Source: Verrucomicrobiales bacterium
GTDB taxonomy: Bacteria > Verrucomicrobiota > Verrucomicrobiia > Limisphaerales > UBA9464
Assembly: GCA_027489875.1 (NCBI GenBank)
Contig: JAIXZE010000077.1
Coordinates: 33,000-96,999, forward strand
Reading direction: 5' to 3'
Length of the DNA: 64,000 nucleotides
This document shows positions 1 through 64,000 of the stretch, in pieces. Under the pieces are notes generated by a model. The model was not told the origin of the DNA. It saw only the letters and a list, made by a program, of their open reading frames with translations, and ran no database searches. Both the position numbers and the translations under genes were made by a program. Numbering within the stretch: position 1 is the first letter of the stretch; the number at the start of each line of letters is the position of its first letter.

Positions 1-1148
1 CGCAGATCGCGGGTGTTGCCGCGAATGTCATCAGCCTCTCCGCGGGAGAGCTTCGCCAAGGCGGGCTCACGCCTGGAAACTGCCGCGTCAAAAGTCGCGA
101 GGATGGCGTTTGTCGTGAAGACGTTCGTCAGCAGGGACTCGATCCGATCGAAATATCCGCTCCGCCATTCCGGAACCTGGATGATCCGCGCGGCAACGAT
201 GCCTTCAAACCCGCGGTTCAAGGGCATCCCTCCCTGGCTGAACATCTGATCCATGCCATGCGGCATGAAGGTGAAACGACCCGCGGATGGGTCATGGTAG
301 ACACGATAGTTGTTCCTGTTGCACGGGTACCCATCCCAGTCCTCGGTCATGACCTGGAGCGCGAGGTAGGTGAGGAATCGGTCCACATCGACAAGCTTGG
401 CGATCTGCGCTTTCCGGGCAGTCGCATCGGGAAGATTGCAGACGGCAGACAGGGTTTGCAGGTCCTTCCAGTCCGGCGGTGTTTTGCCGGCGTCGAGTTC
501 CAGTTGCTGGTCGATGTCCCGGAGGAAGCCGCCATCGTAAAGGTTTCCTGAGGAATCCTTGAAGTTGCGGTTCAGGAAGGACCGATCGAAACCTTCCTTG
601 AGGACATAAAGGCCGAGGTTTCGGCCGTTCAACCGGACCAATGCATGGGTGGCGCGGGTTGCCGGAACCCCAGCGCGCCGATAGAGGTCCGAGCAGACGA
701 TTTCGCTCATCCGACTGCCATCCTGCACGGAATTGTTCAGGTGCAGCTTGTCCAGACCGAAGATCTTCTGGCCGGGTTTGAACTTGTCGACATTCAGCGT
801 GAGCGCCGGCAGGTCATCGATCGGACGGGTCGATCCCGCCGCCCCCTTCACCCGCACGCCGACCGAGGTCCATTCGTTGGTGCCGCTGCGGACAATCGCC
901 GGCACGGACTTCCTCGGCTCACGGCGAAGGGATTCAAACTGATCGGCGGCAATGACCAGTTCGAAGGTCTGGATGGGGCCTGAAAAGAGGGCGTCGGAAG
1001 GCTGGGGTGTGTTCGGGAGGGCAGGGTGGATCTGGCTGGCGGGTTGTTCCGCGTGGCCGCACCCGAACCCAAGTGGCAGCCAGATCAGGATGGCCAACAC
1101 TAACGGGGGGCAGCATGACAGCGAACCTGCGCGGGTTCCGGGATTCAT
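1..1148 (-). CDS. CotH kinase family protein, secreted (runs off the window start; absent from the ORF track)
   Basis: Manual minus-strand translation from ATG at 1148: signal-like N-terminus, then VGVRVKGAAGSTRPIDDLPALTLNVDKF and a downstream HGMDQMF, typical of CotH. Confidence 0.8.
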   Translation of the reverse strand, partial: MNPGTRAGSLSCCPPLVLAILIWLPLGFGCGHAEQPASQIHPALPNTPQPSDALFSGPIQTFELVIAADQFESLRREPRKSVPAIVRSGTNEWTSVGVRVKGAAGSTRPIDDLPALTLNVDKFKPGQKIFGLDKLHLNNSVQDGSRMSEIVCSDLYRRAGVPATRATHALVRLNGRNLGLYVLKEGFDRSFLNRNFKDSSGNLYDGGFLRDIDQQLELDAGKTPPDWKDLQTLSAVCNLPDATARKAQIAKLVDVDRFLTYLALQVMTEDWDGYPCNRNNYRVYHDPSAGRFTFMPHGMDQMFSQGGMPLNRGFEGIVAARIIQVPEWRSGYFDRIESLLTNVFTTNAILATFDAAVSRREPALAKLSRGEADDIRGNTRDL

Positions 1149-1238
1149 AGGTAATGGGGTTCCCGGAGACGCCGGGGGCCAGTCCGGGAAGCATTCACCG
1201 GACCGGCCGCGACCGTGGTGACGAAATGTCACCCATTC

Positions 1239-1787
1239 TCAACGGGGGATCATGCCGGACGCCCGGGCGTAATCGAAGATCCCGCCGGCATCCACCACCG
1301 GGCGCACTTCGCCCAGCGACTTGAGGCTATAAAGCTTGCCCGTGCCGTGGTGCAGGATGGTGTTGGCGTCGATATCGACCGTGGCCTCGTCACCCGTCTT
1401 GAAGATCTCGCACAGACGGTCCTGGCATTCGATCGGATAGAGTTCTCCCGTGGCGACGCAGTTCCGGAAGAAGATCCGGGCATACGATTCCGCGACGACG
1501 CATTGGCAATTGGCGGATCCAAGGGCGATGGGGGCGTGTTCGCGGGAGCTTCCACACCCGAAGTTCCGCCCGCCAATCACGATGGGGAACTGGGTGTCGA
1601 GCTGGCCCTCGGCGACGTAGCGCGTCGGGTAAAGGGAATCAGGAAGGCCCCAGAGGGCGTAGGCGCCAAGCTTCTCGTACTCCTCCGGAATCGTGGGCAC
1701 CAGGTTGAGGAACTGGGCCGGAATGATCTGGTCGGTGTCGATGTTGTCGCGGACCACGTACACCGGGCCGGTGAACTTCGATTGCAT
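1239..1787 (-). CDS. leuD: 3-isopropylmalate dehydratase small subunit (LeuD/aconitase swivel family)
   Basis: DNIDTDQIIPA and NFGCGSSREHA motifs; start placed at MQSKFTG. Confidence 0.88.
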   Translation of the reverse strand: MQSKFTGPVYVVRDNIDTDQIIPAQFLNLVPTIPEEYEKLGAYALWGLPDSLYPTRYVAEGQLDTQFPIVIGGRNFGCGSSREHAPIALGSANCQCVVAESYARIFFRNCVATGELYPIECQDRLCEIFKTGDEATVDIDANTILHHGTGKLYSLKSLGEVRPVVDAGGIFDYARASGMIPR

Positions 1788-1928
1788 CAGGCCCACAGTT
1801 TCGGCAGACGTGGCCAGAACGCAAAGGCGAAATCGTTTCTCGACACGTTCGCAGGGGCTCCCTAGTTTTTGGGCTCGATAAACGGAGTTGTACCGGGCGG
1901 TGGTTTGCTGCCCAACACCGAGATCAAT

Positions 1929-2186
1929 ATGCAAGAAAAGACTACAGTCATTACGGAGTTCCGCACGCACGAGAAGGACACGGGTTCCCCCGACGTCCAG
2001 ATTGCCCTGCTGACGGAACGGATCAACAACCTGACGGAGCACCTGCAGAACAATCGCAAGGACGTGGCTTCCCGCCGCGGTCTGATGGCGATGGTGAGCA
2101 AGCGCCGTCGTCTTCTCGACTACCTGAAGCGCAAGGATGAGCCCCGTTATCAGGCAGTGACGAAGAAACTGAAGCTCCGGCGCTAA
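1929..2186 (+). CDS. rpsO: 30S ribosomal protein S15
   Basis: [23 protein letters not shown]...SRRGL...RRRLLDYL; immediately upstream of pnp. Confidence 0.97.
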
Positions 2187-2344
2187 TCCGCCGGGAAAGG
2201 ATGGAGGTTGGGTGGTTGCCTGATCTCCATCGTCGGTTGGCGAACCGTACCTGCGGGTACGGTTGGTTGCCGCAACGAGGCGCGCGCGGCAGCCTGCTGG
2301 CCGTATCCATGCCCGATTGTCGCGTCCGAAAAGCAGTCAACTGT

Positions 2345-2426
2345 GCCCGCCCATCTGGGAAACTTCACTCAACTCCCCCGACCCGTTGTCGGGGAGGCTG
2401 ACTGAAGTTTCTCATGTGGGGCGGGC
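2345..2426 (+). promoter_or_regulatory. Long imperfect hairpin in the pnp leader; putative RNase III processing site
   Basis: Paired arms gcccgccc/ggggcgggc, gaaacttca/tgaagtttc and ctcccc-gac/gtcggggag, ending 10 nt before the pnp ATG. Confidence 0.6.
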
Positions 2427-2436
2427 TGAATTACAT

Positions 2437-5400
2437 ATGCCCGAGAAAGTTATCATCCCGGTGGGTGATCAGGAGATCATCATCGAGACCGGAAAATACG
2501 CCAAGCAGGCGGACGGTTCAGTGACCGTTCAGTTGGGTGAAACGGTTATCCTTGTGGCCGCTGTGGCCGCGTCCAAAGCCAAGCCCGGCCAGGACTTCTT
2601 CCCCCTCACCGTCGATTACCGCGAGAAGGCGGCGGCGGCTGGCAAGTTCCCCGGGGGTTACTTCAAGCGTGAGGGTCGTCCGACTGAAAAGGAGATCCTG
2701 ACCTGCCGGTTGACGGATCGTCCCATTCGTCCCCTCTTTCCGAAGGGGTGGTACAACGAAGTGCAGGTGCAGAGCGTCCTGCTCTCCGCCGATGGTCAGA
2801 ATGACCCGGACATCCTCTCCATCCTGGGAGCTTCTGCTGCCCTGACGGTTTCTGACATTCCTTGGGATGGTCCTCTCGGAGCTGTCCGCATCGGCCGCGT
2901 GGCTGGCCAGTTCGTGGTCAATCCCACCCACGCCCAGCAGGCGGAGTCCGACCTGGATCTGATCTACGTCGGCAACAAGACCGACGTCGTGATGTACGAA
3001 GGTGCGGCCAATGAAATCTCCGAGGAGGACTTCATCGCTGCCCTCAAGTTCGCCCAGGAAGCCTGCCAGCCGCAGATCGCGGCCCAGGAGGAGTTGCGGG
3101 CGAAGGCCGGGAAAACGAAGCGGACCATCACGGTCAACATCGTTCCCGAGGAAATCCTGGCCGAAGCCAAGGCGTTGGCGGGTGATCGGATCATCCCGGC
3201 GCTGCTGGTGCCCCAGAAGCTCGCCCGCGAAGCAGCCGTGAATGCGGTCTTCGCTGATGTCGGTGAGAAGCTGAAGCAGAAATTCGGAGCCGAGAAGGTC
3301 ACCGATTACGTCCTCAAGGACGCCCAATACTACATCCAGAAGGAAACGGTCCGTCTCCTGATCCTGGATTCTGGCAAGCGGCTCGATGGCCGTGCCACGG
3401 GTGAAATCCGGCCCATCTCCAGCGAGGTTGGCTTCCTCCCACGGGCTCATGGATCTTCGGTGTTTTGCCGTGGTGAGACCCAGGCGGTGTGTCTCGCCAC
3501 CTTGGGAACCAGCGACGACATCCAGGAGTTCGATTCCTACACCGGTGGGGAGACCAAGAAGCAGTTCCTGCTGCATTACAACTTCCCGAACTTCTCGGTC
3601 GGTGAAACGGGCCGGATCTCGGGCCCTGGACGTAGAGAGATCGGTCACGGCGCATTGGCGGAACGTTCCGTTGCGCCCGTCATTCCGTTGAAGGAATACC
3701 CCTACGCCATCCGGATCACCTCCGAGATCATGGAGTCGAACGGCTCCACCTCGATGGCGTCGGTCTGCGGTGCGACCCTGGCATTGATGGATGCCGGTGT
3801 GCCGCTGATCCGTCCGGTGGCTGGCATCTCGATCGGCATCTGTACCGAGTATGGTGCGGATCATCAGATCAGCCGTTACAGCCTCCTGACCGACATCATC
3901 GGGTGGGAAGACGCGTTCTGCGACATGGATTGCAAGATCGCGGGTACGGAGAAGGGCATCACCGGGTTCCAGTTGGACCTCAAGCTGCGTGGATTGCCGC
4001 TGCCGATCATGGCGGAGGCGGTTGAGGCAGCGCGGATTGCCCGGCTTTCGATTCTGGGCGACATGGCCAAGACGTTGTCTGCCCCGCGTACGGACATCTC
4101 CAAGTACGCTCCGCGGATCACGGTCATCCGGATCAATCCCGAGAAGATCGGCCTGCTGATCGGGCCTGGCGGCAAGAATATCAAGCGCATCGTCGATGAG
4201 TCGGGATGCGAGATCAACATCGAGGACGACGGAACGGTTAAGGTGTTCTCGGTCACTCCCGAGGGCATGGAGATTGCCCGTCGTGAGATCGAGGCACTTG
4301 GCGCTGAAATCGAGATCGGCAAGACCTACAAGGGTCGCGTCGTCACGATCAAGGAGTTCGGTGCGTTCGTCGAAGTGTTCCCGGGTCAGGATGGTCTGGT
4401 TCATGTTTCCGAACTGTCCAACCGTCGCGTCAACCGCCCCGAAGACGTCGTCAAGATGGGCGACGAAGTCTGGGTCAAGTGCATCGGTGTCGACGACAAG
4501 GGGCGTGTGAAACTGAGCCGCAAGGCCGCCATGGAAGAGCGTGGCGAAGCGGCCGCGGTGCAGACTGAAACGGCAGGCACTCCGAGGCCTGAACGGTCGG
4601 AGCGGCCGGAGCGGGTTGAGCGACCTGAGCGCACAGAACGCCCGGAGCGTCCGGAGCGCAGCGAGCGGTTTGAGCGTCCGGCACGCGAAGAGCGGGTTGA
4701 ACGTCCTGCACGTGAAGAGCGCCCCGTGCGTGAAGACCGTGGGCCTGAGCGCGCAGAGCGCCCTGTTCGCGATGATCGGGGTTCAGATCGTCCTGAGCGT
4801 CCGGTGCGTGATGATCGTGCTCCTGAGCGGGCGGAACGTCCTGTGCGTGACGAACGCGCTGAACGTCCTGTGCGTGATGATCGGGCCCCGGAGCGTTCTC
4901 CGGAGCGCGCGCCACGTGGTGAACGTTCCGAACGTTCCGATCGCGGTCCTCGTGAAGAGCGTGTCGAGCGTCCTGTCCGGGACGATCGCGGTGAACGTAC
5001 CGAGAGGGTCACCCGTGATGTCCGTAGCGATCGCCCCGTGCGTGATGACCGTGGCGAACGGTCCGAGCGTCCTGTCCGGGATGATCGTGCGGAGCGCCCT
5101 GTCCGCGATGATCGTGGCGACCGCCCTGAACGGCCTGTCCGCGACGATCGCAGTGAGCGCAGCGAACGTGCCCCGCGTGATGATCGTGGCGAGCGGAGCG
5201 TGCGTGATGACCGTGGTGATCGCGTTGAACGTCCGGTGCGCGATGAGCGGGCTGAGCGTCCGGTGCGCGACGACCGTGGTGAGCGTCCGGTGCGGGATGA
5301 CCGCAGTGAACGTCCCGTACGGGATGATCGTGGCGAGCGTCCGGTCCGCAGTGATCGTGGAGAGCGTGCACCGCGCGCCGAGCGTGTGGACCGCGTCGAC

Positions 5401-5922
5401 GACCGCTTTGAGCGTCCGGCGCCTCCCGTTGAGGACCGCGGCGAGCGTCCCGTCCGCGCAGAGCGCAGCGATCGATATGATCGTGGCGAACGTGCTGAGC
5501 GCCCGCCTGAGCGTGGAGAACGTCCTGAACGCGGCGGCAGTCGCGAACGTTCGGTGGATCGCGGTGGAGACCGGAGCCGCCGGTCGTCTGCCGATGACGG
5601 AGCCGATGGTCTTGAGACCGGAAAGCTCTACCGTGCGAAAGTTGCATCCATCAAGGACTTCGGTGCCTTTGTGGAGTTCATCCCCGGCCGTGAAGGTTTG
5701 GTGCACGTCAGCGAACTCGCCAACTTCCGCGTGAAGCAGGTTGAAGACATCGTCCAGATCGGTGACGAGATCTGGGTCAAGTTGTTGGGTGTCGATGACA
5801 AGGGGCGTGTCCGACTGAGCCGTCGTGCGGCGATGGAAGAGCGCGAAAAGGCGGAGAATGGCGAGGCGGGAGGAGCTCCCGAGCCAGCTCCGGCTCCTGA
5901 GGACGATCGGTTCCTCGACTGA
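2437..5922 (+). CDS. pnp: Polyribonucleotide nucleotidyltransferase with ~330-aa Arg/Glu/Asp repeat and second S1 domain
   Basis: FFPLTVDYRE, RREIGHG, ESNGSTSMAS, KH (IGPGGKNIK), S1 at ~4306-4530 and a second S1 at ~5611-5835. Confidence 0.97.
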   Translation: MPEKVIIPVGDQEIIIETGKYAKQADGSVTVQLGETVILVAAVAASKAKPGQDFFPLTVDYREKAAAAGKFPGGYFKREGRPTEKEILTCRLTDRPIRPLFPKGWYNEVQVQSVLLSADGQNDPDILSILGASAALTVSDIPWDGPLGAVRIGRVAGQFVVNPTHAQQAESDLDLIYVGNKTDVVMYEGAANEISEEDFIAALKFAQEACQPQIAAQEELRAKAGKTKRTITVNIVPEEILAEAKALAGDRIIPALLVPQKLAREAAVNAVFADVGEKLKQKFGAEKVTDYVLKDAQYYIQKETVRLLILDSGKRLDGRATGEIRPISSEVGFLPRAHGSSVFCRGETQAVCLATLGTSDDIQEFDSYTGGETKKQFLLHYNFPNFSVGETGRISGPGRREIGHGALAERSVAPVIPLKEYPYAIRITSEIMESNGSTSMASVCGATLALMDAGVPLIRPVAGISIGICTEYGADHQISRYSLLTDIIGWEDAFCDMDCKIAGTEKGITGFQLDLKLRGLPLPIMAEAVEAARIARLSILGDMAKTLSAPRTDISKYAPRITVIRINPEKIGLLIGPGGKNIKRIVDESGCEINIEDDGTVKVFSVTPEGMEIARREIEALGAEIEIGKTYKGRVVTIKEFGAFVEVFPGQDGLVHVSELSNRRVNRPEDVVKMGDEVWVKCIGVDDKGRVKLSRKAAMEERGEAAAVQTETAGTPRPERSERPERVERPERTERPERPERSERFERPAREERVERPAREERPVREDRGPERAERPVRDDRGSDRPERPVRDDRAPERAERPVRDERAERPVRDDRAPERSPERAPRGERSERSDRGPREERVERPVRDDRGERTERVTRDVRSDRPVRDDRGERSERPVRDDRAERPVRDDRGDRPERPVRDDRSERSERAPRDDRGERSVRDDRGDRVERPVRDERAERPVRDDRGERPVRDDRSERPVRDDRGERPVRSDRGERAPRAERVDRVDDRFERPAPPVEDRGERPVRAERSDRYDRGERAERPPERGERPERGGSRERSVDRGGDRSRRSSADDGADGLETGKLYRAKVASIKDFGAFVEFIPGREGLVHVSELANFRVKQVEDIVQIGDEIWVKLLGVDDKGRVRLSRRAAMEEREKAENGEAGGAPEPAPAPEDDRFLD
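4585..5583 (+). repeat. Intragenic low-complexity tandem repeat encoding (R-x-E/D)n and RPVRDDR units
   Basis: Arg at nearly every third residue; about 13 RPVRD[DE] units with synonymous DNA variation. Confidence 0.95.
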
Positions 5923-5946
5923 GAGCCATCTGTTTGACGGAATCAG

Positions 5947-5976
5947 GGCGGTCCGCGTGAGCGGACCGCCTTTTTT
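5947..5976 (+). terminator. Rho-independent terminator of rpsO-pnp
   Basis: ggcggtccgc-gtga-gcggaccgcc followed by T6. Confidence 0.92.
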
Positions 5977-6026
5977 GTTGGCTTGGCGATTGGGTTTCCC
6001 TCGGTTCAGGGTTAGGCTCGCCGCCA

Positions 6027-6659
6027 ATGAAGGAAGCCTACATCGCGGCCAAGGAGCGCTGGGCAAGGAAGATGGCTGGCCTGGAGAAGCCGTCCGTCCG
6101 GTCTGTCGACCGTCTTCCTCCCGGCCAGCGTCAGGTTCAGAATTTCCCTGTCCTTGACCTGGGTGTGAAGCCCGAGGTTCCCGTCGATCGGTGGGAGCTC
6201 AAGATCGGGGGCCACGTCGATAATCCCGTGGTGCTGCGGTGGTCCGATTTCATGGGGTTGCCGCAATTCCGGGATAGCAGTGACTTCCATTGCGTCACCA
6301 CCTGGAGCCAATTTGACATGTCGTGGGAGGGAGTTGCCTTCCTGACATTGGCTGAACTTGTGCAGCCGAAGGCATCTGCGACGCACGTCTTTTTCAAGAG
6401 TCATGATGGCTATTCCACGAGCAATCCTCTCGACGTGTGCATGGATGACGACGTTCTGGTCGCGCACTCGTGGGATGGAAAACCGTTGGCGGTCGAGCAT
6501 GGGGGGCCGGCGCGGGTCATCGTTCCCAAGAAGTACGCCTGGAAGGGGGCCAAGTGGATCCGGGAGATCACGTTTCTGGATAGGGACATCCTCGGTTTCT
6601 GGGAAGTACGCGGGTACTCGAACACCGCGGATCCATGGACGGAGGACCGGTTCTCGTGA
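6027..6659 (+). CDS. Molybdopterin-dependent oxidoreductase, sulfite oxidase-like (YuiH-type)
   Basis: RLPPGQ, DFHCVTTWS, HGGPAR, KGAKW, GFWEVRGY. Confidence 0.85.
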   Translation: MKEAYIAAKERWARKMAGLEKPSVRSVDRLPPGQRQVQNFPVLDLGVKPEVPVDRWELKIGGHVDNPVVLRWSDFMGLPQFRDSSDFHCVTTWSQFDMSWEGVAFLTLAELVQPKASATHVFFKSHDGYSTSNPLDVCMDDDVLVAHSWDGKPLAVEHGGPARVIVPKKYAWKGAKWIREITFLDRDILGFWEVRGYSNTADPWTEDRFS

Positions 6660-7462
6660 ACACCGGTAGGCACGGGGGGCGGAGAAGGGTGGACGTCCTC
6701 TTTACGCCGGCGGATTTTGCTGCGCTGTCCCGGAGGGATTTGTCCCGGACGACCTGCGTTGTCTTTGATGTGCTGAGGGCGACAACCAGCATGGTGACCG
6801 CCTTGTCGGCGGGGGCCGAAGCCATCGTGCCCGTGACTGACATCCCGGAGGCGATTGCCTGGAGGAATCGGCTTCCTGACGTGCTGCTTGCGGGGGAGCG
6901 CGATGGGCGGCGGATCCTCTCGGACCGGACGGGTGGTGTGGACTTTGACCTGGGTAACTCGCCTCGGGAGTTTGTTTCCGATCGCGTTGGAGGTCGATGG
7001 ATCGTTGCGACAACGAGCAACGGAACCCGGGCCCTCAGGGCGAGCGTGGGCGCTCGGGTCGTGCTGCCTGCCTGCCTTCGAAACCGGAATGCCGTCGCCC
7101 AGTGGCTGCATTCCGATACTTCTGAGGAATGGATGCTGGTCTGCAGTGGGACCCTCGAGGATTCCGCCTACGAGGATGTGCTCGGGGCAGGAGCTCTGGT
7201 GGATCGCTTGTGGCCGATGTTGTCCGAGTTCGAGGTGCTGGATGGGGCACGCATGGCGCGATTGTTGTACCTCGCTGCGCGGGGCGATCTGGCCGGTGCC
7301 ATGCGGCAGCATTCCCGGAATGGTCGCCGGCTTGCGCGCATGGATGAGTTGGCGGCGGATATCGAGCTCTGTGCAGTGGAAGACGACGTGGACCTGGTCG
7401 CCGCGATGGACGAAGGCGGGGTGATCCGTAGGCTCAAGGAGCGCGATCGGCCATCGGAGTGA
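6656..7462 (+). CDS. comB: 2-phosphosulfolactate phosphatase family protein
   Basis: VVFDVLRATT, LAGER, DLGNSP, TTSNGT, EDVLGAG; GTG start overlaps the upstream stop (start uncertain). Confidence 0.85.
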   Translation: MNTGRHGGRRRVDVLFTPADFAALSRRDLSRTTCVVFDVLRATTSMVTALSAGAEAIVPVTDIPEAIAWRNRLPDVLLAGERDGRRILSDRTGGVDFDLGNSPREFVSDRVGGRWIVATTSNGTRALRASVGARVVLPACLRNRNAVAQWLHSDTSEEWMLVCSGTLEDSAYEDVLGAGALVDRLWPMLSEFEVLDGARMARLLYLAARGDLAGAMRQHSRNGRRLARMDELAADIELCAVEDDVDLVAAMDEGGVIRRLKERDRPSE

Positions 7463-7465
7463 GAC

Positions 7466-7978
7466 TCAGTCGATGAGCTTCCGCGCCATCGGCCAGAGCA
7501 CGCGAAAGGCGGAGGCAAAGTCCTCGGGATGACGTTCGATCCAGGAGTCGATGGTGGTGGGCTTGAACCAGGCTCCCCCCCGCACCTCGCTTGCCTGAAG
7601 GGTGAACGGTCCTTCGTGGACCAGTCGATAGACCCAGCAGAATTCCATGCCCGTCTCCGGGCTGGCGACGAGCCGGAACCATCGCTGCGGGGAGGTGGGG
7701 GTGACCAGTCCCAGTTCCTCGCCCAATTCGCGGACCGCGCAGGCATCGTATTCCTCACCGGAGTCCACATGGCCGGACGCGGAGGAATCCCACACACCTG
7801 GCCACATGTCCTTGAGCATGGAACGTTGCTGCAGGAACAGCTCCCCGGCTGTGTTGAACACGAGCATGTGGGTCGCTCGATGGCGAAGCCCCAGTTGGTG
7901 AACGGAGGGACGTGGCATCTGGCCAACCACGATGTCCTGTTCATCAACCACATCGAAGATCTCCACGGCGTTTGACAT
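7466..7978 (-). CDS. NUDIX hydrolase (IPP isomerase-like)
   Basis: LRHRATH, LFLQQRS, SGHVDSGEEYDACAVRELGEELG Nudix box. Confidence 0.85.
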   Translation of the reverse strand: MSNAVEIFDVVDEQDIVVGQMPRPSVHQLGLRHRATHMLVFNTAGELFLQQRSMLKDMWPGVWDSSASGHVDSGEEYDACAVRELGEELGLVTPTSPQRWFRLVASPETGMEFCWVYRLVHEGPFTLQASEVRGGAWFKPTTIDSWIERHPEDFASAFRVLWPMARKLID

Positions 7979-8145
7979 GCCAACAGGTTGGTGGGCTTGA
8001 CGGCGTGCGGTCAATGCGCCGGGTGGGAAGTGGTGCTGGTCCGAAGCCGGACTGGACGGGAGGTTTGCCATGTTGCGCACGGGTGACTTTCTGTTAACCC
8101 TAGGGACATCAACGTTGCATTCATGGGGAGAAGGCATCGGTTGGG

Positions 8146-8880
8146 ATGCCAATGATTGGGCTATTGTACTTTGATCCATACTTCTGGGTTACCATCCCGG
8201 GAATACTGCTTGCTGCGTGGGCGCAGATGAAACTGTCGGCGGCTTACGGGCGTTACTCGCGCGTCGGAACCGTACGAGGGGTTACGGGTGCCGATGTGGC
8301 GAGGTTGATGTTGGATCGAAACGGGATGGCGAACGTGGAGGTTTACAGGATCAGTGGGGAATTGACGGACCATTACGATCCGGGTCGGAGGGCGGTTTTC
8401 CTGTCGCATGGGGTTCACGACACCCCTTCAGTGGCAGCTGCGGGAATTGCTGCACATGAGGTGGGGCATGCCATCCAGCACAAGACCGGGTATGCGTGGC
8501 TTGGGTTCCGGATGGCCATGGTGGGCCTGACCGGTTTCGCGTCGAAAGCATCCTGGTTCCTGATCCTGGGTGGCATGATATTCTCAAATGCCAATCCGAG
8601 GAGCAATCTGGGTCGATCCCTCCTCTTCTTCGGCATCATGCTTTTCGGCGTTACGGTCGCGTTTCAATTGGTGACCTTGCCCGTCGAGTTTGATGCCAGC
8701 AGTCGGGCAAAGCGCGAGTTGCTTCGTCTTGGCATCATTGTCCCGGAGGAATCCACCGGCATCAGCAAGGTTCTGTCAGCCGCCGCCCTGACCTATGTTG
8801 CTGGACTCCTGACCTCTGTCCTTGAGTTGGTCCGCCTGCTCCTGATCTTTCGTCGCCCACGAGATGAAGACCACGGATGA
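8146..8880 (+). CDS. Membrane zinc metallopeptidase (YugP-like)
   Basis: LTDHYDP, AAHEVGHAIQH, TLPVEFDASSRA, AAALTYV. Confidence 0.88.
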   Translation: MPMIGLLYFDPYFWVTIPGILLAAWAQMKLSAAYGRYSRVGTVRGVTGADVARLMLDRNGMANVEVYRISGELTDHYDPGRRAVFLSHGVHDTPSVAAAGIAAHEVGHAIQHKTGYAWLGFRMAMVGLTGFASKASWFLILGGMIFSNANPRSNLGRSLLFFGIMLFGVTVAFQLVTLPVEFDASSRAKRELLRLGIIVPEESTGISKVLSAAALTYVAGLLTSVLELVRLLLIFRRPRDEDHG

Positions 8881-10234
8881 AGTGGCACAACGGACCTGGG
8901 CTCGAAAGCTCCGCGCCTACCTCCGGGTGTTCGCTTTGTTCGTCGGTGGGTTGAGCCACGCGGAGTCCGTCGTCGTTGTCCTCACACCGCATCCCGAAGA
9001 GATCCGGCAGGAGTTCGAGGCTGGATTCAACAAGTGGCACCAAGCGCGCCATGGTGAGCCAGTACGCATCGAATGGCGCGATGTGGGTGGGTCGGGCGAG
9101 GCCCAGCGGTTCGTTGAATCGGAATTCGCCTCGAAGCCTACCGGGATCGGGATCGACGTGTTCTTTGGAGGGGGCCCGGAGCCGTTCTTGGCGCTCGGGG
9201 ATCGGAAGTTGGTCGAGATCCATCGGCCTCCTGCCGAAGTCTTCGATGGATTGGGCCGGCAGGCCAATGGGGCGGAGGTCTTCGACCCGGGTTTGGGTTG
9301 GTTTGGTGCGTGCCTTTCGAGTTTTGGAATTCTTGAGAACACCCGGGTTCAGCGTCTGGTGGGGCTACCGTTGGTGGAGCGCTGGGATCAATTGGCCGAT
9401 CCGAGGCTCGTGGGTTGGGTTGGGGCAGGGGACCCGCGGTTGAGCGGGACCATGAACAACATGTACGAGGCGTTCCTGCAGGCTTACGGATGGGAGAAGG
9501 GGTGGGAACTGCTGACCCAGATCGCCGGCAACGTGCGTCAGTTTGATCGGTTGAGTTCCTCCACGGCCAAGGAAGCCTTGCTGGGCCAGGTGGCCTACGC
9601 GTTCTGCATCGACTACTACGGATTCATCCAGATCGAAGCCTCGGGAAGCACGAACATGACGTTCGTGCTTCCGAAGGATTTTGTATCCATCAGTCCGGAC
9701 GGCATCGCGATCCTGAAGGGGGCACCGCACCGGGAGGTTGCGGGGCGGTTGTTGGACTTCGTCCTTGGCGACGCCGGGCAGGCCTTGTGGATGCTGCCGG
9801 CGGGACACCCGGATGGGCCGCGGCGTCACTCGTTGGTGCGTCTGCCCGTGCGTCCAAGCCTTTACCAGAAATACGCAGGGCAATCTCCGATTCCGGTGAA
9901 CCCATTCACGGTGGAATCGGAGTTTCGCTACAACGCCCGGATCGCCCGTGCGCGCCGGGACATTGTCCGGAACCTGTTTGGTTCGCTGATCGTGGACTGC
10001 CATTCGGATTTGGTGCCGGCATGGCGCCGGGTGATTGCTGCCGGCTCGCCGGGAGCTGCGGTTCGCCTGCTGGGTTCCGTTCCGATGACCGAGGCCGAAG
10101 CCCTGGCCTTGGCGAAGGGGGAGTGGTCACAGGCGGAGGCGCGCAATCGATTGAAGGCTGGATGGCAGGCGTGGGCACAGGACAAGTACCGCCGAATTGC
10201 CCGCGATCCGAAAGTTGTCTTGCAGGAACACTGA
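8864..10234 (+). CDS. ABC transporter substrate-binding protein (Fe3+/thiamine-like family)
   Basis: IDVFFGGG, GDPRLSG, SPDGIAILKGAP; directly upstream of an ABC ATPase. Confidence 0.78.
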   Translation: MKTTDEVAQRTWARKLRAYLRVFALFVGGLSHAESVVVVLTPHPEEIRQEFEAGFNKWHQARHGEPVRIEWRDVGGSGEAQRFVESEFASKPTGIGIDVFFGGGPEPFLALGDRKLVEIHRPPAEVFDGLGRQANGAEVFDPGLGWFGACLSSFGILENTRVQRLVGLPLVERWDQLADPRLVGWVGAGDPRLSGTMNNMYEAFLQAYGWEKGWELLTQIAGNVRQFDRLSSSTAKEALLGQVAYAFCIDYYGFIQIEASGSTNMTFVLPKDFVSISPDGIAILKGAPHREVAGRLLDFVLGDAGQALWMLPAGHPDGPRRHSLVRLPVRPSLYQKYAGQSPIPVNPFTVESEFRYNARIARARRDIVRNLFGSLIVDCHSDLVPAWRRVIAAGSPGAAVRLLGSVPMTEAEALALAKGEWSQAEARNRLKAGWQAWAQDKYRRIARDPKVVLQEH

Positions 10235-10237
10235 CTC

Positions 10238-11287
10238 ATGCAGATCACCATTCGAGAGCTGACCAAGACCTTTGGATCCACCCCAGTCCTGAAGGGAGTC
10301 TCCCTGGAGATCCGGTCGGGTGAACTGTTTTTCCTGCTCGGGCCCTCCGGATGTGGAAAGACGACGCTGCTTCGCTTGGTGGCGGGCTTCTATCCTCCTG
10401 ATTCCGGGGATGTGCGTTTTGGAGATCGTTGTGTCAACGATGTGCCTCCGCATCTTCGAAATACCGGGATGGTGTTTCAGAGCTATGCGTTGTGGCCACA
10501 CATGACGGTGGCCGAGAACGTGGCCTACGGTCTGGACGTTCGGAGCGTGCCAGCCAAGGAGCGGGCGCAAAGGGTCCGAGAAGCCTTGGGGATGGTGCGG
10601 ATGGAGGATCTGGCGGACAGGACGCCGAACCAGTTGTCGGGCGGGCAGCAGCAACGCGTGGCATTGGCGCGGGCCCTGGTGATCCGTCCGGACGTCCTCC
10701 TGCTGGACGAGCCGCTCTCGAATCTGGATGCGCGGTTGCGGTTGGAGATGCGCGACGAGATCCGACGCCTGCATCAGGAATTGAAGCTGACGACGATCTA
10801 CGTGACGCACGACCAGAAGGAGGCCTTGTCCCTGGCGGATCGGATGGCAGTCCTGCGCGGTGGTGTGATCGAGCAGTTGGCGGATCCACGCACGGTGTAC
10901 CGGCGGCCGAGTTCGAGGTTTGTGGCGGACTTCATCGGCGAGAGCAATTGGTTGGAGGGAGAAATCGAGGAGGCGGGTGACCAACGATTGGTGGCCCGAA
11001 CGGGAATCGGAGACTTTGAAGCAAGCCCGCGCGCTGGAGTCCAGCGGGGGATGAAGGTTTGGGTCGGCATCCGGCCGGAGGCCTTGGATTGGGCCGAGGG
11101 AGGAACCAACGTCATCGAGGCGGAACTGCGGCAGACCAACTACCTGGGTGAGATCGAGGAATATGTCCTCGCCGTCGGAGAGGCGTCGTTCAAATGTTTC
11201 GTCCAGAATCCGGAAAGGGTTCTCGCACCCGGTACGAAACTGAAGATGCGGGTCCGGCCAGACGACCTGCTGGTGCTGCCGCGGTGA
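10238..11287 (+). CDS. ABC transporter ATP-binding protein (PotA/FbpC-like, TOBE domain)
   Basis: [28 protein letters not shown]. Confidence 0.93.
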
Positions 11288-11313
11288 GGCAGGAGGTTGG
11301 AAGCTGGCTGCGG

Positions 11314-14265
11314 CTAGCGTCCCTCCTGGATGAAGGCAATCAGGTCCCGTACGTCCTGCGGGGTTCGTCCTGCTTCGAGTCCTTCGGGCATCAAGGAGGA
11401 TCCACTGCTGGAAACACGCACCGCGTCGCGTCGGTTGATGACGGAGCGTACCCCGCCTGCCTGAACCAGGGTGATCAGGTCACCAGTCCCTTCAACCAGG
11501 AGACCTGAGATCGTCTCGCCATCCTTGGTCTCGACGTTGTACGCCACGAAGCCGGGGTTGATGGCCATGTTGGGATCCAGAATGTTGCCCACGAGATCTT
11601 CGACGCTTCGGTGGGCGACCCCGGAAAGATCGGGTCCAACGCGTTGTCCCAGGTCGGCACAGCGATGGCAGGGAGCGCACGATTGGCGGAAGTACTCGCG
11701 TCCGCGTGAAGCATTGCCCATGGGCGGAAGTCGACGGATCCAGTCCTCCACGGTTTGCCTGCGATTGGAGTATTCCTCGTCGCCCATGAACTTCGCCGCG
11801 CGGCGGCCAATCTCTGCGGAGGAGCCACGGAGGAGACGACGGCGTTGTTCGAGATCCAGATGAAGTTCACCGACGGAAAGCGTGCCGCCTTCGAGGGCTG
11901 CGATGAGCGGGGCATGGAAGTTTCGCCGGTCCAGAAGGATCTTGAGGATGCTTGGTCTCGTTTCCGGCCCGTAGCTTCGCCAGGCCGCGACGAGTGCTTC
12001 GCCGATGGACGTTTCCCGTTGCTCGCGGAGGATGCCCAGGGCCGCCGTCTGGACATCGAGGGATTCCCGGGCAGACAGGAGAGACACCAATGGTGCCGGG
12101 GACTCGGCATGGGCGAGCAGCGAGATGGCCTGAACGCGATCATGTTCGGCCAGCGCGGTGTTGGTCGCGCGTGCCCAGGCACCTTTCAATCGCTCGGGGG
12201 CCGTCAGGGTCCCTTGCCCGAGTTTCGCCAGAGCCCAGATCTCGCTGACTTCCGTGTCACTGAGCTTTTCCGAGCTCCGGCCTGCGAAGCCGATGAATTC
12301 CGCCGACCAGATGGGCGGCTCCGCGCGTCGGGCAATGCCTTTGCGAAGCCCGTTGAACAGCGCCACCCGAACCTCGATCTGGGGAAGGCGGGCGGCATTC
12401 TCAAGGATTTGCCGAATCTCCGTCTCGCCTACGTCAGCCGTAGACGCCACCGATTCGGCCGCTTCGTGGAAGGCAGCTGCTGGTAGGGGCTGCGGCCCGG
12501 CCGCTGCCAGCATTCTTTCGAGCAATCGGGGACGGTCTGAATCCGCCACGGCGATCAGCACCGCCCTTCGGATCCATGGATCATTGGGATCCCGCTGGAG
12601 GAGGTCAGCCAACGCGGTGAATGAGGCTTTCTCGCGAGCGTGCCTGAGGGTGATCGCTGCCTGAAACCGTACGCGACCATCCGGATCCCGGGTCAGGCTC
12701 CGCACGAGGGCTTCCAGGGATGCGTAGCGGGTGGTCTCCAAGTGCACCAGGCGAAGTGTTGCTTCCCTGACTTCATTGGTGGTGTGCCGGAGTCCATGGG
12801 CGAGGTCGGAGGCGTCCAGGGTTCCGAGGCCATCGAGGGTCCAAAGGGCGTGCAGGACGCTACTTGGGCCATGTGCATTGGTCTCCGATCCAGCGACCAT
12901 TTGGCGCAAGGCAGGTGTCAGATGGGTCGCCTGACGCTCAATGCTGAGGCGCTGGGCGGTGACCCGCCACCATTGATCGGGATGACGGAGTCCGGAGATC
13001 AGGGACTGGTCATCTGGAAAGCCGTTGGGAACGACGATCCCTGACTTCGGGCCTTTGGGGCGGATGCGCCAGATGCGGCCTCGGTCCGAGCCTTGGCGGA
13101 TGTCTACTTTCTCCCGTGCTTTCGCCGGGATGTAGTCGGGGTGCTCGATGACTTCCCGCTGCATGTCGAGGAGGTAGAGAGCCCCGTCGGGCCCTGCCTC
13201 GAGCCCGACCGGCCGGAAGGCGGGATCCTTGCCCGCCAGGAATTCCCGACCCTGTTCATCCGGAGAACGACTGGCGACGAGAGCGGCTCCATGGGACCGG
13301 ATGATGTCGCGGTGGACGAGGTTCCCGACGACGTCACAAACAAAGACGGACCCGGGAAGGTCTCCCGGCCAGCCAGGGACACCCAGATAGCCCATGCCGC
13401 CCGCCGCGGAAAAATGGCCTGACTGCTCGGGATGGTTGGGGCGGGTGACGGCGGTCGAGATCGGGTAGATCCGAGCCATTTCCCCGTGGTCCGAGATGCT
13501 TGCCGTGGTGTTTCCAGCGGGAAGTCCGCTCCTGCCGATCCCGTCCGCGACGTCCATGTAACGGTGCTGGATGTGGTCGATGTTGTATGTGGTGAAAGCA
13601 CGGCCCCATTGGTCGAAAACGAGCCCGAAGCCACCGCCGGTGCGGCCTGTGATGCGCACGGAACCGTTGTCGGGGTTGAAGGAAAAGTCGTTTTCCCCCA
13701 ACTCCACGGTGGGTCCTCCTTTGGGTGAGCGAAGTCGTCCGCCGTTGCCCCCATTGGCCCCGTGGATCCGGTTGTCCGGGCCGAATCGCAATCCGTTGAC
13801 GAGGCTGTCGCTCACACCCGGGAGGAATCCGGTGAGAACAACTTCCCGAACATCGGCGATGCCGTCTCCGTTCGTGTCCTTCAGAAACAGCAGATCCGGT
13901 GCAGCCGCCACGAGCACCCCACCGCGCCAGGGGGTCACCGAGGTTGCGTAACTGATGTTGGTCGCGAAAAGCGTCGATCGGTCGGCCCGACCGTCGGCGT
14001 TGGTATCCTGAATCCATCGGATCGAGGAACCGACCTGTCCGTTTGGCCCGACGCCGTAGGGATAGTCGCGGCATTCGGCGACGTAGGCGCTGCCCCATTC
14101 ATCGAAGGCGATGGCGACGGGATCAATGACATCGGGTTCCGAGGCCCACAGCTGAATCTCGAGGCGGGGGTCGACCTGGAAGTCTTCTGCTGTGGGAGGG
14201 GTGGCCGTGTTGCCGGACTCCAGGACAGTGGCCATCAGGAGAGCGGCCATGGGGAGTGCTTTCAT
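11314..14265 (-). CDS. PVC-type membrane-bound dehydrogenase-like protein with HEAT repeats and C-terminal cytochrome c
   Basis: N-terminal propeller (DTNADGRAD, FRPVGLEAGPDGALY), HEAT-like helices, CAPCH heme motif, GPDL, SLMPEGL. Confidence 0.85.
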   Translation of the reverse strand: MKALPMAALLMATVLESGNTATPPTAEDFQVDPRLEIQLWASEPDVIDPVAIAFDEWGSAYVAECRDYPYGVGPNGQVGSSIRWIQDTNADGRADRSTLFATNISYATSVTPWRGGVLVAAAPDLLFLKDTNGDGIADVREVVLTGFLPGVSDSLVNGLRFGPDNRIHGANGGNGGRLRSPKGGPTVELGENDFSFNPDNGSVRITGRTGGGFGLVFDQWGRAFTTYNIDHIQHRYMDVADGIGRSGLPAGNTTASISDHGEMARIYPISTAVTRPNHPEQSGHFSAAGGMGYLGVPGWPGDLPGSVFVCDVVGNLVHRDIIRSHGAALVASRSPDEQGREFLAGKDPAFRPVGLEAGPDGALYLLDMQREVIEHPDYIPAKAREKVDIRQGSDRGRIWRIRPKGPKSGIVVPNGFPDDQSLISGLRHPDQWWRVTAQRLSIERQATHLTPALRQMVAGSETNAHGPSSVLHALWTLDGLGTLDASDLAHGLRHTTNEVREATLRLVHLETTRYASLEALVRSLTRDPDGRVRFQAAITLRHAREKASFTALADLLQRDPNDPWIRRAVLIAVADSDRPRLLERMLAAAGPQPLPAAAFHEAAESVASTADVGETEIRQILENAARLPQIEVRVALFNGLRKGIARRAEPPIWSAEFIGFAGRSSEKLSDTEVSEIWALAKLGQGTLTAPERLKGAWARATNTALAEHDRVQAISLLAHAESPAPLVSLLSARESLDVQTAALGILREQRETSIGEALVAAWRSYGPETRPSILKILLDRRNFHAPLIAALEGGTLSVGELHLDLEQRRRLLRGSSAEIGRRAAKFMGDEEYSNRRQTVEDWIRRLPPMGNASRGREYFRQSCAPCHRCADLGQRVGPDLSGVAHRSVEDLVGNILDPNMAINPGFVAYNVETKDGETISGLLVEGTGDLITLVQAGGVRSVINRRDAVRVSSSGSSLMPEGLEAGRTPQDVRDLIAFIQEGR

Positions 14266-14353
14266 CCGGCGGCAGATTGACAGGGGTTGGTCACGGCTGG
14301 GAAGGACAGGGTGGCGGAGGTCGCGAGAGAGTTGCTTCGCCACAACTTGAGGG

Positions 14354-14381
14354 TTGCGGTGGGGGGGGGCTTACCTATGCT
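14354..14381 (+). promoter_or_regulatory. Putative sigma70 promoter with a G9 tract in the spacer
   Basis: TTGCGG-16 nt (contains G9)-TATGCT, 6 nt before the ATG at 14388. Confidence 0.45.
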
Positions 14382-14387
14382 GCCGCC

Positions 14388-14615
14388 ATGAAACTTGGGC
14401 GAAGACTGACTTTGGTCGCCGGGGCCGCCGCTGCCGGATTACTGATGACCGGTTGTGGCGGAGTCAATGCGACTGGTAGTGTTTCGCCGGCAACGTTTCT
14501 CCTGCCTGGCATCCTGTACAAAACCCCCGAGGTGAAGCCTCTGGATCCGGTGCGTGCGCCCGAGGTGGTGGGTCGCTCCGATGGGCAGGAAAGCAGTGCC
14601 GCCGGCCAGCCTTGA
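14388..14615 (+). CDS. Small lipoprotein
   Basis: MKLGRRLTLVAGAAAAGLLMTGC lipobox signal. Confidence 0.7.
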   Translation: MKLGRRLTLVAGAAAAGLLMTGCGGVNATGSVSPATFLLPGILYKTPEVKPLDPVRAPEVVGRSDGQESSAAGQP

Positions 14616-14689
14616 TCCGCAACGTTTCAGGATGATTTACCCGTCGACCCGAGGGTCTGTCCGCTTCCAGTTTCGAGTCTGATTTTCCC

Positions 14690-16135
14690 ATGCGTTTCCC
14701 CCTTGCTCCGACCGCCAAAATTGCGCGGCACATCGTCAAAAACAAACTTCAGGGCAACAAGAAGTTCGCCATGGTCCTGCAGCTGGAGCCGCTGCATACC
14801 TGCAACTTGACCTGCACCGGTTGCGGACGGATCCGGGAGTATTCGACGTCCCTGAAAGACCTTGTTCCTCTGGATCAATGTCTGGCGGCGGCAGCCGAGT
14901 GCGACGCCCCGATGATTTCCATCTGCGGCGGGGAGCCCCTCATCTACCCGAAGATCGAGGAATTGGTTGCCGGACTCCTGGGGCAGGGACGCCTGGTCTA
15001 CATCTGCACCAACGGCGTCTTCATGCGGAAGAAGATGCGGGAGTACATGGCTGCGGTGTATTCGCCGGAGATCGAAGCGATCCTGGTTCGATTGGTGGCG
15101 GAGAAGCTGGTGACGGAGAAGGAAGCCGAGACCATCCGGAATCCGGATGCGACGGCGCGGCAGAAAGTCGTGATCCGCCCTTCGCAGTGGCACTACTGGA
15201 ACGTCCATGTCGACGGCCTTGAGTACACCCACGACCTGATCGTGGAACGGGAGGGTGTCTTCAAGGAATGCGTTGCGGCCATCCGGATGGCGAAACATCT
15301 GGGGTATCAGATCGCGACCAATACGACGGTGTACAAGGAGACGGACACCGCGGAACTCGAGGAGATGTTCAAGTTCCTGAGCTCGCTGGGTGTGGATGGG
15401 CACACCATTTCTCCTGGATACGACTACGACGCGGCCAAGAAGGACATGGTGAAGCGTCTGGGCAAGGATCCTGCCGCCTTCTTCCTCACACGTGACCTGA
15501 CCCGAAACAAATTCCGGGACATCGAGCGTTGGGGCGACATGTTCACGATCTTTGGCACCCCGGGCTATCTGGAGTTCCTGGCAGGCAAGCGTGAACTCGC
15601 ATGCAGTGCGTGGGCCGTGCCGACCTATAATGTCCGGGGATGGAAAGCCCCCTGTTATGTGATGACCGAGGGCCATTACAAGACCTATGCCGAGATGCTG
15701 GAAAAGGTGGCGTGGGATCGGTTCGGTGTGGACGACAAGGGCTGTGGTCGGGATGCCCGTTGCGAGAACTGCATGATGCACTCCGGCTTTGAGCCGACAG
15801 CGGCATTGTCCGGCGGGATCCGTGATTCCTGGATCAATTTCAAATACAACTTTGGATCCAAGCCGCCGGCGTTTCCGCATACGGCTGCACTTGAGAAGAC
15901 TGCGTTCAACGGCGTGACCATCGGTAAGGGTCACCTTGCGGAAGCGAAGGCCGCTGTAAACCGGGAACTGTCCGGCGCCAAGAGTGCATTCGCCCGCGGG
16001 GGCAATGACATTCCCCATGCACACGGTGCGGAGGAGGGGACGGGTGGTGGCTGCAGTACCGGCGATACGAGCCAGCGGGACGCGCTTCTGGCGAAGATCA
16101 ATCTGGCCGGCAAGATTGAGGTCAAATCCGAGTAG
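14690..16135 (+). CDS. hpnH: Adenosyl-hopene transferase HpnH-like radical SAM protein
   Basis: LEPLHTCNLTCTGCGRI, GGEPL, CSAWAVPTYN, APCY, CENCMMHSGFE; adjacent to hpnJ. Confidence 0.8.
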   Translation: MRFPLAPTAKIARHIVKNKLQGNKKFAMVLQLEPLHTCNLTCTGCGRIREYSTSLKDLVPLDQCLAAAAECDAPMISICGGEPLIYPKIEELVAGLLGQGRLVYICTNGVFMRKKMREYMAAVYSPEIEAILVRLVAEKLVTEKEAETIRNPDATARQKVVIRPSQWHYWNVHVDGLEYTHDLIVEREGVFKECVAAIRMAKHLGYQIATNTTVYKETDTAELEEMFKFLSSLGVDGHTISPGYDYDAAKKDMVKRLGKDPAAFFLTRDLTRNKFRDIERWGDMFTIFGTPGYLEFLAGKRELACSAWAVPTYNVRGWKAPCYVMTEGHYKTYAEMLEKVAWDRFGVDDKGCGRDARCENCMMHSGFEPTAALSGGIRDSWINFKYNFGSKPPAFPHTAALEKTAFNGVTIGKGHLAEAKAAVNRELSGAKSAFARGGNDIPHAHGAEEGTGGGCSTGDTSQRDALLAKINLAGKIEVKSE

Positions 16136-16192
16136 AACGGCCGGATGACTGGATCCGATGGCAGTGAAGGATTCGGATTCCGGTGCCCGTAG

Positions 16193-17650
16193 ATGAGTGC
16201 CTTGTTCTTATCACCGCCGTCCTTTGACGGTTTTGATGGTGGTGCTGGATCGCGATACCAAGCGCGTCGGGAGGTCACCTCTTACTGGTACCCGACGTGG
16301 TTGGCGCAACCCGCGGCGTTGGTGCACGGTTCCCGGCTCCTGGATTGTCCGCCACTCGGGATGGGCATTGCCGAGTGCCTGACGATCGCGTCTGGGTATG
16401 ATGACGTTATCATCCACACCTCGACTCCGTCGCTTCGGAATGATTCCCGGGTGGCGGAGGCGATCAAGGCACAGCGTCCTGAAACTCGGATTGGGTTCGT
16501 GGGTGCCCACGCCGCGGTACTTCCAACGGAGACCTTGAAAGTGTCACCGGCGGTGGATTGGGTGGGGCGGAAGGAATTTGATTTCACCTGCCTGGAGGTT
16601 TGTGAAGGCCGGCCGATGGAAGGGATCGCCGGACTCAGCTTCAAGAAGGACGGCCGGATCATCCACAACCGGGAGCGGGAGTTGATCCAGGACATGGACA
16701 CGTTGCCTTGGGTTGCTGACGTGTATCGGCGGGATCTGGCCATCGAGAAGTACTTCATCGGCTATCTTCTGCATCCCTACGTCAGCATGTACACGGGGCG
16801 AGGGTGTCCCGCGCAGTGCACGTTCTGTCTCTGGCCGCAGACGATTGGTGGGCATCGATATCGGGTTCGCTCTGCAGCGAACGTTGCGGGGGAGATGGCC
16901 TATATGAAGGGGATCTTCCCGCAGGTGAAGGAGTTCTTCTTTGATGACGACACGTTCACGGCCAACCTGCCTCGTGCACGCGAGATTGCCCGCCAATTGG
17001 CACCGCTTGGCCTGACCTGGAGTTGCAACAGTCGGGCCAACCTGGAGTACGACACCATCTCTTACCTTCGTGACTGCGGATTGCGGCTCTTCCTGGTCGG
17101 TTACGAATCGGGTAACGACGACATCCTGCGTCGCATCAAGAAGGGCGTGACCACGGAGGAAATGCGACGATTTACGCGTTCCTGTCACGAAGCGGGGGTG
17201 GTGATCCACGGAACGTTCATTCTTGGGTTGCCGGTGGAAACGCCCGAGACGATCGAGCAGACGATCCGTTTCGCGATGGAGTTGGACGTCTTTTCCATCC
17301 AGGTCTCACTGGCTGCCCCGTATCCGGGAACGGAGTTGTATGAGATGGCGCGGCAGAACGGGTGGTTCTCAAAGAAGGACAAGACGGACATTGTGCATGG
17401 CGACGGGTTCCAGCAATCGACGCTGGAGTATCCTGGCCTGAGCAAGGAGCGGGTCTTCGAAGAGGTGGATCGATTTTACCGGAGTTACTACCTGCGTCCC
17501 AAGCCGGTGCTCCGAATCATCCGAACCATGCTGGAGGAAAAGGATGTTTTCGTTCGACGCTGTCGGGAGGGGTTCGAGTTTTTCCGGAGCCTGAGACAGC
17601 GGAAGGACAGCATGGGAAGTCAGCGTCCGGGTTGGTCCGACAGGCAGTGA
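16193..17650 (+). CDS. hpnJ: Hopanoid biosynthesis radical SAM protein HpnJ
   Basis: PPSFDGFDGGAGSRYQARRE, TGRGCPAQCTFCLWPQTIGGH, FFDDDTFT. Confidence 0.92.
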   Translation: MSALFLSPPSFDGFDGGAGSRYQARREVTSYWYPTWLAQPAALVHGSRLLDCPPLGMGIAECLTIASGYDDVIIHTSTPSLRNDSRVAEAIKAQRPETRIGFVGAHAAVLPTETLKVSPAVDWVGRKEFDFTCLEVCEGRPMEGIAGLSFKKDGRIIHNRERELIQDMDTLPWVADVYRRDLAIEKYFIGYLLHPYVSMYTGRGCPAQCTFCLWPQTIGGHRYRVRSAANVAGEMAYMKGIFPQVKEFFFDDDTFTANLPRAREIARQLAPLGLTWSCNSRANLEYDTISYLRDCGLRLFLVGYESGNDDILRRIKKGVTTEEMRRFTRSCHEAGVVIHGTFILGLPVETPETIEQTIRFAMELDVFSIQVSLAAPYPGTELYEMARQNGWFSKKDKTDIVHGDGFQQSTLEYPGLSKERVFEEVDRFYRSYYLRPKPVLRIIRTMLEEKDVFVRRCREGFEFFRSLRQRKDSMGSQRPGWSDRQ

Positions 17651-17692
17651 GCTCCGCCGGACGAACCGGCGGGTGGCACTCCTCGAAGGCCG

Positions 17693-19273
17693 TTACGGCG
17701 AAGGCGCGCGGTTGATCTGGTAGAGGTTCTCGGATGCACCCTTCGCACTTCCGGTCCAGACGGGTTCCCCGAGCAGGTCGCGCAAGGGCTGCAATTCCTC
17801 GAACTTGATGAGTCTTGGGCGGGTTCCGAGATCGCTCGTACTCCACTTCTCCCTGGACCTGTCGACGACGCCATAGATGAAGACGCGATTGCCTGATGCG
17901 AGGTGCCCGCGAATCCTTGACCACAGTTCCACCGGGCCGTCGTGGTAATTCATGAGGTCCAACCGCTTCTGGTCTGGGTTGCTTGCGCAGAAGAATGCCG
18001 GGTCACCCCAGGCGTCGCAGATGAGGAGATCCGAGGGTTTCAGCGTTTCGGAAAGGGCCTTTGCGGTGCTGATTGGGGCGGAATTGGGGTTGTTGGAGCG
18101 TACGAGGATTCTGGGAACATTGCAGGCGACCTGAATCATGAGGCAGAACACAAGGAAGCCCGAGCCGCGTCTGTAGGAGGTGGCAACAATGATGCCCAGG
18201 AGTTGGATCACTGAAACGGGGAGCAGCCAGAGCTTCCAGTATTGGGGGTTGAGGTAGAGAGGGGGAAAAGTGCAGGCGGCAAAGCCCAGCGCCAGCGGCC
18301 ACCGAAACCGTTGGAGGTGATCTCGAGGGGTGATCAGCAAGGATGCGCCTGCCAGTGCCCAAATGGTGAGGATCTGAAGGGAGCAGACAACTTTCCAAAC
18401 CGGACTGAGCCTCTTGAAGCCGGCCAACAGACCTGGCCACTCTGACAAAGGCCATGGGTTTGCGAGGGCAACGGAGAAGCCCAGAGGCACCCGGATGGTT
18501 TGGCCGAGGGTGAAGAATCCCCAGTACTCCCCATCGTTCTTTGCGGTCGCGTATTTGATGAAGCCCGAGAGGCCAGGCTTGCCATTGAGATGTGCAGCCA
18601 GCCCGAACAACAAGAAGCCCATTGCACCCGCGGCCACGGTCCATGGCAGGACGTCCCGCCATCGGCGACAGTGGATCCAGAGCACGAAAGGGCCGACGAG
18701 AAAGTAACTCTGATAGGATGCGACCGCGATGGCCCAACAGGCACCACTCAGAATCCCGGATCCCTTCCCGAGGTTCGAAAAGGTTCCGAGGTAGAGGGAA
18801 AGCATGAACCAGAACTGAGCGGACATGGGCTCGGTCGTCTGGGTGCTGTGATAGGTCGAAGCACTCGTCAGACCCAGTGCGAGCCCACCAAGGAGGGCAA
18901 GGTTGCGCTTTACCCCGATTCGTCCGAGCCACGCACAGCCGATGGCGGATGCGGCTGCCCCAAGGATCGAATTCATCGCGGTCAATGCGTCCAGCCGGTG
19001 GACCATGTCAGTGCCTGCCCAGCCCTTCACCAAGGCCCACCAAGCGGCAAAATAAACGCTGGTGAAGGGGTGGTTGGCTCCCTCGACACTCGGTGGGCCG
19101 AACATGACGCCAACACGCTTCAAGGCATCGCCATCGTAGTGTCGTGCTGGAAACGCCAAGTAGAGCGCACACAGAACTGCGAAGATCGTCCAGGGCCCCC
19201 AGGCTGGAAGGGAACTCTGGACGCTCGGCTCTTCGGGGGACTGGTGTGCGGCTTTGGCCGTGGTGCCTTCCAT
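17693..19273 (-). CDS. Polytopic membrane protein, possible GT-C fold glycosyltransferase
   Basis: Many hydrophobic segments, YDGDAL...HP loop after TM1 and a C-terminal soluble domain. Confidence 0.55.
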   Translation of the reverse strand: MEGTTAKAAHQSPEEPSVQSSLPAWGPWTIFAVLCALYLAFPARHYDGDALKRVGVMFGPPSVEGANHPFTSVYFAAWWALVKGWAGTDMVHRLDALTAMNSILGAAASAIGCAWLGRIGVKRNLALLGGLALGLTSASTYHSTQTTEPMSAQFWFMLSLYLGTFSNLGKGSGILSGACWAIAVASYQSYFLVGPFVLWIHCRRWRDVLPWTVAAGAMGFLLFGLAAHLNGKPGLSGFIKYATAKNDGEYWGFFTLGQTIRVPLGFSVALANPWPLSEWPGLLAGFKRLSPVWKVVCSLQILTIWALAGASLLITPRDHLQRFRWPLALGFAACTFPPLYLNPQYWKLWLLPVSVIQLLGIIVATSYRRGSGFLVFCLMIQVACNVPRILVRSNNPNSAPISTAKALSETLKPSDLLICDAWGDPAFFCASNPDQKRLDLMNYHDGPVELWSRIRGHLASGNRVFIYGVVDRSREKWSTSDLGTRPRLIKFEELQPLRDLLGEPVWTGSAKGASENLYQINRAPSP

Positions 19274-19389
19274 GTTCCCAATCATTGGGAAATCGAGTTC
19301 TTCAAGTCACGACCATATCTGGATCGAATTTGTTCCGTCCTTGGAGGTGCGTTGACTCCCGCGGGCTGGAGACGGACGCTGGCTTCCGC

Positions 19390-21195
19390 GTGAATCGGTT
19401 GCTGCTAACGGCTTGTTGTCTCATTGGGTTTTGGATCGGAGTGACTGCGCTTGGTGGTCCCCTGCGTACGAACGAAGTTCCGGATGTGTTTCCAGCGCGA
19501 CCGATCGAATGGTTGCCGGCGCCGGTCGCACTTCCTCTGCGACCCCTTCGTTTTCCTCCGGCGGTAGCCGTGCAGCGGGTGGAGCATCTGGCAATTGCGG
19601 GTGGCAAGGTCTGGATGGTGGTGGCCTTTCGTAGCGGCGCCACCAATGCGGCACGGAACGCGCTGTGGGTGTTTTCTCCCGTTGATGGTCGTTTGGACCC
19701 GGTGAGGGGACAGGTGGAGCATCATTCGATCAGGGATCTCAGGGTGGGACCCGAGGGGTTATGGATGGCGGTGGACGGTGGTGCGGCGGTTCTGGACCCA
19801 AAGAATCTGGTGGTGGATGCGTTTTCGTCGGCACATGGATTGACCACGGGAAACCTCACTGCGTTTGCGGCGGCTGGTCGGCGTTGGTTTGGGATGTCGG
19901 ACGCCGGCGCATTGTTTGCCCTGCACCCGGATGGTCGTTCGTGGTCGCGGTTGCCGGGCTCACCTGGGCTTGCGGCCAAGGATGCCTCACGTTACGGGCA
20001 TCTTGCAGGCTCAGGAGAGTGGCTACTGGGAATGTCCGAGGGCGAGATCTTGCTGCGAAACCATGCCGCTTCGAGTTGGGAAACGGTTGACCCGAAGCAG
20101 TGGCTCGGGCTTCCGGTGGATCAACCGGTTCGCTTTCAGAGTGTGGTGGAGGACGGCGATGGTGGGTTTTGGGTTGGGAGTGATCTTGGCCTTCATTTCG
20201 TTGCCGCGGAGACGGGCTCGGTTCGACATCATCTGGCGACCAAGCCGGTGCGGGTGCCGGGTGGGTTGGGGGTCGATGTGCCGGCGGGTTTCCAGCCATC
20301 GGCGGCGGCGTATGTGCAAGCGCGCAGACGTCAGGCGGACGGGATACGCGAGAGGATGCGCTTTCGAGCGCGGCTAGGACGGAAGTCGGTGGAGATCGGG
20401 CAGAAGCTGGATCCGGTCACACCTAAGAGTCGGATTCCCGGCGGAGTTCGCACCATGGTAAGGGATGGAGCTTTTGTGTGGGTGGCCTGCGAGGATCCGG
20501 CGAGTCCGCTTCGGACACGGCTTCTGCTGTGGCACGGATCCAGCCAGCGATGGGTTGGACAAGTTCCAGTTTCACTGCCAGTTGCCCGGATGGCGGTGGA
20601 TTCGCAGCACGTCTGGTTGGGAGCGGATCTTGGGCTGTTGCCCAACGGGGCTCCGGTGCTGGTCCTGGAAAAGACCGGGTTGATGGCGGTGCCGGCGGGC
20701 AGGTGGGTTGCTGATGAGATCGGGACGGAGGAGCGGGAACGACGGTTGGGCGAGCGGCCTGTGCGCGAGCAGGCTGTCCAGGCATTCTTCTCCGGTAACG
20801 CGGCGAGGGTGGTGGACCTTCTGGGCGCTGAAGGGACCGATGCGGAGTCGCTGTTCCTGTTGGCGTTCGCCCACGACCCGCTGGGATTGGATGACCCCAT
20901 GAAGCGGGAGGCGTATCTTTCCCGATTGAGAAAGGACTTCCCGGATTCGCCCTATGGCGAGGTGGCTCGCGGATTGAAGCCTCCCGCGAAGACCGACGCG
21001 TCCGTGGGAGGCGGAAGCAGTGTGCTCCAAACCCTGTTCAAGCGCCGGGACACGAATGGTGACGGTAGGATCTCCGACGCAGAGTGGACAGAGTGGAAAG
21101 GGGCTGGGGCCGACATGAAGGCCTTTGATGTCGACGGGGACGGGGTTCTGGGAATCGAGGAATTTGACGCGGTATTGCGCGGAACCAGCCGATGA
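19390..21195 (+). CDS. Secreted protein with propeller-like repeats and a C-terminal EF-hand pair
   Basis: Signal peptide at GTG 19390; DGDGGFWVGSDLGL; EF loops DTNGDGRISDAE and DVDGDGVLGIEE. Confidence 0.65.
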   Translation: MNRLLLTACCLIGFWIGVTALGGPLRTNEVPDVFPARPIEWLPAPVALPLRPLRFPPAVAVQRVEHLAIAGGKVWMVVAFRSGATNAARNALWVFSPVDGRLDPVRGQVEHHSIRDLRVGPEGLWMAVDGGAAVLDPKNLVVDAFSSAHGLTTGNLTAFAAAGRRWFGMSDAGALFALHPDGRSWSRLPGSPGLAAKDASRYGHLAGSGEWLLGMSEGEILLRNHAASSWETVDPKQWLGLPVDQPVRFQSVVEDGDGGFWVGSDLGLHFVAAETGSVRHHLATKPVRVPGGLGVDVPAGFQPSAAAYVQARRRQADGIRERMRFRARLGRKSVEIGQKLDPVTPKSRIPGGVRTMVRDGAFVWVACEDPASPLRTRLLLWHGSSQRWVGQVPVSLPVARMAVDSQHVWLGADLGLLPNGAPVLVLEKTGLMAVPAGRWVADEIGTEERERRLGERPVREQAVQAFFSGNAARVVDLLGAEGTDAESLFLLAFAHDPLGLDDPMKREAYLSRLRKDFPDSPYGEVARGLKPPAKTDASVGGGSSVLQTLFKRRDTNGDGRISDAEWTEWKGAGADMKAFDVDGDGVLGIEEFDAVLRGTSR

Positions 21196-21205
21196 GGCCC
21201 CGGGG

Positions 21206-22630
21206 TCAGCGGTTTGTCGTGGAGAGGGAGGCTGGTGGGGGATTGGTGGACAGCGGCTGGGTGGAGGGGGCTTGGACGACGCTTTCCTGACTGAACACCG
21301 AGCGTAGAAGAGGGATGCTGCGGACGTCGTTGTAGAAGACGAAGGCCATGAACGACAGCAGGAGGACGCCAAAGACAAGGGTCACGGACTCGTAGACCTG
21401 CGCTGGAATCCTGCGGAAGGTCAGGAGTTCGATGATCGAAAAGGTGATGTGGCCGCCGTCGAGGACGGGCAAGGGCAGGAGATTCAGGATGGCCAGATTC
21501 ACGTTGATGATGACCATCAGTGCCAAGGCCCGGCGGATGTCGACTTTCATCTCCATGGCGATTCCCGTGAGCATGCCTGCGGGGCCTTGGAGATTTTCGA
21601 CACCGATGCGGGACTCTTTCTTGTGGGCGATGGCGCGGACCAGTTGGGCCATCTGGCTGATGGTCCCCTCGATCTGTTTCCAGGGTGTAGGCCCGGGCCG
21701 TTCCACGGTGAAGGTCATGCGAGGTGAAGGTCCCAGCGTGACCCCCATGCGGCCAACCTTGTCCTTCGGGTCCAGGATGGGCGTTACGGTCAGGCGCAGG
21801 GGTTTGCCATCGCGCAGGAGTTCGAGCAGGACAGGTCGGTCGGCGCTTCCCTTGATGATGTCGATCAACTGCTGTTGGCCGGCGATCTCGATGCCATCGA
21901 TGGAGATCAGTTCATCGCCCTTGCGCAGGCCGGATGTCTCCGCGGGGTAACCCTTCATGAGGTCCAGGACGGCGGGGTGATCCTTGGGGCCCAGCTTGAG
22001 GAATTTGAGGCGGGCGGCGGTGGAATACTCGGTCGGGATGGAGTAGGTGGCGATCCGGCCGTCGACGTGCTTGATGGTGACGGCAAGAGTGGACGTGATC
22101 GAGAGGGCGGCTGTTCGCTGGACTTCTTCCCAATTCAGGACCGGACGGCCGTTGACGGCCTGGATCCTGTCTCCCTCGCGGATGCCCAGATTGGCTTCCG
22201 CGCCCCCGGGCGGGACGTATCCGATGATGGTGTTGTTGTAGGCCCTCGGAAGGCCAACCCACCAGACGATGCCGCCGATGAAGAAGGCGAAAAGGATGTT
22301 CATGACCGGACCTGCGAGGGACACGGCGATCTTCTTGCCCGGGGAAATGGGGGGGATGGAGGGGTTGGAGCGTCCCTCGATGGCCTCGGAGGTGATCATC
22401 TGGGGCAACTTGACGAACCCGCCGAGAGGGAGCCAACGCAGGGCCCATTCGACCCCATCACGATCGGTCCACGAGAATACCTTCGGGCCGAAGCCGATGG
22501 AGAAACCATCGACCTTGAGTCCCAGTTTCCGCGCCACCCAGTAGTGTCCGAACTCGTGGACGAAGATCGTCAACGTGAACAGGAGGGCGACGCCGATGGC
22601 GATGATGACCCACGTCAGCAGGACAGGCAT
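21206..22630 (-). CDS. rseP: RIP metalloprotease RseP with PDZ domains
   Basis: HEFGH, LGGFVK, AGPVMN, two PDZ-like segments, NLLPLPVLDGG. Confidence 0.93.
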   Translation of the reverse strand: MPVLLTWVIIAIGVALLFTLTIFVHEFGHYWVARKLGLKVDGFSIGFGPKVFSWTDRDGVEWALRWLPLGGFVKLPQMITSEAIEGRSNPSIPPISPGKKIAVSLAGPVMNILFAFFIGGIVWWVGLPRAYNNTIIGYVPPGGAEANLGIREGDRIQAVNGRPVLNWEEVQRTAALSITSTLAVTIKHVDGRIATYSIPTEYSTAARLKFLKLGPKDHPAVLDLMKGYPAETSGLRKGDELISIDGIEIAGQQQLIDIIKGSADRPVLLELLRDGKPLRLTVTPILDPKDKVGRMGVTLGPSPRMTFTVERPGPTPWKQIEGTISQMAQLVRAIAHKKESRIGVENLQGPAGMLTGIAMEMKVDIRRALALMVIINVNLAILNLLPLPVLDGGHITFSIIELLTFRRIPAQVYESVTLVFGVLLLSFMAFVFYNDVRSIPLLRSVFSQESVVQAPSTQPLSTNPPPASLSTTNR

Positions 22631-22735
22631 GTGCCATCAGACTAACTCGGTTCGGAGCCGTGTCCCAAAGATCTTTTTCGAGGATGCGTGCGGGGGAGTT
22701 GAAGCGTTGGGGCGGAGCGTGGTTGGCTGGGAGGC

Positions 22736-23626
22736 GTGGACGTCATGAAATGCTGGGTGACTGGAGCGGCAGGCCTGATCGGAGGGACCTTGATGCGGAG
22801 TCCAGGCATCCCTCAGGGATGGGAAGCTGTTGCCTTGCATCGCGGCATCCTTGAACTCACGGACTTTGCGGCCGTTGAACGACGGTTTGAAGCTGATGGG
22901 CCGTTGGCCCTCATCCACTGCGCGGCCATGAGCCGAAGTCCGCAATGTCAGCAAGAACCTGCGAAGGCACGTCAATGGAACGTCGACGTGACCCGCCACC
23001 TGGCCGGGTTGTTTGCTGGAAGACGGATGGTCTTCCTGTCCACTGATCTTGTGTTTGATGGCCAGCGCGGCGGTTATGGAGAGGATTGCGCGGTGGCTCC
23101 CCTGAGCATTTATGCAGAGACGAAGGTGGAGGCCGAGCAATGGGTTCTGCGGGACCCGCGACATCTCGTCGTGCGTACCTCCCTGAACCATGGTCGGTCC
23201 ACGACGGCGGATCGTGGATTCAACGAGGAGATGGTTCGGGCGTGGCGTGCGGGAAGGACCCTCCAGCTGTTCCGGGACGAGTATCGGAGTCCGATTCCTG
23301 CCGAGCATACAGCGCGAGCGCTCTGGGAGTTGTTGGGCAAGGAATGCGGGGGGATCCTTCACCTGGCAGGGGCACAGCGGCTTTCACGATGGGAGATCGG
23401 ATGTGCGTTGGCTGCGATACTGGAGGGTGAAGGCCTTTCCTGTCCGATCGAGCCCGGAACCTTGCGGGACTACAATGGGGCACCCCGGCCGCCGGACACC
23501 TCCCTGGATAGTTCCCGGGCTCAGGCCCTGTTGGGCTTCCGGATTCCGGGGTATGCGGAATGGCTGGCGGCTGGATCTCCGCCCGCTTTCCCGGAATCGG
23601 GTTCCAGATGCGGAGGGCAGCGATGA
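22736..23626 (+). CDS. dTDP-4-dehydrorhamnose reductase-like SDR (RmlD family)
   Basis: VTGAAGLIG, STDLVFDG, YAETK, RPPDTSLD. Confidence 0.82.
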   Translation: MDVMKCWVTGAAGLIGGTLMRSPGIPQGWEAVALHRGILELTDFAAVERRFEADGPLALIHCAAMSRSPQCQQEPAKARQWNVDVTRHLAGLFAGRRMVFLSTDLVFDGQRGGYGEDCAVAPLSIYAETKVEAEQWVLRDPRHLVVRTSLNHGRSTTADRGFNEEMVRAWRAGRTLQLFRDEYRSPIPAEHTARALWELLGKECGGILHLAGAQRLSRWEIGCALAAILEGEGLSCPIEPGTLRDYNGAPRPPDTSLDSSRAQALLGFRIPGYAEWLAAGSPPAFPESGSRCGGQR

Positions 23627-24474
23627 GCACGGAAGTTCAGGGCGGCTATCGGGGTAGGATTGCGCCATCGCCCACGGGATACCTGCACCTTGGGCACGGG
23701 CGGACCTTCTGGATCGCGTGGGAGAGGGCGCGGAAGGCCGGGGGTACGGTGGTTCTGCGGAACGACGATCTGGATCGGGATCGCGTGAGAACCGAGTTCA
23801 TCACGGGATTCATCGAGGACCTGAAGTGGTTGGGTGTGGAATGGGACGAAGGCCCGGACCGCGGGGGGCCGCATCGGCCGTATAGCCAATCCGAGCGGAT
23901 GTCCCACTACGCGGCGGCTTTGTCCCGCTTGCGGGATCTGGGGTGGGTTTATCCATGCACCTGTTCGCGGCGGGAGATCCTCGCGTCGCTTTCGGCGCCT
24001 CACGCGGGTGACGAGGAGCCCGTTTACGCCGGGCACTGTCGGGGTCGGCGAATGGAGGACCTGAAGTGGGGCACGCGGTTCAGTTGGAGGTTTCGCGTTC
24101 CCGATGGAGAGGCCATCGAGTTTGAGGACGGGTTCGCCGGCAGGGTGCGGTACGAAGCCGGGCGGGATTTTGGCGACTTCGTGGTGTGGCGGCACGATGG
24201 AGTTCCGGCGTACCAATTGGCGTGCGTGGTCGACGATGCGCTGATGCGGATCACCGAAGTGGTGCGTGGGGAGGACCTGCTATTGAGCACGGCGCGCCAG
24301 ATCCTCCTGTACCGGGCGCTCGGTTGGTCAGTACCGCGGTTCTGTCACTGTCCTTTGGTTCGAGACGCTCAGGGGCAACGATTGGCGAAGCGGCACGCCT
24401 CGCTGAGCCTGCGAGAGTTGCGGGCGGCGGGCAAACAGCCGGAAGAGGTCAGGGCCCTCTGGGGCGCATCTTGA
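23623..24474 (+). CDS. gluQ: Glutamyl-Q tRNA(Asp) synthetase
   Basis: RIAPSPTGYLHLGH, CTCSR, YQLACVVDD, RGEDL, LAKR; no anticodon domain; stop codon supplied by the inserted element. Confidence 0.9.
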   Translation: MSTEVQGGYRGRIAPSPTGYLHLGHGRTFWIAWERARKAGGTVVLRNDDLDRDRVRTEFITGFIEDLKWLGVEWDEGPDRGGPHRPYSQSERMSHYAAALSRLRDLGWVYPCTCSRREILASLSAPHAGDEEPVYAGHCRGRRMEDLKWGTRFSWRFRVPDGEAIEFEDGFAGRVRYEAGRDFGDFVVWRHDGVPAYQLACVVDDALMRITEVVRGEDLLLSTARQILLYRALGWSVPRFCHCPLVRDAQGQRLAKRHASLSLRELRAAGKQPEEVRALWGAS

Positions 24475-24596
24475 CACTGCCCCCGCATGCGCCGGGGAGC
24501 GACGTCCTCGTCGTCGTTCCGAAGCCATTCCCAATGGCGATGAGGACATCGCCGCCCCGAATCCTTTCCAAAAGGGCGCAGTGGCAAGATGCGCCC
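24462..24596. mobile_element. MITE-like element, copy A
   Basis: TIR gggcgcatcttgacactgc...gcagtggcaagatgcgccc; flanks ggccctctg/gaccctctg (8/9 match). Confidence 0.85.
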
Positions 24597-24641
24597 GACC
24601 CTCTGGGTGCAAGCACACTGAGCAACTCCGTGGCGATGGAA

Positions 24642-25769
24642 TCAGCGTCGGACGAACGGGCTGGCGAGAACCGTTTCTGTCGAGGTCGGAATGAATCCGA
24701 GACGCAAGGGTTGGTTGGGGAGCGGGAGCGGGATTGGGGAACCCTGATTGACCCTGAGGGCCCATCCGTTCTGGGCGCGTTCGAGGGTCAGTCGGTTCCA
24801 GCCTTCCTTCACGCCTGTGGCGATGGAGGGGAGGGGATGGATCGTGGAGTCCGGGGTCTGGAAGAGGATCGGCGGGCGGTTATCGGTGGGCTTTCCCGAG
24901 GGTCTCCAGTCGACAAAGAGTTCGGTCGTGGCGGCCGGTGCCGTGGACCAGAGGATGGCGTTGGTCGGTGCGCTGGCGCTGCATCGGAGGTTCCAGTCGG
25001 AAGGTTTCCAGACCTCCATCGCGGCCGGTGAACCCGTCCAGCCACGGAGGCTGCGTCCGTCGTAAAGACTTTCCCAGGGAACGGCGGCTGGGGCTGACAT
25101 TTCAGCGGCGGGATTGCTGGAGGGGAGTTCCTGGATCCGGAGGTTCCGCCAATCGACGATGCCGCCTTCGGATTCGAGGGCGATGTAGCCCTTGCGCCAG
25201 GAGCAGTCCGTGCCGCCGGAGACTTCAGCACCATTCACGGAAAGGCGGATGACGCCGTTGGTCGCCACGATGCGGTAGTGATTCCATTCGTTGGTGCCCT
25301 TGCTGCGGAACTCCTTTGGAAAGGAGCGGTCGCCCTTGCTCGGGCTGAAGGGTTTCATCGTCGAGCCGTGGATCGGGAAGATGTCTCCGTGCGTGGTGAA
25401 CCAGTCGGATTTCCCGTAGCCGTGGTCGAGGACCTGGACCTCGATGGCACGCAGGAAGGGTTGACCGGGAGCCGGGAGCGATCCTGACCAGATGAAGACC
25501 CCGGCGTTGCCGCCTGACTTCATGTGTCGCCACTCCAGTTCGAGGATGAAGTTTTCGAACTGGCGTTCGGTGCGGAGTGCGCCGGTCGGGATGCCATCGC
25601 AATGGATCATCCCATCGCGCACCGTGAACGTTTCGGGTGCGCAGTTCACGTTGACCCAGCCCGAGAGGTCACGCCCGTTGAAGAGGGGGGTGAAGGTGTT
25701 CGAAGGTTCTGCTGCGATTGAAGTCGCGGTGGTGAGGCAAAGGGTCAGCAGGAGGAGTGGGGGATTCAT
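24642..25769 (-). CDS. DUF1080 (3-keto-disaccharide hydrolase-like) secreted protein
   Basis: LFNGRDLSGW, NFILELEW, GNAGVF, EVQVLD, EWNHYRI, GYIALESEG; degenerate second domain. Confidence 0.85.
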   Translation of the reverse strand: MNPPLLLLTLCLTTATSIAAEPSNTFTPLFNGRDLSGWVNVNCAPETFTVRDGMIHCDGIPTGALRTERQFENFILELEWRHMKSGGNAGVFIWSGSLPAPGQPFLRAIEVQVLDHGYGKSDWFTTHGDIFPIHGSTMKPFSPSKGDRSFPKEFRSKGTNEWNHYRIVATNGVIRLSVNGAEVSGGTDCSWRKGYIALESEGGIVDWRNLRIQELPSSNPAAEMSAPAAVPWESLYDGRSLRGWTGSPAAMEVWKPSDWNLRCSASAPTNAILWSTAPAATTELFVDWRPSGKPTDNRPPILFQTPDSTIHPLPSIATGVKEGWNRLTLERAQNGWALRVNQGSPIPLPLPNQPLRLGFIPTSTETVLASPFVRR

Positions 25770-25787
25770 GGCGGGCGGGTTCTGGAG

Positions 25788-26507
25788 TCAGGGCTGGGAA
25801 GGAGTGGGTTCCGGCCGAATGGGACGCGGCCGATCGCCAAAGAGGGCAGTGCCGACCCGGACAAGGGTGGCCCCCTCCTCGATGGCGACTTCGAGGTCAC
25901 CGCTCATTCCCATGCTGAGGATGGGCAGCGGGTGTTGGAGGCGTTGTTCGCATTGATCCCGGAGTTCGCGCAGTCGACGGAAGATAGGCCGGGCTGTCTC
26001 AGGATCGGGGGCGTAGGGAGCAATGGTCATGAGACCCTTCAGGGGGAGCCGATCCAGCGCTGACAGGGCTGGGAGGGCGCCGAGAAGCGCGTCCGGGGTC
26101 CAGCCGAACTTGCTGGATTCACCGGCGACGTTGACCTCGGCAAGGATCGCGGGTTGGCGGGACTGCTTCTGAGCCTGCTTCTGGAGTTCGCGGGCGAGCT
26201 CGAGCGAGTCGACGCCCTGAACCGTCTCAAAGAGTGCGACGGCATCGCGTGCCTTGTTGGATTGCAGGTGTCCGATGAAATGCCATCGGGCTGTGGGCGG
26301 GCTCAAAGGGATCTTGGCCCGGGCCTCCTGGATGCGGTTCTCCCCGAAGAGGGTCAGCCCGAGTTGGACGGCTTCGGAGACGGCCTCCGGGGGGTGATTC
26401 TTGGAGACGCCCATCAGTTCCACACTGGCGACGGATCGGCCCGAACGATCGCAGGCGGAGGCGATCCGCTGGCGGATGGAAATCAGGCGTTCTGCGAGGG
26501 CTGACAT
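25788..26507 (-). CDS. yggS: PLP homeostasis protein YggS
   Basis: GVSK, FGENRIQE, WHFIGHLQSNK, LSMGMSGD, VRVGTALFG. Confidence 0.93.
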   Translation of the reverse strand: MSALAERLISIRQRIASACDRSGRSVASVELMGVSKNHPPEAVSEAVQLGLTLFGENRIQEARAKIPLSPPTARWHFIGHLQSNKARDAVALFETVQGVDSLELARELQKQAQKQSRQPAILAEVNVAGESSKFGWTPDALLGALPALSALDRLPLKGLMTIAPYAPDPETARPIFRRLRELRDQCEQRLQHPLPILSMGMSGDLEVAIEEGATLVRVGTALFGDRPRPIRPEPTPSQP

Positions 26508-26514
26508 GATGGGC

Positions 26515-27798
26515 TCAGGGCTCCTCGCGGAGTCGGATGCGGCGGTACTCCATCTGCCCGGAATCGCCTTCCAGGCCGATGGGGCCGGTCGGGGGCACGG
26601 GAAGGGCGGCTTCGAGAACTTCTCCGTTGCACGTGCAGTGGGCGGTCCCATTGCGGACGACGACGACGACCTCGTTCCAATCCTGAGGCTTGTAGTTCTT
26701 GAGCGTCTTGTAGGGCCCGGCGAGGGGGTAATCCCGGCACTGCAACTGCGGTTGCCGGATGAAGATGCCGCTGTCGGCGTTGGGGGTGGCGCGGAACTCC
26801 AGCTTGAGGGTGAAGTTCTTGGGGAATTCCCGGGTCGTCCAGATCTGCTGGACGCGGCGGCCTTCGGTAGGGGTGGTCACGATCAGGCGCCCATGTTTGG
26901 CGTGATAACGGCCGTCCGTGCTCTGGGTGAGACCGTCGAAGCGGTTGGTCTTGAATCCCCATCCGGTCAGGTCGCGCCCATTGAACAGGCTCGTGAAGCC
27001 GGGTTCCGGGGTGAAGGCATCGTTCGTCAACTCCGTGAATCCGAGCGTGGCGAGCAGGGGGCGCAACGCTGCCGCCCACTTCGAGTATCCGATGGCGTTC
27101 GGGTGGAGGAGGTCCGGGAACTCGGCAGCCTTGGCGTCGCCATTGGCATCTGCGAACAGAGGCCAGGTTTCGGCGCGGGTGACCTGGGAGCGTCCCTTGG
27201 CGATTCCGGCGTAGAGTTGGTTGAGCTTCCGGATCTTGTCGGCGGGACGCCGCATGGAAGCGGAGCTCGGGAACACCTCGCAAAGGATGACGGGAAGGTG
27301 GGGGTCGTGTTGGCGAAGCAGGTTGAGGATCTGTTCGACATTCGAGGCGATGGTTTCCGGGGACGCGTTCTCCTCGAGGTCATTGGTGCCGATGAGCAGC
27401 ACCACCCCGGTGGGCTTGAGGGCGAGGACATCCTCCGCGAGACGGATCAGGACGCCGCGGGAGGTGTCCCCCGAGATCCCACGATTGGATACCTTGATGC
27501 CGGGAAACGCATCACTCATCCGATCGCCCCAGCCCTGGGTGATGGAGTCGCCCAGGAACACCACGGAGTGGCGGTCCCGGTCGGCATTTGCGGCCCAGTC
27601 GGTGCGGCGCTGGAGCCAAAGTTTCTGGAACCAATCCTGCCGTCGGATGGGCCCGGCCCCGGGAAGGCCGTCATCCGAAGCGGGGATAGCGAGCCTGGGA
27701 GTGTTCTGCGCCATGACGACGGGCGGCGTGAGCGTGGCGGCGAGCATCAGGCTGGCGACGATTCCAGCGCGGACTATGGACGAGAGTTCTCTCCTCAT
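26515..27798 (-). CDS. SGNH/GDSL esterase fused to DUF1080
   Basis: FLGDSIT, NRGISGD, GTND, DLLHP; then LFNGRDLTGW...GPIGLE. Confidence 0.87.
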   Translation of the reverse strand: MRRELSSIVRAGIVASLMLAATLTPPVVMAQNTPRLAIPASDDGLPGAGPIRRQDWFQKLWLQRRTDWAANADRDRHSVVFLGDSITQGWGDRMSDAFPGIKVSNRGISGDTSRGVLIRLAEDVLALKPTGVVLLIGTNDLEENASPETIASNVEQILNLLRQHDPHLPVILCEVFPSSASMRRPADKIRKLNQLYAGIAKGRSQVTRAETWPLFADANGDAKAAEFPDLLHPNAIGYSKWAAALRPLLATLGFTELTNDAFTPEPGFTSLFNGRDLTGWGFKTNRFDGLTQSTDGRYHAKHGRLIVTTPTEGRRVQQIWTTREFPKNFTLKLEFRATPNADSGIFIRQPQLQCRDYPLAGPYKTLKNYKPQDWNEVVVVVRNGTAHCTCNGEVLEAALPVPPTGPIGLEGDSGQMEYRRIRLREEP

Positions 27799-27867
27799 GG
27801 GTGGGGGCTCAGGATGGGCGCACGGGCGTGGTGCTTCCAAGGTTCAAGTGGGTGAATGTGGGGCTGG

Positions 27868-27996
27868 GGGCGCATCGTGGCACTGCCCCCTTTTGGAAAG
27901 GATTCGGGGTGGCGATGTCCTCATCGCCTTGGGAAGGGCTTTGGAACGGCGACGAGGACGACGCCACCCTTGCGGGGGCAGTTTCAAGATGCGCCC
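27868..27996. mobile_element. MITE-like element, copy B (opposite orientation)
   Basis: Same TIRs and internal hairpins; flanks tggggctgg/tgtggctgg (8/9 match). Confidence 0.85.
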
Positions 27997-28028
27997 TGTG
28001 GCTGGGGGAATGGGTCTGGCAGGGTACG

Positions 28029-28059
28029 AAAAAGGGGCGGCCGGTAATCCGGCCGCCCC
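28029..28059 (-). terminator. Rho-independent terminator of the 28089-31457 gene
   Basis: ggggcggccgg-atta-ccggccgcccc followed by T5 on the minus strand. Confidence 0.85.
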
Positions 28060-28088
28060 GTGCGATGGAAGGTTCAGACTGAGTGCGC

Positions 28089-31000
28089 TCAGTTGTAACG
28101 GACCACCAATTTGTCGCCGGCAGCCTGGACGCTCAGGATGGTGTGGCGGGGCGAGATGGTGATATATCCCTGCTCGCCGCTGGTGGGCATATCGACCGTG
28201 ATCGTCTTGTTGGCGTGATCAATCACGATATTGGTCATGGTGGCTCCGGTCATGCCTGCCGGAGGCACGCCGCTGACGGTAATGGGCGGCGGGGTGACAG
28301 CCCGGTAGGTCTTGAGCGCGGCCACATCATGGGCGCTGTTGAGGAGCACTTCGGAGCCGTCAGGCTTCACAACCGTCCACTCCATGGAGTAGTCGCCGCC
28401 GCCATTGCCGCTGACGAAGCGGAACGGGTAGATGGCGGGCTTGTCGACGAACACGGAGTAGGTCCAGCCGCCCGTCCAACCATCGTTGGGGATGAGGGCC
28501 TGTTGCTCCGGGTTGTCCTGGAGGCTGACGGTGATCGGGCCCTTGGCGAGTTCGGCGACAAGGTTCGTGCCATCACGGTAGTTGATGAACAAGCAGGGGA
28601 TGTCCACGCCCTCGGCGGTGCCACCCATGAAGATGGGCGGACGATCCGCGCGATCACCACTGGCATCATTGAAGATGATGACTGCCTTGGCACCGGCGGC
28701 CTTGGCTTGAACCGCCTTCAGGCCGAAGGCGACGCCACCGCGTTGGATAAGGACGGCGGCATCCTTGGCCTGGGCGGCGTTTGTGAGTGCGGTGTTGGCA
28801 AGGATGGGGCTGGCAGCCACCAGGTTCAAAACCAGCGGTTCAGCGGTGGGCAGGTCAACGCCGAATCCGGAACCGATGGACGTACGGGTGGCCGACATGC
28901 CGATGCGCTTGCCGGCCAGCGAAGGCGGCGAGGTGATGACGACGCAGCCGAATTGGAACGACTGCTCCTCCTGCTGCATGATGCGCGGAGAGTCGTCGGA
29001 GTGGACCGAGAGTTGGTACAGACCCGCCGTCGGCATCTCGATGTAAGTGATGGCTTCGGCCGCGTAGTGGTCCATGCGGCCAGACTTGCCGGGGAGACCG
29101 GGGAGCTTGATGTCGTCCCGGATCGAACCCAGGGTCCCGGGTCCGAAGTTGATGGTATCCACCTGCCACCATTCGCCGTCGCGCGGGTAGGTGGTGTCCG
29201 TGAAGTCGACGTCATTGGCACCGGGCAGGATGCCGGCGAGCATGGCTTCGGACTTGGTCACGGAACCGTTTTCGCCCGAGACGAATCCGATCGGGAGCTG
29301 CCACGTGCGGACCTTGAAGCCGCGGGTGTTGGCGACCTGGGAACCGAGAGGATAGGACCGGGCAACGTCCGGGATGAAGGCTTCGACGATCTCGAAATCC
29401 CATTCGTTGGTGACGGTTGTTCCGGCGCTGTCGGTGTACACCAAGGTCGCTGTATGGGAAGTGGCAGGCAGGAAGTCCGCCGTGCGGGTGAAGGTGACGG
29501 TGGTGACCTTGCCGTTCTTGACCGCAGTGGAAGTGCCAGCACCGTCCACCTTCAGGCTGACGTTGCTCGGAGAAACCGTGGTGCCGTCATCGACGATGTT
29601 GGCGGTCACGTTCGCGTTGGGGAGGACTTCCGTGATGGTGAACTCCTGCATGCCGGCGATGTTCACGCCGGGCGTGACGTTGCGGACATAGGCCGGGAAC
29701 GAGGCCGGGGGTTGGTAGGCCTGGATGCCACCCGGGGTATTGATCAGCTTGAGGTTGGATCCATCGGGATCGGCCGAGAAGAACTCGAGGTCGCCCTGGC
29801 GGATGCCGATATTGTGGATCAGGCGGACGGGGTAATAGCCGGGGGTCGGGACGAAGAACGAGAACAGGTAGTTCTCGGTGATGTTGCCGTCGAAGTCGCC
29901 GAGCACGGTGGCGAACAGATCCTTCGGTCCGCGTTTGCCATCACCGATGGCGACGGAGAAGGAGTCGATGCCGAAGATGCCGAGGGTATAGCTGCCGGCA
30001 GTGGGGAAGTGCAGGACGGTCATCACCTCGGTGGCGAGATTGTCCGCGGTCCAGTCCAGGCCGCCGTTGCCGGGAGTGCCCGGGAAGGGAAGGTCGGCAA
30101 ATCCGTTGGTTGTGGTGAAATTGCCCTTCTCGACGACCTCGTAGAAGTTGTTGAGGTTGATGACGCTGTTCGCGGGTGTGTTGAACAGGAAGTAGCCGTT
30201 GGCATCGGCGTTTGAGAGATCTGCGAGGTTGTTGCCTTCGAGGCCTTCCAATTGATTGCGGATGTTGTCCAGCGACGCGGCGTTGTCGAAGTCGGCGCCG
30301 TCGGCTTGGTGGACGAACAGTCGGAAGCCCTTCTTGGTCTTGTCGACCTGGGACTCAGGGATGGCCGCGGCGGCCTCGATGGCGGCTGTGCTGACCCTGA
30401 AGGACCACGTGTTGGTTCGCGGCAAGGGCGGCGTGCCGGCGTCGGTGAACTTCAGCGTGACATTGTACAGTGCGCCGACTTCCAGGGCCGCGGACGGTGT
30501 GAATGTTGCCGTTGTCTGCGTGCCAACCTTGTTGAGGGTGAGGGCTCCGGCAACAGCCGCGCCGCCTTCATTGGCAGCCACAGTGAGCGACACGGACGAA
30601 CCGTTGAGTGCGATTGAATCGTCCCTGAGATTGGCCACGATGGCGGCCGTCGGAGAGACACCGACGGCTCCGGATTCAGGAAAGATGTTGGCCACGTATG
30701 GGCGGAGAGGCCCGGAGTAGTACGACTTGACGGTGTTGGTCGGATTTCCGACGGCAATGCGATTGCCTGCGCCGTCGAAGAGGAACCATTCCCAGCCGCT
30801 GGCGCCGAGGCGATTGGCCCAGAGGCAGCGGAACGGGTAGATGCCGGGTTGGGTGACATTGACCAGGATGACGCGTGTCTCGGTCATCGCGCGTTCTCCG
30901 GAAAACTGGCGGAGCACGGTGGCGAAACGGTCTCGCGGGTTGACACCGAAGGTCAGCTTGAAGGCGTCATCGGAGGAGACGCCGAACTCGTAGGTTCCTG

Positions 31001-31457
31001 CGGTTGGGAATTCGAGGAAGGCGATGGCTTCGGCGGCGGCCTGCTCGGAAGAGCCCGTTGTGCCTGGAAGGCCGGGGATCAGCGTATCGGGGAAGTCAGG
31101 TCCGACGAGAACACCGTTGTCGGCATCGATGCCGGCGTCGTGGCGGAAGTTCAGGCCTTGGTTGACGACAAAGAACCCGAGGCTGGTGTCGAAGGTGTAG
31201 TTGGGGTCGGAGAGGTTGGCGATGTTCGCACCGAGATCCCCGTTGAGAAGACGTTCGGACGTGGCGACTGACCCTGCGTGGTCGATTCCCTCCACTTGCG
31301 CCGTCCGAACCAGGAATCCTGGTTTGTTGGTATCCACGCCTGTGGTGAGGCGTAGCGATGCGGGTAGCGTGGTCTGGGCGAAGCTCCCGGTGACCAAACC
31401 GGGGACCAGACCACTGAAGAGGGCGGCAATGCCACCCAGTTTGATCAGTGGTTTCAT
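28089..31457 (-). CDS. Large secreted protein with three PA14-like modules, Ig-like linkers and a PA (protease-associated) domain
   Basis: Signal peptide; repeated FPTAG.Y..G..SDD.F / G.YP.R modules; LIQRGGVAFGLKAVQAKAAGAKAVIIFN. Confidence 0.7.
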   Translation of the reverse strand: MKPLIKLGGIAALFSGLVPGLVTGSFAQTTLPASLRLTTGVDTNKPGFLVRTAQVEGIDHAGSVATSERLLNGDLGANIANLSDPNYTFDTSLGFFVVNQGLNFRHDAGIDADNGVLVGPDFPDTLIPGLPGTTGSSEQAAAEAIAFLEFPTAGTYEFGVSSDDAFKLTFGVNPRDRFATVLRQFSGERAMTETRVILVNVTQPGIYPFRCLWANRLGASGWEWFLFDGAGNRIAVGNPTNTVKSYYSGPLRPYVANIFPESGAVGVSPTAAIVANLRDDSIALNGSSVSLTVAANEGGAAVAGALTLNKVGTQTTATFTPSAALEVGALYNVTLKFTDAGTPPLPRTNTWSFRVSTAAIEAAAAIPESQVDKTKKGFRLFVHQADGADFDNAASLDNIRNQLEGLEGNNLADLSNADANGYFLFNTPANSVINLNNFYEVVEKGNFTTTNGFADLPFPGTPGNGGLDWTADNLATEVMTVLHFPTAGSYTLGIFGIDSFSVAIGDGKRGPKDLFATVLGDFDGNITENYLFSFFVPTPGYYPVRLIHNIGIRQGDLEFFSADPDGSNLKLINTPGGIQAYQPPASFPAYVRNVTPGVNIAGMQEFTITEVLPNANVTANIVDDGTTVSPSNVSLKVDGAGTSTAVKNGKVTTVTFTRTADFLPATSHTATLVYTDSAGTTVTNEWDFEIVEAFIPDVARSYPLGSQVANTRGFKVRTWQLPIGFVSGENGSVTKSEAMLAGILPGANDVDFTDTTYPRDGEWWQVDTINFGPGTLGSIRDDIKLPGLPGKSGRMDHYAAEAITYIEMPTAGLYQLSVHSDDSPRIMQQEEQSFQFGCVVITSPPSLAGKRIGMSATRTSIGSGFGVDLPTAEPLVLNLVAASPILANTALTNAAQAKDAAVLIQRGGVAFGLKAVQAKAAGAKAVIIFNDASGDRADRPPIFMGGTAEGVDIPCLFINYRDGTNLVAELAKGPITVSLQDNPEQQALIPNDGWTGGWTYSVFVDKPAIYPFRFVSGNGGGDYSMEWTVVKPDGSEVLLNSAHDVAALKTYRAVTPPPITVSGVPPAGMTGATMTNIVIDHANKTITVDMPTSGEQGYITISPRHTILSVQAAGDKLVVRYN

Positions 31458-31619
31458 GCTCTGAGGATTTTGGAAGCGTGTGGTGCCTCCGTCGTCCCAA
31501 GGGCGTAGGGCAGATGAGGACGCGGGTAAAGGCATTTCCTCGTCGCGGATGCAAGGATGTGGCGACGATTGCGGCGAGTTGTGGGCATTCTGCCAAAGAA
31601 TGGCCATTTGCGCCCCGCT

Positions 31620-32150
31620 TCAGGCGATCAGGCGGGTGTAGAAGAGCACCGTGGTGCCAATTCCCAGAAGGAGCGCGCTGACCAGGGCCGCTGCCACATC
31701 ATCCAGAACGATGCCCAGTCCTCCGTGAAGGTTCTGCAGGCGCCGGATGGGCCACGGCTTCCAGATGTCGAAGATGCGGAAGAGGACGAAGGCCGCCACC
31801 AGTGCCGGCCACCATTGGCTGATTCCTTCGATGCGGGGCGTTGCCCCGACGGACCACCAATGGACGGCGTAGCCGGAAAATGCGATGGGGACAGCGATGA
31901 TTTCGTCGAGGACGACTGAACCAGGGTCCGTTTCCCCCAGGGCCCGCTCGGCGACGGAACAGATGGGAATCGAGGTAGCCGTGAGAATGAGGACGGTGGC
32001 GATGTAGAACGCGGGATGGGGGACGAGGAGGAGGCCAGCGGTGAGGAGGACTCCGCCGAGGCTGCCCCAGGTTCCAGGCCCGGGATGCAGTCGGCCGAGT
32101 CCGAATCCTTGAGCCAGCAACAACAGACTCCGGGTGGTGGAGGCGCTCAT
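31620..32150 (-). CDS. pgpA: Phosphatidylglycerophosphatase A
   Basis: GPGTWGS, DPGSVVLDE, FRIFDIWKPWP, GIVLDD. Confidence 0.92.
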   Translation of the reverse strand: MSASTTRSLLLLAQGFGLGRLHPGPGTWGSLGGVLLTAGLLLVPHPAFYIATVLILTATSIPICSVAERALGETDPGSVVLDEIIAVPIAFSGYAVHWWSVGATPRIEGISQWWPALVAAFVLFRIFDIWKPWPIRRLQNLHGGLGIVLDDVAAALVSALLLGIGTTVLFYTRLIA

Positions 32151-32737
32151 ACCTCGGTGAGGTAGAGTTGGCGGTTTCGCCAAAGGTAGATGCTGCCGCT
32201 GAGGACGGTCAGGGCCACCGCCACCCATTGGGAGAAGGGAGTGAACCAACCAATCCATGGCTTGCCGGCGATGGGCCATCCGAAGACAGCGGAGCCAAAG
32301 ACGCCCCATTGCTGATAGCTCAGAAGGACGAGGACCGCGACGATGGCGACGATCTGGGAGATGGTTTTGTGCTTTCCGAATCCTTCGGCGGCGAGAACCA
32401 CGTTCTTGGACGCAGCCAGCAGTCGCAGTCCCGTGATTGCCAGTTCGCGTCCGACGATGATCACCACCATCCACGCCTCGATCTGGCGGAGTTCGACAAA
32501 GGCGATGAAGGCGGAACAGGTCAGGATCTTGTCGGCCAATGGATCCATGAGGATGCCGAAATTGGTGATGAGGCCGCGGGAGCGGGCGATCCTGCCATCC
32601 AGCGCGTCGGTGATCCCCGCGGCGGTGAAGAGGGCGAGGGCGACGGTTTCGTTTCCGGGAAAGCGGGCGAAGATCACTGCCAGGAAAAGGCCGGTCAGTG
32701 CGAAGCGGGAAACGGTCAGTTTGTTGGGAAGATTCAC
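32147..32737 (-). CDS. pgsA: CDP-diacylglycerol--glycerol-3-phosphate 3-phosphatidyltransferase
   Basis: NLPNKLT, TDALDGRIAR...FG..MDPLADK. Confidence 0.93.
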   Translation of the reverse strand: MNLPNKLTVSRFALTGLFLAVIFARFPGNETVALALFTAAGITDALDGRIARSRGLITNFGILMDPLADKILTCSAFIAFVELRQIEAWMVVIIVGRELAITGLRLLAASKNVVLAAEGFGKHKTISQIVAIVAVLVLLSYQQWGVFGSAVFGWPIAGKPWIGWFTPFSQWVAVALTVLSGSIYLWRNRQLYLTEV

Positions 32738-32759
32738 CGGGAGGAGGAGCGCGGATCCC

Positions 32760-33344
32760 TCAGCGGGTGCTGGGTGCGGACTGGGTTTGGGGCGACGGAG
32801 TCGTGGGTTGGAGCCTGTAGGCGCGGCCTGCGAGGAGGATGCCGGCCAGCGCGACGAGGATGCCTCCGTGGAGGAACATGCGGCGATTGGTGAGCAGGGT
32901 CAGGGAGCAGAAGACCACCGCCACCTGCAACAGGATCTCGGCGGTTCCGAATGCATCATTCCGCTTTCCGGATAACTCGGCGGCGGCCGCCTCGCGTTGG
33001 GCTCCTTCGCGGATCGCATCGTTCTCGGTGCGATACTCCTGATTCTTGGACTTGAGATCGGTGACAAAGGATTCCAGAGCTGCCCGACGAGTCGGGGAAG
33101 GGTTGTCCGCCAGTTCGATGGCGAGGCGGCGCAGTTCCAGATCGTTGATGTATTCGCGCTGCCTCTTTGCCTGGTACCAGGCGAACCCGTTGGAGGATTT
33201 CACTTCGCCGACGATCATGTCGTCTGCCGCGTTGTTGCCCAGTGAACCCACCAAGGCCATCAGGACGGCGATCACCGCGATGATGATTCCGACCTGTGTC
33301 TCGTCCTTGCGTCCCTGAGGGGAGGGTATTTCGATGTCCGCCAT
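32760..33344 (-). CDS. DUF4337-like membrane protein
   Basis: N-terminal TM, FAWYQAK, coiled region, LLQVAVV plus two TMs. Confidence 0.7.
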   Translation of the reverse strand: MADIEIPSPQGRKDETQVGIIIAVIAVLMALVGSLGNNAADDMIVGEVKSSNGFAWYQAKRQREYINDLELRRLAIELADNPSPTRRAALESFVTDLKSKNQEYRTENDAIREGAQREAAAAELSGKRNDAFGTAEILLQVAVVFCSLTLLTNRRMFLHGGILVALAGILLAGRAYRLQPTTPSPQTQSAPSTR

Positions 33345-33408
33345 GGTTACGGGCCGGTAAGTTAGGGAGAAGTCCCCACAAGCCAAGGTGTAACCTGACC
33401 AAGCCGGC

Positions 33409-33693
33409 TCAAAACCACCAGTATCCCGCCGTCATGGCGGCCAGAAGCACCACGGCGGTCACCCACCAGAGGGTCTTTCGATCGAACCGGAGCGGGGCGG
33501 GTTCCTGTGGGAACTCCCGGCGGACGAACGACTCGTAGTCGAAATCCTCGTCTGGCAGATCAAGGCCGTCGGATCCGTCCTGCTCGCGCCAGCCGTCGTC
33601 TGCCGTTGCCCCGCAATGCGGGCACGAAACGCGGCGTGCGGGGACGTGTTCGTGGCAGGCAGGGCAAGGGCCTGGCGGGCGGAAGGAACCCAT
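33409..33693 (-). CDS. Zinc-ribbon small membrane protein
   Basis: CPAC...CPHC, acidic linker, C-terminal TM. Confidence 0.7.
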   Translation of the reverse strand: MGSFRPPGPCPACHEHVPARRVSCPHCGATADDGWREQDGSDGLDLPDEDFDYESFVRREFPQEPAPLRFDRKTLWWVTAVVLLAAMTAGYWWF

Positions 33694-33705
33694 GTCCGTT
33701 CCCTG

Positions 33706-34587
33706 TCAGGGTGTGGCCAGTTCTGCGGCGCGTGCGGTGTTGGCAAGCAGCATGGCGATGGTCATCGGGCCCACGCCACCCGGGTTCGGGGTGATCTTAC
33801 CGGCGATGGGTTGAACCTCATCGAATGCGACGTCCCCAACAAGGCGGGTGCCACCGGGTGCCGTCGGATCCGGGATCCGGTTGACCCCGACATCGATCAC
33901 GACCGCACCCGGCTTGACGAAGGCGGTCGTGACGAACCGTGGCACGCCCATGGCGGCGATGAGGATGTCCGCACGTCGACAATGGTCCACGATATCGCGA
34001 CTGGCCGAATGGCAGACCGTGACGGTGGCGTTGGCCGTGCGGCCCTTCTGGACCAGGATTGCGGCCATGGGTTTCCCGACGATGTTTCCGCGTCCGAGAA
34101 TCACCACGTTTGCGCCAGGGATGGGAACTCCGGACCGGATCAGCAACTCATGTACCCCTGCGGGGGTGCAGGGCACGAATCCGCCAGAATCACCGAGCAG
34201 GAGCCGGCCGACGTTCAATGGGTGGAATCCGTCGACATCCTTGCGGGGATCGACGGCTGCGAAAATGGTCGCTGAGTCGATCTGGGGTGGGAGCGGAGCC
34301 TGGACGAGGATGCCGTGCCATGTGGGGTCGGCATTGAGGCGGTGGATGAGGGTGAGAAGCTCCGTCTGGGTGGTCGCCGCGGGGAGGACGATGGTCTCCG
34401 AGTGGATTCCGAGTTCCCGAGACTTCCTTTCCTTCATTCCGACATAGACCTGGGAGGCCGGGTCTTCCCCCACGCGGACGAAAACCAGTCCTGGGCGGCA
34501 ACCTCGTTGGAGCAATGCGGCCACCCGCTGCGAGGTTTCGGTGTGGATCTGGGACGCGATGGCCCGACCGTCGATGAGGTTCTGCAT
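33706..34587 (-). CDS. folD: Methylenetetrahydrofolate dehydrogenase/cyclohydrolase
   Basis: KDVDGFH, PCTP, GRGNIVGKP, PGGVGPMT. Confidence 0.97.
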   Translation of the reverse strand: MQNLIDGRAIASQIHTETSQRVAALLQRGCRPGLVFVRVGEDPASQVYVGMKERKSRELGIHSETIVLPAATTQTELLTLIHRLNADPTWHGILVQAPLPPQIDSATIFAAVDPRKDVDGFHPLNVGRLLLGDSGGFVPCTPAGVHELLIRSGVPIPGANVVILGRGNIVGKPMAAILVQKGRTANATVTVCHSASRDIVDHCRRADILIAAMGVPRFVTTAFVKPGAVVIDVGVNRIPDPTAPGGTRLVGDVAFDEVQPIAGKITPNPGGVGPMTIAMLLANTARAAELATP

Positions 34588-34614
34588 GTTGGGAGAAGCC
34601 GCGGGGCGAAGGTT

Positions 34615-35643
34615 TCAGCGGGTGATCTTGGATCGGAAGTAGGCGATGGTTGGCACGAGCCCGTCGGCAAGGGGGATGGCAGGCTCCCAGCCGAGCAGTT
34701 TCCGGGCGCGGGTGATATCCGGACGACGTTGCTTGGGATCGTCCTGCGGGAGGGGCTTGTGGATGATCCGGGACTTGGATCCGGTGGCCTTGATGATTTC
34801 CTGGGCGAACTGGAGCATCGTCAATTCGTGGGGATTCCCGATGTTGCACGGGTCGCTGGCGGTGGCTCCGGTACACATCATCAGGCGGTAGATCCCCTCG
34901 ATGAGGTCGGAGGCGAAGCAGAAGCTCCGCGTTTGTGTTCCGTCGCCGAAGACGGTGATGGGCTTCCCTCGGAGGGCCTGGCTGACGAAGGCTGGGACGA
35001 CGCGGCCGTCCTCTACCCGCATCCGTGGTCCGTAGGTGTTGAAGATGCGGACAATGCGCGTGTCCACGCCGTGTTCCCGGTGGTAGGCCATCGTCAAGGC
35101 CTCGGCGAAGCGCTTGGATTCGTCGTAGCAACCGCGCGGGCCCACCGGATTGACGTTGCCCCAGTAAGCTTCGGTCTGTGGGTGGACGAGCGGATCCCCG
35201 TAGACTTCGGAGGTGGAGGTGATGAGGAACCGGGCACCCTTGGTCATGGCGAGGCCGAGTGCCTTGTGGGTTCCAAGCGAGCCGACCTTGAGCGTCTGGA
35301 TGGGGAGTTCGAGGTAATCGATCGGACTGGCCGGGGAAGCAAAGTGCCAGAGGAAGTCCACGGGACCGTCCAGATAGAGGTACTCGGTGACGTCCTGCTT
35401 GATGAACCGGAAGTCAGGATTCCCGGCGAGGTGCTGGATGTTGTCCGTGGAACCCGTAATGAGGTTGTCGATGACCGTCACGCGATGTCCGCGGGCAAGG
35501 AGGAGGTCCACCAGATGGGAGCCCAGGAAACCTGCGCCTCCGGTGACGACGGAGACGGGCTTGTCGCTCGACCGGCGTCGGGTCGGCTTGGCATGGGACC
35601 GGGGTTTGGATACGGCCTTCCGAGGGGATGGGGATGGAGGCAT
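34615..35643 (-). CDS. UDP-glucuronate decarboxylase (UXS-like)
   Basis: [48 protein letters not shown]. Confidence 0.92.
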
Positions 35644-35661
35644 GGTGGGGGTTTGGGTTGT

Positions 35662-37044
35662 TTACTTCGCACCCGCGCCGGTGAAGACGGCGGGGATGGT
35701 CATCAGGAGGATCTTGAAGTCGAGCCAGAGGGACCAATTGTCGATGTACTCGAGGTCGAGCCGGACCCATTCCTTGAAGTCGGAGACATTGTTCCGGCCG
35801 CGGACCTGCCAGATGCAGGTGAGGCCGGGCCGCACGGAAAGGCGTCGGCGGTGGGCGAGGTCATCAAAGCGAGCGACTTCATCCAAGGGGAGAGGGCGAG
35901 GACCGACCAGCGACATCTCGCCACGGAGGACGTTGATGAGTTGGGGAAGCTCATCGATGGACCACTTGCGGAGGAACCGTCCGGTTGGAGTGACTCGGGG
36001 ATCGTTGGTGACCTTGAACACGGGGCCGGACATCTCGTTCAGCGCCGCGAGTTCCTGCTTGAGTTGCTCGGCGTTGGTCACCATCGAGCGGAACTTCAGC
36101 ATGGTGAATGGGCGTCCGTTGAGACCGGCCCGCTGCTGGCGGAAGAAAACGGGACCCGGCGAAGTCAACCGGACGGCCAGTGCGGCTGCCACCATGATCG
36201 GGGACAACAGGAGGATCAGGCTCAGCGAACCGACAAAATCGATCGCGCTCTTGCCCATGGCCTGCCACGAGACATCCGGTCCGGACCGGAAGACCAGCAT
36301 CGGGTGGCCGTGGAGGTCATCGACGGTTGTCTGGGAGATCCGGGTTTGGAAGAAGTCGGCAAGCAGCCAGACCTCAACGCCCTCCAGTTCGCACAACTGG
36401 ATGGTTCGCTCGATGTTCCCGAACAGGGTCTGGCGCGGGGCGATGAGGACGGAGTTGGCCGAATGGGTGTGCAGAAGGTCGGCCAGTTCGTCGATGGGGC
36501 GTTCGTTGAGGTCGATCCGACCGACGATCTCGATGTCCGGGAACTGGTCCAGCCGCAGGGCTTTTTCGAGACGCGCGGGGTCCGTGCCGCCTCCGACGAT
36601 GATGACGCGACGGCGGGCAATCTCACGTCCGTGGCGGTGGAGGGACCAAGCCCGGAGAAGCTCATCCTTGGCCCACATGAAGAGGACGGCGACGGGGATG
36701 TAGAGGGCGAAGATGAGGCGGGCTCCCTCGGTTTTCCGGAAGAAAAGGACGGCAATGGCGGCGAGGCTGACCCACGCGGCAGTGCGGGCAAGGATCCAGA
36801 GGGATTGGCGGCGGGAGCCCAGAACTGAACGGAGGTAATATCCCTGGAGTTCGAGGATCGGGGTGGACAGGGGAACCACCACCAGCAGCAACCAGGCGTA
36901 GCTGCTGAAGTCCTGAATGAGTTCCCCGCGGTCAAAAATGTCCAGCGAGCGCAGGGCGTGCGTGACCCAGAACGCCAGGCCAAACAGCGCGGCATCGACA
37001 ATCTTGCTGACCTTGGTGAAAAGCTGGCGGCGACGGCGCAGCAT
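35662..37044 (-). CDS. Exopolysaccharide priming polyprenyl glycosylphosphotransferase
   Basis: N-terminal TMs; [30 protein letters not shown]. Confidence 0.92.
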
Positions 37045-37091
37045 GGAATCCGAACCCTTGGACCCGCAATGGGGTCATTGTCTGAACCATT

Positions 37092-37829
37092 TCAGGGAGT
37101 GGCCCCCGTGGTCAACTGGAACTCCGGGACGGTGGCTGCCGCAATCTGCCCGATGCGGCGGAAGGTGCCGTCTTCCTGTCCGGGTGCACAATCGGCGAAG
37201 TAGGAGATGTAGGCCCAGCGTTGAAGGGTTTGTTTGGTGAGGAGGTTGCGGATCAGCGACCACTGACGTTCGAAGTGGCTGGCCGTGGTCTGGCCCTCGG
37301 TCACGAACCAGAAGACGAAAACACCGGACCGGACAGCAGGACGGCCGTTGACCTCACCTTGAAACGTCAGGTCGTACCGTTGCACCGGAAGCGTAAAGGG
37401 CCTGGTGCCCCCGATCTGGATGTTGGTGGCGGTCTGGCGGACGATGTTCCAGCCTTGGCCTGTCAGGCAGTATTCAGGCCGGTGGATGCTGGTTCGGTCT
37501 GTTCCCATCAGCACGGCGCTGGCCTGCACGGCGAACTGCTCTGACGGGATTGTATAGAATCGGCGGGCGTAGGTGGTGTCCGGGGGCAGGTAATCCAGTT
37601 CGAGGCGGGTGATCGAGGCGAGCCGTCCATCGAAACCGGGAACATTGACCGGCAGCGCGATGGAGTTGGTCCGGGCTACCTTGTTGTGTTCATCGAGAAC
37701 AGGGATCGAGCTGAGCTTGACGCCCGGATTTCCGAGGCGCACCGCGGCCCGGAGGGTGCGCAAGCCGGTGGCACTGACCCCGATGATCAGCAGGGTCAGG
37801 AGGGCCAGAAGACGAGGTTTGGCGATCAT
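37092..37829 (-). CDS. Exosortase-associated EpsI family protein
   Basis: DRTSIHRPEYCLTGQGW, FWFV; overlaps the exosortase stop. Confidence 0.8.
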   Translation of the reverse strand: MIAKPRLLALLTLLIIGVSATGLRTLRAAVRLGNPGVKLSSIPVLDEHNKVARTNSIALPVNVPGFDGRLASITRLELDYLPPDTTYARRFYTIPSEQFAVQASAVLMGTDRTSIHRPEYCLTGQGWNIVRQTATNIQIGGTRPFTLPVQRYDLTFQGEVNGRPAVRSGVFVFWFVTEGQTTASHFERQWSLIRNLLTKQTLQRWAYISYFADCAPGQEDGTFRRIGQIAAATVPEFQLTTGATP

Positions 37830-38815
37830 GGACGGGCAGCAGAGTCGGTTCGTGGAAGGGAATCGGGTTCCGGTTCCGGTTCAGGGCTCGAGCCCGGGGG
37901 AGCGGGCGGCGCGTCGCTGAGGACGCGACCCAGTGCGAAGACCCCGGCGAGCGCGACGGCGAAGGTGATGAATCCGGCCTTGGTTTCCACCTTGGAAGCC
38001 GCTGCCTGGCCCCAGATGTCGGCGACACAGAAGGTGGTGATCAGGCGCACGGTGTTGCCGAGGAGCGCCAACGGGACGGCGGCGAGGATCATCACACAGC
38101 GGCGCCATGGGCTTCGCAGGTGGAGCCAGGCGAAGGCGAGCGTCAGGAGCAGGACGATCGTCAGGCTTCGGATGCCGCTGCATGCGGCGGCGACATCGAA
38201 CTGGAAACCCGGATCCTTGGCGGTGGCTTCCTTGTAGACCATCGTGCCGATCCGCTTGATCGGTATGCTCAGGATCGACTTGCAGAACCAGGTCGAAAAC
38301 CAGGTCGAGAAGAGCCGGAGCTTGAACGTGGGTGCGTCGAGGTAGGCTGTCACCGGCAGGGTGAACGCGAGGAGGAAATAGGGGAAGAACACGGCCCTTA
38401 GCCAGCCGGGTCCCCACAGGAGTCCCATGATGCCGTAGAGGCCGACGAAGAACGCGACGATCGACACGCGCGTCTGCTGCACCAGGAATCCTGCGGCGTG
38501 GAGAAGGAGGGCGAGAACAACGATCGCGACGCCCGGAACCCAGGAACGTTTGGCGGCTTCGGTCAGTTCCTGTCTCCGGACGATCAGGAGCACGAGGACC
38601 AACAGGGGGACATAACGTCCGAACGCGTCGTCGGTGTCCGCCTTTTCGGCGCTTTCATGCAGCGCATTCAGCCAGGTGAACATCGACGCGGTGTCGACGT
38701 AGCCCAGCGTGGAATTTCCGAGGAAATGGAAGAGGAGAACCCACGCCGCGAGGAGCACGGCGAACTCCGCCTTGTTCGGCAGACCTTCCCACAGTTGGCG
38801 TAGTTCTTTTCCCAT
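37826..38815 (-). CDS. Exosortase family protein
   Basis: Multi-TM; FDVAAACSGIRSL (Cys) and GNTVR (Arg); the ORF-track extension upstream runs into the MITE. Confidence 0.85.
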   Translation of the reverse strand: MGKELRQLWEGLPNKAEFAVLLAAWVLLFHFLGNSTLGYVDTASMFTWLNALHESAEKADTDDAFGRYVPLLVLVLLIVRRQELTEAAKRSWVPGVAIVVLALLLHAAGFLVQQTRVSIVAFFVGLYGIMGLLWGPGWLRAVFFPYFLLAFTLPVTAYLDAPTFKLRLFSTWFSTWFCKSILSIPIKRIGTMVYKEATAKDPGFQFDVAAACSGIRSLTIVLLLTLAFAWLHLRSPWRRCVMILAAVPLALLGNTVRLITTFCVADIWGQAAASKVETKAGFITFAVALAGVFALGRVLSDAPPAPPGSSPEPEPEPDSLPRTDSAARP

Positions 38816-38885
38816 CGCGATGAGTCCGGTGAAGAAGCCAGTCAACGCGAAGACATGCAAGTCGCAGATAGGGGAAGTTCCGAGG

Positions 38886-39020
38886 GGGTGCATCTCGACA
38901 CTGCCCCCGCATGGAACGGGGTGGCGACGTCCTCGTCGCCTTTCCAAAGCCATGCCCAAGGCGATGAGGACATCGCCGCCCCGAATCCTTTCCAAAAGGG
39001 GGCAGTGTCAAGATGCGCCC
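38886..39020. mobile_element. MITE-like element, copy C
   Basis: TIRs gggtgcatctcgacactgccccc...gggggcagtgtcaagatgcgccc; perfect flanking ttccgagg duplication. Confidence 0.88.
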
Positions 39021-39052
39021 TTCCGAGGGCGGGTTGCCGGGCGGGGGAGACG

Positions 39053-39080
39053 AAAAAGCCCACGCTGGGGTGGCGTGGGC
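39053..39080 (-). terminator. Rho-independent terminator of sod
   Basis: gcccacgc...gcgtgggc followed by T5 on the minus strand. Confidence 0.78.
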
Positions 39081-39113
39081 CTGGATGACAGGGGGTGCCT
39101 GTGAAGGAACCTC

Positions 39114-39833
39114 TCAGGAGGTCAGCTTCTGGTAGCGTTCCTCGATGTACTCCCAGTTGATGACCTCGGCCAGGGCCGCGACGTACTCGTTGCGGCGGTT
39201 CTGGTACTTCAGATAGTAAGCGTGTTCCCAGAGGTCGACACCGAAGAGGATTTCGCGGCCCTGCATGAGGGGGGAATCCTGGTTCGGGGAGGACTCGAGC
39301 TTCAGGGACTTATCCTTGTCGACCGAGATCCACAGCCATCCGCTGCCGAACACGGCGAGGGCGGCCTTGACGAAGGCCTCCTGGGCTTCTTCGCGGGTGG
39401 AGGCCTTGAGCGCTTCGAGGATGGATTCGCCGAGGCGGTCGCCCGGGCTGGCGCCGTCGTTCTTCTTGAGGGCCTTCCAGAAATGCGTGTGGTTGACGTG
39501 GCCACCGGCGTTGTTGCGGACCGTGGTGCGGATGCGCTCGGGGACCTTGTCGAGGTTCTTGACGAGTTCCTCGGCGGAGAGTTTCTGGAGGTCGGGATAG
39601 TCCGCGATGGCCTTGTTCAGGTTGTTGACGTAGGCCGCGTGGTGCTTGCCGTGGTGGATCTGCATCGTCTGCGCGTCGATGTAGGGTTCGAGCGCGTTGT
39701 AGGCATAGCCGAGTTCGGGGAGCTTGTGGGGGCCGGTGGGAGCGGCCTGCCCGAAAGCGCGACCTGCGGCGAGGCCTGCGGTGGCAAGGACGGTGGTGCG
39801 AAGTGCCTGACGGCGTGTGAGGAGGAGATTCAT
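39114..39833 (-). CDS. Fe/Mn superoxide dismutase (Mn-type residues) with Tat signal peptide
   Basis: TRRQAL signal; HHGKHH, NNAGGH, FGSGW, NQD, DLWEHAYY. Confidence 0.92.
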   Translation of the reverse strand: MNLLLTRRQALRTTVLATAGLAAGRAFGQAAPTGPHKLPELGYAYNALEPYIDAQTMQIHHGKHHAAYVNNLNKAIADYPDLQKLSAEELVKNLDKVPERIRTTVRNNAGGHVNHTHFWKALKKNDGASPGDRLGESILEALKASTREEAQEAFVKAALAVFGSGWLWISVDKDKSLKLESSPNQDSPLMQGREILFGVDLWEHAYYLKYQNRRNEYVAALAEVINWEYIEERYQKLTS

Positions 39834-39974
39834 GGCGCGATCCAATGGAACGTGATGCGGTATCTTGGACGGAGAGTTCCCCAAAGCGTTCGAAGGCGCA
39901 AGGCCGGGAACCGGATGAACGCGGGATGACTTCTCGCTTTCCACCCGGGGGGGCGGAACGCAAACTCGACGCAC

Positions 39975-40355
39975 ATGAGCTCGCAAGTTCCGCCCGACCT
40001 GAAGTTCGCAAAGTCGCACGAGTGGGTCCGCATCGAAGGAGAGATCGCCACGGTGGGCATCACCGATCACGCCCAGCACGAGTTGACGGACGTCGTGTTC
40101 GTCGAATTGCCCGCGGTGGGGCGCGTGGTGAAGGCCGGCGAGGCCTGCGCGGTGGTGGAGTCGGTCAAGACGGCCAGCGACATCTATTCGCCGGTGGCCG
40201 GGACGGTGACCGAGGTGAATCCGGTGTTGGGCGGATCACCGGGTCTCGTGAATACCGAGCCCTACCAAGGGGGATGGTTCTACAAGTTGAAACTCAGTGG
40301 CGGAACCGATGGTCTGCTGAGCCCCGAAGCGTATCGGGCGCAGATCGGGGCCTGA
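39975..40355 (+). CDS. gcvH: Glycine cleavage system H protein
   Basis: SHEW, GITDHAQ, VESVKTASD lipoyl-Lys, PYQGGW. Confidence 0.96.
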   Translation: MSSQVPPDLKFAKSHEWVRIEGEIATVGITDHAQHELTDVVFVELPAVGRVVKAGEACAVVESVKTASDIYSPVAGTVTEVNPVLGGSPGLVNTEPYQGGWFYKLKLSGGTDGLLSPEAYRAQIGA

Positions 40356-40415
40356 ACGGCCTCGAACGGCGTGGCGGACGGATGCTGGGAGAAGCCTCAC
40401 GGACATTTCACTTCC

Positions 40416-41504
40416 ATGGATTCCGAGGCTCTTGATGGCCCCGTTGCTGCGGCCGTCTGCGTACCCGCGGTTCCTTCGCCGACGGATCCGTCCCCGTTGT
40501 TCGAACTCTTCCGTGGGAGTTACGCCACGGAATTGCTGGTCGCAGCGACGGCGCATCTCGGTGTTTTCCGGATTCTGGAGAAGGGTCCGCTACCCGAAGA
40601 ATCGCTGAGGTCTGCCCTCGGGTTGGCACCGCGCGCCTTCCGCGTCCTGACCACCGCATTGAGGGCGATGGGAACGCTCTGTTGTCCCGTTGAGGGAGTG
40701 CTCGGTCTGACGCCGTTGGCTTCGACGCACTTGGTTTCCACGAGCTCCTACCACGTCGGCGACTACTTCAGTCTGGCCGCCGGAAGTCCGGGTGTTCTTG
40801 CGATGGTGGAGAGGTTGCGCTCCAACCGGCCGGCCGTGGGAGAGTCGGGGGGCGTCGCCTTCATCTATCGGGAGGGTTTGGTTTCCGCGATGGATGCCGA
40901 AGCGGGCGCGCGATTCTTCACTTTGGCGTTGTCTGGTCGTGCGCGGAATGTGGCTCCCGTACTGGCGGAACAGATGCCGCTTGCGGGTGCCCGGCGGTTG
41001 GTGGATGTGGGTGGGGGAACCGGGGTGTATTCGATCGCCCTCCTTCGGGCGAACCCTGACTTGAACGCGGTGGTCTGGGATCGCCCGGAAGTGCTGCGGG
41101 TTGCCGCTGAGTTTGCGGAGGCGAGTGGGGTGGCTGATCGCCTGGAGTTGCGGGGGGGTGACATGTTCACGGATCCGTTCCCCCCGGGAGCCGACGTGGT
41201 CCTGCTTTCAAACATCCTGCATGATTGGGACGAACCCGAATGCCTGCGTTTGCTCCAGCGTTGTGCGGAAGGACTGCCTCCGGGGGGACGCCTGCTGATT
41301 CACGACGTTTTTCTCGACGATGATCTGGGAGGTCCGTTGCCCATCGCGCTCTATTCGGCGGCGCTGTTCAGCGTGACCGAAGGGCGTGCCTACAGCATTG
41401 CCGAGTATCGGCGGATGCTCGAGGCCTCGGGATTTGGCGTGACGCAGTGGGTCTCCACACGAGTGCACTGCGGCGTCCTGGTGGCGGTGCGGCGGGAGGC
41501 GTAG
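40416..41504 (+). CDS. SAM-dependent O-methyltransferase (family 2, dimerisation domain)
   Basis: VDVGGGTG, GGDMF, SNILHDW, PGGRLLIHD. Confidence 0.88.
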   Translation: MDSEALDGPVAAAVCVPAVPSPTDPSPLFELFRGSYATELLVAATAHLGVFRILEKGPLPEESLRSALGLAPRAFRVLTTALRAMGTLCCPVEGVLGLTPLASTHLVSTSSYHVGDYFSLAAGSPGVLAMVERLRSNRPAVGESGGVAFIYREGLVSAMDAEAGARFFTLALSGRARNVAPVLAEQMPLAGARRLVDVGGGTGVYSIALLRANPDLNAVVWDRPEVLRVAAEFAEASGVADRLELRGGDMFTDPFPPGADVVLLSNILHDWDEPECLRLLQRCAEGLPPGGRLLIHDVFLDDDLGGPLPIALYSAALFSVTEGRAYSIAEYRRMLEASGFGVTQWVSTRVHCGVLVAVRREA

Positions 41505-41520
41505 ACGGGCGTTCGAGGGA

Positions 41521-42945
41521 TCAGCGCGGTTCCAGCAATCGGTGGAAGGTTTCGAGGATCTTGGGAATGGCGTTGGTCTGGAGTGGGCTGGTTCTCAGCC
41601 GCCATGTCTCGTACGAGCCCAGGGCGTGCTGGCCCGGCGGTGGAATGTAACCGAACCATCCATTCGCCAGCGAGATGTTGAAGAGGGGGGACGGTGCCGC
41701 GAATTTCTTCAGCGCAAGACCGCTCTCCGCGAAGATTTCCCCCGGCCACTGGGCCACGCGGAGTGGGCCGATATGGAACATCTGGATCGGGAGGGTGAGC
41801 GTGTCCGGGTATTGATCGAGCAGGAGTTGGTCCCTCGCGTGGATCTCCGACCAGGACCGGAGTTGATCCACGGTGCGGCCATTCAGGAGACGGCGTGCGA
41901 CGTCGACTTCGGCGGGCGTGGGTTTCCGGACGGCGATCTGAACTTCCGCGGTCAGGCTTCGCAGTGGGATCCGTTGCGAGTATGTGAGTCCTCCGAGGAT
42001 GCGTGAGACTTCAAGGCTGAGGTCCTCGGCAACCCGTCGGATCTGGGCATAGGGCGGGACCGAGGGACGAGGCTTTCGGAAGTCGATGTTATTGATGTCT
42101 CCCGAAGTCCCGTTCGAGAGGATCGCGACGAAGGGAGGATCCTGTCGGGAGGCACCGATACGGTCAGTGATCCGGGTGCAGAACTCGCCGAAGTAATCGG
42201 CGCTCAGATGGCCAGAACCGGTCCCGCCCACGTAATGGAGGGAGTAATTGGCCAGGAGTGCCAGCGGCCGGCCGTCCAGGTGACGGACGGCGAGCACAAA
42301 GACCTGTGGATCGGTGGGGCCGGCGAAGTCCCGGTCCTCGGGACTGGGGGATGACCAGTTCATCTTCACCGCATCGCCGGTCTGCCCGAGGAGGTTGGTG
42401 TAAATGAGGCCCGGCTTGAGTTGGATGCGCCGGTTGAAGACGTGTTGGGGCAGGCTGCCTTGACCCCAGGCAACCTCGGCGGGAGAAAGGTTGTTGAGGG
42501 CGCGGCGCACGGAGTCGGCCACGGGGCCGGGGATCCAGGCTCGGTAGGCGTCGTCCGCTTCGGCCAGGTGGACGCCCGTGAGGGATCCCGCCGAATGGGT
42601 GTGGGTGGCGGCGATGCAGACCTGATTGGAACCGAACCCAGTGGCGGCATGGATCTGTGCCTTCATCACGTCCATGAGCGGACGGTCGATCAGGCAGTTG
42701 TCGATCTGGACGAATGCCAGGCGCTCTGTACCGGAGGTCAGGACCAGGGCGCGCGCGTGGAGTTCGTCGTGGACGTGTGTCGATGCGGCCGGGGCGGTGC
42801 CTCCATTCATCACCGTACCGATCCGCGGTGTGATGACCGCGGTGGCGGCACCCGCCCGCAACGGTGCGGGGAGCGGGGATTCTGCCGCGGCGGACCGCAC
42901 GACCAGCGCGGCGAGGCCAATGGCGCGAAGGAGGCGGAGGCTCAT
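41521..42945 (-). CDS. Neutral/alkaline ceramidase-like secreted hydrolase
   Basis: HDELHARAL, ATHTHSA, NYSLHY, SADY, GDIN, PGEIF, GYIP. Confidence 0.8.
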   Translation of the reverse strand: MSLRLLRAIGLAALVVRSAAAESPLPAPLRAGAATAVITPRIGTVMNGGTAPAASTHVHDELHARALVLTSGTERLAFVQIDNCLIDRPLMDVMKAQIHAATGFGSNQVCIAATHTHSAGSLTGVHLAEADDAYRAWIPGPVADSVRRALNNLSPAEVAWGQGSLPQHVFNRRIQLKPGLIYTNLLGQTGDAVKMNWSSPSPEDRDFAGPTDPQVFVLAVRHLDGRPLALLANYSLHYVGGTGSGHLSADYFGEFCTRITDRIGASRQDPPFVAILSNGTSGDINNIDFRKPRPSVPPYAQIRRVAEDLSLEVSRILGGLTYSQRIPLRSLTAEVQIAVRKPTPAEVDVARRLLNGRTVDQLRSWSEIHARDQLLLDQYPDTLTLPIQMFHIGPLRVAQWPGEIFAESGLALKKFAAPSPLFNISLANGWFGYIPPPGQHALGSYETWRLRTSPLQTNAIPKILETFHRLLEPR

Positions 42946-42952
42946 GTGGCGT

Positions 42953-43891
42953 TCAATGCATCTCCACGGAACACGAACCGATGCCGCCGCGGAAGTAGTT
43001 GAACTGGACATTCGGATGATCGGCGAGCAGCGACATGGGGACCGCGGTGTCCACGAGTCCCTTGGAGATCATGTAGGCCGTCAGTCGCTGTCCGAAGGGG
43101 TTGTCGTGGTTTCCGGCGTGCCAGATGGAAACCTTGTCGGCGAGCCAGGTTTCGACGGGGCCCACGGTGATGGCCTTGGTTGGAACCATCGAGATGTTGC
43201 CGCCGCCCGAGGTTCGGGCGTTCTGTGCGATGGTCAGCGGATGGAGATCCACCACGCGGGTGGCGAGGCACCGGTACTCTTCCTTGGTGGGTGGGGTGGT
43301 GGCGTGTTTGCCCTTTCGCGGCAAGGGATCGTTGAAAGCCCAGTGTTTGACGTCGCCCTGTCCGCCCTGCATCACGGCGCAGCGGATGCCGGAGCCCCAT
43401 GTGGCGCGGTAGGGGGCGGTGTCGGCCTTCGGGAAATGCAGGTGGGAATCGGGAATCCGGAGCTTCCGGTCGAAGCGATGGAAGCACAGCTCGCGATCGG
43501 CCCGCTCAAAGCTGAGCGGATGGGTGACGGGGGTCTCGCGACCGGTCTCGGGATCGAACCATTCGTCCATTCCCCAGAAGTGGCCGGCGCGGACGTCGAG
43601 CTGGAGGGCGTTGACGATGCGTGCGACCAGCGGGAGTTGTTCGGTTGGACCGATGGGGCCGCAGATGCCAACGGGGTTGTCCGCGGTGGATTGCCGCCAC
43701 GCGTCGATGTATTCGAGGGCTTCGGCGAGATAGAAGTCCTCCAGGGTGTCGTAGAGGACGACCTGGAAGCCGGGCCGCGAAAGCCTCTGGAGGTCACGGA
43801 CTGTCAGGCGGGCGACAGCATCGATGATCTCGGGATCCAGCGTGGTGTAGTCCCACCAAGCCGGGGCAACAGCGGAAGAGCGACGGGACAT
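42953..43891 (-). CDS. Glucosamine-6-phosphate isomerase/deaminase-like protein (NagB fold)
   Basis: [38 protein letters not shown]. Confidence 0.78.
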
Positions 43892-43933
43892 GCGGATGAG
43901 CCTACGTCGGGAGTGGGGTAAAAGGAAGGGGAG

Positions 43934-43964
43934 GATCGGGCTGATCGGGCTGATCGGACGGATC
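43934..43964. repeat. 9-bp-period tandem repeat with four GATC sites
   Basis: GATC at 43934, 43943, 43952 and 43961. Confidence 0.8.
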
Positions 43965-44034
43965 CGTCTTGGGATGGAGAGGGAATGGAGGTGGGCGGGG
44001 TGGACATTGGCGGGGTGGCCGGTAGGCTCGGCGA

Positions 44035-46362
44035 ATGTCGCGCATTCAACGGTGGGTTGGGTTGTTGGGGATGCTGATCTGTGGGCTGGCTTTCGCAGCG
44101 GAGACCACGACGAAGGCGGCCCCGGATGACATGAAGGCGGTGGATCCCGGGCATTCGATGCACGGGCAGGCTTTCAACGAGGGACCGCGGCAACGGGCCC
44201 GGCGGATGTCGGGAATGCCGGAGATCCGCTTCGAAATCACCACGACGGATGAAGCAGCGCGGGCTTTCTTCCTGCAGGGCGTGGGACAGCTGCATGGCTT
44301 CTGGTACCTGGAGGCGGAGCGGTCCTTTCGAGAGGCGGCGTTCCACGACACCAACTGCGCCATGGCGTACTGGGGCATGGCGATGGCCAACATCAACAAC
44401 GCGAAGCGCGCCGGGGAGTTCATCCGCGAGGCGGACCTGCGGAAGACAAACGTGACCCATCGAGAGAAGCTTTGGATCGGGGCGTTGAGTGCTTTCTACA
44501 AGGATCCGAAGCAGGACGAGAAGGAGCGGCGGCGGGAGTACACCCGGGCGCTGGAGAACATCATCTTCGAGTTCCCCGAGGACGTGGAGGCCAAGGCGTT
44601 CCTCGCCTTCCACCTGTGGGACAGCAACTACAAGGGGTGGCCCATCGGGAGCGCGCAGGCCGTCGAATCCTTGCTGAAGGAAATCTTTGCCGCGCAGGCC
44701 ATGCATCCCGCGCATCACTACCGGATCCACCTCTGGGACGGAGAGAAGGACGAAAGCGCGATCCGAGCGGTCCCTTCCGCTTCAAAGTCAGGGCAGAGTT
44801 CACCGGGGGTGGCGCACCAGTGGCACATGGCCGGCCACACGTTCAACAAGCTGAAACGGTACCCGGACATGGCGTGGCAGCAGGAGGCATCGGTGCGTGT
44901 GGACAACACGCAGCTGATGGTGGATCGGGTGATGCCGGACCAGATCCACAACTACGCCCACAACAGCGAGTGGCTGGTGCAGACCTACAACTACAATGGA
45001 CAGGTGACGCGCGCCCTGGAGCTCTCGAAGAACATGATCGAGATGCCCCGGCATCCGAATTTCAACACCTTCGACAAGCGGACCAATGGACTTCCCTATG
45101 ATAAACGGGGAACGGCAGTGCAGGGCCGGCGGCGTCTCATGGAAACGTTGCTTCGATGGGAATTGTGGGAAGAAACCCTGAGGCTTGGGGAGACGTTGTA
45201 TCTGGAACCGACGGCCTTCGCGGAGGAGCAGGGACGGCGTGCGCGGTTGCTCGGTCTGGCACATCTCGGATTGGGAGAGATCGAAGCCGCGACGACCCAG
45301 ATGAAGGCGATCGAGGATTCAATGGGACGGCTTCGCGAGGAGCGTCAGGTCCACGTGGACACGGCGGAGGCGGCGGCGAAGGCGGAGAAGAAGGGGCGGG
45401 GCGATGTTGAAAAGGCGATGGCGGAAGCCGTGAAGCGGACGAGCGAGCCGCTGGAGAACCTGGAGAACTACCTCGCCGAGTTGAAGGTGGTCGCGGACCT
45501 GAAGGCCGGGGAAACCAACGGAATGGTGAAGCGGATCGAGGAATTGAAAACGGTTTCCAAGGAGCGCCTCGCGGGTTGGTGGCTGCAGTTGGGTGAAACG
45601 AACAAAGCCCTGACTGCGGCGCGGGAGGCGGTCGAGGGTGGGACGAACCAGTTGCATCCGCTGGCTGTGCAGACCGATGTCTTCTGGAAGCTTGGGCAGA
45701 CCAATGAAGCGTTGAAGACCTTTGGATTTCTCCGGGAGCGCAGTGCCTGGACGGACCTTCCGCTTCCGGTGTTCCGTCGGTTGGAACCGGTGGTGGCGGC
45801 GGCTGGCTTGAGCAATGACTGGCGCGTGGCCCCGGCCTATCCGGCCGATTCCGGAAACCGCCCGCCCCTGGAGAGCCTCGGGTCGTTCCGTTGGGATCCG
45901 CAACCGGCCCCGGGGTTGGAACTGCCGGGCATGGACGGCAAACCGGTGCGCTTGTCCGACTACCGTGGTCGGCCCGTCCTGGTGGTGTTCTACCTGGGGC
46001 ATCGCTGCGTCCATTGCATGGAGCAGTTGCAGGCACTGGCACCGCGGGCTGGGGACTTCAAGTCGGCGGGGATTGAGATCCTTGCCGTCAGCACGGATTC
46101 GGTGGACGGGCTTGGAAAGGCTCTCCAAAGCGCGGGTCCCACCGGACAGTTCCCGTTTCCCCTCGTTGCGGACCCAGAACGGTCGGCATTCAAGGCGTGG
46201 CATGCGCATGATGACTTCGAAGGCACGGCGCTTCATGGGTTGTTCCTCGTGGACGGGGACGGGTTGGTCCGTTGGCAGGATATCGGCTATGAGCCGTTCA
46301 CCGACTTCCATTTCCTGCTGCCTGAATCCAAGCGGTTGTTGGGTATCGGACGTCGGGGGTGA
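44035..46362 (+). CDS. Secreted TPR-like protein with C-terminal redoxin (AhpC/TSA) domain
   Basis: [26 protein letters not shown]; APGLEL...[10 protein letters not shown]. Confidence 0.8.
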
Positions 46363-46428
46363 GCGGGGGCGCAGGTGGGTGGACCCTGACGTTGCCACCG
46401 ACAGGTGGGGCGTGCATTGTCGCGGGCG

Positions 46429-47172
46429 ATGTCGGCGGACAAGCCTGAATTCAAGAACTTCAAGGAAGCATTCTGCGCGTACCACCGGTGCCCGGAGGCG
46501 GCGTACACGCGCAAGGCGTTGTTTCAGGGAATACCCTTTTACCTCCGCCCGTTCGCCTACCCCATCTACCTGTTCAACCGGTCCTTTTTCGCAATCGACG
46601 TTGGAATTCTGGACAGCCTTGCCGAAGCCCGAAGCGAGGAGGAGTTCACAGGTGTTCTGGATGAATTGTCCGCGACCAGTCGGGTGGAACGATCGATACG
46701 CCGGGGTGTGATCGGGATCCGCCTTTCCGGGACCTGCCTGATGTCGGAATGGGATCAGGTGGCCAAATACGTGCGCCCTCCGGAGTCCAAGGCCGGCGAG
46801 GTGGGCCGGGTGACGCCGAGGACAACCATCGAGCGGCCGGTGGCTTCGGAATCGATCTCGCGTGAGGCACCTTTGCCGGCGGTGGTTGCCCGGCGGCTTC
46901 ATCGTGCGGCGACGGATGTGACGACCGGGAAGTCGATGGACCAGGCCGCGATGGACGCGGGGTTGGCCGGTGAAGCCGAGTTCCGGAAGTTGTTGTCGCA
47001 GCACTGCGGCAATGACCCCGCGTTGCGATGGCTCAATAACCAACTGGAGCAGTCGGTGCGCATCCGTGAGTTGGAGAACGAGGTAGCCGCGTTGCGGGTG
47101 CAGTTGGGGGAACGGGAGCTTCTGATCCGCGAACTTCAGGGGGGTGGATCTCCACCACACGGTTCAGGTTGA
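46429..47172 (+). CDS. Hypothetical protein with C-terminal HTH-like segment and coiled coil
   Basis: Long ORF with typical codon usage; GKSMDQAAMDAGLAGEAEFRKLL. Confidence 0.6.
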   Translation: MSADKPEFKNFKEAFCAYHRCPEAAYTRKALFQGIPFYLRPFAYPIYLFNRSFFAIDVGILDSLAEARSEEEFTGVLDELSATSRVERSIRRGVIGIRLSGTCLMSEWDQVAKYVRPPESKAGEVGRVTPRTTIERPVASESISREAPLPAVVARRLHRAATDVTTGKSMDQAAMDAGLAGEAEFRKLLSQHCGNDPALRWLNNQLEQSVRIRELENEVAALRVQLGERELLIRELQGGGSPPHGSG

Positions 47173-47292
47173 ACGCTGCGGGCCTTTTTCGGTCCACGGA
47201 TTTCAGATTTCACAGAATCCTGCCCTGATGGCTCGCTTACGGGGGGGCTGTGGGTTGTGGGATTCCGGACAAACTGATTCATCGAGAGCACC

Positions 47293-47826
47293 ATGAAACG
47301 AATGAGTCTCGGAGTAGCTTGGATGGCCCTGTCCTTTTTTGCTTTCGTGGAGCTCCTGTTGGCGATGCCGGTTGCCTGGTGGTTGTACGCTTCACTCGTG
47401 CCGCTGTTTGCGTTCGGCCTTCACGAGAAAGCTCCGTTGCGGGAGCAGCGGGGCGGGATGAAGCATTTCGGTGTGGTGGTCGCGTTGATGGCTACCCTTC
47501 ATTTTGTGCCGTGGACGAGTCGGAAACCGTTCCTGCGCGACCTGGACAGGATTCAACCCGGAATGACCGAGACGGATGTCCGGCGGATCATGGGACGATA
47601 TATCGAGGGAACAGGTTGGCCGGCCATGCCCGAGGAGGGGACTGGGACCCTGACGGACCTTGGCTCCGGTGAGACCCATCGGGCGGGGACTTCGACAAAT
47701 GGTCAACTGGTACTTCGGGAATCGCTGGTCTTCCGACACACGAAGGAGAGTCCTTTTGAGTCGGACTGGGGGATCGTCAAGATGACTGGGGGTCGGGTCA
47801 CGGGTGTTTCCTTCAGTCCTGATTGA
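47293..47826 (+). CDS. Hypothetical membrane protein with SmpA/OmlA-like motif
   Basis: Three N-terminal TMs; RIQPGMTETDVRRIMG. Confidence 0.6.
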   Translation: MKRMSLGVAWMALSFFAFVELLLAMPVAWWLYASLVPLFAFGLHEKAPLREQRGGMKHFGVVVALMATLHFVPWTSRKPFLRDLDRIQPGMTETDVRRIMGRYIEGTGWPAMPEEGTGTLTDLGSGETHRAGTSTNGQLVLRESLVFRHTKESPFESDWGIVKMTGGRVTGVSFSPD

Positions 47827-47850
47827 TTGGGCCTGCCGCCACTGGAAGTC

Positions 47851-47953
47851 GGGGTGGCGACGTCCTCGTCGCCGTTCCAAAGCCATCCCCAAGGCGATGA
47901 GGACATCGCCGCCCCGAATCCTTTCCAAAAGGGGGCAGTGTCAGGATGCATCC
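47851..47953. mobile_element. MITE-like element, copy D (left TIR missing)
   Basis: Both internal hairpins present plus a degenerate right TIR gggggcagtgtcaggatgcatcc. Confidence 0.8.
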
Positions 47954-48045
47954 TTTGAATGGAACGGATGGAACGGTTTCTTGCTCTGGGGGTGCGGACT
48001 TCGATAGGATCCACACAACCGGGAAGAGTTTTTCAAAAAGACCAC

Positions 48046-48558
48046 ATGGCCATTTACCTGAGTGCAGACGAGATCGGCGCGGACCTGAAGGAAATCGGAT
48101 ATCCGCATTTGCGGTCGTGCATGGGGGTCACGCTCGTCATGGGGGATGGGAGCCTGATTGGGGCCAACTTCGGGGTGGCGTCGAGCGCACCGGAGACGGC
48201 CGCGCGGTTGATGGCGCTGATTCAGGCGAAGCCGGGAATGACGATCCGTTGCATGTACGTCACGGGTGACTTTACGGCGCACGAGCGCCATGGAGGCTGC
48301 GATGCGATGGGGAAGGCCCAGTTGATCGGTTACCACGGAAAGATCGCCTGTTTTGACACTTCCTCTGCGGGGTACGCCGAGGGTGCGTTCGTGAAGTTGA
48401 CCAGTCAGGGGCCGGTGTACGCTGCGGTGGTGGAGTACAAGGCCGATGAGCGCATGGCGTACGAGACTTCGGGCGGTGAGGGTGGGACGGTGACGGGTGC
48501 CGCGACGCGCAGTGGCAACGACCTGCATCGTGCAAAGCTCAAGTATCTGACTGCTTGA
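48046..48558 (+). CDS. Hypothetical protein, possible CheD/CNF1-like fold
   Basis: GYPHLRSCMGVTLVMGDGSLIGANF. Confidence 0.55.
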   Translation: MAIYLSADEIGADLKEIGYPHLRSCMGVTLVMGDGSLIGANFGVASSAPETAARLMALIQAKPGMTIRCMYVTGDFTAHERHGGCDAMGKAQLIGYHGKIACFDTSSAGYAEGAFVKLTSQGPVYAAVVEYKADERMAYETSGGEGGTVTGAATRSGNDLHRAKLKYLTA

Positions 48559-48609
48559 ACCGCATCAACCGGGCATCGGCTCGCTGAGGGCGAGCCACGT
48601 GCACCCGGT

Positions 48610-51600
48610 TCAGGGCGTTGCCGGGGTCGCAATCCGGAAGAGCGAGAGGTCTGCTGGATCGAGGAAATCGATCGGAATCTCCAACGTGCGCCGGGTGGTT
48701 GCGGGCTGGAAGCTCACGCGTTGGACCCAGGGTTGGTCGAGGGAGGCCCGGGATTGCAGGCTGTAGGAACGTCCGGGTTCTGCCGTGAAGCGCAGCCGAA
48801 GAGTCGTGCCGTCCCAGTCGGGGTAGGCCGCGAGCACCGAGGCCGCGTTTCGTGGGTCGGTTCCAGCCCGGAACTCATCGAGGTTGGATCGACCATCGCC
48901 ATCGCTGTCCCGGATGGCATCGGAGGCGAGGACTGGATTCAACCCGTTGGCAGATTCCCAAACATCGGGCATTCCGTCGTTGTCGGCATCGACCAGGAGG
49001 AGATTCGCGGTGCCTGGCGTGGGAAACGAAAGTCCTGAAAGCGACGTGGAACCATCAGGGAACCGTCCGGAGGATGTGCCAGGTCCGGAAGGCACGAGGG
49101 TGACACCGTCGACGAGGTTGGAGTTGGGGCGGTAGAGGCGCAGGGTCTCGCCGGTGGCGGCGAGTTGGAACGGGGTATGGTTGGGTCCGGATCCAGGACT
49201 TCCATCAGCGACGAAGACGCGCCATGCGGAACGGCCGATGAATGTCAGGGGCGGGATCCGGAAGCGCTGGAGGCCGGCCAGTGAGGGGTCGTCGGTCAGG
49301 CACCAGTCCGAGAGGTCCACGGGTTGATCGGCGGCGTTGTGGAGTTCGATGAAATCGGCGGCATTCGTGCCTTGCGCGAGCCACTCGTTGATGCGGACGA
49401 ACTCCCCGGTGCTCAGAACCGCCGGGGCGGCGTTGGAGGCACCGGGCGTGGGGATCGAGAGAAGGGTCCAGTTGGTGGTCGAGTCGAGCCCGATGGATTG
49501 GGCGGCGATCTGGGCACCGAAGGTCCTTCGATCGCGCACGAGGCCGTCGGCGGCGACGAGTTCAAGGGTGCCGCCATCGTCCGGGAGGGCGAAACCGGTG
49601 TTCAGGAGTTGGGTGCTGGACGTCGACGCCGGAGTTGTTGGATCGGCATGGATGCGGAGGCGGGCACCGGCGGAGAGCGCAAGTCCTGGGGGCAGGGTCC
49701 ATGAGGTGGATTCGGGTTCCGTGAGGCGGATCCGCCACCCCGCGAGGGGAATGGAGTTGGTGGCGAGGTTGACCAGTTCGAGCCAGTCCTTCGCCAGATT
49801 GGCCTGGGGTGCCCCGGCAATGGAAGCGGCCAGGATCTCCGAAAACCGAGGGCCAGCCCGGGGTGTCAGCAAGTTGGGCGAACCGGGGGTCCCACCCAAT
49901 GGAAGGAGGCTCACCGAGTTTGAACCGTCCGGGAACCGGCCTTGGGCAACACCTTCGGCGGCGTTGGCGTAGGAGATCTGGTCCAGAATCCGTCCGGACG
50001 GTGAGAGCAGTCGCACGTTGGCCCCAGCGGCCGGCAGGCGGAAGGGGAGCGAATCCGGCTCGCCGGCCTCGTTGGCCTTGAGGGCGGCGAAACCGCTCGG
50101 CGCGACGGCCGATGGGAATCGGAAGGTATGGGTGGAGTTGGAGACGGACAGCAGGACACCCGTGAGGAACAAGGGTCGGGCCGCGTCGCGGTTGTGGAGT
50201 TCGATGAAGTCCTCGTCGCCATCGATGGGGTTGGCGAGCCATTCGTTGAGGACGAGTTGCTCGATGGCTGAGGTTTCCGCCGGGATGTTGGATTCGCCGG
50301 GACTGGGCACGAGGAGGCGTGGGCTGCCCGTGTCGGCGAGGAAGCCGACCGACCAACCATCGGCCTGGGGACCGTAGGCGAAGACGGATCTGGGGTTGCC
50401 CGAATAATCGGCGAGAACGACCACGCCCGCCTGCGCATCGAGTCGGAATCCGGTGGTCAGATCTCCGGGACTGGCATCGCCGCACCAGAGGACGAGGCGG
50501 TCGCCCTGCTCGAGTCGCGTGCCGGTGGGAAGGAGGAAACGGTTGGTGCGATCCGTCCGGAACAGGGTCCACCCGGAAAGGTCGGTGGAACCGGCTTGGA
50601 CTCCCAACAGTTCGATGAAGTCCGGTGCGTTGCCGCTTCGGAGGAGTTGGCCCGTGTTGGCGGCGAAGACTTCGTCGATGCGGACCGTTGCGGGGGAGGC
50701 GGACGGAATTGTGGCGAGGCCGGGCGAGCCACTGGGCGCGCCGGAGTCACGCCAGGCCGAAGGATCCGAGGAATCGAGATCGAATCGGGTCCGTTCGAGG
50801 GAGCGGCCGGAACTGGCGGGTCCGATCGGCCAGCCTTGGTCGGGGCGGTATCGGACGGAATCCACGATTCCACCGGTGGCATCGCGGAGGGTCAGGGTTT
50901 CACCTCCGTTGTTCAGGGCACCGCCGAAGTAACCGGCGACCGCGACGCCGGGGTAGCGGATGGCGAAGGCGGCGGGGTTGTCATCGGACGCGAGGATCCA
51001 GACCGCGCTGGCGGGCAGGGTGGTGTTTGCGGGGAAGCGGAAGTCGATTCCGTCAAAGGTGAACCCCGAGACCGGAACGGGGCGTCCGGAGGTATTGCGC
51101 AGTTCGACGAATTCGAAGGCCGACCCACCGGCGGGTTGAAAGTGGATCTCGCCGATGCGGACGGGGATTCCGGGTTCGCCAACGGTGAAGGCGGCCTCGG
51201 TGACGGCGGACCACGTGGAGCCCTGGAGTGAACGGGCGCGGATCCATGTGGAGGCGTTGAGGACCGGAGGATTGGTGGCGGCGTAGGCCTGGGCGGTTTC
51301 GCTGACGCCGCCGGTGAAGGCAACGCGCGGGTCCGAGCCGTTGGTGGTGTACCACACGGTGCCGCCCTGGTTGGTCATGCTCAGGAGGAAGCCGGCGGGA
51401 ACGGTGCCCCCGAACTGGCGGAGGACGGGAGCGTTTGAAGAGGCAAAAAGGCCGGCACCCACGAGATGAGCGCGCAGGTTGTTCGGTCGGGCCTTGACCC
51501 AGGTGTTGGTCAGACTGCGATCGAGTCCGGTGACCAGCCCGGAAAGACCGGCCGTTGTCTCGGCAAAATGGCGGACGACGTTGGCCTCGGTGAGTGCGCC

Positions 51601-54522
51601 GCCGTTGAAGAGGTGCCGGTGGACGCGGTCCGCGAAGAGAAGCCGGAACTCCGGGTTCTGCCGGAGGCGCGAATACAGGGTGCCGATTTCGGTGGTTCCG
51701 AGTTCGCTGAAGGTGTTGCCGCTGACGGAGCGATCGTAGAGTCCGAATGACCATTCGGCGTCCCAGATGTAATACCGCCAGAGGGCACCGTCGCGGCGTT
51801 CGCGGGCGGCCCGCCAGTTGTTGTGCGGCCAGTCGCCAGTGAACCCGTAGGCGTTGACGAGGAGGTAATCGACGAAGTTGGTGACATCGAGGCGGCTGGT
51901 CATGCCCTGGTACCAGGCGCTGGTGGTGGGCGTGCCGGTTTGGGCCGCGGCGAGCATGGCATCGAAGCTGGCGCGATTGCCATCGAGTGGGCCGGATTGG
52001 GAGAGGACGTCCCAGGCGTCGCTGGCTCCGTGGTGGATCGCGAGGAAGTCTGATTCAATCCGTTCCACCGGATTGTAGAACCCGGAATAACGCCCGTTCA
52101 TGAACAGGGTGACGAACGTTCCGCGGCTGGAGACCTGGCCGCAGTCCGCGAACAGGCGACGCGCGATCTCATCGCGGACGAAGGGATTCAGGTCATTGGA
52201 TCCGGCGCGACAGACGATGGCGTCGAACTCCTCGACGGAAGACACCGGGACGAATGGAAAGCGGAGCCGTCCCTCGCCGTAGTCGCCGCGGAAGTAAAGC
52301 CGCCAGGAGAATTTGGAGGAGGCGGCCAGCCGGGGGCGGAACCAGTCACTGGCGTGGAGGCGCAGGCCGGCGTTGATCTGGAACTCGCCGTTGGCGGTCG
52401 GCGAGAGGTATTCCACGGATACCGGGCGTTCCCATCCGGAGCCACGATTGAGCGGGTTGAAGTAATCCGATGCATTGACGCGGACCCAGGCACCGCTGCC
52501 ATCGCGCGTGCCGCCCTGCATGCCGACGATCCCGGTGGGTCCGGTGAGGTTGTTGGTGGCGGTGGCGAGCGAGAGGGCGGGGAGGGCGCGCTGGGCGACG
52601 GAAAGGTTGACCAAGTAGGAGTGGGTCTCGGTCTCGGAGGAAAGCAGGCCTGGCCGCGTGGCGATGGCGCGGACGACAAGGGTGCGATTGACGAGGATGG
52701 GAGCGGTGTAGACGACGCTGTTGGTCGCGTTGGGTTCGGCACCGTTCAGTGTGTACCGGATGGAGGCTCCCGGCGTGGGTGTCGAAAGGATCAGTTCGAA
52801 CGATCCGCTGAAGTATCCACGCGGAACGCTGAATTTCACGGGTTCGCAGGCGCTGCTGAGGGTGATGCCGCTGTTGGTGGCGGCCGGTGTGGGCGTCTGA
52901 TGGTAGGCCCATCTTCCATCGGGTTGACGCGCCCAGCTGACATCGTTTCGTTGGCCGGGGTACTCGGGTGCGAGTTCGGAGATCGGGCGGCGCGGGGATT
53001 CCGCATTGAACAGCCCGAGATACTCGCCGCGACGGGCGAGTTGGAAGCTCGTGTGCAGGCGGGCGCCGGGAACGATGGAGCGCCGATCCTTGGCGGAAGC
53101 AAAGACGACGAGGAATTGGCCGGCACCGAGGGTCATGTCCGGGAATACCCATTCGCCGGGTTGATCGCGGTCGTCGCTCAGGGAGAACTGTCCGAGGCGC
53201 ACGGGTTCGTTGCCGAAGTTCTGGATCTCGATCCACGGCTGGGGCTCGCCGTCCTCATCGGCAAGTCCGGTCGCATTGGCGGCAACGATCTCATTGAGCC
53301 GAAGCGTGGGATCCGGCCGGACCGGGTCGACCGTGACGTTCCAGTTAGCCCCAGCGAAGGCCATGGGCTGGTTCCCCACATCGCGGATGCCATGATCCGC
53401 TGTGAACCGGATCTCGGCCGGGCCCGCAGGGAAACTTTGGAAGGTGAATACGAATGGACCGGCTCCGGTGCCTGTGACGCCCTGGGCGGGTTGTCCATTG
53501 ATGAGGAGGTCGGAGGCATCGACGCCGGTGACGATTTCCGAGAACAGCACTTCGACGGATGAGAGTTGGCGGACGCTTCCGGGTGCCGGGAGCCGGTGGA
53601 TGAGGAGGGGAGCGTTGGGATCGACGAGTGTGTAATCCCACGTGGCACCCGGGGCGGTGTTCGAAAATGGGTTGGGTGTGGCGGCGGCGTCGGCGATGCC
53701 GTGGTCCGCCACCCACGTGGCGCGGACATTCCCCATCGGAATCCCGGCGAATCGGAACGTGTAGGCGGTAGGGCTCTGGACGGTCATGCCGGATGCTGGA
53801 AACCCGTTCAGCATGAGGTCGCCCACGGTCACGCCGGTGACCGGTTCGGAGAAGCTGACCTGGACCTGGGTGAGGTTGGTGGCTTCGCCCGGAGGTGGAA
53901 GGACCGCCACGATCGTCGGTGGGTCGGATTCGTCAGCGACGGCGGTGAGTTCGGCATCGAAGAAGATGTCGCTGCTGAAGAGGGTGGCGTTTAGGACCTG
54001 GACGCACAGGACGTTCTCGCCGTTCCGCAGGAGATTGGGGGTGTCGATCGGGTAATGGTACCAGAGGAGCGGTTCAGCCACCGATGCGGTGCTGTGGTCG
54101 GGGGCGTTGTGGTCGTCGAAGGGGCGTTCGCCCGCGGCCACGTTCGCGCGGGCGATCTCGCGGCCGTTCAACCAGGCGATGAAGCCGTCATCGCAGGCGG
54201 CCCGCAGGAGGAGGTTCCGGAGTTGGTTGGTGTCGGCGACCTGAAAGCGGGCGCGGAGGAAGAGGGTGGAATAGCTTCCCTGCATGTCGGCGAGGACGGT
54301 GCCGATCGTGACGCCGTCGCCGTAGGAGAACGGGGCCCGGGATGCGGGCCAGCCGGCATCGTTGAACGATGGTTCCCGCCAGAGCCCGGCGGTTGCCGAG
54401 GGGGCGCTCCGTCCGCGGAAGAGGTTCCATGTGGCGTTGGTTGCGACGAGCAGGGCTCCATGCGCCGTGTGGATGCCCACGAACAGCCAGAGGAGGGAAA
54501 AGACTCGGAGGCAGGGATTCAT
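48610..54522 (-). CDS. Giant secreted lamin-tail-domain/CotH kinase protein
   Basis: Signal peptide; multiple INE...D[WF]IEL LTD modules; YTLNG/YTTNG linkers; CotH (DWPHNNW, WDAE); DADNDGMPD/DSDGDG Ca-binding repeats. Confidence 0.85.
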   Translation of the reverse strand: MNPCLRVFSLLWLFVGIHTAHGALLVATNATWNLFRGRSAPSATAGLWREPSFNDAGWPASRAPFSYGDGVTIGTVLADMQGSYSTLFLRARFQVADTNQLRNLLLRAACDDGFIAWLNGREIARANVAAGERPFDDHNAPDHSTASVAEPLLWYHYPIDTPNLLRNGENVLCVQVLNATLFSSDIFFDAELTAVADESDPPTIVAVLPPPGEATNLTQVQVSFSEPVTGVTVGDLMLNGFPASGMTVQSPTAYTFRFAGIPMGNVRATWVADHGIADAAATPNPFSNTAPGATWDYTLVDPNAPLLIHRLPAPGSVRQLSSVEVLFSEIVTGVDASDLLINGQPAQGVTGTGAGPFVFTFQSFPAGPAEIRFTADHGIRDVGNQPMAFAGANWNVTVDPVRPDPTLRLNEIVAANATGLADEDGEPQPWIEIQNFGNEPVRLGQFSLSDDRDQPGEWVFPDMTLGAGQFLVVFASAKDRRSIVPGARLHTSFQLARRGEYLGLFNAESPRRPISELAPEYPGQRNDVSWARQPDGRWAYHQTPTPAATNSGITLSSACEPVKFSVPRGYFSGSFELILSTPTPGASIRYTLNGAEPNATNSVVYTAPILVNRTLVVRAIATRPGLLSSETETHSYLVNLSVAQRALPALSLATATNNLTGPTGIVGMQGGTRDGSGAWVRVNASDYFNPLNRGSGWERPVSVEYLSPTANGEFQINAGLRLHASDWFRPRLAASSKFSWRLYFRGDYGEGRLRFPFVPVSSVEEFDAIVCRAGSNDLNPFVRDEIARRLFADCGQVSSRGTFVTLFMNGRYSGFYNPVERIESDFLAIHHGASDAWDVLSQSGPLDGNRASFDAMLAAAQTGTPTTSAWYQGMTSRLDVTNFVDYLLVNAYGFTGDWPHNNWRAARERRDGALWRYYIWDAEWSFGLYDRSVSGNTFSELGTTEIGTLYSRLRQNPEFRLLFADRVHRHLFNGGALTEANVVRHFAETTAGLSGLVTGLDRSLTNTWVKARPNNLRAHLVGAGLFASSNAPVLRQFGGTVPAGFLLSMTNQGGTVWYTTNGSDPRVAFTGGVSETAQAYAATNPPVLNASTWIRARSLQGSTWSAVTEAAFTVGEPGIPVRIGEIHFQPAGGSAFEFVELRNTSGRPVPVSGFTFDGIDFRFPANTTLPASAVWILASDDNPAAFAIRYPGVAVAGYFGGALNNGGETLTLRDATGGIVDSVRYRPDQGWPIGPASSGRSLERTRFDLDSSDPSAWRDSGAPSGSPGLATIPSASPATVRIDEVFAANTGQLLRSGNAPDFIELLGVQAGSTDLSGWTLFRTDRTNRFLLPTGTRLEQGDRLVLWCGDASPGDLTTGFRLDAQAGVVVLADYSGNPRSVFAYGPQADGWSVGFLADTGSPRLLVPSPGESNIPAETSAIEQLVLNEWLANPIDGDEDFIELHNRDAARPLFLTGVLLSVSNSTHTFRFPSAVAPSGFAALKANEAGEPDSLPFRLPAAGANVRLLSPSGRILDQISYANAAEGVAQGRFPDGSNSVSLLPLGGTPGSPNLLTPRAGPRFSEILAASIAGAPQANLAKDWLELVNLATNSIPLAGWRIRLTEPESTSWTLPPGLALSAGARLRIHADPTTPASTSSTQLLNTGFALPDDGGTLELVAADGLVRDRRTFGAQIAAQSIGLDSTTNWTLLSIPTPGASNAAPAVLSTGEFVRINEWLAQGTNAADFIELHNAADQPVDLSDWCLTDDPSLAGLQRFRIPPLTFIGRSAWRVFVADGSPGSGPNHTPFQLAATGETLRLYRPNSNLVDGVTLVPSGPGTSSGRFPDGSTSLSGLSFPTPGTANLLLVDADNDGMPDVWESANGLNPVLASDAIRDSDGDGRSNLDEFRAGTDPRNAASVLAAYPDWDGTTLRLRFTAEPGRSYSLQSRASLDQPWVQRVSFQPATTRRTLEIPIDFLDPADLSLFRIATPATP

Positions 54523-54578
54523 CCTCAGGACGGCTTTGGGGTTCGCCACAGGATCGGGGTGCGTTGCCGGCGGACAGG

Positions 54579-55595
54579 TCAGGGAAACTTGATCCATGCG
54601 AGGTCGCCGTTGTGACAACCGGCGACGACCCATGAGTCATTGGGCGAGGTGGACAGGGCGGTGATGGCGGATGAGAGCCGGATCTGCCGCAGGGCGGACG
54701 ACGACTTGCCGGCGTTCCAGAAAAGGACGCTGGAGTCGAGGGCTCCGGAGGCCAATGTGTGGCCCTTGTGCTGGTAGGCGAGGGCGGTGATGCGACCGGT
54801 ATGGCCTTCGAGGATCCGTGGCGTGGATCCGGCGGGGCCGCTGCCGCCGCAGTCCCAGACCATCGCTTCGGTCCCGCCACCGGTGGCGAGGTAACGTCCG
54901 GAGAAATGCCAGGCCAGTTCCCGGACCTTGGCGGCGTAGCCCGACATGGCGAGTTCCTCCCCCTCCGAGAACGGATACGGCCAGACCTGGATGGCGTTTT
55001 CCTGGGTTCCGGCAACCACCCACTTCCGATCCGGGGACCACGCCAGCGAAACCATGGAGGTCTTCCATGGGAGCTCCCCCGCCGTTGCGCCCGAGCCGAC
55101 ATCATACAGCCGGACGCCGCCGTAGCAGGCGACGCCGACGACCTGGCTGTCCGCACGCCACGTGATGGCGGACAGGGTGCTGGTGTGGTTGGCGAAGCGA
55201 TGGACCCACCCGCGGGTCCGATGCCAGAGGTGCAGCACGCGTCCGGCACCGATCGCCAGCCATTCGCCGTTGGGTGACCATTCCAGCTGTTCCACCCAAT
55301 CGGTTCCGGCTGCGAAAGGTTCCGGGGCCGCGCCACCGTCCGCATTCCAGAACCGCACATGCCCATCCTGTCCCACGGAAGCGATCAGGTTGCCTCCCGG
55401 TTGCCACCGTCCCTTGAACGCGCCGTCGGTGTGACCTGCGAGGGTCGCGAGGAGCCGGCCATCGACGCCGGCGATCCAAAGCAGACCTCCGGCTCCCGTG
55501 ACCGCGATGCGGGTGGAATCCGGCGACCACGAAAGGTCAATGATGGCGTCGGGGACGTTCAACAACGCCTCGGCGGAGCGAAGGGGAATCGGCAT
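54579..55595 (-). CDS. WD40 repeat protein
   Basis: Repeated GH...W[SQ]P.G...SG.D..V.[VF]W units. Confidence 0.88.
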   Translation of the reverse strand: MPIPLRSAEALLNVPDAIIDLSWSPDSTRIAVTGAGGLLWIAGVDGRLLATLAGHTDGAFKGRWQPGGNLIASVGQDGHVRFWNADGGAAPEPFAAGTDWVEQLEWSPNGEWLAIGAGRVLHLWHRTRGWVHRFANHTSTLSAITWRADSQVVGVACYGGVRLYDVGSGATAGELPWKTSMVSLAWSPDRKWVVAGTQENAIQVWPYPFSEGEELAMSGYAAKVRELAWHFSGRYLATGGGTEAMVWDCGGSGPAGSTPRILEGHTGRITALAYQHKGHTLASGALDSSVLFWNAGKSSSALRQIRLSSAITALSTSPNDSWVVAGCHNGDLAWIKFP

Positions 55596-55622
55596 GGCGG
55601 GACCCGGTGCGGGAAGTCGGGT

Positions 55623-57146
55623 TCAGGCGAGGCAGCGACGGAACCCGGCGTTGAGGGCCTCGCGGTCGAGGTTGCGACCGATGAAGACCAGCTGGCTGCG
55701 GCGTTCCTCGGCAGAAGTCCAGGGGCGGTCGGCCTTGCCTTCGAAGAGCATGTGGACGCCCTGGAAGACAAAGCGGCTCTGGCTGCCCTTGAGGTTCAGG
55801 ATGCCCTTCATGCGGAAGATGTCCTGGCCCTTGGTCTGGAGGAGTTCGGAGAGCCAGGCGTTCAGCTTCTTTGAGTCCAGCTCACGCTTCTCCTCGATGC
55901 CGACGCTGGTGACGGTGGCATCGTGTTCGTGGTCATGGGCGTGTCCACCATGCTCGTGGGTATGGTTGGGCTCGATGACATGGCCGGCCTTCAGCAACTT
56001 GCCTTCGAACTCGTCGAGACCGTGTTGGGTGAACAGCGCGTAATTGCCGTGGGCGGGAATCTGGACGCGGTACTCGGAGGTATCGCCGCCCAGCACGAGC
56101 TTGTAGAGGGTGCGACCGGGCTTGATCTGGCCGCCGGGGCGCACGGAGAAAGGCTGCTGTTCGAAGAGGGCCGCGGCGACGTCCTCAGCCGCATGGAGGG
56201 CGTCGTGGATGCCGCCATGGCAGTGTTCGCCATCGCCATGGGTGTGCTCGTGGTCGTGACCATGGTCATGATCGTGGTCGTGTTTGTGATCATGATCGTG
56301 GCCATGCCCGTGGCCTTCCTTGTGGTCGTGCCCATGCTCATGCCCATGGCCGTGGTCGCAGGCGGCGTGGTCGTGGGTGTCCAGTTGGAGCAGCGCGACA
56401 CCCATGACGGGGTCCGGACCGGCTTCGAGGCGCAGCACGTGTTCGCCGGTGTCGAGGTGGTAGGCACCGGACCATTCGAAGGGCAGGGCCTTGTCGAGGA
56501 AGCCGGGTTCGAGCGACAGCTTATGGTCGAGGTCGAACGCGTGGATGTTGATGACCTTGTCGACGCTCAGGTCGCTCTGGGTGGTGCGGTGGATCTGGGC
56601 GACACGGTTGATGGCACGGATCCGGTGCTCCAGGTGGCTGAGTTCGTCCGGGGTGACGAGGTCGATCTTGTTGAGCAGGATGCGGTCGGCGAAGGCGACC
56701 TGTTCCTTGGCTTCGGCGGCGTCATCGATGTGCAGGGCGATGTGCTTGGAATCGACGACGGTCACGATGCCGTCGAGCCGGAAGCTGGCCTTGAGGTCCT
56801 CGTCGGTGAAGAAGGTCTGGGCGACGGGGCCGGGATCGGCGAGGCCGGTGGTCTCGACGAGGATGTAATCGAAGCGGTCGCGACGCTTGAGGAGTTGGCC
56901 GAGGATGCGGATGAGGTCGCCCCGGACGGTGCAGCAAAGGCACCCGTTGTTCATCTCGAAGATTTCCTCGTCGGCATTGATGACCAAGGCGTTGTCGATG
57001 CCGATCTCGCCGAATTCATTTTCGATCACGGCGATGCGTTTGCCGTGGTTCGCGGTGAGGATGCGGTTGAGGAGGGTGGTCTTTCCGGCGCCGAGAAAGC
57101 CGGTGAGGACCGTGACGGGAATGCGAGTGTCTGCCGGAGTAGCCAT
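55623..57146 (-). CDS. COG0523 (CobW/ZigA-type) metallochaperone GTPase with His-rich inserted domain
   Basis: GFLGAGKTT, NEFG, GCLCC, ETTG, NKID; C-terminal FRMKG...FQGVH...LVFIG. Confidence 0.93.
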   Translation of the reverse strand: MATPADTRIPVTVLTGFLGAGKTTLLNRILTANHGKRIAVIENEFGEIGIDNALVINADEEIFEMNNGCLCCTVRGDLIRILGQLLKRRDRFDYILVETTGLADPGPVAQTFFTDEDLKASFRLDGIVTVVDSKHIALHIDDAAEAKEQVAFADRILLNKIDLVTPDELSHLEHRIRAINRVAQIHRTTQSDLSVDKVINIHAFDLDHKLSLEPGFLDKALPFEWSGAYHLDTGEHVLRLEAGPDPVMGVALLQLDTHDHAACDHGHGHEHGHDHKEGHGHGHDHDHKHDHDHDHGHDHEHTHGDGEHCHGGIHDALHAAEDVAAALFEQQPFSVRPGGQIKPGRTLYKLVLGGDTSEYRVQIPAHGNYALFTQHGLDEFEGKLLKAGHVIEPNHTHEHGGHAHDHEHDATVTSVGIEEKRELDSKKLNAWLSELLQTKGQDIFRMKGILNLKGSQSRFVFQGVHMLFEGKADRPWTSAEERRSQLVFIGRNLDREALNAGFRRCLA

Positions 57147-57257
57147 GCGTTGTGGGGGGATGCATAGCTTCGTTGGATGAAAAAGCCAATGGCGCAGCAG
57201 GGATCTCGCCGACGTTGACACTGTCGCGGGTCGATCGGGAGAGTGAACGGGCCTGTC

Positions 57258-60200
57258 ATGAACAACTCTTCAAACGCGTCCGGAATCGGGGGCCCGCTGG
57301 ATGATCTGGCCAATCTGGCGACGCAGGTGGCGCAGGTGGGGGCGACAGCGGTGGTCCTGGGGGATGGCGACGACCTGCGGGTGGAAGGGCAGAGTGGGTT
57401 GCGGGAAGAGGATACGATGGTGGTGATGGGGATTGCGCGGCGGGCGCTGCGGGAGGGAGGCAGCATCGAGCTGCGGGAGGGGGCGGAATTGGAGGGTTCG
57501 TTGTTCCGATGGGCACTGGCGATGCCGGTGGATCGGAACGCGGGGGAGCACGAAGGGGTGCTGGTCGTGATGGATCGGGTTCCACGTCGTCCGACCGTCC
57601 GCCAGCGGGCGGCCTTGCAGACGGTCACCCACGAGGTGGTGCTGCACCTGAAGTTCCTGCATCAGGCCAAGTCGCTTCAGGATACCAAATCCCAGCACCA
57701 GAAGGCGGAGGACGCCTTGCGGGAGAGCGAGGCGTTCTATGAGGCGCTGGTCGAAAGTCTTCCCCAGAACATCTTCCGGAAGGACCTGAACGGGCGGTTC
57801 ACCTTCGTGAACGAACGCTTCTGTCGCACGGTGGGAAAGCCGCGCAGCGAGATCATGGGAATGACGGACTTCGATCTCTTCCCGTGGGAACTGGCACAGA
57901 AGTACCAGAAGGACGACCGGCGATTGGTCGAGGTGGGTGGGGCGTTCGAGACCACCGAGGAGAACCTGACGAAGGATGGCGAACGGCATTACGTCCACGT
58001 CATCAAGACTCCGATCCTGGACCGGAACGGGGAGCGCATCGGGATCCAGGGGATTTTCTGGGACGTGACCGTGGAGCGGCGGACGCAGGATGCGTTGGCG
58101 CATGAACGGGACCTGTTGCAAGCGCTGCTCGAGTACGCCCCGGACGTCATCTATTTCAAGGATGCGGAGAGTCGCATCCTGCGGGCCAGCCGCGCCTTCG
58201 CGGTGAAGGTCGGGCGGAATGACCCGCTGGAACTGGTCGGGAAGACGGATCACGAACTGTTCGATCCGGAGCATGCGGACCAGGCACGGGCGGATGAGCA
58301 AGCAATCCTGGCCACGGGGGTTCCGCTCCATGGGAAGACGGAGAAGGAGGTGTGGGCGGATGGCCGGGTGAGTTGGGTGCTGACGAGCAAGCTCCCGCTG
58401 CGGGATGCCCGTGGGCAGATCGTGGGGACCTTCGGGGTTTCACGTGACATCACCGACCTGAAGCTGGCCCAGGAAAAGGTCGAACGCGCGGAGGAGAAGT
58501 ACCGTTCGATCGTCGTCAATGCGCTCGATGGCATCTTCCAGACAACTCCGGATGGACATTATCTCTCGGCCAATCCCGCGCTCGCACGGATCTACGGATT
58601 CGACACCGTCGATGAACTGATCGAGGAGCGGACGAACATCGCCAAACAGCTTTATGTCCATCCCGAGCGTCGACTTGAGTTCCAGCGGTTGATGCAGGAG
58701 CACGACCGGATCGAGGGCTTCGAGAGCGAGGTGTACCGGCGGGATGGGAGTGTGATCTGGATCGCAGAGAACGCCCGTGCGGTGCGGGATGCCGCAGGGC
58801 GGTTGAAGTATTACGAGGGGACGGTGGAGGACATCACCGCGCGGAAGCGCGCCGAGCACGAATTGCAGATGGCGCGCGATGTCGCCATCGAGAGCGCGCG
58901 GGCGAAGTCGGAGTTCCTCGCAAACACGTCACACGAGATCCGGACGCCGATGAACGGGATCATCGGGATGACCCGGTTGTTGCTGGATACGCCGTTGACG
59001 CCGGACCAGCGGGATCACCTGGAGACCTTGCGATCCAGCGCGGACAGCCTGCTGACCATCCTGAACGACATCCTGGACTTCTCGAAGATCGAGAGCGGGA
59101 AGCTGGAGTTCGAGGCGCTGGCCTTCGACCTGCGGGACATGGTGGAGGACACGGCCGAGTTGCTGGCGGAACGCGCCTTCGGGAAGCACCTCGAGCTGAC
59201 GGTGTGGATTGATCATCGCATTCCAGCCCAGGTGCGGGGCGATGGCGGGCGCATCCGGCAGGTGCTCACGAACCTGCTGAACAACGCGATCAAGTTCACC
59301 GCGCATGGCGAGGTGGCCGTCCGTGTGACGTTGACCAGCGAGGAGGAGACCGGGCTGCTTGTCCGGTGTGATGTCTCGGACACCGGCGTTGGGATCTCCG
59401 CAGGGGCCCTGGGCAAGATCTTCGAGCCGTTCGTGCAGGCGGATGGTTCGACGCGGCGTCGGTTTGGCGGAACCGGGCTCGGGCTTTCGATCAGCCGCGG
59501 GCTGGTTCGGGCGATGGGCGGGGAGCTCGGGGTGGAAAGCACGTTGGGCAAAGGGGCCACGTTCTGGTTCACGATCCCGCTGGGTCGCGTTCCCCTGGTC
59601 GTTCCGGACGAGCCGTCGCTCCCGCTGTGTCGGGTACTGGTCGTCGAGGACCACGAGTTGACCCGGCAGGTGTACCTGCATGAACTGGGCGGCACGGAGT
59701 TCCGGGTGAGTCTGGCTGCGACGGCGGCTGAGGGACTGGATGCGCTCAAGCGGGCGGCGGCGATCGGGGAGCCGTTCGACCTGGCGATCCTCGACCTGCA
59801 ATTGCCGGACATGGACGGGCTGTCGCTGGCGCATGAAATCCATCTGTCGCAGGGATTGGAGCGGGCGCGGTTGGTGCTTGCGGCACCGCTTGGGCAACGG
59901 ATGGAGGTCGGGCTTTTGCGGACGGTGGGCGTCGCAGCGTACGTGGTGAAACCGGTGAAACGGGCGCGACTGCTGGAAACCCTGAGGGCCGTCGTCCGCG
60001 GTGAGGACGCGTTTGACCGTCGGACACTTTCCGGAGGGCGCGGAGATGCCGCAACCGGCGTCACTCTGGGGGCGCTCCGGATCCTGATTGCCGAGGACAA
60101 CCTGGTGAACCAGCGGGTGGTGCTTTCGATGCTGAAGAAGCTCGACCAGACCGCGGCCATCGCCGCGGATGGCCGGCAGGTCCTGGAGATGGTCAACACC

Positions 60201-60917
60201 GGGGCGTACGATGTCATCCTGATGGATTGCCAGATGCCCGAACTCGACGGGTATGAGACGACCCACCAGATCCGGCTGGAAGAAGCGGATGGAAGCTACG
60301 GTCGACGCGTGCCGCATTTCATCATCGCCCTGACGGCGAATGCCATGGTTGGGGATCGCGAACGCTGCCTTGCTGCGGGCATGGATGATTTCGTGACAAA
60401 GCCTCTGGAGCTTTCGGCTCTGGAAGCGGCGCTGCGGCGTGCGCTCGCATTCCGTCAGACCGCGCTGGGGCCGGTCCAGGTTCCAGCTCTGGTGGGAGCC
60501 GCGCCCCAGCCGCCAGCCGCAGTGGAGGGCGGCGCAGCAGCTCCGGCCACGGCTTCCGCGGTTGAAGCGGACGTTGCTGATCTCGTCGTGCTCGATCCCG
60601 ACACGGTCAATCTGCTCATCGTTCCCGAGGACGATTCCTCCCTACGGGAGTTGGTGGAGCTGTTCCGCGAGGATGGTGGCATCCGGTTGGCGGCGATTCG
60701 CAAGGCGCGGATGGCGAAGGATGCCGCGGCATTGGCGGCCGCTGCGCATACGCTCAAGGGCAGCTCCGGAAACCTCGGAGGACGGCGGTTGGCAGCGTTG
60801 GTTTCCCGTCTGGAGATTGCCGCGAAGGCGGGTGACTGGAGCCTCGCCGAAGAATTGATCCCGGCCATCGAGCGGGCCTTCGATGTGTTCGTTGAGGCCC
60901 TGTCCCAGCATCGCTGA
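57258..60917 (+). CDS. Cytoplasmic hybrid histidine kinase (GAF-like, 3 PAS, HisKA, HATPase, 2 REC, HPt)
   Basis: SHEIRTPMNG, NLLNNAIKF, GGTGLGL, LDLQLP and MDCQMP receivers, AHTLKGSS. Confidence 0.93.
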   Translation: MNNSSNASGIGGPLDDLANLATQVAQVGATAVVLGDGDDLRVEGQSGLREEDTMVVMGIARRALREGGSIELREGAELEGSLFRWALAMPVDRNAGEHEGVLVVMDRVPRRPTVRQRAALQTVTHEVVLHLKFLHQAKSLQDTKSQHQKAEDALRESEAFYEALVESLPQNIFRKDLNGRFTFVNERFCRTVGKPRSEIMGMTDFDLFPWELAQKYQKDDRRLVEVGGAFETTEENLTKDGERHYVHVIKTPILDRNGERIGIQGIFWDVTVERRTQDALAHERDLLQALLEYAPDVIYFKDAESRILRASRAFAVKVGRNDPLELVGKTDHELFDPEHADQARADEQAILATGVPLHGKTEKEVWADGRVSWVLTSKLPLRDARGQIVGTFGVSRDITDLKLAQEKVERAEEKYRSIVVNALDGIFQTTPDGHYLSANPALARIYGFDTVDELIEERTNIAKQLYVHPERRLEFQRLMQEHDRIEGFESEVYRRDGSVIWIAENARAVRDAAGRLKYYEGTVEDITARKRAEHELQMARDVAIESARAKSEFLANTSHEIRTPMNGIIGMTRLLLDTPLTPDQRDHLETLRSSADSLLTILNDILDFSKIESGKLEFEALAFDLRDMVEDTAELLAERAFGKHLELTVWIDHRIPAQVRGDGGRIRQVLTNLLNNAIKFTAHGEVAVRVTLTSEEETGLLVRCDVSDTGVGISAGALGKIFEPFVQADGSTRRRFGGTGLGLSISRGLVRAMGGELGVESTLGKGATFWFTIPLGRVPLVVPDEPSLPLCRVLVVEDHELTRQVYLHELGGTEFRVSLAATAAEGLDALKRAAAIGEPFDLAILDLQLPDMDGLSLAHEIHLSQGLERARLVLAAPLGQRMEVGLLRTVGVAAYVVKPVKRARLLETLRAVVRGEDAFDRRTLSGGRGDAATGVTLGALRILIAEDNLVNQRVVLSMLKKLDQTAAIAADGRQVLEMVNTGAYDVILMDCQMPELDGYETTHQIRLEEADGSYGRRVPHFIIALTANAMVGDRERCLAAGMDDFVTKPLELSALEAALRRALAFRQTALGPVQVPALVGAAPQPPAAVEGGAAAPATASAVEADVADLVVLDPDTVNLLIVPEDDSSLRELVELFREDGGIRLAAIRKARMAKDAAALAAAAHTLKGSSGNLGGRRLAALVSRLEIAAKAGDWSLAEELIPAIERAFDVFVEALSQHR

Positions 60918-60935
60918 ACGGAGTCCGTTCCAGGG

Positions 60936-61574
60936 TTACGGGCTCAGCGCGGCACGCAACGCGGCGAGCGCGGCGGAACGGTGGCTGATCCGGTTCTTCA
61001 CGTCGCCACCCAGTTCGGCAAACGACTGGTTGTAGCCGTTGGGAACGAAGAGGGGATCGTAGCCGAAACCCGCCGCTCCCGAGGGTGCTTCCAGGATCCG
61101 GCCCTCGCAGGTGCCCGAGTAATGGGTCACCGCAGATGGGTGCGGATGCGCCACGGGGACCCGCGCGATGACACATCGGAACCGGGCCGTGCGCCGCTCG
61201 GCGGGAACCGAGGCTAGAAGGCGCAGGAGCTTTTCGTTGTTGGCGTGGTCGGGGGAATTGCCGGAAGCCCCGGTATCAAGGGCGGCAAATCGGGCGGAAT
61301 GGATCCCCGGAGCCCCGCTCAATGCGTCGACCTCGAGGCCGGAATCATCGGCGACCACCCATTCCACGTTCATGTTGCAGGTGTCGGAATGCAGATAACG
61401 CGCCCAGGCGATGGCCTTCAGTGCGGCGTTCCCCTCGAAGGTGTCCGCCGTCTCCGGCACGTCGAACCGGGCGTTGGTGTCGCGCTGGGAGAGCACGAGG
61501 ACATCGGGACCCAGGATCGATTTGAACTCGTCGATCTTGTGCGCATTGCCGGTGGCCAGGAACAGGGTGTGCAT
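60936..61574 (-). CDS. rdgB: Non-canonical purine NTP pyrophosphatase
   Basis: ATGNAHK, ADDSGL, GFGYDP, SHR. Confidence 0.94.
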   Translation of the reverse strand: MHTLFLATGNAHKIDEFKSILGPDVLVLSQRDTNARFDVPETADTFEGNAALKAIAWARYLHSDTCNMNVEWVVADDSGLEVDALSGAPGIHSARFAALDTGASGNSPDHANNEKLLRLLASVPAERRTARFRCVIARVPVAHPHPSAVTHYSGTCEGRILEAPSGAAGFGYDPLFVPNGYNQSFAELGGDVKNRISHRSAALAALRAALSP

Positions 61575-61637
61575 GGAGGGATTGGGACACGATGCGGGGG
61601 GACGCTCCAAGACGAACCTGAGGCGTCCCGGAACTTC

Positions 61638-62162
61638 TCAGTGCTCGACGCGCTTGAAGGCGGCCAGGGCCGCGGCGAGTTGCGCGGTGGAGGTCTCGGA
61701 GCGGAGTCGACCCATCGCCGCGGTGGCGAGCACGTCGCAGCGCTCGTTCCATTTGTGGCCTGCGTGGCCCTTGAGCCATTGCCAGTCGACCTGGTGCCGG
61801 CCCGCGAGGACATCAAGTTCGCTCCAGAGGTCCTGGTTCTTGACCGGGTCGCCTTCCTTGGTGCGCCAACCGCGCTTCCGCCAGTTCTTGATCCACGAGG
61901 TGATGCCCTGTCGGAGGTAGTCGGAATCGGTGAAGATCTGGACGTCGCACGGGCGGTTGATGGCCTTGAATCCCTGGATGGCGGCCTGGAGTTCCATGCG
62001 GTTGTTGGTGGTCGCCGGGACCGCACCCGAGAGTTCCCAGGCCTTGTCCTTGTAGATCACCACGCACGCCCACGCGCCGGGTCCGGGATTTCCCTGGCAA
62101 CCGCCATCCGTATAGATGGTCACCCTCGGTCGGGCGGGGAGGTTGGAATCGGGCGGGTTCAA
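61638..62162 (-). CDS. rnhA: Ribonuclease HI
   Basis: YTDGGCQGNPGPG, TNNRMEL, TDS, KGHAG, NERCD. Confidence 0.96.
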   Translation of the reverse strand: MNPPDSNLPARPRVTIYTDGGCQGNPGPGAWACVVIYKDKAWELSGAVPATTNNRMELQAAIQGFKAINRPCDVQIFTDSDYLRQGITSWIKNWRKRGWRTKEGDPVKNQDLWSELDVLAGRHQVDWQWLKGHAGHKWNERCDVLATAAMGRLRSETSTAQLAAALAAFKRVEH

Positions 62163-62214
62163 GAGGGAAGGCGGGCTGGACTCTGCCTCGTGACCTCGTC
62201 CGCTACCTGGGAGA

Positions 62215-63090
62215 TCATTGGACGACCTCAGTCCCCACGCCCTCGTCCGTGAAGAATTCCAACAGCACGCTGTGCGGGATGCGCCCGTCGATGAACTGGA
62301 CCTTCTCCACGCCGGCGCGGAGGGCCGCCACGGCGCTGTCTACCTTCGGGATCATTCCCTTGTCGACCACCCCGGTCTTCTTGAGGCCGTCGACCTCGCT
62401 GACCGCAAGGTGGGAAATCAGCGTGGAAGGATCCTTGGGATCGCGCAGCAGTCCGGGGACGTCGGACAGGAAGGCCAGTCGGCGGGCCTTGAGGGCGATG
62501 GCGGCCTGGGCCGCAGCGACGTCGGCATTGCAGTTGTAGACGTGGCCATCCTCGCCCCGCGCGGTGGGGCTGACCACCGGCACGCATCCCCGCGCGATGC
62601 ACTCCAGGAGCGGGGCCGTGTTCACCGCGGTGACCTCACCGACGTACCCGATGTCCACGGGGTTTCCCGCAGCATCCTTCAGAAATAGCTTCCGGCAGGT
62701 GAAGATATCCGTGCCCGCGAACCCGACGGCGCGTCCGCCGAGTTGGTGGATCATGCGGACGATCTCGGGATTGATCTCGCGGGACAACACCTGGTCCACG
62801 ACGGCCACGGTCGCGGCATCGGTGACGCGCTGGCCCTGGATGAACTCGGTCTTCACTCCGGACTTTTCCAGGGCTCGGGTGATGGCCTTGCCACCGCCAT
62901 GGACGACGACCGGGTTGATGGAAACCGCTTCCAGGAAGACGACGTCGCGGGCGACGCCGGAGCGGACGGATTCATCGGGTGAATCCATGAAGCTGCCGCC
63001 GTATTTCACGACGAACGTGGCACCGTCGAAGCGTTGGATATAAGGAAGTGCCTCGAGCAGCGTCGCGGCCTTGGAGATGAAGTCCTTCAT
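62215..63090 (-). CDS. argB: Acetylglutamate kinase
   Basis: EALPYI, VKYGG, VHGGG, NCNAD, GMIPKV. Confidence 0.96.
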   Translation of the reverse strand: MKDFISKAATLLEALPYIQRFDGATFVVKYGGSFMDSPDESVRSGVARDVVFLEAVSINPVVVHGGGKAITRALEKSGVKTEFIQGQRVTDAATVAVVDQVLSREINPEIVRMIHQLGGRAVGFAGTDIFTCRKLFLKDAAGNPVDIGYVGEVTAVNTAPLLECIARGCVPVVSPTARGEDGHVYNCNADVAAAQAAIALKARRLAFLSDVPGLLRDPKDPSTLISHLAVSEVDGLKKTGVVDKGMIPKVDSAVAALRAGVEKVQFIDGRIPHSVLLEFFTDEGVGTEVVQ

Positions 63091-63148
63091 GGGGGAGAGT
63101 CCTGCGCGTTGTTCCGGGAACTGGCGACTGGTGACTGGGAACGCTTTT

Positions 63149-64000
63149 TCAGCCCCCCAGCGTCGTGGGGTCCGCGACGTTGCCCTTGTTGTAGTCCACG
63201 TAGGCTTCGGTGAGGTCGGCGGCGTAGAGGACGGCTTCGCCCTTGCCGAGGTTGAGCCGGATGTGGAGGTCGAACTCGTCGGGAGCCGCTGCCTTGCAGA
63301 GATCCGCGAAGGTCGCCTTGGTGGGTTGGCCGCGGCGGAGGCTCCACAGGATCTTCTTTGAACCCGGGGCGGAGTATCCGATGTCGACCTTGTCCTCGAC
63401 GATGGTGGCGGCGGAATAGCCGAGGGCATCGATGATGCGGCCCCAGTTGGGATCGCCGCCGTGCCAGCTGGTCTTCACCAACGCGGAGTTTCCGACGGCG
63501 CGCGCGGCGGCATCGGCTTCCACGATGGATTTCGCGCCGGAGACGCGGACGGTCACGACGCGGTGCACGCCTTCGCCGTCGCGGACGATCATCTTCGCGA
63601 GCGCCAGGCAGACGTGGTTGAGGGCGGTCTGGAAGGCTGCGAAATCCTTGTGCTTCGTCGACTTGATCCGGTCGTTCCCGGCAAGGCCATTGGCGAGGAC
63701 GAGGACGGTGTCGTTGGTGGACATGTCGCCGTCCACGGTGATCCGGTTGAAGGAATTTGCGACGGCTTCGGTGAGGGCCTTCTGGAGGGTCCGGGCCTCG
63801 ACGGCGGCGTCGGTCGTGATGAACCCGAGCATGGTGGCGTGAAGGCCTGCCGGAATTCCGGAGGGCAGGGCGGCCGGGCGGGCTCCGGTGGGGCTCATCC
63901 CGGGCTGGATCATGCCCGCGCCCTTGCAGGTGCCGCCGATGCGGACGGTCTTGCCGCCGAGCTTCAGCTGGACGGCGACCTGCTTGGGCTTGGTGTCGCT
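63149..64000 (-). CDS. argJ: Ornithine acetyltransferase ArgJ (5' part outside the window)
   Basis: KGAGMI.P...ATML, VDGDMSTND, RDGEG, DPNWGRI. Confidence 0.95.
   Translation of the reverse strand, partial: SDTKPKQVAVQLKLGGKTVRIGGTCKGAGMIQPGMSPTGARPAALPSGIPAGLHATMLGFITTDAAVEARTLQKALTEAVANSFNRITVDGDMSTNDTVLVLANGLAGNDRIKSTKHKDFAAFQTALNHVCLALAKMIVRDGEGVHRVVTVRVSGAKSIVEADAAARAVGNSALVKTSWHGGDPNWGRIIDALGYSAATIVEDKVDIGYSAPGSKKILWSLRRGQPTKATFADLCKAAAPDEFDLHIRLNLGKGEAVLYAADLTEAYVDYNKGNVADPTTLGG

Follow-up and report, generated by a model that had tools for sequence, protein, structure and literature searches.

The pnp gene of a freshwater Limisphaerales bacterium (Verrucomicrobiota) encodes a conserved PNPase of undescribed design, in which a copy of the enzyme's own S1 domain sits at the end of an arginine/acid tether. 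PNPase is among the most conserved enzymes of RNA decay, and its textbook architecture stops after one S1 domain. The protein encoded in the window (the 64,000-nucleotide stretch of DNA analysed here) comprises a canonical PNPase (residues 1–700), a 354-residue linker, a second S1 domain (S1-2) and an acidic tail. The original prediction, made from this DNA, described a core, a long tether and a complete second S1; on the evidence of Pfam matches, relatives and dN/dS, this anatomy is real, conserved and under purifying selection. The best reading, which we hold to be marginally probable, is that this PNPase is a domain–linker–domain device for RNA capture and rebinding.

The gene occupies a single open frame at 2263–5922 (+), with the likely start at the ATG at 2437 and a product of 1161 residues (Table 1), and is the working pnp of its host. 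The rpsO–pnp order and structured leader of canonical PNPase loci are present here too. Folding of the 257-nucleotide leader gives z = −5.2, and its hairpin, followed through 19 sequences, has 25 pairs, with 91.8% of cells paired and compensatory changes at 12 pairs, a covariation reached by none of 500 shuffles; slid controls were only 34–63% paired. At the other end, a terminator-like hairpin (5945–5972) starts 23 nucleotides past the stop codon, with a 12-pair stem (9 G–C) and a T run. The terminator scan overall returned 3 sites against a shuffle mean of 3.1, so that the strong terminator originally described has its backing solely from position and stem strength.

Table 1 Features of the pnp locus (window coordinates).
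Feature	Position	Strand	Basis
rpsO (ribosomal protein S15), upstream neighbour of pnp	1929..2186	+	Pfam Ribosomal_S15, E 5.4e-37 on 1929-2183
Long conserved hairpin, pnp 5′ leader	2350..2421	+	Folding and covariation
pnp coding sequence, 1161 residues and stop	2437..5922	+	ORF, Pfam, NCBIfam
PNPase core: RNase PH 1, alpha domain, RNase PH 2, KH (residues 563–619)	2437..4296	+	Pfam, NCBIfam
S1-1, residues 621–700	4297..4536	+	Pfam S1, phmmer envelope
Linker, residues 701–1054: Arg-only [D/E]-R-x alternating polyampholyte, diverged 9-residue (27-nt) repeats	4537..5598	+	
S1-2, residues 1055–1134, internal duplicate of S1-1	5599..5838	+	Pfam S1, phmmer envelope, genome search
Acidic Ala/Pro-rich C-terminal tail ending ..EDDRFLD, and stop codon	5839..5922	+	
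Terminator-like hairpin and T run	5945..5982	+	12-pair stem (9 G-C), TTTTGTTGGC tail

Pfam assigns RNase_PH (two stretches), RNase_PH_C, PNPase, KH_1 and S1 (two stretches, E = 5.7e-35) to the protein, all five above their cut-offs, and the full PNPase domain set (RNase PH, alpha, RNase PH, KH and S1) is present. The model TIGR03591 (NCBIfam) reaches 986.7 bits (cut-off 525) while covering residues 9–697 only, and NF008805 reaches 973.6 bits (cut-off 471). Among solved chains, Caulobacter PNPase comes closest (4aim; 658 bits, query 7–707), and this similarity to solved trimeric PNPases is the basis on which a homotrimeric phosphorolytic ring is presumed. The two RNase PH domains, alpha domain, KH and S1 are common to canonical PNPases (Caulobacter 4aim/4am3 and E. 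coli 3cdi/7ogk), to which the window protein adds 461 residues of linker, second S1 and tail. Solved full-length bacterial PNPases (705–784 residues) each give one aligned stretch ending at query 696–719, none spanning the linker; residues 1059–1142 match only the stand-alone S1 protein 2k4k among solved structures.

The second copy matches the S1 profile (PF00575) and keeps the F, F, H, D and R surface residues that make up the S1 RNA-binding site as described in PMC6832287. Across 47 two-S1 proteins, F641, F644, H656 and D686 of S1-1 never vary and at least 90% retain R690; the counterparts in S1-2 are F1078, H1090, D1120 and R1124, all invariant, with F1075 kept in at least 90%. In total, both copies have the same residue, with conservation of at least 90%, at 33 positions, this residue set among them. 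Within the window protein the two domains match at 53 of 92 residues and, in the DNA, at 180 of 276 bases, and a six-frame search of the whole genome with S1-2 found S1-1 as the best partner (109 bits, E = 2e-31), the runner-up being a ribosomal protein S1 domain at only 33 bits. Between the window gene and its closest relative, dN/dS is 0.012 in the core, 0.103 in the linker (the value from the two pairs with reliable alignment) and 0 in both S1 copies, with a range of 0–0.11 for S1-2. Such strong purifying selection, together with the retained RNA-binding residues, argues that S1-2 is functional and, by homology, that it probably binds RNA.

Intact two-S1 open reading frames were found in 17 of the 25 genomes of the host's Limisphaerales family (f1), the host included. 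In the remaining 8 the gene runs off a contig end, carries a frameshift or was not recovered, and no intact single-S1 pnp was found among the 25. The 17 include a genome of 7.9 Mb in a single contig, with a PNPase of 1167 residues and a linker of 360. DNA contigs of one further run (X3) tile 4200–6000 with 0–1 differences and a contig from a separate study (X5) spans 4884–5875; the contigs of all four runs are free of insertions and deletions in the tract. A 90%-identity cluster holds seven full-length members of 1152–1167 residues from several sources.

These data bear on whether the tract is a misassembled repeat, or the gene is decaying past S1-1. Short-read assemblies do often break in the tract, leaving the S1-2 piece on a separate contig in four genomes (G002, G003, G006 and G023), and a long-read contig (Canu-named, L037) has a frame-shifting 11-nucleotide insertion near residue 817. 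The frame past that shift is nevertheless still open and 93% identical, and conservation, selection and independent contigs all contradict such an origin, which we consider extremely improbable. Assembly artefact was rejected on the intact genes in 17 of 25 genomes, the single-contig genome and the indel-free tiling by other samples. RNA-library contigs of close relatives (95–97% identical) lie on the linker and reach S1-2 (X15, 5485–5885; X16, 5327–5605), a hint of transcription through this region, although RNA libraries can contain DNA.

A tree of the core, built from 97 distinct rows, places all 48 that belong to the two-S1 lineage in one clade (SH-aLRT 98), and a single change accounts for the two-S1 versus one-S1 state among 45 + 47 scored rows. 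As reconstructed from these sequences, the S1 duplication is shown to have happened once, at the base of the family. Identity to the single S1 of outgroups is about 70% for either copy, that between the copies is 59–65%, and the S1-2 sequences form one clade (support 94); by these measures S1-2 is an old internal duplicate of the enzyme's own S1. The second S1 is not unique to the window lineage. A sample of 300 other Verrucomicrobiota genomes contains 4 with a PNPase of 802–816 residues and two S1 domains spaced 13–30 residues apart, and a metagenomic PNPase of 914 residues has three; these proteins share the repetition of S1 with the window protein and lack the long tether. The second S1 of the tandem proteins is 46–63% identical to the family's S1-2, no closer than to ordinary S1 domains, which points to separate duplication events. 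A second S1 under selection throughout the family, and independent duplications in other Verrucomicrobiota, suggest a recurring gain from extra RNA-binding valence.

The arginine/acid tract has a different history, being older than S1-2: single-S1 relatives have Arg/acid tails as well, of 62–339 residues in 43 of 121 proteins surveyed and of 261 residues in L074. The comparison shows that the tract pre-dated the duplication, in the form of an R/G/D/E tail, and that in the window genus it grew to 280–360 residues through gain and loss of repeats. As it grew it kept an arginine at each third position, directly preceded by an acid, and stayed free of lysine and near zero in net charge. Across the family, linkers form a natural series from about 40 to 360 residues with length classes of about 90, 297–303 and 352–360; most of the family has 71–112, and the 297–303 class lies at three separate places in the tree. 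Mapping both traits on the phylogeny gives one S1 gain at the family base and, for the linker, length classes with three changes between long and short.

The linker of the window protein was originally put at about 330 residues made mostly of R, E, D and P; the composition stands, and the real length is slightly greater, at 352–354. It contains 108 R, 58 E, 46 D, 40 P, 28 V and no K, for a net charge of +4. Lysine is absent from all 352 residues, whereas the core has 40 R and 44 K. Arginines are spaced by exactly 3 in 93 of 107 gaps, forming 79 [D/E]R dipeptides, and the central 344 residues have a charged fraction of 0.61 and a net charge per residue of +0.017. Charges are maximally mixed, with a kappa-like value of 0.014 against 0.145 ± 0.025 in shuffles (0 of 300 as low) and a longest like-charge run of 2 residues. 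With no I, L or M and 3 aromatic residues in 352, the linker is probably disordered, a judgement made from composition alone. The tract also has the sequence make-up of an arginine-enriched mixed-charge domain (R-MCD), being intermixed and near-neutral with 108 R, 0 K and 104 D+E among 352 residues.

Tandem Repeats Finder reports periods of 9, 27, 36, 39 and 63 nucleotides in the linker, with 70–87% matches in nine of ten rows, the tenth being an exact 20-nucleotide repeat. The octapeptide ERPVRDDR is present in 10 identical copies encoded by 10 different nucleotide versions (mean identity 81%), which bears out the synonymous divergence noticed at the outset; these diverged codons for identical peptides, with a linker dN/dS of about 0.1, likewise uphold the view of an old tract on which selection acts at the protein level. 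The units themselves differ between lineages: ERPVRDDRG in the window, some 25 near-perfect DREPRG in L005, and ERAP/DRGS in L006 and L009. Linkers of 352–360 residues in four species are just 65–69% identical and take 46–76 gap columns to align, and among near-identical cluster members every indel lies within residues 728–937, with 14–33 substitutions in the linker against 1–6 in the core.

This lineage-specific turnover, the concentration of indels and most substitutions in the linker, the 71–112-residue linkers of most of the family and the three tree changes are what a tolerated repeat expansion would give, with S1-2 functional, the extra 200–280 residues of the genus linker arising by nearly neutral slippage in GC-rich repeats, and selection acting just on soluble composition, not length. 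We think this improbable. The linker dN/dS is near 0.1, not near 1; the strict period-3 arginine register and zero lysine survive complete repeat-unit turnover; identical peptides are encoded by diverged codons; and lengths remain tightly clustered (352–360, and 297–303 at three tree places) despite many indels.

In the capture-and-rebinding device that we favour, each subunit of the presumed trimer would bear an additional S1 for RNA binding on a tether that is flexible, well solvated and neutralised in charge, with a reach of roughly 10–20 nm as estimated from general polymer scaling. The tether would stay non-sticky because the neighbouring acid neutralises each arginine. The tethered S1 could catch RNA at a distance, raise avidity and favour rebinding over release in processive 3′–5′ decay, and three tethers per trimer could keep hold of long or structured RNAs, or bridge them. 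Disordered linkers that join two binding elements are described as conferring processivity by spatial confinement (PMC6540235). The window protein resembles these enzymes as a processive polymer enzyme with a second substrate-binding domain on a putatively disordered linker of conserved composition; the two S1 domains and the conserved composition are both seen, disorder again being read from composition. The examples that the available text of that paper names do not include PNPase, and the window linker is far longer and an Arg/acid polyampholyte. Some observations sit outside the tether model. The equally long tails of single-S1 relatives tether nothing, so the tract must have a function of its own; S1 pairs 13–30 residues apart elsewhere, and the 71–112-residue linkers of most of the family, mean that a 354-residue tether is not required for a useful second S1; and the discrete linker lengths (about 90, 297–303 and 352–360) are left unexplained.

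The tract might instead be cohesive like eukaryotic R-MCDs, with trimers that self-associate or co-condense with RNA and Rho and so replace a missing RNase E scaffold, a reading that we regard as possible yet unlikely. Published data on alternating Arg/acid tracts point both ways. Repeats of at least 40 RD dipeptides condense (bioRxiv 10.1101/771592), and the window tract has 79 [D/E]R units, the R-MCD hallmarks and, per presumed trimer, a valence of three tethers and six S1 domains. It shares with the R-MCDs of nuclear-speckle proteins and fungal SPA-5 (bioRxiv 10.1101/771592; PMC9324279) arginine-only basic residues, D/E alternation, near-zero charge and high repeat valence; it differs in being bacterial, in repeating every 3 residues, with P, G, V, A or S as the neutral spacer, rather than as pure RD, in its 11% proline and in its place between folded RNA-binding domains. 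Condensation of R-MCDs is characterised by a dependence on length and by its loss on R-to-K substitution. Against cohesion, its charges are fully mixed, not blocky, and a blocky R-MCD peptide phase-separated and bound RNA where an alternating one did neither (PMC9324279). Its charged fraction also lies above the value of about 0.5 at which simulated chains expand and suppress phase separation (PMC5703641).

RNase E scaffolds have charge patterned in alternating blocks, and a BR-body scaffold is characterised as necessary and sufficient for foci and as recruiting client enzymes. The linker lacks such BR-body-type blocks, with like-charge runs of at most 2. The likeness to the RNase E scaffold (PMC10412687, PMC13405055) is a long charged, putatively disordered region on an RNA-decay enzyme; the window region is on PNPase, which in Caulobacter BR-bodies is a client whose activity is stimulated by the condensate (same sources), and its charges alternate residue by residue. 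The host's sole RNase E/G-family protein ends just past its catalytic and thioredoxin-like domains, and so lacks a C-terminal scaffold. The same holds for every match in a survey of 41 order-level genomes, 40 of which gave one, and this counts for the condensate reading. On the same side, RNase Y and Hfq were not found in the host genome (89% complete), in which RNase J gave sub-threshold matches only.

By a six-frame scan of the genome's open reading frames, Rho is the only other protein with an extended [D/E]R tract, with 42 [D/E]R over the 359 residues upstream of the GFGFLR motif (RNA-binding domain), in an N-terminal region of about 330 residues that runs from a [D/E]R-x tract into G/Q/H-rich stretches. 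Disordered regions of Rho drive phase separation in Bacteroides (PMC13269538, PMC10284900), a further point for condensation. Most PVC-group species are reported to have Rho type 2, and an RxR motif is described in the disordered N-terminal or insertion regions of atypical Rho factors (PMC11347177); the host Rho is similar to such atypical Rho, which is a different enzyme from PNPase, and PNPase has 0 occurrences in the available text of that paper. The Rho tract is absent in five relatives, among them G015, G011 and G016 (0–3 [D/E]R), though the PNPase linkers of these three have 280–302 residues, so the two tracts are not obligately linked. It is a doubtful, speculative extension that in this family PNPase, joined by Rho in some species, has taken over the organising role of the proteobacterial RNase E tail, the tract being a bacterial R-MCD counterpart, the trimers forming RNA-dependent assemblies with tethered S1 domains as stickers, and linker lengths (about 90, 300 and 355 residues) tuning reach or material state. 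The PNPase tract, the similar Rho tract and the scaffold-less RNase E/G together offer a testable entry to RNA-decay organisation in PVC bacteria.

The C terminus raises another possibility: the tract and the terminal [E/D]DRF-x-D motif may dock on a partner protein (Rho, RNase E/G or a helicase), or may mimic RNA and inhibit the enzyme itself by folding back onto its KH/S1 crown. The aromatic motif recurs in every one of the 6 distinct sequences with a long linker in the window's subclade, and the tail after S1-2 is acidic in all 43 distinct tails listed; the motif is absent from the remaining two-S1 lineages, and we hold a docking or regulatory module to be very unlikely.

Whichever reading applies, the linker series, from about 40 to 360 residues with a fixed charge grammar and changing units, is ready material on the effect of tether length and Arg/acid alternation on RNA capture, processivity or condensation. 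Full-text literature searches on PNPase returned no paper with this architecture, domain tables in supplementary files lying outside their scope. Named database copies are annotated simply as polyribonucleotide nucleotidyltransferase, with one exception, a 761-residue cluster member named predicted RNA-binding protein with RPS1 domain.

The pnp gene lies in an open frame at 2263-5922 (+) of the window, in which an ATG at 2437 matches the start of other PNPases and gives a product of 1161 amino acids. Pfam recognizes two RNase PH stretches, RNase_PH_C, the PNPase alpha domain, a KH domain (amino acids 563-619) and two S1 stretches, S1-1 and S1-2, which are separated by an Arg/acid linker of 352-354 residues. 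With the NCBIfam PNPase equivalog, whose cut-off is 525 bits, the protein scores 986.7 bits, though only amino acids 9-697 are covered; all sequence criteria that were tested place it in the PNPase family. Since the domains, both S1 copies, the linker and a 3' hairpin were all found, the original prediction of a PNPase core followed by a charged tract, a second S1 domain and a terminator is correct in each particular except tract length, which it placed at about 330 residues. Solved full-length bacterial PNPase chains differ, having 705-784 residues and each aligning in one stretch as far as query residue 696-719. Named database copies are, with one exception, labelled plain polyribonucleotide nucleotidyltransferase, and PNPase-directed full-text searches of main texts brought up neither a two-S1 PNPase nor a disordered tract borne by PNPase; the S1 surveys consulted state that S1 number can differ between organisms for some proteins and say no more (PMC11641769, PMC6832287). 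Other long open frames of 203-427 residues run over the linker on both strands (4401-5012 -, 4541-5734 +, 4783-6066 - and 5009-5647 -). They encode Ser/Arg- or Thr/Ala-rich low-complexity strings across 4401-6066 and were dismissed as shadows of the repeat rather than genes; the selection signal fits the pnp frame.

Features of the pnp locus and its product
Feature	Position	Strand or location	Details
Conserved long hairpin	2350-2421	+	pnp 5' leader
S1-1	aa 621-700	+	Pfam S1
S1-2	aa 1055-1134	+	Pfam S1
Terminator-like hairpin	5945-5972	3' of pnp	12 pairs, 9 G-C
rpsO (S15)		upstream neighbour of pnp	
Molybdopterin oxidoreductase-domain gene		downstream neighbour of pnp	

That this architecture is an artefact or a pseudogene is extremely improbable. 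Among 25 genomes of f1, the Limisphaerales family of the window, 17 carry an intact open frame with two S1 domains, the source genome (6.2 Mb in 451 contigs, 89% complete) included. One of the 17 is a single-contig 7.9-Mb genome whose PNPase has 1167 residues and a linker of 360; a Limisphaerales chromosome record of 7,892,095 bp, possibly the same genome, is counted once with it. The remaining eight show contig-end cuts, an S1-2 piece on a separate contig, an unrecovered gene or, in one case, a frameshift, and none of these eight shows an intact one-S1 pnp. In the frameshifted copy, on a Canu-named contig, an 11-nt insertion lies near amino acid 817, the downstream frame is still open and the DNA is 90% identical across the entire gene. 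The same architectures were recovered from the named genome collection, and a 90%-identity protein cluster of 14 members holds seven full-length proteins of 1152-1167 residues from several sources. Contigs from public sequencing runs also cover the locus: four overlapping pieces from X3, a run on a different sample, span 4200-6000 and show 0-1 differences, and contigs of X5, from a different study, cover 4247-4814 and 4884-5875. Two runs labelled as metatranscriptomes hold contigs that are 95-97% identical, at 4861-5111 and 5485-5885 (X15) and at 4563-4767, 4877-5127 and 5327-5605 (X16); these sit on the linker, cross into S1-2 and come from close relatives rather than the window strain. They agree with transcription, although such libraries can hold DNA, and the linker stretches uncovered in these two runs are uninformative either way. 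No insertion or deletion relative to the window is listed in the four public runs.

A word-indexed protein search with amino acids 700-1161 listed 120 proteins, or 121 with the query. Two S1 domains are present in 78 of them, joined by linkers of 39-359 residues (median 87); the other 43 end, after a single S1, in a tail of 62-339 residues rich in R, D, E and G. The nearest named loci are labelled Verrucomicrobiota, Limisphaerales or Pedosphaera sp. and come mostly from freshwater metagenome bins; several labels among them (Akkermansia muciniphila, Cyanophyceae, Bifidobacteriaceae) are evidently wrong. S1 number and linker length were mapped on the phylogeny, as had been proposed. In a core tree (amino acids 1-620, 97 distinct rows, IQ-TREE quick, LG+G4) the two-S1 lineage, with its 48 rows, is a single clade (SH-aLRT 98), the sister of which is a one-S1 protein with a 116-residue RG/D tail, and a single change suffices to account for two-S1 versus one-S1 proteins (45 and 47 rows scored). 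Long versus short linkers require three changes. A single origin of the long linkers is only marginally disfavoured (p-AU 0.044, with three cut or frameshifted long-linker rows left out and the group named after the tree had been seen), and the long linkers may have expanded once or several times.

Outside f1, a single S1 with a tail of 10-116 residues is the arrangement in all 12 genomes sampled from 12 further families of the order. Two strong S1 matches were present in seven of a further 300 genomes of the phylum: four have tandem PNPases of 802-816 residues with spacers of 13-30 residues (loci L114-L117, three families), two have the second match on another contig, and the seventh, G302, is counted among the four tandem forms. 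Metagenomic PNPases with three S1 domains (P0147, P0259, P0205 and P0287; 914 residues, S1 at 616-693, 705-783 and 834-912) were also found. Together, the tandem and three-S1 forms indicate that S1 multiplication in PNPase is recurrent, and the long tether appears particular to f1. A protein-representative search with amino acids 621-1161 is dominated by ribosomal-S1-like multi-S1 proteins, with a PNPase core in only 9 of the 150 listed, and cannot give the spread of two-S1 PNPases across other phyla.

Within the source genome S1-2 is closest to S1-1 (109 bits), and the runner-up, a domain of ribosomal protein S1, reaches 33 bits. Against the one S1 of outgroup PNPases either copy shows about 70% identity, but the two share only 59-65% with each other; the trailing helix motif LSR-x-AAMEER was also copied. 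In the S1 tree the S1-2 sequences group together (support 94), as do the S1-1 sequences of two-S1 proteins (support 100). On these comparisons S1-2 arose by duplication within the gene at the base of f1, after which both copies diverged. Its identity to the second S1 of tandem PNPases in other families is 46-63%, and each of those resembles the first S1 of its own protein, indicating that the duplications are independent. Across 47 two-S1 proteins, 33 aligned positions are at least 90% conserved and identical in both copies, and only one is conserved but different (D652 versus E1086). Both copies retain the residues F, F, H, D and R, which form the S1 RNA-binding site according to the consulted part of PMC6832287, and S1-2 has conserved basic residues of its own (R1066, K1068, K1100 and R1126). 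Its dN/dS (NG86) of 0 to 0.11 over nine pairs resembles that of S1-1 and the core.

The linker contains 108 R, 58 E, 46 D, 40 P and 28 V, with three aromatics and no K, I, L or M; in contrast, the 700-residue core has 40 R and 44 K. The charged fraction of its central 344 residues is 0.61 and their net charge per residue is +0.017. Arg-Arg spacing is exactly 3 in 93 of 107 gaps, [D/E]R dipeptides number 79 versus 21 for R[D/E], the longest like-charge run is at most 2, and kappa-like mixing is 0.014 versus 0.145 +/- 0.025 in 300 shuffles, none of which is as low. Five other long linkers are likewise mixed in charge. Repeat units are lineage-specific (ERPVRDDRG in the window; ERAERPER and DRPERGSDRG in the closed genome; about 25 nearly perfect copies of DREPRG in locus L005; ERAP/DRGS in L006 and L009), and these have an acid-Arg-spacer grammar in common.

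Such a tract might be a tolerated spacer that expands in a nearly neutral manner, which we consider unlikely. Among near-identical strains every indel falls at amino acids 728-937, and the linker has 14-33 substitutions where the core has 1-6 and S1-2 with the tail 0-2. The linker dN/dS, calculated on the two pairs whose similarity permits a reliable alignment, is 0.103, about 10 times the core value and far below 1. The octapeptide ERPVRDDR occurs ten times, each encoded by a different nucleotide version, which upholds the original prediction of synonymous divergence between repeats. Linkers measure 71-112 residues in most of f1, 297-303 at three places in the tree and 280 once; those of the window subclade measure 352-360 although their identity is only 65-69% and their alignment takes 46-76 gap columns. 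The length classes hold despite differing repeat units and many indels. Tight classes of 297-303 and 352-360 residues are seen when loci L005, L006, L009, L012 and L042 are set against L001, L003, L007 and L010.

We regard the anatomy of this PNPase, its age, the selection on it and its kept RNA-binding residues as established, and somewhat favour capture and rebinding by a domain-linker-domain enzyme as its mode of action. A second substrate-binding domain would be kept near the processive exonuclease by the presumably disordered chain, with rebinding favoured over release. The consulted part of PMC6540235 sets out this principle, a disordered chain holding a second domain and favouring rebinding. 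A two-S1 long-tether PNPase is not a new mechanism. The acid before each Arg would neutralize its charge, and the chain should therefore stay soluble and non-sticky. In simulations, charged fractions above about 0.5 give expanded chains that suppress phase separation of multivalent proteins (PMC5703641, in part), and an alternating Arg/Asp peptide showed neither phase separation nor RNA binding where a blocky version showed both (PMC9324279, in part). The proposed role as an RNA-decay condensate scaffold is, in our judgement, doubtful. The linker has the sequence features that define arginine mixed-charge domains (R-MCDs), pure RD versions of which condense once they reach about 40 repeats, an ability that R-to-K exchange removes (bioRxiv 10.1101/771592, in part), and single-S1 relatives bear such tails too, with nothing to tether; the charges of the linker, however, lack the blocky pattern. 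The protein offers a clean natural experiment in a universal enzyme, in which the length of the tether, its Arg/acid grammar and the valence of RNA binding can be compared, from a phylum where RNA decay is not known to have been studied.

The last 7 pnp codons (5899-5919) encode a C-terminal motif, [E/D]DRF-x-D, in all 6 distinct long-linker sequences of the window subclade; it is absent from the other two-S1 lineages. The motif is a candidate docking peptide, and a reading of the region as a docking or autoinhibitory module built around it is quite improbable.

At the other end of the gene, the leader hairpin has a nearly invariant middle stem in which GGGAAAUUUCACUCA pairs with UGACUGAAGUUCCUC. 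It is found order-wide, one-S1 outgroups included, and 12 of its 25 pairs show compensatory changes, a level reached in 0 of 500 shuffles. The hairpin is possibly an autoregulatory element; we claim no E. coli-type autoregulation by RNase III, because RNase III (PF14622) was not found in the 89%-complete genome. Two microRNA families of Rfam also match 2345-2426, but at 26.6 and 24.6 bits, which is far under their gathering scores; these matches reflect the long hairpin and were rejected.

The original prediction also raised the question of a disordered RNase E tail in the same genomes. The sole RNase E/G-family protein (765 residues; contig C121, locus L013:376-2673 (+)) is more RNase G- than RNase E-like, under both equivalog cut-offs, and ends directly after its thioredoxin-like domain without a C-terminal scaffold, as do 40 of 40 matches from the 41 related genomes searched. 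Its N-terminal extension of about 240 residues, which contains His-Asp repeats and an RG/RD stretch, aligns within the genus only. RNase Y and Hfq were not found in the 89%-complete source genome, and RNase J gave only sub-threshold hits there. A scan of all six-frame open frames for dense [D/E]R tracts returned three, the long ones in PNPase and Rho and the third a 58-residue tract within a 134-residue frame. Rho (701 residues; contig C303, locus L118:392-2497 (+)) has its RNA-binding domain from amino acid 340, preceded by about 330 residues in which a DRGTDRGT-type [D/E]R-x tract gives way to poly-Gly and G/Q/H-rich runs. Arg-rich disordered regions have been described in atypical Rho factors of the PVC group (PMC11347177, in part). 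Rho open frames span 478-783 residues in f1 versus 375-443 in 13 of 15 other families (full-length match). Of the 11 f1 Rho genes examined in their N-terminal region, 6 carry the tract, and three genomes that have long PNPase linkers lack it; co-expansion as a rule was therefore rejected, the Rho tract not being coupled to the PNPase linker. Most relatives also have a second Rho paralogue, 52% identical. The DEAD-box helicases examined are without a [D/E]R tract. One of them, of about 695 residues (contig C134, L133), has an Ala/Pro-rich C-terminal tail of about 250 residues with a short MGDRSMGDR repeat, another kind of low-complexity tail than those of PNPase and Rho.

Follow-up and report, generated by a model that had tools for sequence, protein, structure and literature searches.

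The Repeat and Its Four Copies in the Window

The stretch of DNA considered here, 64,000 nucleotides long and called the window throughout, belongs to a 6.2-Mb assembly that is 89% complete (G000). It carries four copies of a short repeat in which two terminal inverted repeats (TIRs) of 23 bp enclose two small hairpins in inverted orientation (Table 1). An earlier sequence-only reading had reported these copies, and all four are confirmed at the positions it gave, which for the fourth were 47851-47953. That copy had been described as truncated. It is indeed incomplete, but it is not cleanly cut off: a decayed left part extends to about 47833 (profile positions 16-134). Given this left part and the decayed element found at the same site in the relative G007, copy 4 is regarded as old and eroded. 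No Rfam family reaches its gathering score anywhere in the window.

The upstream ORF of the tRNA-synthetase class I type (gluQ-like, 23560-24474) takes its TGA stop from the left TIR of copy 1. In G007, this copy is missing and a single 9-bp target remains, which provides the clean empty site that had been sought in relatives. Copy 2 is present in G005 and absent from G007, and its 6-bp deletion is missing in a relative. Copy 3 is absent from both genomes; contigs from four public DNA runs break off precisely at 38886 and 39020, and their flanks vary.

Table 1. Copies of the repeat in the window and parts of copy 3.
Feature	Position	Strand	Remarks
Copy 1	24462..24596	+	Complete 135-bp shell plus REP doublet
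Copy 1 target duplication, left, 9 bp	24453..24461	+	Right duplication 24597-24605; 8/9 match
Copy 2	27868..27996	-	129 bp; 6-bp deletion adjoins hairpin A; duplication 27859-27867 / 27997-28005, 8/9 match
Copy 3	38886..39020	+	All 135 bp present; 8-bp duplication 38878-38885 / 39021-39028 without mismatch
Copy 3 left TIR, 23 bp	38886..38908	+	ISKra4-like IS end, by end comparison with intact IS
Copy 3 REP hairpin A	38918..38940	+	TCCT loop on a 7-bp stem; GGGG foot; stem pair 11/18 is C-G
Copy 3 inter-REP spacer, 19 bp	38941..38959	+	Homologous to spacer of RAYT-flanking array in G009
Copy 3 REP hairpin B, inverted	38960..38982	-	T-A at stem pair 11/18
Copy 3 right TIR, 23 bp	38998..39020	-	Consensus 23-mer equals left end of intact IS L043, L052, L053, L112
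Copy 4	47833..47953	+	Left end decayed; doublet intact from 47851 onwards; right TIR at 47931-47953; duplication not visible

Copy Number and Target Duplications in the Genome

The local density had led to the expectation of many genomic copies, and 865 fragments were counted across the assembly, 166 of them clean copies with two TIRs. Allowing up to 5 mismatches, the TIR is matched 615 times and its reversed pattern twice; allowing up to 4, the two hairpin patterns together are matched 1597 times and one reversed hairpin pattern once. With counts so far above the reversed patterns, the element is not a product of chance. Its length is 134-136 bp in 148 of the 166 copies. The target duplications hold well beyond the window: a 9-bp duplication with at most one mismatch flanks 81 copies (0.1 in the shuffled control), a perfect one flanks 48 (control 0.0), and 12 copies have an 8-bp duplication. 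No target-site consensus emerges among the 166 copies. In 39 of the 166 full copies no duplication can be traced; a test for recombination between copies as the source of these missing duplications gave 17 distant 9-mer pairs against 18 in the control, many of them at contig ends. One-TIR copies were rejected as one-ended insertions, as a perfect duplication is present in only 0 of 56 and 2 of 83. The element is thus short (135 bp), non-coding and bounded by TIRs, with target duplications of fixed length and empty sites, as is typical of MITEs derived from insertion sequences (IS).

By a crude gene model, 141 of 145 scorable copies are intergenic. A bias towards terminators was discarded, convergent positions (17 of 141) showing no excess over the background (259 of 1844), and so was the preservation of reading frames (135 + 9 = 144; 4 of 6 frames open), for which only four doubtful intragenic copies are available. 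In C254 of the assembly, an IS200-like gene is interrupted by a partial element. Among the 15 joints listed out of 66 in contigs from public DNA runs, none skips across a single element, and one end-to-start joint corresponds to a tandem copy that the assembly contains, not to a circle. In RNA runs, 5-7% of the words were recovered. The exact TIR 18-mer has no match in viral contigs.

The Ends and the Partner Insertion Sequence

In other Verrucomicrobiota, ISKra4-like IS of about 1375 bp have a left end that is identical to the 23-bp TIR. These IS, probably of the p-MULT4, ISMich2 type, have a frameshifted DDE transposase and leave 9-bp duplications too. Elements of this kind have been described with inverted repeats of 18-39 bp ending in C, duplications of 8-9 bp, a DDE enzyme and two ORFs linked by a -1 frameshift (Guerillot et al. 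2014, PMC3942029). Of 101 transposase loci examined, some of which were counted twice, 22 belong to distinct and intact IS that measure 1360-1402 bp and have related TIRs. Four of them (L043, L052, L053, and L112) have the identical 23-mer and supply the transposase bounded by the same TIR that had been sought. Perfect 9-bp duplications occur at 13 distinct IS loci, five of these being copies within one genome. By far the best family match of the proteins is NF033572 (E 1e-50 to 1e-60), with transposase frames, mostly scored without ORF1, reaching 170-204 bits against a cut-off of 205. The residues D177/D263/E376 and the DFYH motif are invariant, and of 8 loci checked, 6 have a T4-5C4-6 run where ORF1 and ORF2 overlap, the other two lying on the strand outside the scan. 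Judged from these sequences, the partner probably belongs to ISKra4 (p-MULT4), given its DDE triad, its 18-39-bp inverted repeat ending in C and its 8-9-bp duplication; its two overlapping ORFs with a conserved -1 frameshift are as in the ISMich2 group, to which it may belong. The TIRs of the repeat are shared with an autonomous element, as in MITEs. Compared with such an IS, the 135-bp element is without transposase and keeps about 23-29 bp of each end.

The TIRs and the 8-9-bp duplications had been taken as the mark of a DDE enzyme of the IS256, IS1595 or ISL3 type. The DDE assignment holds, but not the families: the enzyme is ISKra4-like (p-MULT4), a relative of IS256. IS256 itself was rejected as partner, as PF00872 has 0 matches in G000. 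Also set aside were two DDE_Tnp_1 matches in that assembly (the unassigned L014 and the IS4/Tn5-like L015), which have no TIR match at up to 4 mismatches, and an ISKra4 match in G009 (L223), whose ends differ. The IS and the TIR-bounded shell are found together in G258 and G038. Since the cognate transposase was found neither in G000, at its 89% completeness, nor in G005, G007, G008, G014 or the closed genome G009, mobilisation is deduced from the ends and the duplications.

The Interior and the RAYT Gene

The 65-bp interior of the element, spacer included, matches REP arrays around an intact RAYT gene in G009, a genome of the same genus. The product of this gene (P0003) contains HVH and YTEWNP, scores 77.1 against a cut-off of 80, and has doublet arrays on both sides. 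The array unit is identical at 54-56 of 65 positions to the shell cargo of G009 and at 49 of 65 to window copy 3. Free REP units near a RAYT, which the sequence-only reading had suggested looking for, exist in this relative and were not found in G000. P0003 is the only RAYT found with the REP of the element; the search for an intact one in G000, G005, G007 and G014 gave none. Across the family, RAYT homologues have their own GGAG/GTAG-tagged REPs. Three Y1_Tnp matches in G000 were rejected as REPtrons of the hairpin, and P0004, which is hairpin-flanked there, was rejected as an active RAYT, being without the second His and the catalytic Tyr; hairpin flanks are mostly missing from its orthologues.

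REPs are marked by a GT[AG]G tetranucleotide 0-2 nt 5' of the stem. Among 1595 hairpins of the present kind, the foot is GGGGT in 714, GGGGC in 467 and GGGGA in 219; GTGG occurs only overlapping the stem, in the commonest variant, and GGAG in the G009 arrays. Stem pair 11/18 is C-G in 843 and T-A in 685, and an A-T variant of this compensated pair occurs in G009. Hairpins with a compensated stem, inverted doublets, tandem arrays and high copy number are all features of REPs and REPINs, and in G009 P0003, with its HUH and Y---NP motifs, is the flanking RAYT. A REPIN doublet, however, moves alone without DDE ends, and here the moving unit includes the TIRs and the 9-bp duplication. The assembly also contains at least one further abundant REP family.

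Hairpins confined to TIRs would have spoken against a separate REP system, but TIR-less doublets and arrays are common, with 156 in TIR-less tandem arrays. Diversity among free doublets is roughly double that among shelled ones (8.6 versus 4.3 of 19 in the spacer, 4.4 versus 2.2 of 46 in the hairpins). Remnants of a shell lie at 31 of 88 single TIR-less doublets, where about 9 are expected by chance, so that a shell origin cannot be shown for most free REPs.

Other Cargoes in the Same Shell

The shell encloses 54 cargo families, mostly REP-like palindromes, none of which has an interior derived from the IS ends; indeed, no cargo resembles the IS interior adjoining its ends. A length of 134-138 bp is shared by 9 of the 54, and in 10 of the 54 a GGAG/GTAG/GTGG tag begins at most 1 base from the inner edge of the TIR, one 576-bp pairing having been excluded before shell lengths and tag positions were counted. 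Strong self-complementarity characterises 44 of 55 families, and the other 11, such as two 102-bp families, fold no better than shuffles at a cut-off of z < -2.5. Matches to DNA near Y1/RAYT loci were obtained for 20 of 55 families, one match being a shell copy itself. Perfect 9-bp duplications occur at 53 of 100 shells of other genomes and metagenomes. Since related bacteria use this shell for dozens of further hairpin cargoes, IS enzymes are likely to help spread REP repeats. No capture intermediate, i.e., a REP inside an IS, was seen, and three internally deleted IS contain IS sequence only. A quasi-palindromic inner TIR edge was rejected as the cut end, because shells with other inner hexamers also capture REPs. 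Shell lengths give a 10.5-bp periodicity with p 0.002, but 9, 11.5 and 12 bp score equally.

These cargoes bear on the view that the repeat is an ordinary MITE whose palindromic interior formed in place, with free hairpins as decay products and a secondary link to RAYT. It would account for the shell remnants that accompany roughly one in four to one in three of the single TIR-less doublets and for the single RAYT associated with the REP of the element. It is nevertheless most improbable: RAYT homologues have their own tagged REPs family-wide and many shell cargoes are such REPs, the diversity of free doublets exceeds that of shelled ones, 156 doublets stand in TIR-less arrays, and no cargo is like the IS interior beside its ends.

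Alternatively, the DDE enzyme might have placed only empty shells, and RAYT would insert doublets into these TIR-TIR palindromes, one event per locus. The tags that adjoin the inner edge of the TIR in 10 of 54 families could mark junctions made by RAYT, and REP dimers within long palindromes have been described (PMC3733652, section 7). Empty or short shells are, however, almost absent: shells of 44-98 bp were represented by one copy in 1 of 401 genomes, which looks like a deletion product and is without duplication, whereas shells of 96-456 bp occur in 25 of 401 genomes (with a pattern and genome draw slightly unlike those of the former search), and no empty or short shell is among the architectures listed for G000. 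In addition, linkers, spacer and the 134-136-bp length (148 of 166) are common to the copies, as expected if the filled unit is copied, and the empty site of G007 is without both shell and cargo. As the mode of spread this is very unlikely; RAYT insertion into an empty palindrome may have been the first capture event of each family.

Decay after Insertion and Folding

After insertion, the parts of the element decay unequally: TIRs, linkers, spacer and duplications have changed by about 5-7% and the hairpins by about 1.3%. Where the duplication is readable (108 copies), the number of substitutions per base amounts to 0.012 in the hairpins, 0.051 in the duplications and 0.067 in the TIRs (Fisher p 8e-19 for hairpins against duplications and 1e-46 against TIRs), and 0.056-0.071 in spacer and linkers, common second alleles being set aside. 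Decay of the TIRs correlates with that of the duplications (rho 0.45), whereas decay of the hairpins does not do so significantly (rho 0.16, p 0.10). At stem pair 11/18, hairpin A has 0 of 108 changes. As the hairpins decay far less than everything around them, the constraint appears to rest on the cargo rather than on the shell.

The anatomy could also be right while the choice of cargo and the conservation of hairpins are neutral, with shells taking up REP-rich intergenic DNA and gene conversion among some 1600 hairpins making them alike. In line with this, hairpins outnumber TIRs (1595 versus 615), another abundant REP family is at hand in the genome, and the contrast in decay is weaker in G009 (0.033-0.038 versus 0.049-0.065, in 16 shells picked as best BLAST hits). 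On the other side, because the 19-bp spacer in between shows neutral decay, conversion tracts would need to end at 23 bp; hairpin A and hairpin B each retain their own compensated pair (C-G and T-A, in the numbers given above), a point against repair with the long stem as template; and strong self-complementarity recurs in 44 of 55 cargo families. Neutrality is therefore a doubtful explanation, although one with some weight.

A bistable RNA structure had been proposed for the interior. This is not supported at equilibrium, where the long stem is favoured as RNA by 17-20 kcal/mol over the two small hairpins; as single-stranded DNA, it is ahead of them by 5.5-10.6 kcal/mol.

Proposed Origin and Mobility

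The element is very probably a non-autonomous composite, in which ISKra4-like ends surround a RAYT-linked REP doublet and a DDE transposase spreads the whole in trans. The identity of the TIRs with IS ends, the length of the duplications, the orthologous presence and absence of copies, the homology with the RAYT array and the 54 cargo families all belong to this picture, and the REP doublet has demonstrably changed position within DDE ends. The earlier reading is thus partly supported; its central idea, a REPIN-like unit riding in a DDE-type MITE with many genomic copies, is borne out. Each of the refuting conditions that it named turned out in its favour: duplications recur at further copies, hairpins are also found outside TIRs, and a relative has an intact RAYT flanked by the doublet.

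In plants, Pack-MULEs have TIRs of the Mutator superfamily, 9-bp duplications and foreign host DNA between the TIRs. A comparable capture may have taken place here, a pre-existing and more diverse REP doublet replacing the interior of the IS, so that its two 23-bp ends would come to enclose the doublet. Cargoes of the present type are non-coding palindromic repeats of 55-330 bp and not gene fragments, and the mechanism of capture may differ. The whole unit would then be copied in trans by the IS transposase, leaving 9-bp and sometimes 8-bp duplications, presumably in the copy-out/paste-in manner of other p-MULT elements, with a circle of about 143 bp as intermediate; circular intermediates have been reported for other families of that group (PMC3942029). 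A size constraint near 135 bp may apply, and bursts may have recurred whenever the IS passed through the lineage. Following insertion, the small hairpins would remain under purifying selection while the shell decays, and old shells could in this way leave free REP doublets. A broader proposal, which is possible rather than probable, is that the Mutator-family IS acts as a Pack-MULE-like machine for REP capture: bare ends would have taken up dozens of unrelated palindromes, with a preference for about 135 bp, and spread them, the host keeping the hairpins while the shell rots, and DDE transposases would be a main route of REP dispersal even where RAYT has been lost.

Relation to Known Systems

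RUP, NEMIS, ERIC and Nezha have been listed as bacterial MITEs derived from IS (PMC3733652). Like these and TIMEs, the element is short, TIR-bounded, non-coding, duplication-flanked, intergenic and probably mobilised in trans. Unlike IS-derived MITEs, its interior is the unit of a second mobile system instead of a deleted IS, and it varies by lineage (54 families). TIMEs are described as carrying cargo between two MITE copies (PMC4133298), whereas here the cargo lies inside one pair of ends. The term "MITE" is absent from the main text of the p-MULT survey (PMC3942029).

With REP/REPIN-RAYT systems, the element shares tagged hairpins, inverted doublets, tandem arrays, intergenic location and strong conservation, as well as doublets that flank a Y1 HUH gene with Y---NP (PMC3116915, PMC3337134, bioRxiv 2021.07.10.451892, PMC8266576, bioRxiv 279083). 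It differs from them in that DDE ends and 9-bp duplications accompany a doublet that was moved as cargo, and in a foot that is mostly GGGG or GGAG-Y, with GTGG overlapping the stem in the commonest variant. MITEs and REPINs have been treated as markedly different classes (bioRxiv 2021.07.10.451892).

A precedent is a passing remark of 2013, in which REP dimers of A. variabilis and H. neapolitanus were noted as "inserted within long palindromic sequences" (Di Nocera 2013, PMC3733652, section 7). The same anatomy, a REP dimer in a conserved flanking palindrome with empty palindromes not found, was described there as "target palindromes"; in that section duplications, transposase and mobility are unassigned, and the sequences differ from those of the present element. 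No paper assigning a transposase was found. A literature search returned no title or abstract on the element or on a REP doublet inside ISKra4 ends; ISfinder and the supplements of PMC3733652 and PMC3942029 lay outside its scope and may bear on novelty.

The spread of REPs has been stated to be unresolved (PMC8266576), and some REP families are without a dedicated transposase (PMC3733652). Both parent systems are now available as sequences and, with a REP doublet moved inside DDE ends, three questions become directly testable: whether REPs are dispersed by the DDE enzyme, whether so small a copy-out circle requires a hairpin interior or a length of about 135 bp, and why conservation of the hairpins is four times that of the ends by which they were moved. 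The comparison also suggests that the "target palindromes" of 2013 could be re-read as IS shells.

Copies of the Element and Their Insertion

By every feature tested, the whole element is a MITE, a 135-bp repeat in which two 23-bp TIRs (the shell) enclose an inverted doublet of REP hairpins with a 19-bp spacer (the cargo). It is real and combines known kinds in a new form, both of its parents are identified, and what it implies for the spread of REPs can be tested. The four copies noticed in the sequence-only reading are all confirmed at their places (see the table). The flanking duplications described for the first three are also present, those of copies 1 and 2 being 9 bp long and matching at 8/9 positions and that of copy 3 a perfect 8 bp. 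Copy 4, which had been called truncated, is indeed incomplete, but it is not a clean truncation; it is an old, eroded copy with a left remnant reaching to about 47833, and a decayed counterpart occupies the same site in the relative G007.

The source assembly G000 (6.2 Mb, 89% complete, 451 contigs, the window lying on contig C162) carries many copies, as local density had suggested. A profile search yields 865 non-overlapping matches (85.7 kb in total), and both ends are present in 231 of the 809 that lie away from contig ends. The TIR has 615 matches at up to five mismatches, against 2 for the reversed control, and the hairpins amount to 1595 physical units. Strict copies were defined by the order TIR-hairpin-hairpin-TIR (n = 166), and 148 of them measure 134–136 bp. 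The duplications hold across these further copies: a 9-bp duplication is perfect in 48/166 and has at most one mismatch in 81/166, as compared to 0.0 and 0.1 under shuffled pairing. An 8-bp duplication fits 12/166, no trace of duplication is found in 39/166, and the 166 strict copies share no target consensus.

At the place of copy 1, G007 shows a clean empty site in which the 9-mer stands once. Copy 2 is common to G000 and the relative G005 and absent from G007, and copy 3 is absent from both relatives, though the flanks there have diverged. Since copies 1–3 differ in presence among relatives, insertion occurred more than once along the lineage. Under a crude gene model of G000, 141/145 scorable copies are intergenic and no excess is seen in convergent-gene gaps.

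Origin of the Shell

An 18-bp TIR pattern is present in 36/61 genomes of the order. One TIR match led to a 1367-bp IS (locus L012); its transposase is decayed and, among families, fits ISKra4 best. This transposase was used to fetch 101 loci (some duplicates), among which are 22 distinct intact IS of 1360–1402 bp with related TIRs. A transposase bounded by the same TIR had been proposed as a target of search across the genome; 4 of these 22 IS have, at their left end, a 23-mer identical to that of the element. Perfect 9-bp duplications flank 13 distinct IS loci. The partner transposases keep D, D, and E, plus a DFYH motif, score 170–204 bits against their model NF033572 (cut-off 205), and are encoded by two ORFs split at a slippery T/C run. 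According to PMC3942029, the ISMich2 group within p-MULT4 is distinguished by a −1 frameshift, all p-MULTs make 8-9-bp duplications, and circular intermediates are known for IS256, ISLre2, and TnGBS.

The loci with the partner transposase come mostly from Verrucomicrobiota, and the same transposase group is also found in genomes of the window's order; IS and shell occur together in G258 and G038. The cognate transposase gene was not found in G000, G005, G007, G008, G014, or single-contig G009. As far as incomplete assemblies allow a judgement, the shell family now looks orphaned in the window's genus.

Origin of the Cargo

Of 41 relatives searched, just four (G005, G007, G009, and G014) carry the hairpin in abundance, and three more have single matches. 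Free REP units near a RAYT gene, which had been suggested as a check, are found in G009 as doublet arrays on both sides of P0003, an intact RAYT-type gene (HVH and YTEWNP; NF047646 at 77.1 bits, cut-off 80). Aligned across the two hairpins and their spacer, the array unit agrees with G009 shell cargo at 54–56/65 positions and with window copy 3 at 49/65. For other RAYT homologues in the family, among the matches listed, the REPs are particular to each homologue and are tagged with GGAG or GTAG.

Hairpins also occur outside TIRs. The G000 doublets comprise 216 with both TIRs, 153 with one, 88 single without TIR (31 of which keep shell remnants), and 156 in TIR-less arrays, and the diversity of free doublets is double that of the shelled. 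For this REP, G000 yielded no intact RAYT; the best match there, P0004, is without catalytic residues. P0004 is possibly a domesticated, noncatalytic, predicted REP-binding protein; in G000 its gene follows what we take, by a motif, to be the end of a ruvC-like gene. P0003-like matches at 34–42% occur about once per genome in 14/17 genomes of the genus, and the same motif loss is seen in those homologues aligned.

One Shell, Many Cargoes

In G004, G008, G010, and G011, of the same genus, the TIR is abundant but surrounds other palindromes. At least 128 metagenome loci matched, and the 80 analysed include 30 short two-TIR shells, none similar to the IS interior, and about 20 IS ends with transposase. 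The 100 distinct shells fetched, 53 with perfect 9-bp duplications, form 55 families (one a mispairing), which are not fully independent events because ancestry may be shared. The cargo folds at z < −2.5 in 44/55 families and matches DNA near Y1/RAYT loci in 20/55; mid-IS matches of 17–39 bases in 5/55 are treated as chance. Shell length is 134–138 bp in 9/54 families (p 0.004–0.01 against smooth nulls), whose doublets differ in length while linkers make up the difference, and the REP tag begins at most one base from the inner TIR edge in 10/54. One shell below 98 bp was found in 401 genomes; this is L470, of 69 bp and without duplication, resembling a filled shell minus the REP doublet centre. 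As exceptions, L447, L410, and L414 are 102-bp shells with the same TIRs and no obvious REP cargo (two families; 7 copies in G221).

The results establish the IS ends, the duplication length, presence and absence in relatives, and the homology and diversity of the cargo. An element with these ends and cargoes would be mobilised in trans as a circle some 143 bp long, with transposition bursts whenever the partner IS visits. One result, the size distribution, points to the hypothesis that a palindromic interior might ease the bending of so small a circle. Cargo capture would replace the IS interior and leave only the ends; the first capture may have been either a RAYT insertion with a later deletion, or gap-filling between transposase-bound ends. 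No capture intermediate was seen among the shells and IS examined.

Although the cargo is a REP doublet, what moved was a unit with DDE ends, and for this reason the whole element does not count as a REPIN. We presume that it works like a Pack-MULE. Among the titles and abstracts covered by the literature search, none assigns such shells to a transposase; a passage of PMC3733652 describes REP dimers within long palindromes in two species and interprets them as targets.

Constraint after Insertion

Duplication decay serves as a clock in 108 copies. Substitutions per base are 0.012 in hairpins, 0.051 per copy in duplications, 0.067 in TIRs, and 0.056–0.071 in spacer and linkers after exclusion of common second alleles. 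The decay of the TIRs is correlated with that of the duplications; for the hairpins no significant correlation is seen. What distinguishes the two types of hairpin is a compensated small-stem pair (C-G 843, T-A 685). This pair mispairs when the long stem forms, and the two types stay unhomogenised. Although the long stem greatly exceeds the small hairpins in stability, the low hairpin decay and the distinct pair indicate that the small hairpins are the conserved part. We read this as purifying selection on a putative protein-binding hairpin. Short-tract gene conversion remains a rival source of the conservation. The contrast in decay is weaker in 16 G009 shells, which were selected by similarity.

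Genomic Context

Positions of element copies and neighbouring features (window coordinates unless a contig or locus is named)
Feature	Position	Strand	Remark
Copy 1	24462-24596	+	
Copy 2	27868-27996	-	
Copy 3	38886-39020	+	
Copy 4	47833-47953	+	
gluQ-like tRNA-synthetase-class-I ORF	23560-24474		Stop codon comes from TIR of copy 1
Polynucleotide phosphorylase ORF	2263-5922		1219 aa; very long low-complexity C-terminal tail
Repeats making up that tail	about 4600-5500		9/27-bp units
Head-to-tail tandem copies	G000 C4:5991-6271, C15:11093, C58:24023, C306:2246		One target 9-mer between
IS200-like TnpA gene	L002:283-804 (G000:C254)		Partial element copy in place of its 5' end
P0004, RAYT-like	L222:1204-1998 (G000:C346)		Without second His and catalytic Tyr

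The empty allele of the gluQ-like ORF in G007 ends a few codons further on. A second abundant REP family, of GTAG type, is spread with its variants throughout G000 (about 170 exact 16-mers), and several shells sit inside its units, as judged from target duplications. In L243–L245, L247, and L248, RAYT-like domains with flanking REPs lie in frame inside open frames of 680–1500 aa, which, judged by their flanks, are apparently helicase, methyltransferase, or transferase genes.
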